From Eledone cirrhosa (lineage: Eukaryota): a stretch of DNA of 64,000 bases. Of the stretch, positions 1 to 64,000 are shown piece by piece. The notes under the pieces are model-generated. The model searched no databases. It had not been told where the DNA came from and was given only the letters and a program-made list of their open reading frames with translations. The DNA is taken from NCBI GenBank assembly GCA_964016885.1, contig OZ024750.1:24118001-24182000 (forward strand). The letters are read 5' to 3'. The number at the start of each line of letters is the position of its first letter. Within the stretch, counting starts at the first letter, position 1. The position numbers were made by a program, and so were the translations under genes.

Positions 1-548
1 GATGGTGATATAAGTGCATTTATTGGGGATTACAGCTGAAAAGTATCAAGACATTTGTTTTATTTATGTATATTTACACGATAAATGTACCCAGTACACT
101 CTGTAAAGTGATTGTGTGTGTGCGTATGTGTTCATGCGTGCGGAAGGGCATCCAGCTGTACAAAACTTGCCAAAGAAAGAGTTGGAGGACTCTTCAGTTG
201 TGTGAAAGACTTGACAACCTCCTTAGTGTTGGTTCCACAATAAAATGCACTTAGTAGAGTGTAGAAACATTTTTTGTGAGCATGATGCAAGCCCCTGGCA
301 TGCCAAAGCACACAGGAACATATGTGAGTGAGATAGGCCCCTGGCCCATCTGAGAGGGCAGTAGTTAATTATTTGAGGGTCAGCAAAGATTCATAACTCA
401 GTTGAAATATTTTGTTAGATTAAATGTAAATTTTATGTTGTAATCTCTTGTATTTTATTGCCCAATCATTGTGAATCAATATTTTCATAGACTAAATTGT
501 TTTTACATGTCTTTTGCTGTGTGCAATAGTTTTCATTTTTATGATTGC

Positions 549-761
549 TTAACCCTTTAACATTTAAACTGGCTGTATCCGGTCAGAATTCTCTCACCTC
601 TTTCTGTTCAAACTGGCTGTAACCAGCCACTCATACTGATGTTAAGGTATGGTTCTCAAAATAAATATTAAAACCTCATAGGTTCGATATTATGTGAGAT
701 AAAGCCTTTACCATGAAAATATAATAGTATATATAGAGTAATGTAAATGCTAAAGGGTTAA
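549..761. mobile_element. piggyBac-type MITE (~210 bp)
   Basis: TTAA|CCCTTTA(G)CATTTA...TAAATGCTAAAGGG|TTAA; about 20 copies in the window. Confidence 0.88.
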
Positions 762-1310
762 ACTAGTTCAAATTTCCTTCTTGTATAAAATGTATGAAAG
801 TAATTGTCATCTATATTTAACACCATTTTACTAAATTTTGTATAATTTATTAAATTTGTTTGATAATAGAGAATAATGCTAGGGTTTTCATTTGTTTTTT
901 TCGCTTTTGATATAAAAAGAGAACATCTATTTCAGTCAAACCATCAATTTCTCAATTTTGATAATTATATTTTTTATTTATTGTAATTGTAATTCTCAAA
1001 ATGCCACACGATTTAAAGTTTATTAGAATGTAGTTATTTTGCAGACAATATCTGATTTTCAAACAAAAAAACATTAACAATTCACTTTTTTCATGTAACT
1101 ATTTAGTTTGTTCGTCAGTCTTTTTGTTGGAGGGAAAAAATATTTTAAGTTGTCTATTACAAAATTACAAAATATTGAGACATTTTCCACTATCGTTTTA
1201 CACTTTTGAACATACTATGCTTACATCCATTTAGGAAATATGTGAAAATCTAGACATTCACATTATATGAAATATACTCTACCTACTGAGACATATTTTA
1301 TTGATAATGG

Positions 1311-1523
1311 TTAACCCTTTAGAATTTAAACCGAACATATCCGGCCAGAATTTTCTCACCTCTTTCTGTTCAAACTGGCTGTAACTGGCTGCTCATACTT
1401 ATGTTAAGGTATTGTTCTCAAAATAAATATCAAAATCTCGTAGATTTGATATTATGTGAGATAAAGTGTTTACCATGAAAATACAATAGTAAATATAGAG
1501 TAATGTAAATGCTAAATAGTTAA
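1311..1523. mobile_element. piggyBac-type MITE
   Basis: Same family, TTAA flanks. Confidence 0.85.
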
Positions 1524-2153
1524 ACTGCTAGTGGTGTTTGTGCTTATGACTACAATCTGTTGACATGAAAACTCTATCAAAATAGGGATTAAATAATAAA
1601 TACATCCTGAAACAAATAAAATATTGGAATATAACATAAATGATGCAACAGATTTTAAGAATAGATCATACTCCCAGAATCCTGTGTCTCCAATATCAAC
1701 AAAATAGACTATGATGTAACTAGTATTTATGATCTGCCTATTAATTAAAAAAAAATTTTTTTAGAGTGTCTTTAACTAATAATTCATTGCTTATCAGGTT
1801 GAAAAAATATACCATCTTCTCTGATAAACTTTGTAGTGCACCTGAGCACTGTACACAATATTTCATTATTATTATTATTATTTCAAACTTGGGTATTTTT
1901 TGGTAGGAACCGTGTCCAGGTTTTGTATGCTTATCCCTAGCTATACATATAGTCTTTGTTAAGAAGAAAACAAAAGAAATTGATGGGTGTAAAACAACCA
2001 TTGAACTGATGAGGTGTTATACCTTTAATTAAAATATCACTAACTTGTGTGTCAATTTTAATAAAGTAGACTTAGACTTGGGCATTGGTATAGTTTATGT
2101 ACTTTGAAATATTTTTGTTCGGCTTACACATAGTGATATATCCTTCATTTTAG

Positions 2154-2353
2154 TTTCTACCACTGGCATTCCTTCAGCTCCACGTATGTTTGGTCCTGCA
2201 CCAGTGCCTGTGAGCATTCCTACTGCTCCTCCTGCCATGTTGCCTCCACAGTATATTGGGGCTGGGATGATTTATGGAGCCCCACCACCTGGTCCCTATC
2301 AGGTTCCTGTCATGCCTGGTTATCAATCACCACCACCCTCTACTCATTCACAG
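2154..2353 (+). CDS. CASC3: Internal Pro/Tyr-rich coding exon of CASC3/Barentsz-like gene
   Basis: ttttag acceptor ending 2153 and CAG|gtaagt donor. Reads STTGIPSAPRMFGPAPVPV...PPPSTHSQ and joins exon 3417 in phase 0. Confidence 0.7.
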
Positions 2354-2879
2354 GTAAGTTTTTTTTTTTTCTGCTTTGATAATAGGATTTACTTTTTCAA
2401 TTGTATTAGACTCTCTTTATATTATATTTGGGTTTTATTTGTTATTGCAATGCTTTTAAAAATATATTATCAACTGATCATGACTATATGTCAAAATTTG
2501 CTAAGTCTGGTTAAGGGTGCATGGCCTAGTAGTTAGCATGTTAAACTCATGATCATAAGATCCTAGGTTCAATTCCTGGATCAGGCAGTGAGCAATGTAC
2601 TTCATTTCACATTGCTTTTCATGATAGGACTGGGTCACCTATTAAAACACTTGAAAAGCCTCCTATGTGATGCAGCCTCTTATGAGGCCAACTAAAATTG
2701 TATAGGTGTGAGATGTAAAATTTCATTTCATTTCTAATTTTCATTTTCTCAAGTCTAACTGGTTTAATGGGTTATAAATAAATGGCTATGATGGTTTCAG
2801 CATTCAAATAAATATCACAGATTAGTAGCCTTTAATATTTCAGTAAGGTAGTTATTTTAAAAGATTACAATTTTCCACT

Positions 2880-3276
2880 CAAGAAAGAATACTATTGTGA
2901 ATATAAGTGGTCAAAATGGCATTCCTCTGAAGGATCTTTGGAGTAACATTACTTGATGGAGTCTGTAGCTCGGAGATTAGAGCTGCTACTTCTCCGAATT
3001 GAGAAATCACAGCTTCGATACTATGGGCTATGGGCATGTGGTTAGAATGTCTCGGGGAAAGAATCACTGGACAGATTTTATGGGCAAAACCAACCAACAG
3101 GAGACCCAGGAGTAGACTCCGAGCAAGATGGTTGAATAACATCCATGAGCTTGGTTGGTCTTGCTTGGGGATCCAGCTGGATCAGATGGAGACAGTTTCT
3201 TCTGACAGGACCCACTGGAAAGATTGTTTGAGGACTCTGCTCCTACAACCCTCCCAGGCGTAAGTGGGTGAAGATG
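2880..3276 (+). mobile_element. RTE LINE 3' fragment with TSD
   Basis: Degenerate LRYYGHVVRM...RPR.RW; TSD ACAATTTTCCACT at 2867-2879 and 3277-3289. Confidence 0.8.
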
Positions 3277-3416
3277 ACAATTTTCCACTAAGATATCAAA
3301 ATTAAAATTTCTTTTCAGCAATTGTTTCATATTTAATTGCATATATTGTTGTTGTTTTCTCCATATATTGTTGTTGTTTTCTCCATATATTTCTATGATT
3401 TGTTTGCTTCTTACAG

Positions 3417-3542
3417 ACTTCAGCTTTACCAGAAATGTTCAGAGGGGGCACCACTTATTATTCAACTGATTTACAACAACCAAGCCCTAGCCGGTCACCA
3501 GTTCGCAGGCATAAATCAGCTATCCCTATCATTGACCCTCAA
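3417..3542 (+). CDS. CASC3: Coding exon of CASC3/Barentsz-like gene (conserved C-terminal motif)
   Basis: ttacag acceptor, CAA|gtgagt donor, 126 nt. Reads TSALPEMFRGGTTYYSTDLQQPSPSRSPVRRHKSAIPIIDPQ, resembling the GGxTYY...QQ...SP.RR...I motif at the CASC3/MLN51 C-terminus (recalled, not searched). This frame is not in the ORF track. Confidence 0.72.
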
Positions 3543-3897
3543 GTGAGTTTAAGATTACATTTTATAAACCTTTCCTCACAAAGCCATAGAGCCTTATTTA
3601 TATCTTGAGTTCTGTGGCATTAAATATATGATGGAGAACTATTTCCTTAATCTCTTCAGTGCTGTAGATGAGATAACTCGTCCTAACATGTTGGAACTCC
3701 TTTCAAAGCTAGATGGGGGGTTACTAGTTTATTGATGTGACGTTTGTCAATCAAAATAGTCATTTTACTGTAATTACATTACAACCAAGTGTTGTGATGT
3801 ACTTGGGCTTTCTGTCTGTATAAGTTGTGTTTTAATTAAGATTAAAGACTTTTTTTATATAAGTTACATTTGCATACCTTACAGTTAGCAGCTGCAA

Positions 3898-3938
<41 letters not shown>

Positions 3939-4147
3939 TATATATATATATATATAATTGGAAATCAGTAAAATCAAATCTCTGGCGGTTTGCAAGTAAA
4001 TTCGGCCTACATATATATATATCTAAATGAAAATAAAATTAATGTAAGCAAAATGGCAACAATAAGTGACTATACCATCAAGATGAAAAAATATTTAATG
4101 TAAGATGAGGGAAAAGTAATACAATCTTAATTCAAAACAAGTTTTGA

Positions 4148-4209
<62 letters not shown>

Positions 4210-4880
4210 ATGTATTTACAACTACAAATCTTTTTTTTTTATCTTTTACTTTGATTAGATTTTATTTTCATCTGGTAGCTTTATATATATATATATATAT
4301 GTATATATATAAAGATTAAGAAACACCAAAGAGTCAATATGCTTTTCAACTAACATGTTTCAACCGATAGAGCTTCATCTCGTGGATGTGAAGTTACAAA
4401 ATCAGAAATTTCAAAAATTCTTTAAGAAAATTTTTTTCCAAAAACTTATCCAAATTTCCTTATAGTTTTATACTGCGACCATATGGAATAGGTTCAAAAC
4501 CGGCATCATCAGAGTTTATTTGCACAAATTATCAACTTATAATTATATATTAATTACAGAGATGGTGACAACAATATATGGATTATAGGATTTAGTGTTG
4601 TGTGTATGTATGTGTGTGTGTGCACTGGACACTGAGTACAGAAATGATGGCTTCCATCCAATTTTAATGACAGAAAAGTGCATAGAGTTGCAGCTATTGT
4701 GCAATAGGTAGATAATATACTGAAAACTGTCATTTATATAAAATATATTTACAGCGACAAATCCTTTTTTTTTTTATATATCGATTAGATTTTATTTTCA
4801 TTGTTTGCTTGTATCTTTTTAAGAGAATGTTTATTTTTACTTTTTAGTTATTGGAATTTTTTAAAATTTTATTTCTTTAG

Positions 4881-5207
4881 GATGTGAAAACTCAAAACTC
4901 CGAAAGTGCCAACATCTCTACTCCAGGTGAAACTACTACACCTGCTGTGGAGACAAATGTTTCAGAAGCTCCAGAATCTCCTTCTATTGTTGTTGCAGCA
5001 TCAAATGGTAGTCACAGCAAAGATATAACAGTGAACTCATCTTCCACTAGTGATTCAACTTCTACTTCAGCAACAGTAGCTAGTGGTGGGAAAAATATAG
5101 AGGAAATTAATTCTAACCCAATTAACACAGCTCACAAGCAAGTTGAGCTTGCTGAAACATGTACAAATGAACAGACAACACAGCCAATATTAGAGGCTGC
5201 AGCTTAG
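4881..5207 (+). CDS. CASC3: Terminal coding exon (Ser/Thr-rich) of CASC3-like gene
   Basis: tttctttag acceptor ending 4880, in frame DVKTQNSES...LEAAA*. Followed by an A/T-rich 3' UTR with AATAAA near 5763. Confidence 0.65.
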   Translation, partial: DVKTQNSESANISTPGETTTPAVETNVSEAPESPSIVVAASNGSHSKDITVNSSSTSDSTSTSATVASGGKNIEEINSNPINTAHKQVELAETCTNEQTTQPILEAAA

Positions 5208-5825
5208 ATTTTATTACCATCATTATTATATTTTGTGAAATATTTGGACAAGATCAGCTATTGTTTTCTATCAATTGTGCTTTCAGAAAATACAGATTAG
5301 ATTTATACTGGTTCTTTTCACCAGAATTGATCTTTTTTTACAAATTCTGCTCACATATGATGTATTAAAAAAAATAATTATAAAAAACAAATTTCCATTG
5401 TCGGTACACTTGGTGCTTTGTGAACATTTTCTATGAATGGGATGAGAAATGTACACCCCCTTCTGTCAACTAAAATGCTGACATTTCGCTATGTTGGCAG
5501 TGTGTTTGCACCCCAACCCCAGTTACTGATATATTTGCTTGTGCTGATCGTGACTAGTTGTCATTGATCAAAAGATTGTCGTCATTGGTTACCAAATCTT
5601 AAAAACAGAAAATATAAAAAAAAAAATATGCAGAGCGAATCCTTTTCCCTGCTGTTCATTTGTCTATAAAGATTGATATAAACAGCTCAACAGATAACAT
5701 ATTTATTAAAAAAAAATGAAAAAAAAAACACTTGCATTGTCTCTTGTTTGTTTATTTTTGTAAATAAATTTCTCTAAATTTTCAGAAATGAATTTCTTTC
5801 TCAATTGATAAAATTATATTGTGCC

Positions 5826-6041
5826 TTAACCCTTTAGCATTTAAACCGGCCATATTCAGCCAGAATTCTCTCATCTCTTTTAGTTCAAACTAGCCGTAAC
5901 TGGCCACTTATACTGATGTTATAGTATTGTTCTCAAAATAAATAATATCAAAATCTCATAGATTCGATATTATGTGAGATAAAGCCTTTACCGTGAAAAT
6001 ATAATAATAAATATAGAATAATGTAAATGCTAAAGGGTTAA
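5826..6041. mobile_element. piggyBac-type MITE
   Basis: Same family, intact TIRs; partial copy also at 7173-7378. Confidence 0.88.
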
Positions 6042-8335
6042 GGAATAAAATAAGTAATTCTTTAAATTTTTTTATTATGTTATTTATTGTTTATGAAATA
6101 TATATATTAGTAAATTAATTTAGATATTAAATTCCTAAGAAAGGGTAGGTTTGGGGAGTTACAATTATCTACAAATTTTGTCAGGTGAGAATAGTTCTGG
6201 AGACAAAGAAAAAAGAATAAGATATTGGAAAGCTTAATGTTAAATAGACACCGATTTGAGATATAAAGAAATTAATTTGCCTGCCATTCCACTTCAAACT
6301 AGATGCTGTAATTTGTTTCTGCTATGAATTAGTTCTGTTTTTCCATTCTTGCACAGGCTGAACCAAGCATTAAGTGGGCATTAAATGACTGAAAGTATAA
6401 AACTCTCTTGAGGATAGTACACCAGTCTAACACATGGCTTATCCCCAGCTGCTGCTGCTGCTACTCATTTTCAGATGAGAGAACAGGTAAAACATGAAAG
6501 GAAGTACTTTACTCAAAGACACAATACATCGCTTGGACTGGGGATTGAACCTATGGTCTTATAATTGTGAACACAACACCCTAATAACTAGGTCACCTAT
6601 CCTGCTAGAACTAATTGTCTTTCGGAGGTAGAATAACGCAAGCAAAACAATTGATACATGGTTCAAGTCCTAGCAATCGGCCTATTTAACTTTCCTTTCA
6701 AAGATTAATATTTATAATATCTAATATATTAAAATCTAATCAGTTAATTCATATTTGGAAGCTGCTCAACCTATATGCTTTTAAATGTCTTTGATTCGTT
6801 TTACATTCAATGCTACAAAATTGACAAGTAGTTTGTCATTAGCCTAAAGTGCTGAATTCAATAACTCCTCCTGCAGGTCTGAAGAGATCACTCTAATCCT
6901 TCTCCTAATTGTCAACCTCAAATGATTGTTTTGGTTCACCTTACTGTTTAGATGCAAATTCTAATTATTGCTAGTAAGGAGCAAACCATTCCATGTTAAA
7001 TTCCTTGTGACACAGTGAAAATTTTCCCCACTAGTCAGGGCGGGTTTAATCATTAAACAAAATAAACACATGCCTACGATATCAAGAGAAGTGGGCTACT
7101 CTTTTATTCAAATTCTATTTGTCATTCCCAAAAAAGTTTTTTTGCAGATCTTATATATGAAGAAGCACCATAATCTTTTAGACTGGCTGTATCCAGCCAG
7201 AATTCTCTCACCTCTTTCTGTTCAAACCTGCTGTAACCAGCTGTTCATACTGATGTTAAGGTACTGTTCTCAAAATAAATAATATAAAAATCTCATAGAT
7301 TCCATATTATGCACGGTAATGCCTTTACCACAAAAATATAATAGTATATATAGAATAATGTAAATGCTAAAGCGTTAAATGCTTAGGGTGTCAGTAAGAC
7401 TTAATCTGGCTTTGCCATCATTGTCCTATATGAGAATATAGCATAGTTCCTTTGTTTAAAACCAGTCCCTATCCCTTGGGTGCCTTTACACTTTGCTGTA
7501 AGCATTCATACCAAGTCTCTATTCTGAAGATAATTTTCTCCCACCAGCTTTGGAGGCCTTGATTAGAGTCATGAGCACTGACATAATCATTAAAAAAATG
7601 AGGAATCTGAAGATTACTTGAAGCATTGTATATGGTACAAAGAATTCAAAGTTTGAAAGCCATGACTGTGAAATAGACAGATAAATAAACAAGTTGGATG
7701 AAACAAGAAGTGTTTTACCTTTATTTATCTATATTTCCTGATATTAAAAAAAATGTCCATATGAAACGAAGCAAAGTTAGTGGTTGTTGTTGAAAAAAGA
7801 TGTTAAACAAATCAAATACATCAAATTAAAGATATATCTTTAATTCACTTCTTTATAAAGAATATGTGTTTACTGTGCTATGTTCAATTACGAAGTGACA
7901 AGTTGTTTCAGGATGCATAAACCAGTATAGGTAGTAGTAAGCTTGCAGTGCAAACGATCTGTATGATTCTGTGTGTGTGTGTGTAGTTGAAATGGAGATG
8001 GATGAATTGCTGTTGGGCCCTTGTGAAGACGGTCAAAGTGTTTTTGTTAAGTGCTACATCTAATCACTTACTTGAGCACGTCAAAGTGATGCTTCTCTTT
8101 CGAAGAACCAGAAGAAATGAGAGAAAGAAGAACTTAACTTTGCTTTCACCTCAAGCTGCCCGGCCACTCCAGACAAACTGATGTCAACCCAGGTAACAGA
8201 AATGACAGCTAGATGTCAGTTTGGGAAGAGATTTTGCTACACATATATATATATGTATATATCATCACAGTTTATCATCTCATATATATATCTTTTTCTT
8301 TGATCTTTTTCCTGACTGACCCGATTATCAATTGT

Positions 8336-8551
8336 ATAACCCTTTATCATTTAAATTACTTTATATATACTATTATATTTTCGTGGTAAAGTCTTTATCT
8401 CTCATAATATCGAATCTATGAGATATTAATGTTATTTACTTTGAGAACAATACCTTAACATCAGTATGAGTGTCCAGTTACAGCCGGTTTGAACAGTAAG
8501 AAGTGAGAGAATTCTGGCTGGATATGGCCGGTTTAAATGCTAAAGGGTTAA
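8336..8551. mobile_element. piggyBac-type MITE (reverse orientation)
   Basis: Same family. Confidence 0.85.
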
Positions 8552-8855
8552 TGTATTCATTTTTGTTGATGACCATAATTAATTTGTGAGATATATCGAT
8601 AACTTAGGTGTCGTTATTGGCTGATTTGATGATCGTTAAGTTGCTGATCACATTAAATGATTGCCAATTGCCCTGATGAATTTGCTCAATTCTTGCCATC
8701 TCACTACTGAATTCCAGAGAGATATACTCTGAATCTGTTTAAACCCCATTAGCATTGAGTAGGATAATGATTAGCACAATGTTGCATTACTACACATTGC
8801 ATGAATCATCTCGTGGTATTGTGATTTTGTTAACTTATTAATATATATATATAAT

Positions 8856-9185
8856 GGAGGCACATGGCTTAGTGGTTAGAGCATTGGCCTTGCAATCAAA
8901 AGGTTATGAGTTCAATTCTCAGACCAGGTGATGTGTTGTTTCCTTGAGCAAGACACTTTATTTCACATTGCTCCAGTTTACTCAGCTGTAGAAATGAGAT
9001 GATAGGGACTGGGGTCCCTATCATACCACTGCAAAGTGGTCGTGTAGGCGCCACGGAAAAAAAGCACCCAGTAAATGAGGTTGGTGTTAGGAAGGGCATC
9101 CAGCTGTAGAAATCAAGCCAGAATCAGTTCCCGTCCCACCCTTGCAAGCAGGGAAAAGCAGACGTAAAATGAAATGAATGAATGA
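8856..9185 (+). mobile_element. tRNA-derived SINE family S1 (CORE-like body, RTE tail)
   Basis: A box TGGCTTAGTGG, B box GAGTTCAATTC, CCTTGAGCAAGACACTT...CAGCTGTAGAAATG body; tail shared with the LINE end at 29514. Confidence 0.85.
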
Positions 9186-9391
9186 AAATATATATTATAT
9201 CCAGGTAGTGTAACTTGGAGTTACTGTAGGTTCACCTGGGTGAGCACTCGATGTTTAGGTTAGAGCTAGACAGAGTGTCATCATCATCATCATCATCTTA
9301 GTTTAACGTCCATTTTCCATGCTAGCATGGGTTAGATTATAGTAAAATAAAACAAGGACGAGTGGTTACTCCTTCATTACATTTATTGGTT

Positions 9392-9476
9392 GGTGACGCG
9401 CATTTCGCCATTGATCAGCTCAAGGTTCGATCTGTATCGATCTAGCCCGACTCTGTAATCCATGGCTCATCAGACC
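9392..9476 (-). ncRNA. Type I hammerhead ribozyme, extended helix II
   Basis: GGU-CUGAUGA-GCCAU...AUGGC-GAAA-U-GCGC-G-UC-ACC: full core, helix I GGU/ACC, palindromic loop 3, GUC cleavage triplet. Confidence 0.8.
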
Positions 9477-9523
9477 CCTTATAATGGTAATGAAAAAATC
9501 ATTTTTTCATTACCATTATAAGG

Positions 9524-9608
9524 GGTCTGACGAGCTGTGGATTAGAGAGTCGGGCTAGATCGATACAGATCGAACCTTGAGCTGATCAATGGCGAAATGC
9601 GCGTCACC
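9524..9608 (+). ncRNA. Type I hammerhead ribozyme (mirror copy)
   Basis: GGU-CUGACGA-GCUGU...AUGGC-GAAA-UGCGCG-UC-ACC; helix II kept by G-U wobbles. Confidence 0.72.
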
Positions 9609-9667
9609 AACCAATAAATGTAATGAAGGAGTAACCACTTGTCCTTGTTTTATTTTACTATATGTAC

Positions 9668-9702
<35 letters not shown>

Positions 9703-10255
9703 CATATAACTTAACTGCAGGTGAATAGAAAAACTGTATTGTTATTAATCTAGATCAGCGGTCACCAAATGGTGGTCCGCAGAAAAATATGGACATTATT
9801 TGGAATTTTTAACAAAAATAATATTTGGTTAAAATGTTTTTAGAACCCCACTAAAAATGTTTCTCCTCATTAATTAACTAACATCCATGAAAGAATTTTA
9901 CACATATGTATCATCTATTGACAATATGACACATGTATGCTTCAGTATTGTTTCGACCATTGACCATTAATTCATATTAGTGGTCCATGGGATTTAAAAT
10001 TATGAATTTAGTGGTCCGTGTAGAAGGAAAGTGAGAGATGGACTGTGTAGAGGGAAAATATGACAGAAACAGGACATATTTGGGGGGAAATATGTGCATG
10101 GAAAGGGGTGTATTTGTTGGAAATACTGTGTTGGATCACAACATTGGTTTCTTTCTGAAGAATGTAAGTTTGCAGAAACAGTAGACACATGACTATATGT
10201 ATTCAGTACAAAGAAAAAACTAGTTATAAACAATTATTGAATATACGACATGTAC

Positions 10256-10550
10256 CAGGGGTCTCAAACATCCTGTTACGTGTGGCCAGAAAACTACTTT
10301 TCTATGGCCCACCACAGAACGATTTTCATGACTAATTAAGGAAAATTTGAAACAGGAAATTTGTCCCCCTAAATTTTGTACTAACTCACATATCCCACTT
10401 ACTATAATATGTGTATTCATTTTGATGAAAAAAAAGATAAATAACTGCCTATTAGCTTCATTATAACTGGTGGAAATCTTGCCCCCTCCACTCATCTAAT
10501 TTTAGGCCACTGTTCCTCTTCCCCAGGAGTCCTTAAGTTTGAGATCCCTG
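10256..10550. mobile_element. hAT MITE
   Basis: CAGGGGTCTCAAAC...GTTTGAGATCCCTG TIRs; TSD degenerate. Confidence 0.7.
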
Positions 10551-10692
10551 ATATATAATGTAATGAAAATCATAAAAAGAAAGTTTTGTTGAATCTAAGA
10601 AAGATACTGAGATTGCAAGAAGGATCTTTTAACAGATGTGTTATTGAACAATCAAATTACTACCACACAAAAAAATATGAAGATTTAGATAT

Positions 10693-10881
10693 TTAACCCT
10701 TTAGCATTACACTATATTTACTATTGTATTTTTATGGTAAACGCTTTATCTCACATGATATCTCAAATCTATGAGATTTTGATATTATTTATTTTGAGAA
10801 TAAAACCTTAGCATAAGTATGAACAGAAAGAGGTGAGAGAATTCTGGCTGGATACGGCTGGTTTAAATGCTAAAGGGTTAA
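10693..10881. mobile_element. piggyBac-type MITE (reverse, internal deletion)
   Basis: Same family. Confidence 0.85.
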
Positions 10882-11404
10882 ATAGATAAAAGAATTTTCT
10901 TTAAAGTAGCTTGCTAGAAATGTTCTACCTTTTCTTTGAGTAGCATTTGGAGGAATTTAGTAAAATAATTAACTTGTCTGTTATTAAGCTGATGTTTGGA
11001 GATAGCTTAATAAAAAAAAATCTTGCATAAAATTATGATGAAAGGTTTTGATATAAGTATATAAACACTTTAAAAACGTGGAAACAGTTTTGTATTATAA
11101 AAAAAAGGGTTGGTATCAAAACTGTTATAAATTTATATTTTTAAAAAAGGTAGACATATATATTTTTTTCCATCAACACCGGTTGAGTAACTCAGTCTTT
11201 GCAGCACTGATTTTCACTCCAGCCATGCAACACTTGGCATCTAACCTATCAAGTGTACATCAGAAATCACCTGACGAGTTAAGTAATACCATATTGTCTC
11301 CAAATTCCTGCTGACTGATCCTACACCTGCCTGTCGTGATACCACTTCCAACCTGGTATGGTGCCATTGTAGTCACTGGCATTAACAATGATATATATAT
11401 ATGC

Positions 11405-11885
11405 AGAGCACTAAAAGTTGATGGAAGCCATGAAGTGGGGAGACCCAGGAAGACCTGGGACGACGTAATAAAAGTGGATCTTGCCCAATTGCACCCCTCA
11501 ACGGCGATGACACAGGACTGCGACCTCTTGTGTCACTTAGTAATACAGAAGACCCGACTTCCCATGGGAACAAGCTGAAGCATATAGACAATATGCTCCC
11601 ACCCCCTCCCACTGCAAAGTGGTCGTGGAGGTGTTACGGCAAAAAAGCACCCAGCCCACACTGTAAAGTGGACGTGTAGGCACCACAGGAAAAAAGCACC
11701 CAGCACTCACTGTAAATGAGGTTGGTGTTAGGAAGGGCATCCAGCTGTAGAAATCAAGCAAAAATCAGTTCCCGTATGAGCAAGACAAGGTCAGCCAACC
11801 TAACATTGCCCACAACAGGACAACCCATCTAACCCATGCTAGCATGGAAGAATAGATGTAAAACGGTGATGATTATGATGATGAT
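11405..11885 (+). mobile_element. RTE LINE 3' end with long 3' UTR (family A)
   Basis: GRPRKTWDDVIKVDL ORF end, then a UTR containing 48-bp units and the CCATGCTAGCATGG...(GAT)n tail; second copy at 57680-58072. Confidence 0.7.
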
Positions 11886-12719
11886 ATCAATCAGGATGGA
11901 GTCAGTTTGAAACTGGTTAGACCCTTACTCAACAGAGTGCTCAATACTTGGGGTAGTAGAGTGTGGTTATATTATAAAGATTCGGGACCTGTCAACTGAG
12001 CTCTTACTGTCAACAGCTAGTTCCAGACTGGAACTAACTGTTGAAATGGCAAGAGTTCAGCCATCGGGTCCTGAGTCTTTATAATATATAAGGCACATTG
12101 GAGTTACCCACTAATAATTTGAAGCCAGCTAACATTCAAAAAGATTAAACTGGATTAAATTACACAAAATTCACCTTGTACATTAACTTATTCCATTATG
12201 CAAAACCTGGAAGATTTAAAATACTTTTAGCATTGCTTGGCCTCATATTAAGGGATAATGAAAAATAGTAAATGAATTTATTTCACTCCATAAATAATGA
12301 AGCCCAAGAACAATTTGTTTTGTTTTTGTTTATTTTTTTGAGGGGATGCGATTTTATTGTAAGCAAACATAACCATAAAAATTAGTGACTATATATATAT
12401 TTTTTCATTTTGGTCTGTGCTGGCTAACCGAATACTTCCTATCTAATACCCAACTTTTATGAGCTTATTTGGTGTTTTTTTTTTATGTTAGGCCGTGTTA
12501 GCTCTTGATATATTTAAACATCTCTGCCGTCTATTAGGTTACTGGATTTTTCTATAAAAGCAAAAGATTTACATTTGGAGAGACTATGGCTTAGATATAT
12601 TTAATAAAAGAAAAGAAAGATTGGATAATAATTTATCTAAGAGCGACAACTTCGACCTTAAAGAATACACAATTAATTACGTCCCTTTATTTGCCAATAC
12701 GAAACTAACTGTTAGAAGA

Positions 12720-12736
12720 GACAACTTCCGGTTTGA
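12720..12736. promoter_or_regulatory. ETS/GABP-type site upstream of NDUFB3
   Basis: ACTTCCGGT (ACCGGAAGT on minus) about 55 bp upstream of the ATG; typical of nuclear respiratory-chain gene promoters. Confidence 0.4.
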
Positions 12737-12784
12737 AAGACAAACTGTTTGCAGAAGGTCAAGCATCTAAACTATAATAAAGTA

Positions 12785-12903
12785 ATGGGAGGTGAGAAAT
12801 TTGTAGTCCCTGACTGGAGACAATATAAAGTAGAAGATGCACCACGATTACAAATTTTAGAGAGGAGACTAGCCTCCCATGGCCTAAAAGACCCATGGAT
12901 TCG
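12785..12903 (+). CDS. NDUFB3: NADH dehydrogenase 1 beta subcomplex subunit 3 (B12), coding exon 1
   Basis: MGGEKFVVPDWRQYKVEDAPRLQILERRLASHGLKDPWI(R), donor CG|gtaggt. PDW..YK and GLKDPW.RNE.WRY are NDUFB3 signatures. Confidence 0.93.
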
Positions 12904-13717
12904 GTAGGTAAAACTAAAATATATATTGCTTCGTGAATATTTCTTTATGAAACCAACGATCTTTTTTTGTTGTTAGTGTAGTAAACTAAATAAAGGTGAA
13001 TTGTTGAAGGTGACAAATCGTATATAAAATATTCATATAATATATTATGAACAGCCATTCGTTCTTTTAGTTCTTACATATTGTCTAACAAATATTTCTT
13101 TCAATGACGTTATTGCATAATATATATTTTTGTTATCAGTTACATGCACCTGGCCCTCCAATACATTCATTTAATGTTATATTTCAACACGATAAACAAA
13201 CTTCTATCGATTTTTGGTTGAAGTTAGATCGATTGTTAAAAAGAATAAGGAAATTTACTACTTGTATACTGTACTTGTCAAAACAAATCCAAAGAGAACT
13301 ACGTTTTTAGTTGTCTCTTAAATAATATAAATAGTATTAAGTCAATGAAATCTAATTTAACAAATAACTTCAACGTTTCAGGAGCTGAAATTGGATATCA
13401 ATCAACTTGTTGATACAGACTGAGTATACCGTCTAGATTTTGTATCATAGCTACAAGGTGACTTGAGGGAGATTTAGCACATATTTTCAACAGGTTGGTT
13501 GATTATGTTGCCTGACATTGAAGTTCAATAGTCAACATACCAATAGTTGTTATTGTTTAGTCCCAGGTTAACCCTGTTATGTGGACCTAGCGCCAGACAC
13601 CATGCTTTGCAGCTTAAAATTATGGCCCTTTACGTCCTGAGTTCTTACGTGGTCGATAAAATAAAGTACCAGTAATGCACTGAGGTAATTGCTGGCCTTG
13701 TGCCAAAAGTAGAAACA

Positions 13718-14010
13718 ATTATTGTTTAGTCCCTGGTTAGCCCTGTTATGTGGACTTTTCGTTATTGTTTAGTTCCGGGTTAACCCTGTTTTGTAGACCT
13801 CATTATTATTTAGTCCCAGGTTAGCCGTGTTATGTGGACTTCTCGTTATTGTTTAGTCCCAGATTAGCCCTGTTATGTGGACCTTTCATTAATGTTTAGT
13901 CCCAGGTTAGCCCTGTATTGTGGACCTCTCATTATTTTTTAGTCCCAGGTTAGCCCTGTTTTGTGGACCTCATTGTTTAGTCCCAGGTTAGCCCTGTTTT
14001 GTGGACCTCC
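13718..14010. repeat. Minisatellite, ~41-43-bp unit
   Basis: TTGTTTAGTCCCAGGTTAGCCCTGTTATGTGGACCT... about 7 copies, plus one copy at about 13550 separated by a SINE. Confidence 0.9.
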
Positions 14011-14549
14011 CATCAAAAACATTCCAACTTTCATTATGCCTTTTTTTTTGTACATCCACGACTACATTATCAAATATTCTATTTTTACAGCAGCAGGGTG
14101 TTTTGCTTTTGTTTTTAAAGGAAATTTGGCTGATCTTTTTAGCAGTTTGAATGACCACATATATACATAGACTCCTCAAACTATTAGAATGGGTAATGTG
14201 AGGGTTTTATGTCATAGATTATCAACATTTCAACCTGGTTGTTTATGCCAACTAAGAGACATGGTCCCTGAATCTAATGATTGAATTGTAGTGTATCATC
14301 ATTTTACATCTGTTTTTCCCTGCTTGCAAGGGTGGGACAAACAAAAGCATATATTATACTTTATTCCTTTCTTTTGGGGACATCTTGCTTGTCTTGTAAT
14401 CTTCATCCAATCAAATCCAAATATATGTATCTGTTATTGCAAATGATAATGGGAAATGGGAAACATAAATTTGCTTACCTTGCTGGTCCTGCTCTAATCA
14501 TCACTCTTATCTTGTGGCATAAATCTAGGAAATGCTACCTACCCAGTCT

Positions 14550-15990
14550 CTTCATTGTCCACTTATTCTTGGGTGGGTTGTGGGGGAAGTCCTGAAACCC
14601 TCCTTCCAGGTTCTGTCAGAAGCAACCGGCTGGATCCCCAAGCGAGACCAAATGAGCTCATGGATGTTATCCAACCATCTTGTTTGGGACTATCCCTGAG
14701 TCCTCTGGCAGTTAGTTTTGTCCCTAAAATCTGTCCAACGATTCTTTCCTGAGACATTCTAACCACATGCCCATAGTATCGAAGCTGTGATTTCTCAATT
14801 CGGAGAAGTAGCAGCTCTAATCTCCGAGCTACACACTCTATCAAGTAATGTTACTCCAAAGATCCTTCAGAGGAATGCCATTTTGACCACTTATATTCAC
14901 AATAGTATTCTTTCTTGAGTGGAAAATCAGAGCTGTGGCCTCTCAATTCGGAGAAGTAGCAACTCTGATCTCTGAGCTCAGCACTCTATTGAGTAACATT
15001 ACTCCAAAGACACTTCAGAAGAATCCCATTTCGGACATTTGTAAATAAGATTAAATTCTTTCTGTCATTACCCAAGATTCATGACCATAGGTAAGGGTTG
15101 GCATGAATACCGAATTGAAGGTAGCGAGTTTGCCTACCTCCCTTCTGAATGTTGAAGCTGACACATTACTGCACCAGCTCCTGCAATTCTTGCACTTAAT
15201 TCAGCCTCCTGTCTCGTGAACATGGCCCCTAAATAATTGAACTTCACCACATGCTTTAGTGGAACTTCACTCACATGTAGAGTGTACTACACAAGCATCC
15301 TTGCAAGGATGAGTATCTCAGTCTTCGCAGCATTGATTGTCATTCTAGTTGTGCAGCACTCAGCATCTAACCTATCAAGTGTATATCAGAAATCACCTTC
15401 TGATGAGTTAAGTAATACCATGTCTGCAAATTCCAGCTGACTGATCCTACATTTGCCAGTCTTGATACAACATCCAACCTGATTGCGCATGTCAATCCTA
15501 TTCATGAAGATTATGAACAGGAGAGTGACAATATGCAACCTTGGTGGTGTCCGACTCCTACATTGAATGGTTTCAATTCAGCACCATTTATCCGAACACA
15601 AATACTCAGGCATTCGTATAGAGACATCAGGGCAGCAAGAAGCTGTCAACCGATCCCATACTCCTGCAAACCTTCCACAGCAGGTCCCATGGAACATGGT
15701 CATACACCTTTTCGAGGTCTACAAAGCAAGACTACATCTCTTGGCAGTATTTCCACAATTTTTCAAAGACCTGCCATATTATGAATATTTTGTTGGCTGT
15801 GCTATATCCAGGGCAAAAACCACACTGTTCATCAGCTAACTTGGAGTCGACAATCTTCCTACATCACATTGCCAGTCACTTAGTATAGACTGTACCGAGG
15901 AGGCTTAACAAGGAGATCCCTCTATAATTGGAGCAATCTCTCTTGTCGCCATTTTTTAAAATTGGGATTATCACTTCTGATTGTCATTGC
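14550..15990 (-). mobile_element. Degenerate RTE LINE in the NDUFB3 intron
   Basis: Minus-strand RT remnants (GHHQGCILSLLLFIIFM, IEKSQLRYYGHVVRM); same family as 2880 and 48760. Confidence 0.8.
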
Positions 15991-16435
15991 TTAAGTGTCT
16001 TTCCAGACATCCAGGTCACCCAGCACACATCTCCAAGACACTTTAAGTATCTTTCTAGATTTAGCTAAAATCATTGTATAATAGAAATAATATTCAAATA
16101 TCTCCCCACCTTACAGTTTAATCTTCTAGGTGCTACAGGTGCACTATGTCATCAATAGAGTAATCTCCCCTTAATACATAATGCATTTTCAAGGGAAGCA
16201 ATTCATAAAAAATTTCTAGCATGCTAAAGGTTAAACAAATCTATAGACCATAGATTATCAAATATAGCATTCAGTGTTTGTTTTATGTACTGCAAAGTTA
16301 TGAAAGCTGATTCAACTTCTGTGAAACATTTCACAAATTTCACATTAGTCTAAACCTAGAGATAATATTCTAAATCAGATATTTATAAAGAAATTACATT
16401 GAACTATGTTAAATGGATGTTAATTATCTTTTCAG

Positions 16436-16604
16436 AAATGAAGTGTGGCGTTACCATACAAAGAACTGGTCTCCTCTTTACACGAACATAAAGAATTCTG
16501 CCTTACGTGGTTTTAAATATGCATTTGCTGCAATGGTTGTTACTGCCTTGGCTGACAAACTTTACCAGAAATATGGACCCGAAAAAGAGGAATCACATCA
16601 CTAG
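16436..16604 (+). CDS. NDUFB3: NDUFB3 coding exon 2
   Basis: ttttcag acceptor. Phase-2 junction completes R-NEVWRY...RGFKYAFAAMVVTALAD...ESHH*, with one TM segment. AATAAA at about 16620 and 16700. Confidence 0.93.
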
Positions 16605-17149
16605 TAATGAACTTTGAACAATAAAACTTAATTTTATTCAAACCCTCTTTAGTAAAGAGGTGTCCAGACATACACTTCAACTGATATGTACTGATCTAAA
16701 ATAAAATAGTAAACATTTATCTTTAGATTTTGTTTTTACTTGAAATTTTTTGTTTTAAAATAATTTATCTTTCAGCTGCTGAACTGTAATAATTCTTTCT
16801 AACATTGGCACAAGTTGATTATATTGACCCAAGTAGTTAACTGGTACTTTATTTTATTAATCTTGGCAGGATGAAAGGCAAAGTTGACCGTGGCAGAATT
16901 TGAACTCAGATTGTAAAGAGCAGGAACAAATGCCGCAAAACATTTTATCCAACATTCTGCCAATCCACATCTACTACAACAACAACAAGATCTGGCTCAA
17001 TTTTCAGTTTTAGGGCAAGATGTTTTAAATGTTTTAAATTAAGATATTTTAGATAATTCTTCCTCAAGTTTAGTTGATCTAAAATGATTTTTAATACACT
17101 ACAAATTTGTAAATATTATTGTTATCTCGAAGGGGATTGGGAAATATCC

Positions 17150-17258
17150 ACAGTTATATAGGTACTGAATACGTTAGTAGAGATTAAGCTAAATTATATT
17201 TATAGAAATGACTTCTACAGGACTAGAACTGTTTCTTTTGTATGAAATCATCAGTAAT
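17150..17258 (-). mobile_element. Second copy of the 36795 hammerhead-like family
   Basis: Reverse complement reads CTGATGATTTCATACAAAAGAAACAGTTCTAGTCCTGTAGAAGTCATT, homologous to 36795-36842. Confidence 0.55.
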
Positions 17259-17392
17259 TTCAAATAAAAATGGTCCGATTTGTTATTTATAGGCTTCTTT
17301 GGGATAGATGTTGCGAGGGGGGGGGGGAGTATGAAGAAAGATTAGGGAGGCGGTGGAGAAGATAAGATAATGTTTAGGCTTATTATTATCTC

Positions 17393-17583
17393 AGGTAGTG
17401 GATTGGCAGTATCGGTAGAGAGTCAGACGCCATGCTTTCCAGCATAGAGTTACCTCCCTTTATGGACAGTTCAAATCCCGCGGAGTTTAACTTTGCCTTT
17501 CATCCTTACGGGGTCGATAAAATAAAGTACCAGTAATGTACTGGGTTATTGCTGGCCTTGTGCCAAAAGTAGAAACAATTATT
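17393..17583 (+). mobile_element. SINE S2
   Basis: Matches S2 consensus. Further copies at about 13590, 16790(-), 21553, 32008, 35640, 47020(-), 53650 and 57210. Confidence 0.8.
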
Positions 17584-17903
17584 ATCTCAGGTGAGCTGAG
17601 AGAAAACTTAAGTACAGGAGAAATTGATACTGGCATGATCATGTGATGTGTAAAGAGAGCAAGAATAAAAAAAAAGTCCCTAGTGATTGAAGCGGATGAA
17701 ACTTGTGGAAAAGTGAGAGCTAGAAGTTGTGAAGAGTTGAATTTCATGAAGGAGATGAGACAGCGCCAAGTGATAGGACACAACATAAAAGGTAAACATA
17801 AACAACCCATCCAAACCATGCCAGTGTGAATCTAAAATGATAATATGTGTGTATATATGTATAGAAAGCATATTAATATGCCATTATCTTACATATATAT
17901 ATA

Positions 17904-18270
17904 TCATCATTATTATCATCATCATTTTACGTCCGCTTTTCCCTGCTTGCAAGGGTGGGACGGTAACTGATTCTGGCTTGATTTCTACAGCTGGATGCCC
18001 TTCCTAACACCAACCTCATTTACAGTGAGTGCTGGGTGCTTTTTTTCCGTGGCGCCTACACGTCCACTTTACAGTGTGGGCTGGGTGCTTTTTTGCAGTG
18101 GAATGAAAGGGACCCCAGTCCTATCATCTCATTTCTACAGCTAAGTAAACTGGAGCAATGGGAAATAAAGTGTCTTGCTCAAGGAAACAACACATCACCC
18201 AGTCTGAGAATTGAACTCGCAACCTTTCGATTGCAAGGCCAATGCTCTAACCACTAAGCCATGTGCCTCC
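17904..18270 (-). mobile_element. SINE S1
   Basis: Reverse-complement copy of the 8856 element. Confidence 0.85.
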
Positions 18271-18358
18271 ATCATATATATATGTAAAAGGTAAGCAGGA
18301 ATAACAACAATCAGTACAGTATATATACAGTTAATGCTTGAACTAGCAGGAAGAGGGT

Positions 18359-18393
18359 CTTAACGTTTCAGACACTAGTCTTTCATGAGAAGA
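18359..18393 (-). ncRNA. Degenerate minimal hammerhead
   Basis: CUU-CUCAUGA-A-AGAC(UAGU)GUCU-GAAA-CG-UU-AAG: helices intact, one core substitution (G5>C). Confidence 0.5.
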
Positions 18394-18511
18394 AAGAATG
18401 AGAAATTAAAAAGATTGAAGGGATGGGCAGGGGAGAATCAGAAAAAATGTGAAACTAATAAGACGTTTTGTACCTCTGTTGTCTCCTTGAACTATATATA
18501 TGCAGACCACT

Positions 18512-18905
18512 ATAGTAGTCGTGTAGGTATCATGACAAAAGTGATCGCCCAGTCCACACTGTAAAGTGGTTGTGTAGGTGACATGGCAAAAAGCACCCAG
18601 TCTACACTGTAAAGTGGTCGTCTAAGTGTCACAACAAAAAGCACCCAGTTCACACTGTAAAGTGGTTGTGTCGGCGACATGGCAAAAGGTACCCATTCCA
18701 CACTGTAAAGTGGTCATCTAGGTGTCACGGCAAAAGGCACCCAGTCCACACTGTAGAGTGGTCGTGTAGGTGACAAGGCAAAAAGCACCCAGTCTACACT
18801 GTAGAGTGATCGTGTAGGTGACATGCAAAAAGCACCCAGTCTACACTGTAAAGTGGCTATGTAGGCAACACGCCAAAAAGCACCCAGCACACACTGTAAA
18901 TGTGG
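18512..18905. repeat. Minisatellite, 48-bp unit derived from the RTE/SINE tail module
   Basis: AAAAAGCACCCAGTCCACACTGTAAAGTGGTCGTGTAGGTGACATGGC about 8 copies, running into the element's normal tail. Confidence 0.9.
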
Positions 18906-19071
18906 TTGGTGTTAGGAAGGGCATCCAGCCGTAGACACCAAGCTAAATCAGTTCTGTGTAAGCGAATGATGGTTCCTCGACCTGATCCCTCACAAAGGGA
19001 CAGCCTGTCCTACCCATGCTAGTGTGGAAGATGGACGTTAAACAATGATGATGATGGAAACTTCGGCATAA

Positions 19072-19148
<77 letters not shown>

Positions 19149-19269
19149 AGAGTGATTCTTATGGACTAGCTTTGTTTCTATCAGTTAAGAAAACATACTA
19201 TATACACATCCACATTACTGGGCCATTTGAATACTGCAATACTGCAACTTCGTTTAGAGGAGGGATATC

Positions 19270-19628
19270 CATTACTGACATACATATGGTTGAAGGCCCC
19301 ACTCGGTCATGAATGACCATGGAATTTACACCTAGAAAGTTCCCCTGAGGCACAAGCCTGGGCAAGGTTTGTTTTGTGGAAGACCAGTAGTTGCCCATGC
19401 ATACCAGCCTCCCCTCTCTACGCCACCGATGTTGTCCAAGGGAAAGACAATGACCAATACAGCTTGGCACCAGTGACATTGCAACTCATTTCTACAGCTG
19501 AGTAAACTGGAGCAACGTGAAATAAAGTGCCTTGCTCAAGGACACAATGCATCACCTAATCCGAGATCAAACTCACAACCTCTCAATTGCAAGCCCAATG
19601 CGCTAACCACTAAGCCATGCATCTTCAC
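19270..19628 (-). mobile_element. SINE S1 variant
   Basis: Reverse homologue of 59043-59355. Confidence 0.75.
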
Positions 19629-20165
19629 TTGATATAGATATGGAGAAATATTATGTAACATTTGCCTTGAATAGATTAAACTAGATCTCAGCTTTATGCT
19701 CGGATGATTTTCTCACACTTTATCTAAATTAGCTGAAGTTGTCTAGCCAAACTATTTTAGATACATTTTCCAAAATTGCTTTGAAAGTGGTTAGCTGCTT
19801 CATTCAAAAACATGGAAGAAAGTATAATATGTCCTATTCAGAAGAGTAAATGATAAACATTTTCTTTTTGAATTCATTTCTTAACAAAAACAAGAGGCAA
19901 CTGTTTACAGAGAAACTGGTTACATGATATTCAACATGGTCTCCAACCCAGTTAAAATTGCCCCAGGTAAGCCAGATCAATAATGAAAAATCACTTCAGT
20001 TCAGGCCATCACTTCTCTCTTTTCAGACACAGTGTATGCAGGGTTACGTTATCCAATGTATCCTTTCTTTTTTTAAGATGGTAAGATAGGATTTAAGGGA
20101 GTTGATGATTATTTTTAGTAGATCAGCCAATAATATTGAGATTCCATTACTGGTAGGAGAGTTGT

Positions 20166-20363
20166 TTAACCATTTAGCATTTACATTATATATACTATTG
20201 TATTTTCTCAGTGAACACCTTATCTCACATAATATCAAATCTATGAGATTTTGGTATTCATTTTGAGAACAATACATTAACATCAGTATGAGCGGCTAAT
20301 TACAGCCAGTTTGAACTGAAAGAGGGGAGAGAATTCTGGTCGGTTTAAATGTTAAAGGCTTAA
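20166..20363. mobile_element. piggyBac-type MITE (reverse)
   Basis: Same family. Confidence 0.8.
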
Positions 20364-20389
20364 TTTTAAGAGATGTGTTAGGATATTAC

Positions 20390-21800
20390 TGCAGAAGAGA
20401 ATTATACTCTTGTAAAGTATCTCCATTTTAAGGAGGTGTGCCTCAAAGAACAGTTTTGATGTCACTACTATTTCTAATACCCAGCCAGTGTAGAAAGCAA
20501 GGGTGAACTTTCACTGATTCATCTTCCCCAACCAATATAGAGATGATGTAGTGACTGAAAAAAACATCCAGTAGATGATTTTAATGATTCAAAAATGAGG
20601 ACAACAGCCTGCTGAATGAATCAAGAGAAGGACACCCAAAAGAGCTGGATTCTGATATATTGGAAGCCACTGTTGATGTGAACCTAACTGTTACAGTTTA
20701 GGAATTAAGCACTTACTTCAATGTGAGCCATGTCATCATTCATAAGGAATTGAAAAGGCTTGGAAAAGTGTCAAAGGTTGGAAAATGGATTCCACATGAT
20801 CTCTCTGCAGACAATCACAATGTGTGATTGGATATGCGGGGAATAATTCATTATGAGCTGCTGGGCGTATAATCAAACAATAACAGCCAAAGTCTATTGC
20901 CAACAGCAAAGATGTTTCAAAACAGCTTTGCAGCTAAAACACCTGTAGTGACCTACATTCTGCGGGCTCACATACATCCTCTTCTACTGGCGTTGATTGG
21001 CTGAGCTGAGCCAAATCACGCACAGAGAATGTATGTGAGCCCGCGGAATGTAGGTCACTACAATCCTACATTCCGCGGGCTCACATACATTCTCTGTGCG
21101 TGATTTGGCTCAGCTCAGCCAATCAACGCCAGTAGAAGAGGATGTATGTGAGCCCGCAGAATGTAGGTCACTACACACTCATCATTAACAAACAAAAAAG
21201 GAGTTATCCTTCATCATGATAACACAAGACATCACATTTCACAAAAGACCAAAGATCTCAGAGAAAAACATGCCTGGGAAATTATGCTTCACTCACCATA
21301 TTCTTTGGATATTGCACCAACTGATTATCGTCTCTTTAAAAGTTTGCGAAATAATTTGAGTGGATTAAGACTTACTTCGAGAAGATGTCAAACATGAGTT
21401 AGTTTTCTTTTTTAGTTCAAAACCTACAGGATTTTATGAATGTGGCATTAACAGGTTTATTGACTGATGGAGAGAGGTCATAGAGAAGAATGCTGAATGA
21501 ATAAAGAGTAGGACACCATTAATGATTAAATAAATCTGATATTATGTTTTTTATCGGTAGAGCGTCGGACACCATCCTTTTCAGCATAGAGTTACGGCTG
21601 TTTACGGTCTGAGTTCAAATCCCACTGAGGTTAACTTTGCCTTTCATCCTTATGAGATCGATAAAATAAAGCACCGGTAACGTACTGAGGTCGATTTAAT
21701 CAACTTTCCCCTCCCCACAAATTACTGGCCTTGTGCCTATACTAGAAATCATTGTTTTATTGAGCTTAAAAACAGACAGAACTTTTATTACAACCTCATA
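20390..21800 (+). mobile_element. Mariner transposon fossil
   Basis: Degenerate GKWIPHDLS, GVILHHDN and HSPYSLDIAPTDYRLF motifs; TIR-like end at about 21770-21800. Interrupted by a palindromic insert and a SINE. Confidence 0.85.
20944..21175. mobile_element. Inverted dimer of a 119-bp TIR element inside the mariner
   Basis: Unit 20944-21062 has 34-bp TIRs (TGTAGTGACCTACATTCYGCGGGCTCACATACAT); it is followed by its reverse complement 21065-21175, which lacks the first 8 nt. Confidence 0.8.
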
Positions 21801-22483
21801 GGTAACGTCTCTGATTTATAATTGATTTCTATACATAGAAATTTGCATAATCTTTTCTTATTAAGCAAGAAACCTTTAAGGATTGATAACATCACATAAG
21901 TGGTGAAGGTAAGTATAATATTAGATTAAACCTTTATCAGTAAAGTTAAGGTCATAAAGTGTGGTAACATATTTAAGATTGAATTTTAGTTTTAAACATT
22001 ATTACATTATTTGATACTGATACATTAAAAGTACTGATTATTTTGTAAAATAGACTATTTAGTGCTTATCAAGCCAATGTCACCGTACAATACGCTAGAA
22101 ATAGCAGCTAAATTTCTCTGAAATCATACTCAATGACCTTAAAAGAGAATGACATATTGGATTATATAGTTTTAGATACACTATGCATGAAAGAAAAAAT
22201 GGGAACGTCATATTAGAAATGCTTTTGATCATATACTCAATCATGGCTGAATAGAAGTTGAACTTGGGGTGTATCAAATGTAGTGTTGAAACAAGCTGGA
22301 GTTCTACAAATATTTCTAGAGTGATAAAAGATTGTAATCTTAGAAAACTGATGCAATAAGAATTGACTTCTAAACTTATTGAGGGAAAAATCTACAAAGG
22401 TTATTGTTGGAATGCCTTCCTTCTCATTAAACCATAAGATAAAATAAAAAACATTATTATAGAAACAATTATTATAATTATAG

Positions 22484-23058
22484 GACGTCGATTGGCAGTA
22501 CCAGTACAGCGTTAGACGCCATGCTTTGCCGCATAGAGTTATGGCCCTTTGCGTTCTGAGTTCAAATCCCACTGATGTTAACTTTGCCTTTCATCCTTAC
22601 AAGGTCAATAAAATAAAGCACCAGTAATGCACTGGGGTAATTGCTGGCCTTGTGCCAAAACTAGAAACAATTATTAGGGCGATGGCTTGGCAGTATTGGT
22701 AGAGCATCAGACACCATGCTTTTCAGCATAGAGTTATAGCCCTTTACGCTCTAAGTTCAAATCCCGCTAGGTTAACTTTGTATTTCATCCTTACGGCAGT
22801 CAATAAAATAAAGTACCAGTAATGCACTGGGGTAATTGCTGGCCTTGTGCCAATAGTAGAAACAATTATTATAATGCAACCATGGAGGAGTCATTAGAAC
22901 CTTGGACAAATGCTTAACTGTATTTCTTCCAGCTCTTATATTCACAGTTCATTTTCTGAGGTTGATAAAATAAAGTACCAGTCAAATACTGGGGTCAATA
23001 TAATAAACTTTCCCTTTCCTCCCAATATTGTTGACCTTGTGCCTAAATTAGAAATCAT
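22484..23058 (+). mobile_element. Three tandem SINE S2 copies (Nin/Deu-like central domain)
   Basis: TGGCAGTATCGG A box, GAGTTCAAATCC B box, GCCTTTCATCCTTACGGGGTCGATAAAATAAAGTACC, tail GTAGAAAC(AAT/TAT)n. Confidence 0.8.
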
Positions 23059-23087
23059 TATAATGCAACTATGCTGCTATCAGCATT

Positions 23088-23301
23088 TTAACCCCTGAAC
23101 ATTTACATTACACTATATTTACTATTATATTTTCACGGTAAAGGCTTTACTTCACAAAATATCGAAACTATGAGATTTTGATATTGTTTATTTTGAGAAC
23201 AATACCTTAACATCAGTATGAGTAGTTGGTTACAGCCAGTTTGAACAGAAAGATGAGAAATTTCTGACCGGATACAGCTGATTTAAATGCTAAAGGGTTA
23301 A
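23088..23301. mobile_element. piggyBac-type MITE (reverse)
   Basis: Same family. Confidence 0.85.
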
Positions 23302-23402
23302 TAGGAAAGGATCAATTTGAAGAGTAAAATCTGGTGAATGAATGCATTTTGGAATTATCAAAATAAGGATAACAAATCAGGGCTGCATCCATTTACTTAA
23401 AG

Positions 23403-23862
23403 TGGATTAGGGACCACTGTGTTAAATTATATCTGTATGTCCTCCAATATGGATCAATGACCATTGTATTAGATTATATCTATGTCCTACAATAAGGATT
23501 AGGGACCACTGTGTTAGATTATATCTCTATGTCCTCCAATATGGATCAGGGACCACTGTATTAGATTATATCTGTATGTCCTCCAATAAGGATTAGGGAC
23601 TACTGTGTTAGATTATATCTCTATGTCCTCCAATATGGATTAGGGACCACTGTATTATATTATATCCTCCAATGTGGATTAGGGACCACTCTGTTAAATT
23701 ATATTTCTATATCCTCCAATATGGATCAGGGACCACTGTGTTAAATTAGATCTCTATTTCCTCCAATATGGATTAAGGACCACCGTGTTAAATTATATCT
23801 ATATTTCCTCCAATATGGATCAGGGACCACTGTGTTAAATTATATCTATATTTCCTCCAATA
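23403..23862. repeat. Minisatellite, ~46-47-bp unit
   Basis: GGATTAGGGACCACTGTGTTAGATTATATCTCTATGTCCTCCAATAT about 10 copies. Confidence 0.9.
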
Positions 23863-24544
23863 TCTTCTCAACACAAACAAATTTCAGATCTGATCTGTGA
23901 TATATAAAAGTAGTCTTTATGTATAAGTATTTTTCACTTATATCTATTTTTCATTTTCTTTACAACACTTCTTTTCTTCATAAGTGATGAGTATTTCAAC
24001 TGAGAGAAAAAACTTGCCCACATGATTCTTATACACATATTTACAATGTTTCTAAAACATTTTACCGACAAAATGCAATCATTTATTGTTGTTGTATTTT
24101 TTAACAATAGACTGAATTGTAATGGCAGAAAACAAAAGAGAATATTATTTTTAATGCAAACATTTGCCTTATTAAAGTTCTATTCTAATATGAGACTGTA
24201 AAATTAGAGTATTGATTGACCACATACTGCTGAGAAAAACATAAATCTCGAAATAAAGCTTTTATTTTGTTAAACTAGACACACACACAGACAGTGTCCT
24301 TGTGTAATGTTAATATAATGTTAGTGTGCATGACTAACAAACCACAAATGAGCTGAGAGAAAAGCTGAGTACAAAAGGAATTGGATGTAGTGTGCAAGGG
24401 AGATATGTGTAACATAAGGAGAATGAGAATTGTGTAAAGAAGTGCTGAGCACTTGTGGAAGAGAAAGCCTTAGGAAAACATGGGACAAGTTGTGAAGAAT
24501 GGCCTCAAGAAACGGAAGATGACAGGGTGTTGATGTCTAGTCCT

Positions 24545-24705
24545 CACCAGAGAAGACTTACTGTACTAAAGAGGACTCACTGTACTAGAGAAGACTCACT
24601 GTACTAGAGAAGACTCACTGTATTTGAGAAGACTCAATATACCAGAGAGGACTCACTGTAATAGAGAAAACTCACTGTACTAAAGAGGACTCACTGTACT
24701 AGAGA
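24545..24705. repeat. Minisatellite, 19-bp unit
   Basis: AGAGAAGACTCACTGTACT about 8 copies, at the 3' end of an old RTE fragment. Confidence 0.85.
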
Positions 24706-25328
24706 ACACCCTCTCATCACTGTTTTTTTTGTTTTGAACCATTTCTGCTTCATATTTGAAAAGAGGGTAATAGCTCTGAAATATCATGTTGATATATATA
24801 TTGGGTAAAACATTACTTGATTTTGTTTTATTTGCCATCCTTTGCCCTTTATATATTTCTACCACGTTGTACCAGATTTTTGAAACTTATCAATCATTAA
24901 TTAAAATAAATATGTTGAGAAATTGGAGATTTCAAGCGTTGGGGTTCATGCTAATATATACTCAGTCAAGTGATTGAATTGTCAGGACTTGACAATCTCT
25001 CTGCCATGATAAAATACACTCAGTAACCTTGTAAAGTGGTTGATATTATGAAGAGTATTTAGCCACTGAAACCATACCAAAATATGGAACCTATGAGTAA
25101 GATGTAGTTCTCCAACCCATCTAATTTTGGACTATGATGACCTGTCCAAATAATGCCTCCATAGAAAGTGGACATAAATTGATGATGATGAAATATACCA
25201 CAATCATCATCTCTGCTCATGCACCATGATTGGGACTGACCAATGAGCAAAAGGATCATTTCTATGAGGACTTATTGAGACTACTTCAATGTCAAGTGTC
25301 AATGACTTCAGCATCATGACTGGCAGCT

Positions 25329-26281
25329 TTAACCCTTTAGCATTTACATTACTATATATTTACTATTGTATTTTTGTGGTAAAGGCTTTACCTCACATAA
25401 TACCGTACCTATGAGATTTTTATATTATTTATTTTGAGAACAATACCATAACATCAATATGAGTGGTCAGTTACGGCTGGTTTAAACAGGAAGAGGTAAG
25501 AGAATTTTGGCCAGATAAGGCCGGTTAAAATGCTAAAGGGTTAACAGACTTGTTGAGCAACACCAAGATGGCTACTTTGGAGCTCATGGCAGAAATGGGT
25601 ATTTTCTGAGATATTGAAGAGGGACCAAGATTCCTGGAGTCCTGGCATTAATGCAGGCCAGATTAACTTCATTCTTACCATAAACCAGAATTAGGTTTTC
25701 ACCCCACCACAAATTTACAGACGTTCAGACTGAACATCAATTTTACCAATCTCTCAAATTGAGGAGGGTCTGTGAATGTCAATAGCACAGCCCATTCCTC
25801 CTGATTAACCCTTTAGCATTTAAACCAGCTGTATCCGGTCAGAATTCTCTCACCTCTTTCTGTTCCAACTGGCTGTAACTGGCCACTCATTGTTAAGGCA
25901 TTGTTCTCAAAATAAATAACATAAAAATCTCATAGATTCTATATTATGTGAGATAAAGTCTTTACTATGAAAATACAATAGTATATATAGAATAATGTAA
26001 ATACTAAAGAGTTAAACATTAAAAAATATGAGGCTTACTGAATGATATCTAATCTGCCTACTGTTAACCCTTTAGCATTCACATTACTCTATATATAGTA
26101 TTATATTTTCATGGTAAAGGCTTTACCTCACATAATTATCTCACATAATATCGAATCTATGAGATTTTGAAAGTATTTATTTTGAGAACAATACCTTAAC
26201 ATCAGTTTGAGGGGCCGGTTACAGCCAGTTTCAACAGAAAGAGGTAGAGAATTCTGGCCGGTTTGAACACTAAAGGGTTAA
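25329..26281. mobile_element. Three piggyBac-type MITEs in alternating orientation (25329-25544, 25805-26015, 26064-26281)
   Basis: Each has TTAA flanks and TIRs. Confidence 0.88.
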
Positions 26282-26512
26282 AACAAATTCTATTGGATGT
26301 AAAGTTATTCGTAAAGAGAAGCTATCTATAAATAAACACATTGAGTGTCAAGGATGCAATCAAGGACAATACTTTTTCCAAGTAATTCAATAAAACTAGT
26401 TAATAGCTGTGGTTTTTTTTCACACGCTATTCTGTTTACTCAAAACATTTTAAACTAAATATTTGGACACATGCATACCTAAGTACACCTCAGCAATGTA
26501 CACACTAATTTC

Positions 26513-26549
<37 letters not shown>

Positions 26550-26695
26550 TTACAACAGCGACATAAACAGGTATTCAAGTTTTGTTGGGTTCTGGGCCTG
26601 TTATGACAATTATTTATACTAAACTCGTCCTATGGACTGAGTGCTTTTTTGCTCTTGGATATTTCCACTTAACTTTTACTTCTGTATATATTATA

Positions 26696-26773
<78 letters not shown>

Positions 26774-26990
26774 TTTATTAAAATAACAGATTAAAGTTTA
26801 AGCAAATAATCGCTGCTTTCACCCTTAACGGGATCTTCAGAAGATCCCGTTAAGGGTGAAAGCAGCGATTTTTTGCTTAAACTTTAATCTGTTATTTTAA
26901 TAAATAGTTGCTCTACGGTTCTTATATATTTGATATATATTTATCCTTATCGAGCCTTCTTTGGATTTTAGTCTTCAAATTTATTATTAT

Positions 26991-27023
<33 letters not shown>
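26513..27023. repeat. (TA)n tracts with embedded element fragments
   Basis: Three (TA)n runs; similar runs at 3899, 4157, 19116, 29570, 30499, 31912, 54070 and 56955. Confidence 0.9.
26773..26905. mobile_element. 133-bp fold-back centred in a hammerhead-like core
   Basis: 66-bp arms around a26839; minus strand CUGAAGA-U-CCC(GUUAA)GGG-U-GAAA; lies between (TA)n tracts. Confidence 0.65.
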
Positions 27024-27027
<4 letters not shown>

Positions 27028-29567
27028 ACTGACTATTTGTAACACAAACTTCCAGAAACCTGCCAATCACCTAATAACCTACAAATCTGGCGAGCACATA
27101 AGCCAGATTGACTTCTTACTAGTTAGGCAGCGGGACAGGCAGATAGTGTCTAATATCAAGGCATACCCTGGGGAAGAATGTACCCCACAGCATAGATTAG
27201 TCGTTAGTGATATCTCAGTAAGCAAGAGATGGAATGAGACATACAGGAAGGTGTGGAGAAGAAAGGTCTGGAAGCTAAAAGACCTTTCACTAAAATACAA
27301 ATTTAGGAAAGCCCTTCAAGATGTATATGACGAAAAAGAAGACGATTTAGAGACGTATGACATAGATAATAACTGGAATTTCTTACGTGACAACTTACTG
27401 CAGGCTACTAATGAAACTTGTGGTTTCATTACAGGGAGTGACAGACAGGTTTCATTACAGAGAGTGACCTGGTGGTGGAACAGCACAGTAGATAAGGCCA
27501 TTAGAGACAAAAGACTAGCATGGAAGGCTTGGAAAAAGAGTGGGAGTAGGGAAGAATATATAGCCGCTAAGAGAGAAGCTAGACGTCAGGTGTACTTAGC
27601 ACGCAGGGAGGCTGAGAGTGGGAGGTTTGCTAATGTTCTGCGACGCGAAGATCAGAGGTGTGCGGTGTTCCACATTGCAAGGCAGTGTGTCAATGCAAAT
27701 CAGGATGTTGTTGGAGATAAATGTGTCCGGAATGATGCCGGTGTACTTAGTGTCACGAATGATCAGAAAAAGGAGGCCTGGAAATGTCATTATGAGAGAC
27801 TGATGAATGTGGAGAACGAATGGGAGAGGGAGAAATTACCTTTAGTAGATCCGACAGAGGGACCAGCTATTGAGATTGACCAATATAGGGTCCAAGAGGC
27901 GATTAAGGAAATGAAAAATGGTAAGGCTGCTGGACCATCGGGAATAGTTGCTGAGATGCTGAAGGTATCAGGGGACATAGGCACTAAACTGGTTGCACGC
28001 ATCATCAATCAGGCTATATATGGTGGTGTCATACCCAAAGACTGGTGCAGCAGTATTCTCATAAATTGCTACAAAGGTAAAGGGGATGCTCTGGAGAGGA
28101 GCAATTATAGGGGTATAAAACTGATGGATCAGGTTATGAAAGTGGCAGAAAGGATATTAGCACAACTAATTAGAGAAAGGGTCAAACTAGATGAGATGCA
28201 GTTTAGTTTTGTGCCTGGGAAGAGTACAACAGATGCCCTCTTCTTGGTGAGACAATTGCAAGAGAGATTCTTAGAGAAAAATAAGCCACTATCCTTAGCC
28301 TTTGTTGACCTAGAGAAGGCCTTTGATAGGGAACCCCGATCTGTCATCTGGTGGTCCCTAAGGAAACTAGGTGTTGAGGAATGGCTTGTGAAGACAGTGC
28401 AAACTTTGTACAGAGGTACTGTCAGTAAAGTCAGGGTAGGAATGGAGTTTAGTGAGGAATTCCAGATACAAGTAGGAGTACATGAAGGTTCGGTCCTCAG
28501 CCCGCTCTTGTTCATTATAGTCCTCTAAGCCATAAGAGAGGAGTTTAAGACTGGCTGTCCATGGGAACTTCTCTATGCTGACGGTCTGGTTCTTATAGCA
28601 GAATCAGTAGAGGAGCTAGAGAATAAATTCTGGCTATGGAAACAGCAGTTGGAAGCAAGAGGACTGAGAGTGAACCTAGCTAAGACAAAAGTGTTGATGA
28701 GTAGAAAAGAGGACAAAACTCTGATTCCGTCAGGGAAATGGCCATGCTCGATATGCAGAAAAGGAACTTGCATAAATTCTATAAAATGCACGCAATGCAG
28801 ATCCTGGGTACACAAGAGATGTAGTGGGATAGCAGGCAAACTAACAGGTAGGGAGAAATATGTATGCAGTAGATGTACAGGGAAATTGGACAGTAGAAGT
28901 CGCATTGATAGACACATTTTTCAAATGCAGGAGGGTGCTATAGAAGTGGTGGATAGCTTCCGGTACCTAGGAGATCAGATTAGCATGGGAGGAGGGTGTT
29001 CTGAGGCCATAGTATCTAGAATAAGGATGGGTTGGAAGAAGTTTAGGGAGCTGCTTCTTCTGCTGACGAAGAAGGGTTTCTCCCTGCGTATGAAAGGCCG
29101 GTTGTATGATGCCTGTGTGAGGAGCGCGATGCTGCATGGTAGTGAGACATGGGCAGCAACTGCAGAGGATATGCGACGGCTGGAGAGAAATGAGGCAAGC
29201 ATGTTCTATTAGATGAACAGTGTAAATGTGCGTGAACGACCCATCATGAATGTGTTGAGAGAGAAACTGTGTCTGAGAGGGATAGAATGTAGTGTGCGAG
29301 AGAAGAGACTGAGGTGGTATGGACATGTGATGCGCATGGAGGATGACCGATGGGTGAAGAAGTGCCAGGAAATGCCAGTTGAAGGAAGATGTGGTAGAGG
29401 TAGACCATGAAAAACATGGGTGGAGGTGGTGAGAACAGACCTCAGATCGTTGAAGATCACGGTGGAGATGACGAAGGACCGTGACGAGTGGAGAGATGCT
29501 GTGCTGAATAAGACCCGTCCCACCCTTGCGAGCAGGGAAGAGCGGACGTAAAAAATGATGATGATGA

Positions 29568-29570
<3 letters not shown>
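27024..29570 (+). mobile_element. 5'-truncated RTE-clade LINE (APE C-terminus, RT, PHD-like finger), inactivated
   Basis: NTNFQK...ITYKSG...SQIDFLL (APE end), then KAAGPSG, YRGIKL, FVDLEKAFD, GVHEGSVLSP, YADG (mutated YADD), FRYLG, LRWYGHV. In-frame stops at 28528, 29212 and 29410. (GAT)n tail; (TA)n on both sides. Confidence 0.95.
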
Positions 29571-29619
<49 letters not shown>

Positions 29620-29794
29620 TTAATTAATTAGTATTAATTATACTATTTATGGTTATGTAAATACAAAAACCTTTTGCAGTTATATATATTTTTATACAAA
29701 CCCTAAATAGTGGTAGGCAGTAATATATTACTACCTTATTACCAGTAAGTTAAGTAGCTCAATGTAAAAACATCAGATGATTTACAGAGCAGTT

Positions 29795-30491
29795 ATATGA
29801 AATATAAGAATCAAAGAACTGTTCAAACCATTTTTATGCTTACAACTGTTTCCTCCAAACCGAGGTTTGGATTCTTCGGAGCAATTTATTAATGAGTGAA
29901 CACTTATATGACCTCCTTTTCACCCAAGAGACATACAGATACATATGCAAATATTGCGGGTCAACATTCATTACAGCATTTAGAGTGGCAGTACACACTT
30001 AGAGATTACATTCATATTAAAAGATACAATAAAAAATACAGGTTAAAATACAACATGAAAATAAGCGGTTATATAGTGCAAGGGTTATATGTGTGGCAAG
30101 CACGTGCGTCTTGTTTATATAGTGTGGAAGAGAGTTACGTGTAGTAGAAGCACTTAAGTAGGTAAACAAGAGTGTTAGGTTGGTTGATCTGGTGACAAAT
30201 TCTTTATATGATTGTTATAGTCTGTGTGTGGAGAAATAATATAAGCATTAAAAATATTCGAAATGCGCAGCGAAGGGATGATATGGACTTCATGTACTTC
30301 GACATTTTCATAGCCTGGGGAGTGTATTTTTCAGATTGTATGCCCCTCACATAATCCACGACGATTCGATATGGTGAAAAGGAGGTCATATAAGTGTTCA
30401 CTCATTAATAAATTGCTCCGAAGAATCCAAACCTCGGTTTGGATTCTTCGGAGGTAAGCATAAAAATGGTTTGAACAGTTCTTTGATTCTT

Positions 30492-30502
<11 letters not shown>
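29795..30502. mobile_element. Penelope-like fragment with ~130-bp inverted ends
   Basis: 29795-29924 is the reverse complement of 30373-30502. The arm contains a hammerhead-like motif; the right end abuts (TA)n. Confidence 0.7.
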
Positions 30503-30549
<47 letters not shown>

Positions 30550-30732
30550 GGTGTTAAAGTTTGCTTGAAGCATTGTGAAATGTGTAAAATATGTAGTTTA
30601 GAAAGCCACAACAATGCAGATGGGAAATCTCGAGGTAGGAAGTGAGTGAGAAATAGGAGAAAAGTGAAAATTGAGAGAAACGAAAATGAAAACAAAACAA
30701 AGGTAGAAGGGTTACCGTAGTGGAGATTTAAT

Positions 30733-30766
30733 CCCAATATTTCGGGCTCACGCCCATCAACGGGGG
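30733..30766 (-). ncRNA. Variant hammerhead-like motif in the PLE 3' region
   Basis: CCC-CCGUUGA-U-GGGC(GUGA)GCCC-GAAA-UA-UU-GGG; the core deviates from CUGANGA. Confidence 0.55.
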
Positions 30767-31601
30767 AAAGTTCCAAAAGGGGGGGGGGGGAACAGGCTAA
30801 GCCGGAGAAAGTTGTATTGTCGTTAAAACATAGGAATGCCGTTATGGGGAGAATTCAAACGAGGGAAAGAATGCGCGTGCGCGTGATAGGCTGTGGCAAA
30901 AGCTACTGACCAATCGGGTTAAATCAATAGGGTGCGCTAGCGTGTGAAAGCCGTAAAATATGTGTGTGTAAATATATATGTGTGTGTGTAGCGAGAGTAC
31001 TGGGTTGCATGAATGTAACAAAACGAGACATGGTTTGTGTGTATAATATTTAATTAACAATGGTAGATAGTATAGTTGACATGTCAAAGAAATAGATGAA
31101 AGAATGAAACAAAGTTAGTCGTTACCGTTTTGATTGCCAGGCAAACGCGGCTGGCAGAGGACGCCTGGCTAAGGCCAGGCGCCGGAAGGCAAATGAGAGG
31201 CTCTTGGCCTGGTGCCGAAAGGGCAATGAGAGGCTCTTGGCCTGGTGCCGAAAGGGCAATGAGAGAATGAGAACTTAAAGTTGTTAGTTTTATAGGGTTC
31301 TGACCGGAAGTTACAGAAAGGGTTCTACTTCCCGCCTAGATGTTAATCCAAACAAGGGAGACAACCGCTACATGTGTAACTGTGTGTGTATATATGTATG
31401 TATGTATGTATGTGAGTGTGTGTGTGTGAGAAAGATAGTGGGCCGTAGAAGCTGGAAATCAAAGGGTGTGAAAGGTGGTAGGTTGTATAAACATGTGTGC
31501 GTGTATAAATATAGATGTGTGTGTGTATGTGTATGGGTATACATATAAGTGCGTGTGTGTGAAAGATAGTAGGCCGTAGGGGCTGTTACTGGTCACTATG
31601 G

Positions 31602-31784
31602 TTAAATTAGCCATGTCAGCTCATTTCTCTCAGCCCGGTTGTTAAGTGGGGGTCTGAGGTTCTTAATAACAAGTGCTTCCTTTATCCTTAAGGATCCGAT
31701 GCTGCGTTCAGTCGCTAGGACTGTGACCAAGGGTCTGCCCTGTGGGTTTCCGCATTTAAGGATGTGTTTACGGAAGGAAGATGC
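31602..31784 (-). pseudogene. C-terminal 60 aa of a Penelope-like GIY-YIG endonuclease ORF
   Basis: Manual translation shows H...C and the L.IKEAL.I....P.LN motif, ending at TAA 31604-31602. Not in the ORF track. Confidence 0.8.
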
Positions 31785-31907
31785 GTAACCCTTCTACCTT
31801 TGTTTTGTTTTCATTTTCGTTTCTCTCAATTTTCACTTTTCTCCTATTTCTCACTCACTTCCTACCTCGAGATTTCCCATCTGCATTGTTGTGGCTTTCT
31901 AAACTAC

Positions 31908-31945
<38 letters not shown>

Positions 31946-31951
31946 TAGACA

Positions 31952-32257
31952 CAGGGTGTTCCCTAAAAATGTATCACACTTCAACAGCATTCTAATTAGT
32001 GTATATAGGATGGTGTATTGGCAGTATCGGTGGAGCGTTGGTCACCATGCCTTGTAGCATAGAGTTACAGTCCATTACGTTGTCAGTTCAAATACCGCCG
32101 AGGTTAGTTTTGCCTTTCATCCTTACGTGGTCGATAAATAAAGCACCAGTAATACACTGGAGTCGATTTAATCGACTTTTCCCTCCCCCTCAAATTGCTG
32201 GCTTTGTGCCTAAAGTAGAAACAATTAAAATGTGTATACATTTTTGGGGTCACCCTG
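31952..32257. mobile_element. Tc1/mariner-type MITE with nested SINE (32008-32226)
   Basis: CAGGGTG..CC.AAAAATGTAT inverted ends in a TA context. Confidence 0.65.
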
Positions 32258-32429
32258 TATATATATATATATAGTAAGGGGGTTAACGGAACAATGATGT
32301 GCGGACTAAAACCAAATGAATATGGCCTCGGATTTTTAATGATATCTATATATATAATTATTTACTTTTGATTTTATTTATTCTCCCTCTATGTAAACAA
32401 TTACAATGGGAAAAAAGCTAATATGTAAA

Positions 32430-32640
32430 CACTTTCACGTGCAAGACTTGTTTATTTTTGATGAACACGTCATGTTGGCGGTTTTATATAAATGATAAGA
32501 GGACGAGGACGATATAAACCAATAAGCAGCCAATAATTTGTCATGTGACTATTTTGCATACGCCCACTTGTAGTAAACGTCTAGTAGAAGGTAAATTGAC
32601 TGAGCGATTTGTTATACAATCATTATAAGCACGGAAGTAG
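32430..32640 (+). promoter_or_regulatory. Putative ABCA2 promoter
   Basis: Unique, CpG-retaining stretch with TCACGTG (32435), CCAAT x2 (32519, 32530), GTCATGTGAC (32540) and ACGGAAGT (32631). Confidence 0.5.
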
Positions 32641-33481
32641 GCGACTGATATTGCTGACTGGCTGTCGCCTGCTTTAAACGCAAAAAAGAAAGAAAAAAGA
32701 AAAGATCCACTCAGTATATATTCTAGTTAAACAGCTGTATATTAGTGTTTAAATATTGTCAGAACCATTTTAATATAAAATGGAAGAACCATTTTGGAGT
32801 GGGAAGTGATTCTTTTTACATCTGAGAGAGCCCTAACATTTATTTTTTTTTCCTCTCAGAATTCTTGCTGTTGGGTCAATTATTTTAAAATTAATTTTGC
32901 TGTCAACAATTATCTTCCCAGTGTTGTTTTCTTTTCTTTTCATGTAATAATATTAATTTCTTCGTAAAATTTTGGGCAACTTTAACCACAAAAAACCGAA
33001 GGAGAATTATAAAAATATAGTCAATGTAAACCACACGAATAATTAAATGTAAGAAGACGTGTTTTCATTTTTGGACGATTAGCTAAAATATTTACTATCT
33101 GGGGTTGGTAAGAGCTACCCGAGTTGTGCACAAAAATATTACCACGAAGGATTACATTATTTGGATTTTACTGGAAAACTCATTAAACCTACACTCTTTC
33201 TTACCAAAGTTTTGCATCGTATTTCACTACAAAAACTTATTCTATTTATATCCACATATTACCGTCTTGGGGATCTCGCAATATTCCAAGAATGGAACAA
33301 ATGGTCTCCTTATTATCGCTGGTTGTGACGTCCTCTGTAGACTTCTCTTCATTATCGTCAGCCGGTCCTCTTGTAGTCTAAACATTTGTCACTATTATAT
33401 CATATATCATAACATAACAAACCAAGCCAGTCGTGTACTTTCTTCCTCTCATACTCAACAGACCAACCTATCTACATCAAT

Positions 33482-33547
33482 ATGGGTTTCTTACATCAAC
33501 TTCGTTTGCTACTTTGGAAAAACTTTACTCTGAAGAAACGTTCACCG
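33482..33547 (+). CDS. ABCA2: ABC transporter subfamily A (ABCA2-like), first coding exon
   Basis: [22 protein letters not shown] then gttcgt donor. This is the 66-nt ABCA N-terminal exon with the xLLLWKN motif, very close to the vertebrate ABCA2 start as recalled (MGFLHQLQLLLWKN). No next exon recognised in the window. Confidence 0.85.
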
Positions 33548-33835
33548 GTTCGTAACTAATTTCCTTTACTACTCTAGTCTGATTATTATTGTATTTATTT
33601 TTAGAATTTCGAGGTTTTTAGTTATATAAATAACTTTCAGGCGGCCCCCATTATAGTCGCAGTCTGAAATGTACATGTTAACAATTAGAAAATATTTAAT
33701 AAAAAAAAAAAATAGGAGGAGGAGGATAGGGGAAAAAGAAAAGAGAATTAAGCAACAAAAAAAGGGAGGGGGGGGGGGCTATTTGATATTTTATTTACCT
33801 TTTTCACCTCAAATTCTTATGGCGGTATAACATTA

Positions 33836-33934
33836 TATACACACACACACACGCATATATATATATACATATATACATACACACATATATATATATAAAT
33901 ATATATATATATACACACACACACAAACATATAT

Positions 33935-34016
<82 letters not shown>
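33836..34016. repeat. Compound (CA)n/(TA)n microsatellite
   Basis: Read directly. Confidence 0.95.
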
Positions 34017-34017
<1 letters not shown>

Positions 34018-36007
34018 AATTGTTGCTTTTCCTTCTCTTTTTCTATTGCCCACGTTATTTAATACTCTCAGTGTGAGTTCGCGTGTTTTTTCTAAATTTA
34101 GCAGAATTTGTTATTCGATTACTTGACAGATTAAAACAAACATCTTTGTATTAAAACCGCACACAATGTATTTTTTTGGATCAATATTGTTTTAAAGACA
34201 TCTCTAACCTAATTAATATATCGTTCCTAATCTTGAAACTGCAGGTGACGTGCTAATACAGCCGACTGTTTATCAATGAATCTTGTTATTTTCAATTATT
34301 ACGAAGAAAATACCATTTTACTTTCTGCATGCTTACTCTATAAACTGCATAGTTCTACCCCCCCCCCCCCCCCCCCTCCATCTAAATAATCGGTAATCTT
34401 CATTGCTGGGGAGCATATATCAGTTTTGACATTTTATGATAATGTCAAGTACACTAGAAACTCGATCAAATCAATTTTTGTAATCGAAGTTCACTTCACC
34501 CAAACCAAAACATACTTCAAAACGATTGAATATTGAATCCAATGAGACATATTGACCTGATATGTATTGTTTGTTTTTTATTTCAACACCAGCCAACCAT
34601 ACTTTCTCTCTTTCTTATAACATTTGCTTCTTACAGTTGACTGAGATAATCTGTACAATAAGCTTAACTAATCTTCAACAGTTGTCTAAATCTAAACAAC
34701 CAACAATGCCGTTGTCACTTTCAGCCTAATTTTTAAAGCATCGCATTCTCTTTTCTTATAAAAGCCTTTGTGTCCTTCTTTATGTAAGATATTATCGTCG
34801 ACATTATCATTTGCATGCGTGGCAAATAAACATTGTTTTAGATACTATTATTATATCAGGCATTTCTTCATTTTTTTAACATTAAAAAAAGATATCATTC
34901 GAAAGAATGCCTGATATAATAATTATTTCTACTTTTGGCACAAGGCCAGCAATTATTCAGTGCATTACTGGTACTTTATTTTATCGACCCCTTACGGGGT
35001 AGAAACAATTATTATATCGGGCATTCTTTCGAATGATATCTTTTTTTAATGTTAAAAAATGAAGAAATGCCAGTCACTCGATAAAATAGGTACTTGTCAT
35101 AAACTGGGATCGTATCAACCGTAGGTTTCCCTTGCAAATATTTACCTTTATGCCGATGATATTGTTAACCACACTCGAAAAAAAATTTTTTTTTGAGGAT
35201 GGCTGGGTGGGTTTAAATCACACTATTGTTTTCATTTAAATGAAAGAAAACATAATCAAGCTATATCTTGATTTCATTCCTGCTAATATCCACAATAACA
35301 GCTGACACGAAGCTTATTTTCCGCATGTTGAATGAGAGATAAAGAAAGGCAAGAATACTATATTAATACTACCCGAAAATTAATCTCAAACAACTGAAAA
35401 GGAGGAGGAAAAATCAATGCGTATTCGGTTTTGTGTCGGGGGGGGATATTGTTTGAGTGGACCAAAATCGTAATCATAGAAAACACTGATATTAGCTGTT
35501 GTTCAACAATGGTGTGTATATATTGTGGTTAGTTTAGCTACAATGAGTCATGTATATATATATAATTATATATATATATATATGTGTGTGTATATATATA
35601 TATGTGTGTGTGTATATTATGCTACATTTGAAATAAATTGCTGTTCGGCGGTTTACGTTGCTTTGATGCTAGGATTATAGACTGGTGTTTTATTTTATCG
35701 CTTTTCGGCCTCACAGGGTCGATAAAATAAAGCACCAGTAATGCACTGAGGCCGATTTAATCGACTTTCCTCTCTCCTTAAAATTGCTGGCCTTGTGCCT
35801 AAAGTAGAAACAATGATTATAGCACAGATCTCATAAAGAAAACATGTTTAGCTTCTTCACAGCATCATCAGTTGGGATAATTTTCTTATCACTGTCCTCA
35901 CTTGAAGCATGTTTATTTTTTATTTGATATTCATGCAATTTAGTTATTTGCAAATGGTAATAGTACGAATTATTGCGTGTGAGGTAGATAGGTTATATTT
36001 CCAGGTA

Positions 36008-36188
36008 ATAATTATTTTTACCTTTGGCACAAGGCCAGCAATTACCTCAGCGCATTACTGGTACTTTATTTTATCGACCCCGTAAGTATGAAAGGCAAAT
36101 CTTACCGCGGCGGGATTTGAACTCAGACCGTAAAGGGCTGTAACTCTATGCTGCAAAGCATGGCGTCCGACCCTCTACCGATACTGCC
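36008..36188 (-). mobile_element. SINE S2
   Basis: Reverse copy. Confidence 0.8.
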
Positions 36189-36763
36189 AGAGACAGATAG
36201 GTGTTATATTTCCAGATTTTCGAAAACAAACAAACAAAAAAACTGGTCTGTTGAAGATTATAGTTTAGAATGTCTAGAAAACTAAGTAATTTACACCACA
36301 TTTATTTTAGATATGATCTGCTTAGATTTTATTTCATTACTATCTACACTGTTTACATAATGTGGAGTAATAAATGACTTGTTTTTAATGTGTTTATTAC
36401 GTTGACAATACCGTATCATTGTATAATTCTTCATTGTAATAAAGCACCAGCAATGCACTGGGGTAATTGCTGACCTTGTGCCAAAAGTAATACCGTATTA
36501 TTGTATAATTCTTCCCGCAGTGTTGCTGCTATCAACATAAGGAACCTTGTGGAATTTATTCCATCAGTTATAAAAGAGATGGTTTTCTTCCCTTTTCTTT
36601 CAATTTAGTTTCTCATCATATTCCTAAGCTTCACAGTATCTTCATATTAGTAAACGAAAATATTGTTGTTTATCATTGCTCTCCAAGAATGTTTTTGGTT
36701 TGAGAATTCTCATTGAAAAAATAAAATACGAACCTATAAACTTATTTACCATTTTTGTTTATT

Positions 36764-36940
36764 TGTTTCATTCGAAGGAAATCATAAGGCTTTCCTGATG
36801 ATTTCCTTCGAATGAAACAGTTTTAGTCCAGTAGAAGCCATTTTTATATTAAATATTCATACTCTGCTATTGAGTACCTTACTTACTGTGGTTACCTCCG
36901 ATTGAACCCGGGACTCACACACACGATGTCCGAGTTAATT
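36764..36940 (+). mobile_element. PLE-type 3' fragment with hammerhead-like motif and short inverted copy
   Basis: CUGAUGA-U-UUC(CUUC)GAA-U-GAAACAGUU at 36795; 36764-36785 is inverted to 36798-36819; ends in (TA)n. Confidence 0.6.
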
Positions 36941-37857
36941 TATATATATATATATATATATATATTGTATTTTCTTAAATATTTCTCCTAAGACTTGGCT
37001 GGTAATTTTGCTTCCTTGGAAACGGATATTTTCTATGTACTGTCATTTAAACTTGAGTTAACCCCTAATTCCACTATTAACTTTTGGCGAGGAATAAATG
37101 ACATTGAAATAAATGGTTAGTTGAATTTATATTGACTGTGAGAATCTACCAAAATAATAAACGAGTCTAGTATAGTTGACGTATATTATGTTAGTTAAAG
37201 GGCTATTTGATTTTTATCGAATCTAGTTTCTAAAATATTAGAATACCTGGTCATAGGACAGGTGTTCGAGTGTTGCCTCAGTTCATTTAGCCATTGCATG
37301 TAGATCTGGTAATATTGATAAGTGTTATTCAGACAAATATTTACCTCTCCACTAACTGTGGACCATTCAAACATTTACTTTTCTCTTTTTGACCAATACA
37401 AAGATTGTGTGTAACACAGGGAGGAGACGGCTTTTAACTTACTAAAAAATTATAATTAAAAACTCAATGCATTATGTCTGTTGGATGTCGTGTTAATTTT
37501 ACATTAGGATAGGAGTAAATAATTTTTCTAACGATTTATTGAATTGTTTTCTTTCAATGATTTACTCCAAAAGATAAATATTGACAGATACTACTGATTT
37601 ATTAAAAAGTTATTGTGAAGAATAGTATGATGAGTTTTAATTACTTATACATTGTTACAAATACTATTTTACTTATACTTTGGTATTTCTTTTCAAGGTT
37701 AAAATAATTAAACTTATCAGTGTTTATGAGAGCCATGACTGGTTCAGTTCATCGGTTATAAGATTCATATCTAGTTGCCAGTAGTGTTAGAACTCTGACC
37801 AAGACAATTTTAAATGAACTAACCCAGTAAGTATTAATATGTACTACAGTGTAATGG

Positions 37858-38465
37858 TAAAGACCAAGATGGCTGTGTACAATGCATGTGTCATTGGCAC
37901 ACTGCTGTATGGCAGTGAGACATGGTGCCATATGCCAGACAGGAGAGGCGACTCAACACCTTCCACCTGAGAAGCCTACGCCACATCCTGGATATATCCT
38001 GGCAGGACAGAGTGCCTGATGCCGAGGTCCTTATTTGTGCTGGCCTTCCCAGCATGATTACCCTGCTCTGACGCTGGCTAGGACCCGTCCACCTTATGAA
38101 CGATGGCCACAACCTAAAAGACATCTATGGGAAGTTGGCCTTTGGGAAGAGAGCCACTGGTTGACTTTGGCTGTAATACAAAGACAGTGTGAAGAGATAT
38201 ATGAAAGCCATTGAGATCACACAGTCCTGGGATGGCCTCGCAGCTGACCGGCCAAGATGGAGGAACACCCTGAATCAACACCTCAAATCAGGTGAGGAGA
38301 GGTTGATGACTGCAGCAGCGGACAAGAGAGCCTGATGAAAGAAGCAGAATAAATCCAACAGACCAGAGACCATATACAGATGTGTTCAATATGACAGAGA
38401 CTGTCACTCACAGCTGAGCTGACATGGTCATCCTTGACCGAAGGAGGCCTTAGATTAGATTAGAG
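37858..38465 (+). mobile_element. BovB-like RTE LINE 3' fragment
   Basis: KTKMAVYNACVIGTLLYGSETW...RRLNTFHLRSLRHILDISWQDRV with frameshifts; short (TTAGA)n tail. Confidence 0.8.
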
Positions 38466-38483
38466 ACAGTGTGGTATATAGCT

Positions 38484-38827
38484 TCATCATCATCATCATT
38501 TCATTTTACGTCCGCTTTTTCCCTGCTTGTAAGGGTGGGACGGGAACTGATTCTGGCTTGATTTCTACAGCTGGATGCCCTTCCTCACACCAACCTCATT
38601 TACAGTGAGTGCTGGGTGCTTTTTTGCCGTGGTACCTCTACAACCACTTTGCAGTGGAATGATGGGGACCCCAGTCTCTATCATCTCATTTCTACAGCTG
38701 AGTAAACTGGAGCAATGTGAAATAAAGTGTCTTGCTCAAGTAAACAACACATCACCCGGTCTGAGAATTGAACTCACAACCTTTCGATTGCAAGGCCAAT
38801 GCTCTAACCACTAAGCCATATGCCTCC
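38484..38827 (-). mobile_element. SINE S1
   Basis: Full-length reverse copy. Confidence 0.85.
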
Positions 38828-38955
38828 ATAGCTTGTCAGGAACATTTAATGTTTCAAAAACTTGCATTGAATTCAACATGTTGTGTGTCGATATTCCAGG
38901 GACTTTTCCTGCACAACATGGGTTCCACCTGGCTGACTTACCCGAGATAAATTGC

Positions 38956-39171
38956 TTAACCCGTTACCATTTATATTACTCTATATTTACTATTGTATTT
39001 TCATGGTAAAGGCTTTATCTCACATAATATCGAATCTATGAGATTTTGATATTATTAACTTTGAAAATCATACCTTAACATAAGTATGAGCGACCGGTTA
39101 CAGCTGGTTTGAACAGAAAGAGGTGAGAGAATTATGGCTGGATATGGCCAGTTTAGATGCTAAAGCGTTAA
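38956..39171. mobile_element. piggyBac-type MITE (reverse)
   Basis: Same family; truncated copies also at 43174-43360, 49964-50172 and 61515-61743. Confidence 0.85.
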
Positions 39172-39289
39172 ACATAAACTATTTATTGGTGGTCTTTATG
39201 ACCTACTCAATATGGCTTTAGGTATTATCATCAACATATCTATGTTGTCAATTCAACAAGTACTGAATAGATACTATTAATGAATATAT

Positions 39290-39622
39290 AATTGTTTCTA
39301 CTTTTGGCACAAGGTCAGCAATTACCCTGTAAGGATGAAAGGCAAAGTTAACATTGGCGGGATTTGAACTCAGAACTCGTAAAGGGCCATAATTCTATGC
39401 TGCAAAGCATGGCGTCTGGCCCTCTACCGATACTGCCAATCAACTGCCCTTCATGAATATATAATTGTTTAATTACCCAGTGTATTACTGGTACTTTATT
39501 TTATCGACCCCGTAAGGATGAAAGGCAAAGTTAACCTCGGCGGGATTTGAACTCAGAATGGAAAGGGCCGTAACTCTTTGCGTCAAAGCATGGCGTCCGA
39601 CCCTATACCGATACTGCCAATC
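39290..39622 (-). mobile_element. Two tandem SINE S2 copies
   Basis: Reverse copies; ATGAATATATAATTGTTT duplicated at 39280 and 39453. Confidence 0.8.
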
Positions 39623-39788
39623 CATATATAATAGCTAAATGTAAGTCAGATGTAACAGAGTTCAGACAACAACTGTGTGTGTTCTATACACTATCTGATA
39701 GACGAATGAATGATTGATATACTGCTGTTGTTTAGACCTAAGTCAACTACTATCTCCTTTTTTTCAGGTCTGCTATATCAATCTAGAG

Positions 39789-42259
39789 CACAGGTTCTCA
39801 ACCCATTTAGGCCAAACGCCCCCTTTTGTCCCTCGAAATCACGAAACGCCCCCTACCCTATTTTTCTATTTTTCAATATACTACTGATATTGATATCAGT
39901 AGATTACTAAAAAATTGATTAACAATATTCCAAAGATACCATTGCAGGCAGCTGAGAGTATAAATACATTCCTTGAAAGGAAATATATAAATTTCCAAAA
40001 AAGGAACATAAATGTTCTTTTTTATGAATAAGGACCAGTTGAATTTGTTATATTCTCACCAGGCGATACCAGCTATTTTGAACATTTATACAAGAGCAAT
40101 TCTGTCTATCCCAAGTGTGCTCTTATCTGGAAGAAAGTGGCAATTATATCATTTCAAAGCTTTCCAATGTTCCCTTTAATGAAACGGACAGGATAAATGT
40201 TGATATCTAACTTGATGTCCCCTCTTCTTTGTGAGCTTAGAGACCACGGAAGAGGGTTTTCATGACCACGTAAGAGGGTATATTTATTAGTAAATGGTAA
40301 AATATATACAACAAATGAGTAAGTGGATTGAAGTAGATGGTTTCCAGTCCAGGCAGACTGCAAGTACAAATAAAAAAATTGTTAGTTTACTTTGTAACAA
40401 TAGCATATCCAAGTTTTCGGATAAATCAACTTACTTTGACCTTATTTCAATGTGACCCTTGAGCTTCATGGAGTCTAGCTAACTCTTTGACGCCAGGCTC
40501 GATTTTCGTAAGAAGTAGCCGGAGATCTCCACGTGTAATTACATTGTAGTGGTTGCGAGCCTTACTGTACAGTCTGGAAACAGCGCCAAACCCCCTCTCG
40601 ACTAAGTATGAGCTTGGAAAAGGCAGAGCAAATCTCTTAGGTGTGGAAATCGACGCTGAATTTCCTCTTGCATCCCAAAAAGGGGTTCACCTATTTTGGA
40701 AAATCTAATTTTGATCATGTCATCTGCTTGTAGTTCAATGAATTCTTCCTGAAATTTAACGTCCAAATCATCGATAGTAGTTATGAAGGGATCTGCTCTC
40801 CACATATCCACATTGGGATGTCCATCGGCAAAAGGTCGACAAACCGTTCTCTCATGTTGTCTTGTAGCGCACGGAGGTGAGTGGTATAAATTTGGCGTTG
40901 GTCATCGCTTACAATGTTTTGAACATTGGCAACACTAGGAAAATTATAGAATTCCCGTCAACAAAGATTCTTTTCGATGACATTCAATTTGGCCAGGAAT
41001 ATTTTCACAGCATTCCTCGTTTTAAGCCAGGTGATCTTCTTCCCCCTGCAAAGCCAAAATGACGCTATTGCATTTGTCGAAGATGTTGGTGAGGTAGGCG
41101 CAGTCTTGCCTCACATCGAGGGTTTTCTTGTACAGTTCTGTGTTGCGTCCTCGCAGAAACTCAATGATAGAATCAAAGAGTTCAAAGAAGTGATTAAGGC
41201 ACTTGCCCTTTGAAAGCCACCTCACTTCAGTATGAAAGAGCAACTTGACGAATTCTTCGTCATTATCTTGGCACAGTTGCCGGAAAATTTGTTCATTGAG
41301 GGAATGCTGGCCCCCTGCAAGGACTTGCTCAGAGGCTTGCTGAGTTTCTTCACAGCCAAGTGTTGTCGATGAATGACACAATGAGCAGCAAATACAGATA
41401 GATTTTCTCTCTTCAGAAGAGTGACGAAGCCCTTATGTTGGCTGACCATTGCTCTTGCGTCGTCCATAGCACATGATACAATGTGTGTTGTATGTGGTCC
41501 TAGATGTATGTATTACCTGCCTGTGTGTTGTATGTGGTCCTAGATGTATGTATTACCTGCCTGTGTGTTGTATGTAGTTCTAGATGTATGTATTACCTGC
41601 CTGTGTGTTGTATGTAGTCCTAGATGTATGTATTACCTCCTTATGTGTTGCATGTGGTCCTAGATGTATGTATTACCTGCTTATGTGTGTATTACCTGCT
41701 TATGTGTTGTAGGTAGTCCTAGATGTGTGTATTATCTGATTATGTGTTGTATGTGGTCCTAGATGTGTGTGCTACCCGCTTCTGTGTTTTTTCTTTTCTT
41801 TTTTTATTTGTAATATTATTTATACAATATGGAATAAAATAGACCTACATAGTCTTAACTCGTTACGGTTGAGTCAATAATTTCAGACGTGAAATACATT
41901 ATCAGTGAAGGAAAGACAAGATTCTAACTGGCTGCGCTCAAAGTGTCCTTGACCCAGTTGACTGTCGGTTTTTCCATTTTTAGGATCTTAATTGCCGGTT
42001 AATGTCTAAACACGCCTGCACACCTGCTCACAACTGCGGTCAGACTATAGTTATGCTGTCTGCATGCTCATTCAAATGCATTTACACTGGCTGTCTCAAA
42101 GACATACAAATATGGCTTATAAAACTTACCAAAGTAAAGCCCCCCCCCCTAGCGCCCTCAAAGCTCTAAACGCCCCCCTAACGCCCCATTGCTCCTACCC
42201 CCCCCTGGAGTTCCGAAACGCCCCCCGGGGGTGCATATGCCTCCCGTTGAGAACCTTTG
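39789..42259 (-). mobile_element. hAT (Buster/Charlie-type) transposon fossil
   Basis: TIRs CACAGGTTCTCAAC / GTTGAGAACCTTTG; exact 8-bp TSD ATCTAGAG (39781-39788, 42260-42267). Frameshifted transposase pieces HCVIHRQHL and LLFHTEVRWLSKG; subterminal AACGCCCCC repeats. Confidence 0.92.
41482..41788. repeat. Minisatellite, ~40-bp unit inside the hAT transposase
   Basis: TGTGTGTTGTATGTGGTCCTAGATGTATGTATTACCTGCC about 8 copies. Confidence 0.9.
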
Positions 42260-42759
42260 ATCTAGAGTATAGTTTCACAATGTTAACATAGGATTTATGG
42301 GGGATTTTGTAGCTGTTCCTAGTAGTACAAGCAGCCACATAGAAGCTCTCTGATCAGCTCATTATATTGCTGTGAACATATGATGTGGATAGTCACGTAT
42401 TGTATGGAAAAGAGATCTGAGCAAAGGCTTGACTAAGGAAAGCATTCAGAATACATAAGGTAGATAGGTTCATATTTACTTATGTCAATATTGAAATAGA
42501 TATTATGGCTATTGAACAGGTCAGGCACTAATTACTGGTTTATAAAAATTAGAATATTATTTCATTTGGATATTCAGAGAATTAATTCTACTTATATGTT
42601 GTCTTGTGAGGGTTGTACAAGCTATGTACTGAGGCAGAGCCAGTAAGGTGAGAGTTAGAAATGAGTTTAGTCACAAATTTAGCAGGCAGTTAGAGGGTCA
42701 TCAGTGGTCACTGCTCAGCTGCATATGGTTTAAGACTGACTGTACGTGGAAAATCCTGT

Positions 42760-43790
42760 ATATTGATGACTTAGTTTTTACATTTTAATTTGTGAAATTC
42801 CAGACGTAGAATCAATATGGAGATGTCTCAATGTAAACATAGCAAAAGCTATTGTTTTAGTAAATAGGTAAGAAGACAGAACCCGGCTACCATCAGAAAA
42901 ATGGCTGTCTTCAATATGCAGAGAAGGAGTAGGTAGAAAGTTCATAGGGTGTAAACTGTGGATGTATAAGAGGTAACTTGCTAGAGACTTCATATGCTCA
43001 AGAGTGGTTAGCAGTCAGAATACATTGAAAATGATTTCCTTCAAATACTTGGATGGTCCACTTGTAGTGATAGGTTTTGTTAGTTAATTCATTTGATACC
43101 ACCCCAACTCTATGATGACAAACCTCTTGCTTTAAACTACCTTGATTTAAATAATAAATATGGAAGAATATCTTTAACCCTTTAGCATTTAAATCAGCTG
43201 TATCCGGCCAGAATTCTCTCACCTCTTTCTGTTCAAACCAGTTGTAACTGATAAGGTATTGTTCTCAAAATAAATATCAAAATTTTGTAGATTCGATATT
43301 ATGTGAAATAATTATGAGATAAAATGTTTACTGTGAAAATATAATAGTAAATATAGAGCAACATCCCCATCCTTTAAATATACCCATTTTACAATAGTTA
43401 CTTTTACATGTCCAACACCAGATCTTAGTCTGTTCTAGAGTGAAAAACGATTGCATGATGGCCAGATGTGGGCCTTGAATTTGAGAGATTTGCGATGTGT
43501 AAAATGTTAGTGTGTATGAACATTGGAGCACAAATATGCCAAGAAAAAAGCTGGATATAATAGAAATGACATTTAGTGTTCAGGATAGAAGACTGTGTTA
43601 GTATCCATATGTGGGGCACATGGAGGATGACAGTTGGGTCAAAAGTGTTTAATAGCTGAAATGGATAGATCCTGTAGAAGAGAGAAACCTAGAAAGACTT
43701 GGGGGAAAGTGCTGAAGACTGATCTCAAAAAGGAGATGACAAACAACTGTGAGGATTGGAGACATGTGGTTCTGTCTATCTATACATGGT
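42760..43790 (+). mobile_element. Old copy of the PHD-bearing RTE family, interrupted by a MITE
   Basis: DRTRLPSEKWLSSICREGVG aligns with DKTLIPSGKWPCSICRKG of the 27-29 kb LINE. Confidence 0.6.
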
Positions 43791-45378
43791 AAAATGATTG
43801 TTAAAATAATGGTGGTGGTGATGGAGATAGGTATATATATCTGCATGGACCTCTCTTCCATTAAGTTTTCATCTACTTGTCTCTTCATTATCCTCTCCTT
43901 TATCACTGACTCACTATCCTATTCATTGTATCATGCTGCCTGTTTGACAAGGGATGGTGTTTAATCTGATTGTATTTGATCTCTCCACTACCACCCAACT
44001 ATCACACTGCATCTTTTCCACTATTACTTTTCCATCATGGCAACTTTGTAATGAGGATTGGCATTTGGTCTGTCTATATTCACTACTCCTACCATCACCA
44101 TTCTCTACTGCTAGCTATCATTCTCTCTCCTTCATTTGATTTTTCAATGACATCTACCTCTCTTACTCACCACTGTCCATTTTTATTCTTAGCAATCCTT
44201 CACACTCTCATGTCATAACTCATCTTTACTACTTTCTTACTATACTTTTTATGCTGTTTTATATTCAGTCTCCTTACCAAAGAACTTACATGTAGCTACC
44301 ATTGTCTTTCTTTCATAACCTGCCCCACTTACTTTTCCCATATCTTACTCATAACCTTTTCTCTTTCCCTCTCTTGGGGATCAATCTCTTCTGTTCACAT
44401 TCATGTTTGCCTTGAAAGAATGGAGACATCATAGAACAGAGTGGACACTTTAGTCTTGCAGGAGACAAGGCAACCTCTGAAGTGGGTGGTGTTAGGAAAG
44501 TCATAGAAACTATGCCAAGACTGATCCTCTGATCTGTCTATAAGAGCAGTAACCCTGTATAAGAACTGATTCACACTGACAATGTGTCTAACCCATGTCT
44601 GAGCAGTAACACTGAATAAGAACTGATTCACACTGACAACCTATCTAATCCATGCCTGCATGGAAAGTAGATATAAAAATGCTGATGATTATGATGAATC
44701 ATTCCATATGTAACATCTTGTAACAATCAATTTCATATATTTAACAACCCATTCTAAGTTAACTTTTTATGTCATGTAATTATACTAATTGGTCAATTTT
44801 GAGATTTACATGCTAATTAACTAAATATTTTTCTAAAAAGATAAAATATAAATACATTATCTCGTTCTTTATGAATATTTTTTGTAAAAAGCATATCTAA
44901 TACATATCAGCAAATGCTTTATGAATTTTAAGTGTGAGAAGACATAGTTAATGGGAAAACTTAATTTATCCCCAGTAAGTCTGTTTTTATAGACATCAAC
45001 TATTATGAAGTTGTATTACTACAATGTAAAATTTACATTCAGAGGAGATTTATTGTTCCACACTAGCATATGTTTTGTAATTTAGAAGCAAGTATTCTGG
45101 CAGATCAGTTTGTAAACATGCCACTCAATTGATGACATTTTGATAATAGATTGAAGGCGCGGTTGTCTGAAATTTCTCAGCCTTGTACTTTTTATATAAT
45201 TTTATTCACATGTAATGCTCCACTTCGTTGATCTGCCACGAGTCAAAATGTTGGAGTTGTTACACATATTCTGTGTATGTTTGCAAATGTATATATTTAT
45301 AAAAGCATTTCTTTTCGTATATCATTATAATTTAACATCTATATCATTATAATTTAACGTCTATAATTTAAATTTATA

Positions 45379-45568
45379 AGGCGGGGAATTGGCAGTATCG
45401 GTAGAGGGTTGGACGCCATGTTTTCTAGCATAGTTACGTCCCTTTACAGTCTGAGTTTAAATCCCGCTGAGGTTAACTTTGCCTTTCATCCTTACGGGGT
45501 CGATAAAATAAAGTACCAGTAATGTACTGGATAATTGCTGGCCTTGTGCCTAAAGTAGAAACAATTAT
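45379..45568 (+). mobile_element. SINE S2
   Basis: Full-length copy. Confidence 0.8.
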
Positions 45569-46554
45569 AATTTAACGTCCATTTCCCCTGGATTTGGCTT
45601 GTATTGGGATCTAGCATTTCATGAAAATAGCTGCTTCTTAATGACATATACAGACAGATATGTGAAATGACTTAGTGGATAAGGCATTAGATTATCAGAT
45701 CATGGGTTTTGAGTTCAAGGCCATTGTTTCAACTACTATTAGCTCATATTGCTTGAGAAAAATAGATTTTATATCTGGAGAAGTTTATGCAAAAGATAAG
45801 TGTTTGTCCCAGTAGGCGCCTAGTTTTAGCTCTCATTTGTGTAATACTATATAAATTGATATATACAGGTAAATCATTCAAGATTCATTGGTTGCTACTC
45901 TAGTGTATTTATCATCATTTATAGTTGTTTTTTTTTTTTGCGTATGTTCACATTGACTTCTGTATAAAACCATAGCTTTAGAAGGTATAATCTTAATGTT
46001 TTTCGTGACAAAAATAGGCTTCAGTTGGCTACTTCAGTGTTTGCTATTGGGCGTGACCTGTATATGCTGGTACACATGTACACAGCAAATAAAGACCCCA
46101 TACACCTTCCTGTTTTTTTTAAAATTGCACCACCAAGTGCAATAATCGGCCACACCTCTCACCTTAGGAGTTAACTACACATTTGAGGCAAGCCAACACG
46201 CTCACAGCATTACTACAGGTGATGGCGAGGTTAAGGTGCTGAAACAACCAGGTACTCTCACAGGCATCACCTGACACCTCAGTAAGAAGAGCCACCAGCG
46301 ATGTACTGAAGAAACTATAACAACTATGTTATATAATATAGATTTTCAGAAAGTGTGAATGTTAGAAAATGTATATGTTTAGCTGTTACTTGCATAGTTG
46401 ATCATAATGACACAGTTTCTTCATCTTATAGATTTTTACCTAGAAAATAGATGTTTAGATTGAATGTTTGATTTTTTTACTTGAAAGTTGCACAAAATAT
46501 ATGCTTCGTTCATTTTGAGAACTGTCATGTTGCCAGTGCCCAGCCCAGTTCCCC

Positions 46555-46730
46555 CTGCATGCTGCTCTCGACATAATGAGAGAGAGCCCCGATGCAGCCG
46601 GCTTCCCATCACAACTGGAGCCAGCAGGCCTCGACAGTACAGATGGCAAGCACCCCGACAGAATTACCTTCTTTCCTTTCGAAGGAGGTAAATCCTTCAT
46701 CTGGGATGCAACGTGCTGTGAGACATTGGG
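46555..46730 (+). mobile_element. Fragment of restriction-like endonuclease (RLE) non-LTR element (CRE/NeSL-type)
   Basis: SRHN then EPAGLDSTDGKHPDRITFFPFEGGKSFIWDATCCETL, matching the EP.GL...DGKRPD.....W..G....WD.T RLE motif. Confidence 0.7.
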
Positions 46731-47180
46731 GTTTCTCCAGTTGTTTCCTCTTTGCACTGGTCACCATCAAGACCTCAAGTGTCCTCAGATCCCAGACAGC
46801 TGACCTCCTCCATAAACATTTCTTTGTTATTTAGGTTACCTAAATATTTCAACTTATAATTTAGCACAGCTAATGCATATATGGATGGATGGTCACGTAA
46901 CTCCTGATAGTGTTGTAGGGATGCTGCATTGACATGCAGCATTTTTTGGGCCTTTTAATCCTGGAGGAGCTCATCCCTCTCCAGGCCAGAGTACAGCAGA
47001 TTTCTTTGAGAGAAAGGAAGAATCAACCCCAGTACTAGACTGGTACTTTTTTTATTGACCTCGAAAGGATGAAAGGCAAAGTTGATCTCGGCGGGATTTG
47101 AACTCAGAGAACAGAGAACTAGAACGAATACCATAAAGCATTCTATCCGACGTTCTAACTACTATGCCAATTCACTACAT

Positions 47181-47469
47181 TTAACCCTTTAGCATTTACA
47201 TTACTCTATATATTCTATTGTATTTTTATGGTAAAGGCTTTATCTCGTATAACATTTACATTACTCTATATTTAGTATTATATTTTCTTGGTAAAGGCTT
47301 TACCTCACATAGATATCTCACATAATAGCATATCTACAAGATTTTGATATTATTATGAGCAAAATACCTTAATGTCAGTATGAGCAGCTGGTTACGGCCA
47401 GTTTGAACAGAAAGAAGTGAGAGAATTCTGGCCAGATACAGCCATTTTAAATGCTGTTAAATGGGTTAG
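47181..47469. mobile_element. piggyBac-type MITE with internal ~61-bp duplication
   Basis: CATTTACATTACTC...GGTAAAGGCTTTA present twice. Confidence 0.8.
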
Positions 47470-48749
47470 TCTAATATTATAGTGAATTAGATTTATTCAA
47501 ACAATTCAATTCCTTAAGCTTACTGTCTGTTTTTGTTTTGATTTTGTAAGATTTTGTTTTGCAGCATGTTTGTTATATTTTCCTTAAAGACATTAAATGA
47601 AAGCTATGAAATGTTTTATAACTAGAATTAAATATTAAATGTCTGAGATGAATTGTTGCTAATACGATTATTTTTCAGACTATTAACCTCATCTCTAAAT
47701 ACCAGGTTAATAATCCTAATCTTATAATGATTTTAATGTGTTGTTAGGTATATATGTAACAAACAAATCTCCTTATTTATCACCCATTACCAATTAAGTC
47801 AAAATGTATGCCTTCTCCTGTTCCTGTCTGTTTCTTCACTCAATCATGAAATAGAAAGTGTGAGGCAAACAGAAAGACACTGTAAATTAGGGAAGAACAT
47901 ATTGGAAAATGAAAATGTTGTCGTTATCATCATCATCATCATTCTGCATTCAGTTTCCCTGCTAACAAGTATGAATGAGTCAGCACCAACTTGTCAGTAG
48001 TCAAGTGGAGCTACTGGTCTTTCAGATGGACCAAGGGGCCTGTATCTCACATACATATGTTCTTGCACTCTATGGATTGCTTTATATCTTGCCTGTATCT
48101 CGTTTACATATGATCTTGTGCTTTACTTACTGTATTTTATTGAGCCACCAGCACTAAGGCAGTTGTCATGTTTGATACAGCTGAACAGAGCTCCAGACTC
48201 TTTGTTTGGCAGGTTTTCTCTGGGTCGATGTTCTTCCTGTCATCAAGTTATATATATATATATATACACATATATATATACACACACAAGATTATATATA
48301 TATATATATATGGTGATTGCTTCATCTTTGCAGATGATTGCCGTCTCCCTATGTACCCCCATCAACTGTCACCAACTCCAGTTGATCAACAAGATCCCAG
48401 ATCTCTTCAAATTGGATCGAGGAAACAATATTTCTATTGCTAATACTATCAGTCGGTCGCAAATCCGGGCAGAAGCCCGGTTTGGTAGTCACTCACAACC
48501 TCATGATTGTGAATCCAATTCTCTAATCATTCAGCCACATGCCTTCACTATATAAACACATACATAAGATTATATATATACTGTGAATCTGCAGCATCTA
48601 TAATGATGGTAAGCATATTTATTGTAAGTTTTAGATTAAATAAACCATGAAATGTATGTGTGGATTCATATTCTTTGCATATCATGAAGGTGATTTGCTA
48701 CACAACACTCTCCTAATATCTGAAATTTGAATTTAATATGAAAGCTGAT

Positions 48750-49135
48750 ATGAAAGAATATGATCGTGAATACAAGCGGCTGAAATAGGGTTCCGCCAAA
48801 GGGTCTTTGGAGTAACATTATTCGATAGAGTGCGTAGCTCGGAGATCAGAGAGTCACTTCAGGTAGAGCTGTTACTTCTCTGAATTGAGAGATCACAGCT
48901 CCTGTACTATGGTCATGTGGTTAGATTGTCTCAGGAAAGAATGGCTGGACAGATTTTACAGGCAAAACCAACAGGTAGGAGACCCCAGGGGTAGACCTCA
49001 AGTAAGATGGTTGGATAACATCCATGGGCTTGGCTGGTCACGCTTGGAGACGATTGCTTCTGACAGGACCCACTAGAGGGAGTGTTTGAGGATTCTGCCC
49101 CATGACCCTCTCAGGAATAAGTAGGCAAAGAAGGT
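48750..49135 (+). mobile_element. RTE LINE 3' fragment
   Basis: Homologous to 2880-3276 (RGRPQVRWLDNI). Confidence 0.75.
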
Positions 49136-49255
49136 TTGAATCTCTGAGTAGGTGCTGTTTCAGTTATGTATTTATTTATCACACTGGACATCACTACGTT
49201 TGTATCCCATCTCTAATAATTGCATAGGTCACCATTTTGTAGGGAATAAACATAT

Positions 49256-49505
49256 TTAACTCTTTAGCATTTACATTACTCTATATTTACTATTGTATTT
49301 TCATTTTACTATTGTATTTTCATGGTAAAGGCTTTATTTTACATAATTAACTCACATAATATTGAATCTATGAGATTTTGATATTATTTTAGGTATTTTT
49401 CTCAAAATAAATATCAATCTCATAGATTTGATATTATGTGAGATAAAGTGTTTACCATGAAAATACAATTGTAAATAGAGAATAATGTAAATGCTAAAGA
49501 GTTAA
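49256..49505. mobile_element. Symmetric MITE derivative (two identical-type halves, inverted)
   Basis: Both ends are the CATTAC-type end; the other half of the MITE is absent. Confidence 0.75.
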
Positions 49506-50674
49506 CTAAACGGTAAAACAAAAATGACAAAAAAGACATGTTATTGACACTTCAATAAAAGAATCTTGGTTAATGTCGTTTTTCACATAAATATTTAATC
49601 AAATATTAATCAGTCTAAAGGACAAAATGTTATGAAACAAAATATAGCAATAGTAATTTGTTTCACACTTCCTGTTTGTGTATTTTGAGATGTTAAAAGC
49701 CTATTTATCTTTCTGTTAAATCAAGGAATATAATTTTAAAACTATTGTTGGATAATTCAACTTCCCTGAAGAATATAATAAATCAATAGATAAATATATT
49801 AAATTTTTGAAGTGCATATATTTAATTAAAAATTGTTTGTATAATTTAATCCACTAACCAGGAAACATATGCCTATTTATATTAATTGTGTCATAAAAGT
49901 AAGATGTAATTTCCTGATGGAATAACTTTACAAATTGATTTCAATTTTGTCATTAATGACTTATTAACCCTTTAGCATTTACATTGCTCTGTATTTACTA
50001 TTGTATTTTCGGGGTAAAGGCTTTACCTCAAATAATAACATCTATGAGATTTTGTTATTATTTATTTTGAGAACAATACCTTAACATCGGTATGAGCGGT
50101 CGGTTATGGTCGGTTTGAGCAAAAAGAAGTGAGAGAATCCTGGCTGGATATGGTTGGTTTTAATGCTAAAGGAAAAGTGTGAATACCATAGAATTTGATT
50201 CCCGTCTTTAAATTTGTAGATATGACAAAGAGGAATCAATACCATATTGAACATTTTATAGTGAGATTTTAGCATTGTATTGAAATTGAATCATATTTTT
50301 ATTATAAGGAATTCAGTGAAAAGAAAGTATGAACCTAATTGTTTTTCAAGAATGCTGGTTAGTCTGAGTATTTAATACATAATAAATTTATATAGGTATT
50401 TTATTCATTCTTAGGACTGTCTAACTACATGTTTCATAACTTTTTTTTTATATGAAAGATGCTATTATTTTAAATATATGCAAAAAATAACTAGTATTTC
50501 ATTTAACTCACATAATCTTGTAACACCATTTTAAGTATGAAAGCAGTGGGGCTGCTATCATGAAAGCACCCAAGAGATCTCCAATGAAATGCAACTGCAA
50601 AAGATGCTGGCCAAGTCTACACAGGTGTAAACTGTAACAGCAAAATTATTTTAAGTATTTAATTATTTAATTAT

Positions 50675-51004
50675 GGAGGCACATGGCTTAGTGGTTAGCG
50701 CATTGGCCTTGCAATCGAAAGGTTGTGAGTTCAATTCTCAGACCGGGTGATGTGTTGTTTCCTTGAGCAAGACACTTTATTTCACATTGCTCCAGTTTAC
50801 TCAGCTGTAGAAATGAGATGATAGGACTAGGGTCCCTATCATTCCACTGCAAAGTGGTTGTGGAGGTGCCACGGCAAAAAATCACCCAGCACTCACTGTA
50901 AATGAGGTTGGTGTTAGGAAGGGCATCCAGCTGTAGAAATCAAGCCAGAATCAGTTCCCGTCCCACCTTTGCAAGCAGGGAAAACGGACGTATGATGATG
51001 ATGA
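50675..51004 (+). mobile_element. SINE S1
   Basis: Full-length copy. Confidence 0.85.
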
Positions 51005-51832
51005 ATTTTAGATTCTTCATATAAATTAAACTGATAGAGGTTTTTATTTTTTCTATTGACAAACAGCCGGTTGGTTAGATTTTAGAAAACATCCTAGGTC
51101 ATTTTTTTTTCAAAATCTTTGAAACATATTCTTATATTTTTGGTCTTGCCACAGTGTTATTTGATAAAAGGTTCTTGTGGATAGATGGTGTCTATCAAAG
51201 CTGGGCACCTAGTCAACATGGTCATTTCAAGCTGAACTTGCATGCCATTCTAGTAACAAAGATATTTCTTAGGAATTACTTTACTTCAAAAGTGATTAAT
51301 GAGATTAAAATCACCATCATCGTCATCGTCATCATCATCATCTTCATCACCATCATCATCATCATTGTTTAACATCCATTTTCCCTGCTAGCATATGCTT
51401 AAGAATTATATCTTAATATTGAGTATTGTTATTTCAGGAAGAGTATTCATAAAAGAAACCTGCAGAGTTACTGACAGTTATTGATCAGATGGGAAATAAA
51501 CATCAGAAACACCCATAGCTGTTAAGTTGATGTGCAAAGAAAGTAAAGTAATTGATGTAATTGGATATATATTTCCTACTTGTGAAGGAACTGATGGTTG
51601 CCAATAGCCTGCAGCTATTGATTGAAAAGTAAATAGTTCATATCTTGTCACCATTGCATCAACTTCACTGTCAACATACTAATTTCACTAGCTCAATCAT
51701 GCCATCTGTAAATTGATAGCTACAGCTTATGCTTAGTTTCAGTTCACTGTTAAAAAATGAACAAGTATTGAGTTTAATTCTTTGAATAGGAACCCATCCA
51801 GTACTAACTCTATTAAATCTCATTATTACATA

Positions 51833-52872
51833 CGGTGGATTGGCAGAATCGGTAGAGCATTGGACAACATGCTTCGTGGCATAAAGTTATGGCCCTTTGC
51901 ATTCTAAGTTCAAATCCTGCTGAGGTTAGCTCTGCCTTTCATCCTTACAGGGTCGATAATTATAAAGTACCAGTAATGCACTGGGGTCGATTTAATCAAC
52001 CCCCCCCTCCCCCAAATTGCTGGTCTTGTGCCTATAATAGAAATCATTATTACATACTGGATTAGGGTGATGGATTGGCAAAATTGGTAGAGCATTGGAC
52101 AACATGCTTCGCGGCATAAAGTTACGACTCTTTACGTTCTGAGTTTAAATCCCTCTGAAGTTAGCTTTGCTTTTCATCCTTACGGGGTTGATAAAATAAA
52201 GTACCAGTAATGAAGTGGGCCAATTTAATCGACTTTCCCCTCCCCTTCAAAGTGTTGGCCTTGTGCCTATAGTAGAAACAATTATTACATACTGGATTAG
52301 AACATTGCACTAATATTTAGCAGTATTTGATCTGTCTCTATATGTTGAGGTCAACTTTACCTTTCATCTGTCTCTATATGTTCTGAGGTCAACTTTACCT
52401 TTCATCCTTCCAAGGTTGATCAAGTACCAGTGAAGAACTGGGGTTGGTATAACCAGTTTTTGCCTCTCCTAAAATTCCTGTCCTTGTGTCTACATTAGAA
52501 ATCCCGCCAAGGTTAACTTTGCCTTTCATCCTTACAGGGTCAATAAAATAAAGTACCAGTAATGCACTGGGTAGTTGCTGGCCTTGTGCCTAAAGTAGAA
52601 ACAATTATTACATAAGTACGGTGGATTGGCAGTATCGGTAGAGGGTTGGACGCCATGCTTTGACGCATAGAGTTACGGCCCTTGCCATTCTGAGTTCAAA
52701 TCCCGCCGAGGTTAACTTTGCCTTTCATCCTTATGGGGTCGATAAAATAAAGTACCAGTAATGCACTGGGTAATTGCTGGCCTTGTGCCAAAAAGTAGAA
52801 ACAATTATTACATAAGTACCAGTAATACACTGGGTAATTGCTGGCCTTGTACCAAAAGTAGAACAATTATTA
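51833..52872 (+). mobile_element. Head-to-tail cluster of SINE S2 copies and fragments
   Basis: At least six S2 units, mostly separated by ATTATTACATA. Confidence 0.85.
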
Positions 52873-52953
52873 CATACTAGATATTAAATTTCAGTAATTA
52901 AATATTTGTCTTTTGTTATTAAATTGAAAATTAGTTATTTCACTAAACCTTTC

Positions 52954-53507
52954 TTAACCCTTTAGCATTTAAACCAGCTATATCCAATCAGAATTCTCTC
53001 CCTCTTTCTGTTCAAACCAGATGTAACCAGCCACTTATACTTCTGTTAAGGTATTGTTCTCAACATAAATGATATCAAAAATTATGTCAGATAATTATGT
53101 AAGATAAAGCTTTTACCACAAAAATACAATAGTATATATAGAGTAATATATATGGAGGCACATGGCTTAGTGGTTAGAGCATTGACCTTGCAATCGAAAG
53201 GCTGTGAGTTCAATTCTCAGACCAGGTGATGTGTTGTTTCCTTGAGCAAGACACTTTATTTCACATTGCTCCAGTTTACTCAGCTGTAGAAATGAGATGA
53301 TAGGACTAGGGTCCCCATCATTCCACTGCAAAGTGGTCGTGGAGGTGCCACGGCAAAAAAGCCCCCAGCATTCACTGTAAATGAGGTTGGTGTTAGGAAG
53401 GGCATCCAGCTGTAGAAATCAAGCCAGAATCTGTTCCCGTCCCACCCTTGCAAGCAGGGAAAAGCGGACGTAAAATGAAATGATGATGATGAAGATGAAA
53501 GGGTTAA
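52954..53507. mobile_element. piggyBac-type MITE split by SINE S1
   Basis: Body 52954-53150; terminal AAAGGGTTAA 53498-53507. Confidence 0.8.
53154..53497 (+). mobile_element. SINE S1 inserted in a MITE terminal repeat
   Basis: Full-length copy; the MITE end AAAGGGTTAA resumes at 53498. Confidence 0.85.
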
Positions 53508-54064
53508 TCCTCAATTATTTCAATAAGTAGAACATAGTGGCAGCATATTCTATGATCTGAAGAAGAATTCAGTCTCAATCAATCTTTATTGAATGAAAGG
53601 TTTGATTATAATTTTGGTTAGTCTGCAGTAGCTCACCCATTGTTTGACTGGGGCGGTATATCAGCAGTAATCGATAGGGCATCAGGCAACATACTTTATG
53701 GCATATAGTTACAGCCCTTTACGTTCTGAGTTCACATCCCTCCGAGGTTAGCTTTGCCTTTCATCTTTACAAGGTCAATAAAATAAAGTACCAGTAATGA
53801 CCTGGGACTAATTTAATTGACTTTTCCTTTCCCTTTCAAATTGCTGGCTTGCTATCTGAATTAGAAACATCAGGTAGTGAATGATTTTGTTAATAATTCC
53901 AATCTATTTAACAAATCTCAGAACTTTAATATGTGATATTTGGGTCTACCTACAACAATTCATATCCACTAATTCTAGCAGGAATTGGGCCAGTGCCTTT
54001 TATAGCTCTGGGCCAACCAATGGCTTATTAGTGAATTTCATAGAGAGAAACTGCATGGAAGCCA

Positions 54065-54103
<39 letters not shown>

Positions 54104-54144
54104 GAAAGGTATAGAAAACACTGCAGCGAAAAGCCAACAGCACT

Positions 54145-54176
<32 letters not shown>

Positions 54177-54455
54177 AGAACAAAAGATGGTTAAAGGAGT
54201 TCCATGTATTTTATTATGCGCATTTCCATGTATTTTATTGCTTTATTGTACTACAATAAAACTCACCTCCTACATATATATATATATATAGATAGGTAAA
54301 TATACACGGGTGTGTATGATTGTGTATAGAAGATTATATTAATAAGAGGAATTCCAACTTTGTCTGATTTACTCGTTTTATTTACAATCCTTTAAAATAT
54401 ATAATGGTATTATAATGAAATAGTATGATAGAATATTAAATTCTAAGTGTTAATT

Positions 54456-54492
54456 GAACAAGTACTTTCATGCTTTCGCAATCTTCAGGTTC
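54456..54492 (-). ncRNA. Minimal type I hammerhead ribozyme
   Basis: GAAC-CUGAAGA-U-UGC(GAAA)GCA-U-GAAA-GUAC-UU-GUUC: perfect helix I, GNRA-capped helix II, palindromic helix III. Confidence 0.75.
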
Positions 54493-54723
54493 ATAATATG
54501 TGGTGACAGTCAAGTTTGCAATTTTCAACTGTAATAAGATGGGTAAATTTCCTACCTTTTATACATTTTATACAGAGAAAAGTGGCTCCAGAATGCTAAG
54601 CCCTGTAAACTGTATTTCGACCAATGTGTGTGCATAAGTCTGTGTTTATTTTTTTCTATTTACAATTGGCATTGCAAGTGGTGATATTTGTTTGTTTCAC
54701 ATGTGTGAAGATCTGTACCTTAT

Positions 54724-54950
54724 TTAACCATTTAGCATTTAAACTGGCTGTCTCCAGCCAGAATTCTCTCACCTCTTTCTGTTCAATCCGGTTGTAACTG
54801 GCCACACATATCAAAGTTAAGGTATTGTTCTCAAAATGAATAATATCACAATCTCATAGATTTGATATTATGTGAGATAATTATGAGGTAAAGCCTTTAC
54901 TGTGAAAATATAATAGTATATATAGAGCAATGTAAATGCTAAAGGGTTAA
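54724..54950. mobile_element. piggyBac-type MITE
   Basis: Same family. Confidence 0.85.
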
Positions 54951-55919
54951 AAGCCAAAAAACTAAAAAAACATGAGTTAGCATTAGGAAAGGCACCTAAC
55001 TGTAAAATTCTGCAAAATAAAAAAATTAAAAAAGATTCATCAGACCTGTGCCAGCATGAAAAGAAAACAGACATAAAACTGATGATGATATGAAATGATT
55101 TGTAGTATCAAAATCTATAACTTTTATGTAATCTGTACAAACAGATCTATATATAACCAACAGTTTGTAAATGGAAAAAAAAAAAAAATGACTCGTGTGT
55201 TAACCTGTGACACACCATTTATCATATGAATTTTTTTATTGGAAGATATTGGCTGCTCTTTGTTATGTTTCTCAGAAAATCTAGGAAAGTAACTTGATTT
55301 TCTCTGTACTGGTAGGAGACCCAGGCAATAAATCCTGAGCAAGATGGTTGGATAACATCCATGAGCTTGACTTGTCAAGCTTGGAGATCCAGCTAGATCA
55401 GTTAGAGAGGGTTTCTTCTGACAGGACCCGCTGGAGGGAGTGGACAAAGAGGAGGAGAAGAACATGGTTTTCTTAACTAGCAACAAAGTAGATGAGAATA
55501 TTCATTGTAAAAACGTTTAGTTTTGCTGGGATTTCTAATATTCTTTTCTTAAAGATTAATTTATACTGACAAGGAAACATCTAAATGATTTTTATATTAT
55601 CTTAGATGAGAAATTTCTAAATATGAATCATTCATAAGATAATGTGGCCATGAGGTTTAGTTTGTTTTATCTATATAGATATAAAATGAATCAGATATGA
55701 ATACTATGATTTTCTTCAGTTAGTTTTATATTAAAATAATAATTTAAATTACATTTACAATATTTACCCATGTATATACTGCCCTCTCACTCCATTTTGT
55801 CTGAGAAATGGGCAAATATACAAACTCGTGTATAAGCCGAGGCACATTGTTTACATGGCACAGTTTTGTAAATACCCACAAGTGGAGAATATTTGTATGA
55901 AGTTTTAATATTTTTAGAT

Positions 55920-56300
55920 CTAATGGTGGATGGGTGCTACATGAGAATGTTGAGGATGGCTCTGAACATTAATCAGTATACACTGAGGATGAAGTACTCA
56001 GAGCTGTACAGGAGCCTCCCAAAATGCAGCTCGAAATTGACACAGAGGAGACTGAGGTTAGCTGAACATGCTCTCTGATATTCAGAGTTGACACTGCACT
56101 CAGTGGTCCTGTGGGAGCCCCCTACACAGACATACTGGAAGAGAGAGACTGAGGTTGACATATATTGATGCCCTAAGGACAGACACTGGTCTCTGGGAGA
56201 CGCAGGACATAGCGGCGATGAGGAAGGGGTCAGAGACTGTTGAGAACTCATCCATGGATCTAGGGAATTTTACCCACCCTAGGTATAGCGATAGATCTAA
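55920..56300 (+). mobile_element. RTE-type LINE 3' fragment
   Basis: DGCYMRMLRMALNI...RRLRLAEH...LWEP...TYID.L..DTG. Confidence 0.65.
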
Positions 56301-56542
56301 AATGTTTTTAAGTGTTATCTTGAGTATAATTTTTGTTTCACAACTCCATTTAATGATTTTTTTTTTGCCATTTCATCCATTTTATAAAGTTTCAACAAGT
56401 TTCTAGAATTTTTGTCAATAGCACAGGTTTATATTTAACATACAAATCAAATAAAATTTGTATATGTATAAAATATACACACGCATAATCTATTTACATT
56501 TGTGGTTGTATGTGTGTGTGTTACACATCGTTTTATGCATCA

Positions 56543-56882
56543 ACGGCCCTTGCCATTCTGAGTTCAAATCCCGCCAAGGTTAACTTTGCTTTTTATCCTT
56601 ACGGGGTCGATAAAATAAATACCAGTAATGCACTGGGTAATTGCTGGCCTTGTGCCTAACGTAGAAACAATTATAGATTTGTGTGTCAAGGGCGGTGGAT
56701 TGGCAGTATAGGTAGAGGGCCGGACGCCATGCTTTGACGCATTGAGTTACGACCCTTGCCATTCTGAGTTCGAATCCCACCGAGGTTAACTTTGCCTTTC
56801 ATCCTTACGGGGTCGATAAAATAAAGTACCAGTAATACACTGGAGTAATAGCTGGTCTTGTGCCAAAAGTAGAAACAATTAT
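56543..56882 (+). mobile_element. Two tandem SINE S2 copies
   Basis: The second copy is flanked by a duplicated TAGATTTGTGTGTCAA. Confidence 0.8.
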
Positions 56883-57011
56883 AGATTTGTGTGTCAATGT
56901 GTTAGTATAAAAGTATGTTTGTAAGTTTTTATATTTATCATAAAAGTGTTTCAATATATATATATATATATATATATATATCAAATAATTGTAATGGTAG
57001 TTAAGATGGGT

Positions 57012-57204
57012 TTAAATCACCATAATTGTTTATTACATTATATATATTTCTGTTACATGGTTATTCATGTGACTTCATCAGATGCTTATGCAATCATTGG
57101 TGCAGTTATGCAATCATCGTAATCGCATAAGCATCTGACAAAGTCACATGAATAACCATGTAACAGAAATATATATAATGCAATAAACAATTATGGTGAT
57201 TTAA
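57012..57204. mobile_element. Fold-back element with hammerhead motif on each arm
   Basis: Arms of ~80 bp. Minus 57085-57035 reads GCAU-CUGAUGA-A-GUCACAUG...CAUGUAAC-A-GAAA-UAUAUA-UA-AUGU; plus 57131-57181 is the same with core CUGACAA. Confidence 0.75.
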
Positions 57205-57679
57205 TCCCGTATGCTTTGCAGCAAAGAGTTACGGCTCTTTATGGTCTGAGTTCAAATACTGCCAAGGTTAACTTTGCCTTTCATCCTTACGGGGTCGATA
57301 GAATAAAGTACCAGTAATGCATTGGAATAATTGCTGGCCTTGTGCCAAAAGTAGAAACAATTATTTGATAAATGAGTACTTTGACTAATTATCACTTACT
57401 TGGGATAAACTACTGACATGTAGTGCTTTGGGTTGCTAGGACCTGCTTATCATTAGGAAATTACAATGTAACAACTAAGATAAACAGCACTCTTCTGCAA
57501 TATATTTATATATATATATATATATATACATCGTTTTTGTATTTGTTTTACAAGATTTGTTTTACAAGATTTGTTTTATCTGAAAACGTGTTTTGACACG
57601 GATATTGTTATACTTTGGGAGTTGCTGCCAATAAAAACACATACACATACACATACACATACACATGTCCACATACACC

Positions 57680-58072
57680 TCTCAAAGTCAATGACACACG
57701 ACCGTGACTTCTGGCGTCACGCAGTAATACAGGGTACCCGACCTCCCATGGGTACATGCTGAAGCATATAAACAATATGCCCCCCCCCCCCCCCACCGCA
57801 AGGTGGTCGTGGAGGTGCCACGGCAAAAAAGCACCCAGCCCACACTGTAAAGTGGACGTGTAGGCGCCACGAAAAAGCACCCAGCACTCACTGTAAATGA
57901 GGTTGGTGTTAGGAAGGGCATCCAGCTGTAGAAATCAAGCCAGATCAGTTCCTGTATGAGCAAGGCATGGTCAACCGACCAGACACTGCCCACAACAGGA
58001 CAACCCGTCTAACCCATGCTAGCGTGGAAGAACGGACGTAAAACGGTGATGATGATGATGATGATGATGATG
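57680..58072 (+). mobile_element. RTE LINE 3' end (family A)
   Basis: Colinear with 11500-11885. Confidence 0.7.
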
Positions 58073-58504
58073 TGATTCATAAAATATAGTTATTCCTTAA
58101 CTCTAGGTCAATTCAGATTCATGTAATTGGATGTTATCATCATTTAACGTCCATTTTGCACACTAGTATGGGTTTCATGACAAGTCGGGTCTCGTGACCT
58201 GGTTTCTCTTAAGGCAACCACATTTACAGTGAGGCCTGGGTGCTTTGTGGACTGATATTTTGGTATAGACATGATCAAAAGCATTCCATCTGCGACCATC
58301 TTGTCTTGTCTTGAGCTACTCTATGTAATGTGTCTTTCTCTTCCAAAGTGATAGTTTAGGTATTTGACTGTTATTTCTAAAAGGTCGAACAATGACATAG
58401 AGGCTCCTTTGTGCCACAGAATGTTTCTTAGTTTGATACTAATATTGTAAGGGTGGAGGATGTCAGTCATGAGTACAAGACTGGGGTTATGTATGTATTA
58501 GAAA

Positions 58505-58697
58505 TAATTGTTTCTACTTTTGGCAGAGGGTCAGTAATTATTCCAGTGTATTACAGGTACTTTATTTTATTGACCCCGTAAGGATGAAAGGCAAAGTTAA
58601 CCTCGGCGGGATTTGAACTCAGAATGGAAAGGGCCGTAACTCAATGCGTCAAAGCATGGCGTCCGACCCTCTACCGATACTGCCAATCCACCGCCCT
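58505..58697 (-). mobile_element. SINE S2
   Basis: Reverse copy flanked by a TGTATTAGAAATAAT duplication. Confidence 0.8.
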
Positions 58698-59042
58698 GTA
58701 TTAGAAATAATGAACATTTTTGTGTACTCCAACTCATCAAAGGTGCATGAATAGTACATAGAATAATGTAGAAATGTCAGGAAAGTGAACAGTGTATGAG
58801 TCCTGATATGTCAGACACACACACACACACACACACATGCATGTGTACAGGAGGTCACCCTTTTTAAAATAGTAGACCAGCCACCGGATGCCAAAACCTG
58901 GGAATGAACTAGGGACCTTTACAGTCTTTTATTTTCCCAGTGTCTTCCCTCGCCCTGGGGGATTGTCTTTAACTTTACTTTTTCTACAATTGAGAAAACT
59001 GTGGTGATATTTTATTTTAAAATACTCGAATATATTTATAGT

Positions 59043-59355
59043 GAAGGCACATGGCTTAGTGGTTAGAGCATCGGGCTTACAATCGAGAGGTTGTGAGTTC
59101 GATTCTCCGACCGGGCTTTACGTTGTTCTTGAGCAAGACACTTTATTTCACATTGCTCCAGTTCACTTAGCTGTAGAAATGAGTTGTGATGTCACTGGTG
59201 CCAAGCTGTATCGGCCTTTACCTTTCCTAGGACAGAATCGGTGGCGTGAAAAGGGGAGACTGGTATGCATGGGAAACTTATGGTCTTAAGCAAACAACCT
59301 TGCTCGAACTTGTGCCTATGGTCATTCGTAACCGAAGGGGGTCTTTCATTTCATT
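59043..59355 (+). mobile_element. SINE S1 variant (same head and body, different 3' half)
   Basis: After GTAGAAATGAG it continues TTGTGATGTCACTGGTGCCAAGCTGTAT; related reverse copy at about 19270-19628. Confidence 0.75.
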
Positions 59356-60052
59356 TTTAGGATAAAATTATATAAAAACAAAATTTAATATTTAGTCTGT
59401 CCTTTTCCTTCTTTTTCCTCTCATTTATAGCATTTATAGTCCTTTCCATTGCTAAAATAAATACTAATCTAGTAATAGTGTTGATTAAATCAAATATACC
59501 CCAGTCCCCAAATGTGTTTGGGGATTGGGGTATATTTGATTTAAAGTTAGAAATCAATATTGTGACAAGCTATAGGAAACAAATCTTACTTTTGTGTTTT
59601 ATTTATTCTGACTATTTAAAAGAGTTTCTTGTTTAAATTTATCTGCCGTAGACATTTTCTATAACATTTTGGTATATATTTTCATCATCATCATCATTAT
59701 AACATTCGTTTTCCTATGCTGCTTTATATTGGATAGATCTGACATACAATATATTGCCACGTCTCAATCTTTGCAGTGAATAGAAACCTTTTTCATGGAT
59801 AACATAGGAGGAGGAATTCTTTAACATAAGTTATTTCTAAATTTGAAATTCCAATGAATGTGTTTGCCCATGCATGCATATGCATTCACTTTAATTAGAA
59901 TAATTTAAAATTGTGTTGTGAACTTGGTTCAACAAGGCATTACCAATTTTGCTATTATTTAAAACAATTCTATATATTTTTTTCATGACAGTGGTATAAA
60001 TAGTTAACTCGTCCTCTGATCTAAATGGTAATATATTTAGTGCTGACAGTAA

Positions 60053-60270
60053 GGGCGGTGGATTGGCAGTATCTGTAGAGGGTCGGACACCATGCTCTGC
60101 AACATAGTTACGGCCCTTTACGGTCTGGGTTCAAATCCCACCGAGGTTAACTTTGCCTTTCATCCTTACGGGGTCTATAAAATAAAGTACCAGTCACACA
60201 CTGAGGTCTATTTAATCGACTTTCTCCCCTCCACCTAAAATTGCTGGCTTTGCGCCTATATAAGAAACCA
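60053..60270 (+). mobile_element. SINE S2 (long-tail variant)
   Basis: Flanked by an ATATTTAGTGCTGA duplication. Confidence 0.8.
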
Positions 60271-60467
60271 TATTTAGTGCTGATAGTCAAATCCAATTGC
60301 TCCTGGATTTGAACTTGGAAATGTAAAGGATCAAACTAGATGCTTGAAAGTATCAAGACCTACTATGTATATTTTTTGCCATTTCATGATGTGATAGTTT
60401 ATTTTTCATTTAAAATAGATATCACTCTAAGTAAGTTTTTGAAACAGCGAGCGAGTTTGAAATTTTA

Positions 60468-60670
60468 AATAGCAGCTTTCGCCGTATTTTTAAATTAAAG
60501 AAATTTTAGCCTGATAGTGGGGTTTAGAACTCTCTAAGAAATGGAAAAAGATGAGTATTGATGTACATGGAAGTCAAACCCATATTTTTGGTCATCTAGA
60601 CCACTGCCATTACACCCCATTAACGGGATAAAATTTCTTTAGTAAAAAAAATATGGCGAAAGCTTCTATT
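60468..60670. mobile_element. Unclassified MITE-like element
   Basis: ~42-bp imperfect TIRs AATAG(C/A)AGCTTTCGCC(G/A)TATTTTT...TAAAGAAATTTT; no clear TSD. Confidence 0.55.
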
Positions 60671-60896
60671 TCTAACTAGATATTACTCTGTTCCACTAAG
60701 AATTTCACATTGAGAAAATGATAATGCTCGTTAATGCCTTTCATTTTGTAATATTTATCTTCATAACAAGTTTGTTTGGAGAGTTAATGAAATTATTACT
60801 TCAAATAACGATGGTTGCTTTTGACAGGACCCGCTGGAGGGGTGTTTGTGGACTCTGTCCCCACGACCCTCTGCCCCCATGACCCTTTCAGGAATA

Positions 60897-61200
60897 AGTG
60901 TGGATTGGGTGCTTTTTGTCATGACACCTACATGACCACTTTACAGTGTGGACTGGGTGCTTTTTGCCATGACACCTACATGACCACTTTACAGTGTGGA
61001 CTGGGTGCTTTTTGCCATGACACCTACATGACCACTTTACAGTGTGGACTGGGTGCTTTTTGCCATGACACCTACATGACCACTTAAGTGTGGACTGGGT
61101 ACTTTTTGCCATGACACCTACATGACCACTTAACAGTGTGGACTGGGTGCTTTTTGCCATGGCACCTACATGACCACTTTACAGTGTGGACTGGGTGATT
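60897..61200. repeat. Minisatellite, 48-bp unit (reverse of the 18512 array)
   Basis: About 6 highly similar units. Confidence 0.9.
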
Positions 61201-62633
61201 TTGTATATCTTATATAAACCATGTTTTATTATGTAAAACCTTTTATTCACAATGTCTAGTCATCCAGACATTGTTTCTGTATTCATGTTCAAAGTGACTA
61301 AATGTATTTATAGTTGTATTATGAAGTCTGAAAATGTTGGTCTGAATAAAATAGAATTAGTTACTAAAATTCTATATAAATGACTTTTTTGCTATTACTT
61401 CTAGCCACAAATACTTTTATATGGAAAACACCCATCACTTTTTCTAAATCATTTGCATGTAACCTACCTGCTAGAAATAGCAACCAAATTTCTCTCAAAT
61501 CACATTCTACCATCTTTAATCTTTCAGCATTTAAACCGGCCATATCCGTCCAGAATTCTCTCACCTCTTTCTGTTCAAACCGGCCATAACTGGCTGCTCA
61601 TATTTATGTTAAGGTATTGTTCTCAAAATGGATAATATCAAAATCTTGTAGATTCGATATTATGTGAGATATTATGTGAGGTAAAGTGTTTACCATGAAA
61701 ATATAATAGTAAATATAGAGTAATGTAAATGTTAAAGGGTTAAAAACAGGAAAGACATATAGAAGCAGATAGTCTGAGATAAAGTATCTGAAAATATGGA
61801 ACAGTCATATTTTGGAACATAGGTTGACTTGATTGGGGCTGGCCTAATGCTAAACATGTAACCTAGACATCTAATATAAGATTCATTCTCCTTTCATGAA
61901 TAATAACTTTGTGTATATCCTTCAATAGGAACATGACATAATCTTCTTTAGGAGGGCCAACAGTCTTGCATCTCATCATTTCATGTCTTTTTTCCCCTCC
62001 GCTAACAAGAGTTAGAAAGTTTGTTACAAACCAAATCAGTACTCTATTGGAGTTACTGTCCTCATAGAAAGATAAGTGATCACATCTCACTCAAATACGT
62101 TACATTTTGACTTGGTTTTTATGGCTGGATGCCCTTTCTTATGCCAGCTACTTTACTGTATGTATTTGGGGTATACTATCATGTTATCAACCCTAAAGAA
62201 GTTGTCATCTCCTCAGCCAGACTAAAGTGAAATGATTGGGCTCAGTATAGAGAAAAGGAGTAAGTAGACATTCCTTAGGGTGTACTCAGTGCAAACTGTG
62301 GATGCATCAGGGTGTTGTGGGATTGCAAGCAGGTATACAGTAGATGCATAGGTGCAATAAGCAATGAGTACACATCAAATTGATTGTCCTTTCTAACACC
62401 AATTACTTTACATAGTGAACTGGATCCATATCATTGTGGCACCTGCACTAGCGAGGCTGTCATGTTCTAGGCAAGCCTAAAGAGTCCTCTCTGCTCTAAA
62501 TTGTCTCCAATTCTTTAAAGCAGCTGGGACAGAGATGGTGAATAGGATAAAGACTGAGTATTAGTGAGACATGGGGGAGGGGATATAGAAGGAATAGGGT
62601 AAACTAATGAAGTAAACAGTGAAAGATAGCTAC

Positions 62634-62702
62634 ATGGTGGTGATGATGATGATGGTGGCGGTGGTGGTGGTGGCGGCGGCGGCGGTGGTGGTGGTGGTGG
62701 TG
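62634..62702. repeat. (GAT)/(GGT)/(GGC)n trinucleotide repeat
   Basis: Read directly. Confidence 0.9.
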
Positions 62703-63118
62703 AAAGGAAGAGTCGTAGAATTGTTAGAGAGTAAAAAGTTAAAGTAATCAATGAGTAAAGTGATCTATGCCAACAGAAAATATGAATGAGGGGGTGTGAA
62801 AGTGTGCATATGGGTTGAAGGTTAAAAATAGTGAAAGATGATGGTAATACAGAGTGGTAGGTGTCAATGAAAGTTGATATTGGAAAGAGAAAAGGATAGC
62901 TTACCATCTTTCATTACACAGGAATCATGTTGGTAGATAAATAGTGATAAAGAATTATGGTGGGGGAAGAATAAATCTAGACTAATCCAGAGAACAGTAG
63001 ATGAAGAGTTAAAAGGAATGTAATATGATGCATGAACAAGCAAAATGTAATATTATATATTCCAATCTCCATCACTATTTTATTGACCATTTTTGGCCAT
63101 GTTTGCAAGGGTATAGAT

Positions 63119-63327
63119 CAGGCATGTTAATCATGTGGTCCGCATGTTGCATGTAGCCCTTTACAAACACACCTGTGGCCCGCAGAAAGGTTTTTACAGC
63201 AAGGTTATATTTTATCTTTGCAATATAAAATAAAAAAAATTAATCATAATGTGCGCAATTAGTTGTCGTGTGTGGCCTTTGGTCAACAATATGTGGCCTC
63301 CGGGAGACCCTCAGTTTGACATGCCTG
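63119..63327. mobile_element. hAT MITE
   Basis: CAGGCATGT...ACATGCCTG TIRs; exact 8-bp TSD GTATAGAT. Confidence 0.85.
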
Positions 63328-63568
63328 GTATAGATGGGGTCTTCTTCAGAACTTGTCACCACTCAAATCAGTTTGTCATCTTCCTGTGATTTGGCTCCTT
63401 GATATTGGTCTTTACTGCTTCTTTCCATGTCTTCCTAAGTCTCTCTCTTTCATCATTTACATCTACTTCAAACCCTCAGTATTTCTTTATAAAACTGATA
63501 TCCTTTTAGTAGTTTTAACAGTTAGTTTCTCATTCTTTCACTTTCTCCACTCACCTTCTTTACTTCTT

Positions 63569-63769
63569 TTAACCCTTTAGCATTTAAACCAGCCGTATCC
63601 AGCCAGAATTTTCTCACCTCTTTCGGTTCAAACTGGCCTTAACTGGCCACTCATATTGATTTTAATATTGAATATCATAGATTCAAGATTATGTGAGATA
63701 TGTGAAATAAAGCCTTTAACACGAAAATACAATAGTAAATATAGAATAATATAAATGCTAATGGGTTAA
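63569..63769. mobile_element. piggyBac-type MITE
   Basis: Same family. Confidence 0.85.
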
Positions 63770-64000
63770 ATGTTATCGTATTCCTAGTTGCTAGGTTTAC
63801 CTTTATACTTAACATTTAATTCAAAGCCAGTTGCGTCAACACTGTATCATGCTAAATCACCATGAGAATTATGTTAAGAGTATTCATGTCTATGGAATAC
63901 TCAGCCACTTACACATGAGCAGGCCATTCTGTTGACGAAACAATTATAAACTGATGGAGAGCTGTTCCATGTGTGTGTGTGCATGCATGTATATGTGTGG

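Follow-up and report, generated by a model that had tools for sequence, protein, structure and literature searches.

A 325-bp palindrome in Eledone cirrhosa formed by two head-to-head copies of an abundant repeat end, likely Penelope-like, with predicted hammerhead motifs

A palindrome of 325 bp in Eledone cirrhosa in all likelihood arose when the 3' end of a 5'-truncated repeat of very high abundance, likely a Penelope-like element (PLE), inserted once into TA-rich DNA and was probably duplicated head-to-head by fold-back; the two predicted dimer-type hammerheads that it carries are probably silent. The palindrome lies in a 64,000-nt stretch of AT-rich, repeat-laden animal DNA (assembly GCA_964016885.1, contig OZ024750.1, positions 24,118,001 to 24,182,000, forward strand), referred to here as the window, and all positions given are those of the window.

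Results

The palindrome is a genuine head-to-head inverted repeat

An inverted-repeat search recovered the 325-bp palindrome that an earlier, sequence-only reading had described, as two arms of 162 nt each that are complementary at 157 of 162 positions (97%) on either side of a single nucleotide, C9500 (Table 1). On either side the mirror symmetry stops precisely where the element itself ends (3'), and the sequences outside the two arms show none. TATA is found at each end of the long inverted repeat, and no target-site duplication was seen around the palindrome in either flank.

The two arms differ at five positions per 162 nt. Four of these differences are at CpG positions, which account for 18 of the 162 positions (hypergeometric P = 5×10−4), and are distributed over both arms; the fifth, 9455/9545, is a non-CpG transversion. 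CG is the majority form in the repeat family at the arm-difference sites within the core (9469, 77%) and helix II (9463, 71%), in keeping with the earlier proposal that the arms diverged by CpG decay. The split of the CpG differences between the arms argues against an artefact, and the palindrome is real. Its genuineness, also claimed from the sequence, is thus supported both by these differences and by the unmirrored flanks, but the great age claimed with it is not: with a single non-CpG difference across 162 nt, the insertion looks fairly young or homogenized by conversion.

Both arms also carry the same minority letters at two sites. One is U at hammerhead position 15.2, where the family has C in 96% of the depth of sequencing run X1 (described below), and the other is C at 9362, where the family has A in 75% of the depth. 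Descent of both arms from one template is the simplest reading of these letters; arm-to-arm gene conversion could be an alternative source.

Table 1. Features of the palindrome and its flanks (window positions).
Feature	Positions	Strand	Description
Left flank	9278..9337		Separate abundant repeat with (CAT)n tail; interrupted at 9336/9337, a point beyond which its other copies extend
Left arm	9338..9499	−	3' end (5'-truncated) of a high-copy repeat that bears the hammerhead; likely the end of a PLE pseudo-LTR; 3' end outward
Predicted extended helix I	9368..9499	−	9499-9487 pairs with 9368-9380: 8 Watson-Crick pairs plus wobbles
Type I hammerhead motif	9392..9476	−	3-bp proximal helix I; CUGAUGA core at 9473; loop 3 GCGC
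60-nt helix II	9407..9466	−	Predicted 20-bp interrupted rod, −18.7 kcal/mol, z −2.36
Centre	9500..9500		One unpaired base of head-to-head junction (inverted-repeat search and contig depth)
Right arm	9501..9662	+	Mirror copy of left arm, 157/162 identical; 3' end point the same
Type I hammerhead motif	9524..9608	+	CUGACGA core at 9527; loop 3 GCGC; basal helix II weakened by two G-U wobbles
60-nt helix II, mirror copy	9534..9593	+	Predicted fold −16.9 kcal/mol, z −1.33
AATAAA	9613..9618	+	Sequence motif, 7 nt past predicted cleavage site; mirror at 9387-9382 (−)
Right flank	9659..9708		(TA)n microsatellite

The arm belongs to a high-copy family with a fixed 3' end

Four sequencing runs were aligned to window positions 9290-9525 at 80% likeness. 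Runs X1 and X2 represent one sample, possibly that of the assembly itself, X4 a second sample of the same study, and X21 raw RAD-seq reads bearing the same species label. In X1, 12,112 contigs aligned to the region, a count that includes those on the left-flank repeat. The summed contig depth in X1 was 2.2–4.7×10^5 over 9362-9441 and approximately 5,500 at 9338-9345, and fell from approximately 1,290 at 9490-9497 to 15–27 past the centre (approximately 27 at 9506-9513). Summed depth is not a copy number, but a ratio near 10^4 still indicates a very abundant family, which probably has thousands of copies. The collapse in depth at the centre indicates that the arm was amplified and the palindrome itself was not. 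No other copy of the arm was found within the 64-kb window, and no contig or read among those listed extended across the whole of 9290-9525.

The arm family has a fixed 3' end at about 9346-9354, with certain copies reaching 9338, and the predicted cleavage site of the hammerhead is 41–57 nt from this end (9338-9354). Depth decays steeply toward the 5' side, as results from 5' truncation; divergence of subfamilies upstream of 9460 confounds part of this signal. Loose contig ends before 9346 were TA-rich in X1 and X2 (30 and 33 records; agreement 0.55), and the family 3' ends adjoin TA-rich sequence, not poly(A). Head-to-head inversion is a habit of the arm family: opposite-strand joints account for 12 of the 15 joints listed out of 17 and occur at varied points (each on one contig per run, at 80% likeness), and a 333-nt contig (X4 record 17) contains both orientations of the arm.

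A second subfamily (9461-9476) appears to be marked by C at core position 4, seen in 11% of X1 depth and in 97 of 213 first-mate-plus X21 reads. In this subfamily the 5' strand of basal helix II seems to be rich in U and the upstream spacer to differ, with the helix I strands kept.

Each arm contains a complete hammerhead core

The core CUGANGA...GAAA...UH is complete in both arms with all invariant bases kept, and is accompanied on each strand by a GUC site and a GCGC loop 3, as the sequence-only reading had noted. A 5-bp basal helix II and a 3-bp proximal helix I can be folded round it. The GAAA/G12 segment is at 9406 in the minus-strand hammerhead and at 9594 in the plus-strand hammerhead, and cleavage is predicted after C9395 and C9605 (C17), respectively. 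In the predicted folds, pair probabilities were 0.74–0.98 for basal helix II and 0.18–0.30 for proximal helix I in the minus arm, and 0.31–0.34 and 0.08–0.16 in the plus arm; these figures are secondary-structure predictions that ignore the non-canonical core. Helix III had a predicted probability of 0.0 within the monomer of an isolated arm, and the loop-3 segment is predicted to form a self-duplex of 8 bp (−9.7 kcal/mol). As judged from these folds, both hammerheads are of the dimer type, which would associate via the palindromic loop 3. The U at position 15.2 in both arms results in a U15.2-G16.2 wobble.

The arm differences had also been said to keep the pairing and so to be a sign of structure. 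At this locus kept pairing is no sign of selection: a C-to-T change in a C-G pair always gives a U-G wobble, and the plus-arm changes weaken helix II (0.31–0.34, compared with 0.74–0.98 in the minus arm).

The hammerhead motif is beyond chance. A hammerhead descriptor matched the window twice, and had no match in any of 150 simulations of it under a first-order Markov model. Bare core-pattern matches in 4 viral and 42 metagenome loci served as a chance control, and none of these 46 matches had both a helix II of at least 5 bp and a helix I of at least 3 bp. The Rfam hammerhead models gave no match in the palindrome, at the gathering score or at E up to 10, a miss to be expected given the 50-nt insertion in helix II. 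Rfam matches over the palindrome were confined to sub-threshold ones of hairpin type; matches to microRNAs were dismissed because any long hairpin gives them.

The 40 family variants listed, out of 88, comprise 8 in the flank and 32 that were mapped onto the fold. Among them none is at C3, G5, A6, G8, A9, A13, A14, A15.1, U16.1, or C17, and the core changes are U4 to C (11%) and G12 to A (3%). An AATAAA after each cleavage site had been pointed out from the sequence; the motif is present where claimed, partly within the predicted helix I, but a role as a poly(A) signal is not supported, the family ends being TA-rich. The extended helix I (Table 1) is predicted to close a 132-nt domain round the core. 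The palindrome centre is at the 5' edge of this helix, and the arm thus consists roughly of one such domain and a tail of 30 nt. Since the helix is closed at its outer end by weak wobbles, the agreement between centre and domain edge may be coincidence.

Variation in the family mostly respects a long helix II

Helix II comprises 60 nt in each arm, the 5-bp base plus 50 nt, which matches the earlier estimate of about 50 extra nucleotides. The predicted rod has 18–20 pairs, and its stability is only moderately better than that of shuffled sequences (Table 1). This length is shared by the repeat family and is not peculiar to this copy. Thirteen of the listed family variants at 5% or more of depth are located in helix II, six at unpaired and seven at paired positions. 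One of the six would convert a G-A mismatch to a U-A pair. Of the seven, four preserve the pair, one, at 9463 (9% of depth), breaks it, and two depend on a compensating partner variant, which the family also has (9411 for 9462, and 9464 for 9409). The partner variants match poorly in frequency (39% compared to 13%), probably due to a diverged subfamily that is clipped at 9460. Within the extension, variants occur at 1 of the 30 paired positions and at 4 of the 18 that are unpaired (Fisher P = 0.059, for unphased, listed variants); 9 of the 38 places in X1 that vary at 5% or more are outside the listed variants. These data suggest that family variation mostly respects helix II pairing, and the parent element probably maintains the long helix II under structural constraint.

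Both hammerheads are probably silent at this locus

The hammerheads are on opposite strands, so that no single RNA has both and there are no dimer partners in cis. The predicted folds of the read-through RNAs (−306 and −299 kcal/mol) leave no base of the hammerhead unpaired; each RNA would contain one hammerhead together with its full antisense in a 162-bp duplex. The idea that the two ribozymes act as a working pair, as the sequence-only reading might suggest, is difficult to reconcile with the opposite strands and with this full-length hairpin. In the PLE work presented in PMC4209133, the minimal monomer assayed exhibited no cleavage and PLE hammerheads cut weakly even as dimers. For the PLE analyzed in PMC11167929, cleavage required the element's protein, and insertion in vitro did not require cleavage. 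Based on the predicted burial in a duplex and the weak or protein-dependent cutting of published PLE hammerheads, the hammerheads of this copy are probably silent, and the copy itself is probably an inactive fossil.

Discussion

Relationship to Penelope-like elements

The parent ORF was not recovered, and we therefore infer PLE membership from anatomy. The traits present are a hammerhead near a fixed 3' end, 5'-truncated copies, inverted partner copies, and AT-rich or (TA)n targets; they make the PLE origin put forward from the sequence a likely one. No RT/GIY-YIG ORF linked to the arm was found within the 64-kb window, and blastn found no homologues of the arm in the 46 viral and metagenome loci. 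The consensus ends of octopus Naiad and of Hydra (Hydra-1) in the PMC8557442 supplements did not match the arm by motif search and by eye, a comparison that line-broken motifs could escape. A short open frame from an ATG in the 3' strand of helix II was rejected as an ORF start, since the ATG is altered at 9411 (63%) and 9409 (39% of family depth).

The motifs in the arms resemble the hammerheads of metazoan PLE pseudo-LTRs (pLTRs), as presented in the motif collection of Cervera and de la Pena (2014, PMC4209133), in their type I topology, CUGANGA/GAAA core, short helix I (2–5 bp in that collection, against 3 bp for the proximal part in the arms), palindromic loop 3 with positions 15.2-16.2 likewise palindromic, and occurrence mostly as solo truncated copies. 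The same source describes hammerhead pairs on opposite strands, 100–700 bp apart, in Schistosoma PLEs. Unlike the motifs given there, the arms lack an extra nucleotide between A9 and G10.1, have a U-G wobble at 15.2-16.2 in this copy, and have 60 nt of helix II plus loop, compared to at most approximately 23 nt (a by-eye count) among the 56 motifs of its Fig. S3. The overall layout resembles that of the inverted pLTRs described in PMC3846280 and by Craig et al. (2021, PMC8557442), which are 5'-truncated head-to-head copies with 3' ends outward in a TA-rich target and with the hammerhead within approximately 60 nt of the 3' end. Penelope-13_HM has one hammerhead per strand, and (TA)n is the preferred target of several PLE clades (PMC8557442). 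In contrast to published inverted pLTRs, the entire insertion here consists of two exactly symmetric 162-nt arms, without an ORF, target-site duplication, or the 30–40 nt PLE 'tail', both arms finishing at the same base; tail and duplication are both described as optional in PLEs.

The nearest precedent for the long helix II is PLE-X1_sMoe of spike moss, for which File S2 of PMC8557442 gives a 9-bp stem and 35-nt loop. At 53 nt this is the longest helix II region among the 34 rows of that file, and the hammerhead is flagged there as departing from canonical structure. PLE-X1_sMoe is a plant element, endonuclease-less and rDNA-targeted, and is unrelated in sequence to the arm, which differs in its 60 nt, predicted paired rod, and palindromic 4-nt loop 3. 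The 60-nt helix II is thus a mildly new feature that exceeds both published PLE tables; the helix II referred to as 'long' in PMC13725137 is of 6–8 bp. Metazoan non-LTR retrozymes, as characterized in PMC7229834, are likewise high-copy animal repeats, and the helix III of their type I hammerhead is also weak and palindromic. They differ in being tandem monomers, with loop 1-loop 2 contacts and a helix II of the canonical short kind, whereas the arm is an inverted stub that is 5'-truncated and dispersed. The family was not found described in the literature, our coverage of which did not extend to Repbase, Dfam, and subscription journals; 'ribozyme' and 'palindrom' are absent from the main text of a 2026 Octopus vulgaris repeat paper.

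A fold-back model for the insertion

In the model that we favor, reverse transcription would have begun near the 3' end and halted after approximately 160 nt, and the cDNA may then have folded back at the A/T-rich centre and been copied. The opened hairpin would have been joined to a TA-rich target, after which the arms would have drifted chiefly by CpG decay. In the parent RNA, cleavage after GUC would take place only once two same-sense copies pair via the self-complementary loop 3. Head-to-head palindromic junctions of Penelope elements have been read as self-priming by Arkhipova et al. (2013, PMC3846280). Alternatively, synthesis could have been primed at each of the two broken ends, given that both strands are cut and extended by a purified PLE protein (PMC11167929); the asymmetric joints of other family copies would be more readily explained by such two-ended priming. 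That a short inverted repeat was already present at the fold-back point is hinted at by a single paralogous contig (X4 record 23, to 9507); others stop at 9497-9499. The choice between the two mechanisms is treated as unresolved in PMC8557442, and a symmetric junction with letters common to both arms provides a clean case for distinguishing fold-back self-priming from two-ended priming.

Alternative explanations

The arm could instead be the 3' end of a non-autonomous hammerhead element (retrozyme- or SINE-like) or of another class of retroelement, mobilized in trans. The arm has no linked ORF, very short copies seem to dominate the family (depth at the centre is approximately 0.3% of the peak), and a preprint (10.64898/2026.07.22.740005) derives animal retrozymes from PLE pLTRs. 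We nevertheless consider such an origin unlikely. Animal retrozymes as defined in PMC7229834 are tandem repeats of approximately 150–450 bp, whereas the locus contains no tandem array and none of the 15 joints listed is a tandem joint within the arm; the two joints listed that go back belong to the left-flank repeat, and head-to-head inversion is a PLE trait. It is far less probable still that assembly, or fold-back during library preparation, doubled one arm to give the palindrome. Near-perfect symmetry about a 1-nt centre would be expected of such an artefact, no long read and none of the contigs listed spans the palindrome, and X2, from the same sample as X1, has nearly no depth past 9505. 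Against this reading stand the five arm differences, of which four are CpG transitions spread over both arms (P = 5×10−4), the differing flanks, and the fact that the mirror ends at the element's 3' end rather than at a read end. X1 contigs are also present at a depth of 15–27 over 9506-9525, in what may be the assembly's own sample, and other family copies have the same layout.

Amplification of the palindrome itself, as a foldback or MITE-like unit, would account for a single long inverted repeat with TATA at either end, but is largely refuted by the approximately 50-fold fall in depth at the centre, down to single-locus level, and by the many different points at which the listed inversion joints occur; there is also no clear target-site duplication, and we give this reading hardly any weight. 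Scarcely more credible is a maintained functional ribozyme pair, which might cut divergent transcripts or produce a cleave-and-polyadenylate end. The invariant bases are intact in both cores, an AATAAA lies past each cleavage site, and the minus arm retains a stable predicted helix II. However, cis dimers are ruled out by the opposite strands, the predicted fold of read-through RNA is a complete duplex, the U at 15.2 in each arm is a minority letter of the family, and the arm differences track CpG mutability; moreover, cleavage by the PLE of PMC11167929 needed the element's protein and was dispensable for insertion in vitro.

Significance of the palindrome and of the long helix II

As an ordinary product of Penelope-type insertion, the palindrome itself matters little, and elements of this kind have been described in mirror layout before. 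The long helix II escapes both the Rfam models and the core-motif descriptors given in the methods of PMC8557442, which use 7–17 nt spacers; hammerhead counts may consequently be too low, as may the counts behind claims that a PLE family is without a hammerhead. We also raise, tentatively and as the less probable case, that the 50-nt extension and long distal helix I might together be conserved as a functional domain in a PLE family of very high copy number, either a binding platform for the RT-endonuclease or a tertiary contact that licenses cleavage. If so, there would be a class of large hammerheads that Rfam and short-spacer descriptors systematically miss.

Additional observations

Hammerhead-like cores with a GCGC loop 3 and a 38-nt helix II region were found on metagenome contigs L019 (505-561) and L038 (1138-1194), both with a 4-bp helix I, and on the related L021 (953-1009). 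They may be genuine minimal hammerheads from a different eukaryote.

The window is rich in palindromic repeats. A second long palindrome at 20944-21175 (232 bp, 96.6%) consists of two 113-nt self-inverted units, has no hammerhead motif, and is MITE- or foldback-like; further self-inverted segments of 75–98% identity are located at 57008-57208, 26773-26905, 34859-35071, and 25805-26281. A tRNA-derived SINE-like repeat at 8850-9200, with an Rfam tRNA match at 8865-8922, has close copies near 18276, 38829, 50670, and 53147. A stop-broken LINE-type reverse transcriptase with a PHD-finger match in its C-terminal part is present on the plus strand at 26972-29212 and is unrelated to the palindrome. 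Exon-like open frames are found on the plus strand at about 2150-2355 (proline-rich) and 4881-5207 (serine/threonine-rich, ending in a stop), neither of which had a Pfam match; if 4881-5207 is a last exon, then the palindrome is approximately 4 kb beyond the stop of that gene.

Follow-up and report, generated by a model that had tools for sequence, protein, structure and literature searches.

The mirror-image arrangement of stubs derived from Penelope-like elements (PLEs) has already been described in other animals: in passages of Cervera and De la Pena 2014 (PMC4209133), opposite-strand dual minimal hammerheads lying 100-700 bp apart are tied to truncated PLEs. According to the same passages, the minimal hammerheads of metazoan PLEs share with those analysed here the type I core, a short helix I, a palindromic helix III and the occurrence of many divergent families per genome, mostly as solo motifs. 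However, 2,000-9,000 hammerheads per genome are given there as compared to about 200,000 estimated here with a different descriptor, families B and E have a full helix III, and those passages contain no mapping of junctions. Insertions of endonuclease-bearing PLEs, as covered in the relevant parts of PMC8557442 and PMC3846280, likewise feature a head-to-head inverted repeat, a tail at one end, TA targeting, junction palindromes and an initiator-like motif in the repeat. Their tails measure 30-40 nt, whereas those of the families studied here measure about 60-165 nt, and most copies here are stubs that lack an ORF and have their inner wall at a fixed position. The in vitro work on anole Poseidon, in the sections of PMC11167929 that bear on this point, offers further parallels, that is two internal reverse transcription start sites defining the tail, an AT-rich target and a ribozyme upstream of the start sites; its ORF starts within the ribozyme, whereas the family B ORF begins 45 nt past the tail, and palindromic products do not come up in those sections. 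Finally, metazoan non-LTR retrozymes also carry a type I hammerhead, are non-coding and are related to PLE terminal repeats, but they form head-to-tail arrays of fixed length and circular RNAs (parts of PMC7229834 and 10.64898/2026.07.22.740005), whereas the elements described below occur as single head-to-head stubs whose length varies. The origin of inverted and tandem PLE insertions is described as open in passages of PMC8557442 and PMC11167929, and the pile-up of inner ends reported here offers a testable clue to the mode of PLE insertion.

Hammerhead motifs and fold-backs in the window

In the window, that is the whole stretch of 64,000 nt analysed, inverted repeats were present at all six places named in a preliminary description, and the three solo motifs were likewise found (Table 1). 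Fold-backs A, B, E and F were recovered by a scan with a spacer of <60 nt, and C and D by self-BLAST. Five motifs at four loci passed a type I hammerhead descriptor (9473-, 9527+, 29879-, 54488- and 57081-), and all five present the conserved core and helices I-III in type I order. Thirty block-wise dinucleotide shuffles of the window yielded a mean of 0-0.07 motifs with a maximum of 1, and a stricter descriptor retained four motifs as compared to 0.15 in shuffles, 0/40 of which reached four. The excess over shuffled sequence extended to a random 1.12 Mb sample of the genome with 79 hammerhead motifs versus 0-1. Extrapolation gives an estimated total of ~200,000 hammerheads (range 144,000-284,000 intact-looking in 3.0 Gb), which would top the 'up to 120,000' quoted for axolotl in part of PMC7229834, the descriptors being different. 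The hammerheads here are predicted ribozymes of minimal type I. An Rfam scan of the window returned no hammerhead at E<=1, the sole matches being hairpin and tRNA models below threshold. When single motifs were folded by minimum energy, most did not adopt the full hammerhead, a result that is uninformative.

By the same descriptor, a type I core and helix set was lacking in the window at fold-backs B, D and E, in the right arm of F and at the solo motifs 17225 and 18359. In B, whose family core is CAGAAGA, the junction deletes most of stem I in both arms; D has the core CCGTTGA, in which A6 is missing, and a second arm without core; in E the left arm is devoid of the core start and stem III of the right arm is mismatched. 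Thus, the proposed two-polarity ribozyme palindrome, with an intact motif on both strands, was seen only at A and not at the other five fold-backs, while the random sample held about 10 opposite-strand pairs per 1.12 Mb. The solo motif at 54456 is intact, whereas those at 17225 and 18359 each belong to a real family but have decayed; most relatives of the latter have a canonical core. A genome search with 54456 gave no match, yet copies occur in the random sample. A fold-back point close to the motif, also proposed earlier, is found at four fold-backs but not at C and D, which are long and uneven, with junction-to-motif distances of about 530 and 1000 nt, respectively. The outward orientation of 3' ends toward (TA)n is borne out in the 1.12 Mb sample: (TA)4 lies within 300 nt downstream of 69/79 motifs versus upstream of 37/79, as compared to 27% of random positions. 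No head-to-tail hammerhead tandem array was found in the window. The insertion ending in (GAT)n that breaks the tail of fold-back A resembles what we take to be a LINE 3' end.

Table 1. Positions of fold-backs, arms, tails and solo motifs in the window
Feature	Position	Strand	Details
Fold-back A	9338-9662		162-nt arms
A, tail of left arm	9201..9337	-	broken by ~57-nt insertion ending (GAT)n, about 9279-9335
A, left arm	9338..9499	-	core 9473-9467; predicted cut between 9395/9394; begins at initiator-like site
A, right arm	9501..9662	+	core 9527-9533; predicted cut after 9605; terminus = core end, within (TA)n 9659-9708
Solo 17225	17145..17257	-	decayed copy related to family E (74%); core 17254-17248
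Solo 18359	18280..18410	-	copy of another family; core 18389-18383 with G5>C
Fold-back B	26773-26905
B, left arm	26773..26838	-	tail-less; adjoins (TA)43; stem I reduced to 2 bp
B, centre base, right arm and tail	26839..26993	+	arm to 26905, 88-nt tail followed by (TA)15; stem I truncated; predicted cut after 26878
Fold-back C, inverted pair	29794-29924, 30373-30503
C, long arm	29617..30372	-	tail ~165 nt; adjoins (TA)23; core 29879-29873 of an intact C-variant hammerhead
C, short inverted arm	30373..30503	+	rearranged core; terminates in (TA)24
Fold-back D, inverted pair	30585-30715, 31785-31915
D, long arm with tail	30547..31784	-	hammerhead-like motif, non-canonical core 30763-30757
D, GIY-YIG C-terminal fragment	about 31608-31829
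D, short inverted arm	31785..31915	+	without motif; terminates in (TA)n
Fold-back E, inverted repeat	36764-36819
E, locus	36764..36915		22-nt left arm; right arm core 36795-36801; tail to about 36915; (TA)12 at 36941
Solo 54456	54380..54530 (bounds approximate)	-	minimal hammerhead; core 54488-54482; 4-nt palindromic stem III
Fold-back F, inverted repeat	57008-57208
F, fold-back	56982..57208		left arm intact, core 57081-57075 (-), adjoins (TA)14
F, right arm			core 57135-57141 with G8>A

Families and their link to Penelope-like elements

All five fold-back families searched are high-copy (about 32 family B and 30 family E arms per random 1.12 Mb), and GIY-YIG open frames are linked to three, possibly four of them. 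Family B provides a full element in the order terminal repeat with hammerhead, leader, frame with reverse transcriptase (RT) and GIY-YIG, and second terminal repeat. Its frame of 692 aa contains an RT-type DD motif and a GIY-YIG recognised by eye; it has 127 relatives, many carrying PF26215 and none named PLE, and gave no match against Pfam and PDB. Family B thus has the arrangement by which endonuclease-bearing PLEs are recognised, one ORF combining RT with a C-terminal GIY-YIG, flanked on both sides by hammerhead-bearing terminal repeats, and at 4/8 other loci holding the ORF start the repeat and tail continue into the leader. GIY-YIG frames further occur upstream of A, at D and at one E copy; family F has one neighbouring N-terminal match, and no ORF was detected within 1.5 kb of family C. 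A Cys-rich linker between RT and endonuclease is, together with tree position, a criterion for the Neptune clade of PLEs; A and B have a Cys linker, which departs from the literal CX2-5CxxC. Inverted 5'-truncated copies with a tail at one end were seen in A, B, C, E and D, and long copies are nearly absent from families A and E. Open frames, descriptor and TA counts together support the earlier attribution to TA-targeting PLEs with minimal type I hammerheads and inverted copies. The fold-backs are best read, with fair probability, as ribozyme-bearing terminal repeats of several PLE families that were copied head to head and truncated.

Arm ends and the origin of the stubs

Positions within families were counted from the predicted ribozyme cut, which places the core end of family B at +29 and the tail end at +115. 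The 5' ends of arms in families A, B and E accumulate at initiator-like sites preceding the ribozyme. In family B, 41/102 arms begin in -52..-35 as compared to 3 in the adjoining upstream window of the same size; the values are 31/63 versus 1 for family E, and 18/50 in -112..-95 versus 0 for family A, with 1/50 beyond. These walls coincide with the 5' edge of stem I in B and E, and that of family A lies ~20 nt upstream of stem I, which indicates that the wall tracks the initiator-like site rather than the fold. An untemplated G was present in 4/4 tail-anchored family B arms starting at -46 or -49; an extra G was enriched in this family only (8/11 versus 11/61, p=6e-4; 3 of those 8 could derive from the partner arm) and was absent from two family A arms at -105. 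As judged from sequence, the walls likely mark the start of the element RNA. However, 37/102 family B arms extend past the wall, and four full-length front repeats start at -72, -216, -245 and -288 instead of -46, which calls for a second type of template. In family C, no wall was seen near the ribozyme; its ends at -437 merely reflect the end of the reference. End clusters of family B at -255 and -533 probably reflect alignment breaks between subfamilies and were disregarded, and a rise in contig depth across -52..-34 (two runs) was left unused, since such depth does not equal copy number and run X1 may itself derive from the source sample.

At their 3' ends, paired arms stop at two fixed sites, the core end on one arm and the tail end on the other. 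Among 24 partners of tail-bearing family B arms, 22 terminate between +24 and +29 and none at +115, and public contigs contain loose TA ends of this family at +29 and +111/+115. Some junctions sit on micro-palindromes with an overlap of 4-8 nt.

We consider it probable that the fold-backs are PLE terminal-repeat stubs made by copying into TA repeats that is primed from both ends and runs off at the capped RNA start. The endonuclease would cut (TA)n and each DNA end would prime reverse transcription at the two fixed 3' sites; part of PMC11167929 reports that both strands are cleaved and that the tail is bounded by two RT start sites, and an internal promoter with an initiator is described in PMC2377424 and in part of PMC3846280. 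Priming in the front repeat would leave 75-250 nt of template, such that the enzyme may run off the capped RNA start, sometimes adding a G, before the two cDNAs are joined via 0-8 nt of microhomology. Long arms may arise when priming takes place in the rear repeat, or when the RNA copied is tandem or circular. The stubs are likely dead and formed afresh at each TA-repeat insertion.

An unlikely alternative, which retains some credit, is that the ends of the same PLE stubs mark stalling or slippage of RT in the structured region of the ribozyme, and that the mirror arm is a self-primed fold-back of one cDNA, as proposed for palindromic junctions in part of PMC3846280. The walls of B and E at the edge of stem I and the junctions on micro-palindromes fit this scenario, but a stall would be expected on entering the structure, not on exit, the family A wall lies ahead of stem I, and both the untemplated G and the differing fixed 3' ends of the arms are left unexplained.

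The preliminary description had also suggested that some palindromes may move as retrozyme-like units; such non-autonomous copying of palindromes or single stubs in trans by PLE proteins we regard as quite improbable. It would account for the very high stub numbers and the scarcity of long copies in A and E, and initiator, ribozyme and tail can persist in stubs. However, when copies were compared for a shared fold-back point, nearly every junction was distinct (23 kinds/24 in B, 21/21 in A and 11/13 in E, the E calls being rough because the reference is 88-95% identical), and neither junction nor length is common to the copies. One family B junction does recur at 6 loci, but it coincides with a natural micro-palindrome, the tail is on one arm at 3 of these loci and on the other arm at 3, and different loop variants carry it, which speaks against a mobile palindrome family. 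Moreover, tandem units are absent, the ribozyme is broken in most window copies, and the anole PLE requires RNA 3' of the main priming site (part of PMC11167929), whereas the stubs stop at or before the tail end. An apparently shared family E junction (21/40 matches) was discarded, as the query overlapped the junction and a tail-anchored search showed that the junctions vary in the neighbourhood of one site; counting E junction classes by pattern picked up just 1 locus and was left out of the evidence, and a native hairpin as cause in family E was dropped, the locus used not being native upstream sequence. A slightly less improbable variant concerns stubs whose junction falls on the RNA start, such as fold-back A with both arms beginning at the initiator-like site: these might keep the promoter in both directions and emit outward short ribozyme RNAs, some of which could be recopied by PLE proteins as a SINE-like class among the genome's hammerheads. 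That the inner ends are determined by the ribozyme cutting the template has hardly any probability, as the 7/102 family B arms beginning within -4..+2 of the predicted cut compare with 4 and 3 in neighbouring 7-nt windows, 3/63 in E and 2/50 in A, the main pile-up lies 35-110 nt upstream, and ribozyme mutants had no effect on in vitro insertion in part of PMC11167929.

Under run-off copying from both DNA ends, with the walls as RNA starts, the stubs of each family would map the promoter and both priming sites without RNA, and would define precisely which products an in vitro assay should reproduce. A read-through transcript would fold as a near-perfect hairpin with the ribozyme buried, and tens of thousands of such hairpins could, if transcribed, constitute a source of double-stranded RNA.

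Fold-backs and hammerhead motifs in the window

Within the window (G000:C10:24118001-24182000) of a 3.0-Gb animal genome of 36% GC that is rich in (TA)n, inverted-repeat elements, here called A to F, are present at all six places where the preliminary description had located them. Four are short-spacer fold-backs (see table), and C (at 29795) and D (at 30547) have unequal arms, one long and one short.

Positions of the short-spacer fold-backs in the window
Fold-back	Position
A	9338-9662
B	26773-26905
E	36764-36819
F	57008-57208

Five motifs at four loci satisfy a type I hammerhead descriptor, as compared to at most one in each of 30 dinucleotide-shuffled controls; an Rfam scan of the window matched no hammerhead model at E<=1. 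The elements are real and far above chance. Hammerheads on opposite strands, previously ascribed to every fold-back, hold for A only, which passes the descriptor on both strands, the remaining loci having one or no intact motif. Near-perfect hairpins are predicted for whole A (-291 kcal/mol) and whole B (-98 kcal/mol), so that read-through RNA would be expected to bury the ribozymes.

B, C, D and a broken LINE-type reverse transcriptase (RT) frame (RVT_1; 26972-29212, + strand), which begins directly after the TA tract of B, are crowded around common TA tracts. In family D, dozens of copies on a single chromosome are identical and have a hammerhead-like motif without the conserved A6 (window 30735-30765; L181-L195). 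A perfect inverted repeat at 20944-21175, which has arms of 111 nt and internal sub-repeats but lacks a hammerhead, is possibly a miniature DNA transposon, and a proline-rich stretch in an open frame at 2108-2536 (+) possibly a host-gene exon.

Penelope-like origin and genome-wide abundance

The proposed origin from Penelope-like elements (PLEs) is supported by long B copies, where the hammerhead repeat is followed by a 692-aa frame showing both GIY-YIG and RT-type motifs, and by GIY-YIG frames upstream of A, of D and of one E copy; none was found within 1.5 kb for family C. Of the 127 relatives of the B frame, many carry PF26215 and none is annotated as a PLE, and the frame gave no match in Pfam and PDB searches; the PLE assignment therefore draws on motifs and architecture. 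In four of eight other loci holding the start of the B ORF, the repeat and tail (+29 to +115 from the predicted cut) continue into leader and ATG: the tail belongs to the element itself, being its downstream sequence, and the same holds for the element of PMC11167929.

A 1.12-Mb sample, made up of 112 stretches of 10 kb at even spacing, contained 79 descriptor-passing motifs in 41 stretches, 69 of them with a CYGANGA core, as compared to 1, 0 and 1 in three shuffles. This corresponds to 144,000-284,000 motifs per genome (bootstrap over stretches). As had been noted for the motif 3' ends, most face (TA)n: (TA)4 lies <=300 nt downstream in 69/79, versus 27% of random positions. An inverted partner lies upstream in 35/79, with 50-3710 nt separating the cut sites (where two arms form a pair each is counted, and a single array contributes four units); ten pairs, read by eye from motif lists, pass on both strands. 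The sample held 32 B and 30 E arms (~86,000 and ~80,000 per genome), three C arms of low identity and none of A, D or F; direct genome searches gave hundreds to thousands of candidates apiece for A, D, F and C. On these counts, the window is typical of the genome.

Family B (e.g. locus L227) is young and retains a CAGAAGA core and a predicted UU cut site. At L342:8630-9800 (G000:C3, ~280.009 Mb), at least four 311-nt units in tandem form a retrozyme-like array; every unit has a type I hammerhead, and an inverted unit precedes the series. Two near-identical E copies 8 kb apart (L222 and L223, G000:C2) share flanks in opposite orientation and are likely a local inverted duplication.

Junctions of the inverted copies

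Junctions were compared among the best 30, 30, 40 and 20 matches (B 30, E 30, A 40) to queries taken entirely from sequence 3' of the cut site; the window's own copy is among the B and among the E matches. Inverted partners occurred in 24 of the best 30 B matches (23 distinct junctions), 21 of the best 40 A matches (all 21 distinct; one copy with two tails) and 13 of the best 30 E matches (11 distinct; two copies with two tails). Partner arms of B ended at +24 to +29 in 22/24 and carried the tail in 0/24. Nearly all copies thus have a fold-back point of their own, which speaks against the non-autonomous, retrozyme-like mobile palindromes envisaged before. The window's B junction recurs at six loci, at a 7-nt micro-palindrome; the tail lies on either arm (3 versus 3) and loop variants differ, which argues against a mobile unit and fits independent joining. 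In public contigs, loose TA ends occur at the two 3' sites where genomic arms end, and there are many strand-switch joints, each in one or two contigs; one of the runs, X1, may derive from the source sample.

The window elements are best read as PLE by-products of a sort already described, rather than as a family of mobile ribozyme palindromes. PMC4209133 attributes opposite-strand dual minimal hammerheads to truncated PLEs; inverted PLE copies, tails on one side and a TA bias are described in PMC8557442 and PMC3846280. The main text of an octopus genome paper (PMC13282606) lists Penelope-like elements and no ribozymes. Among titles and abstract openings on octopus hammerheads or Penelope, PLE twin priming and PLE promoters, we found no report of such stubs or of a pile-up at a putative RNA start; families of this type may be listed in the supplements to PMC8557442 and PMC4209133.

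A putative RNA start at the inner wall

Arm starts, pooled after leaving out loci that had been retrieved with queries extending upstream, pile up at a wall upstream of the ribozyme: 41/102 B arms start in -52..-35 (equal windows upstream and downstream, 3 and 10), 31/63 E arms in -50..-35 (1 and 17) and 18/50 A arms in -112..-95 (0 and 10; one beyond). The wall sequences of B, E and A (TTAGTT, TCAGCT and TCATTT) resemble an initiator. PMC3846280 notes an Inr-like TCACT in a PLE, and PMC2377424 describes an internal promoter. A G precedes 8/11 B arms starting at -46 or -49 versus 11/61 elsewhere, although the partner arm could account for three of these eight; among tail-anchored copies, 4/4 B arms with these starts have an untemplated G. 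No added G was seen in two A arms, and arm starts showed no clear excess at the predicted cut site (B 7/102; neighbouring windows 4 and 3). However, 37/102 B arms extend past the wall, 4/4 full-length B front repeats begin upstream of it, and family C has no wall near the ribozyme, all of which counts against an RNA start. The wall with its added G offers a modest but testable clue to the mechanism.

Mechanistically, the likely course is that the PLE endonuclease cuts (TA)n and that reverse transcription is primed from both DNA ends, at the two fixed 3' sites. Synthesis primed in the front repeat would reach the putative capped RNA start within 75-250 nt and run off there, and short homology would then serve to join the two cDNAs; long arms would require priming in the rear repeat, or a tandem or circular RNA template.

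At four loci (L122, L128, L421 and L424), long ORF-bearing B arms adjoin stubs starting at -44 or -46, and stubs are inserted in the TA tract of earlier copies. On L417:1045-1560, the small sequencing run X4 shows a far stronger skew to the hammerhead region than X1.
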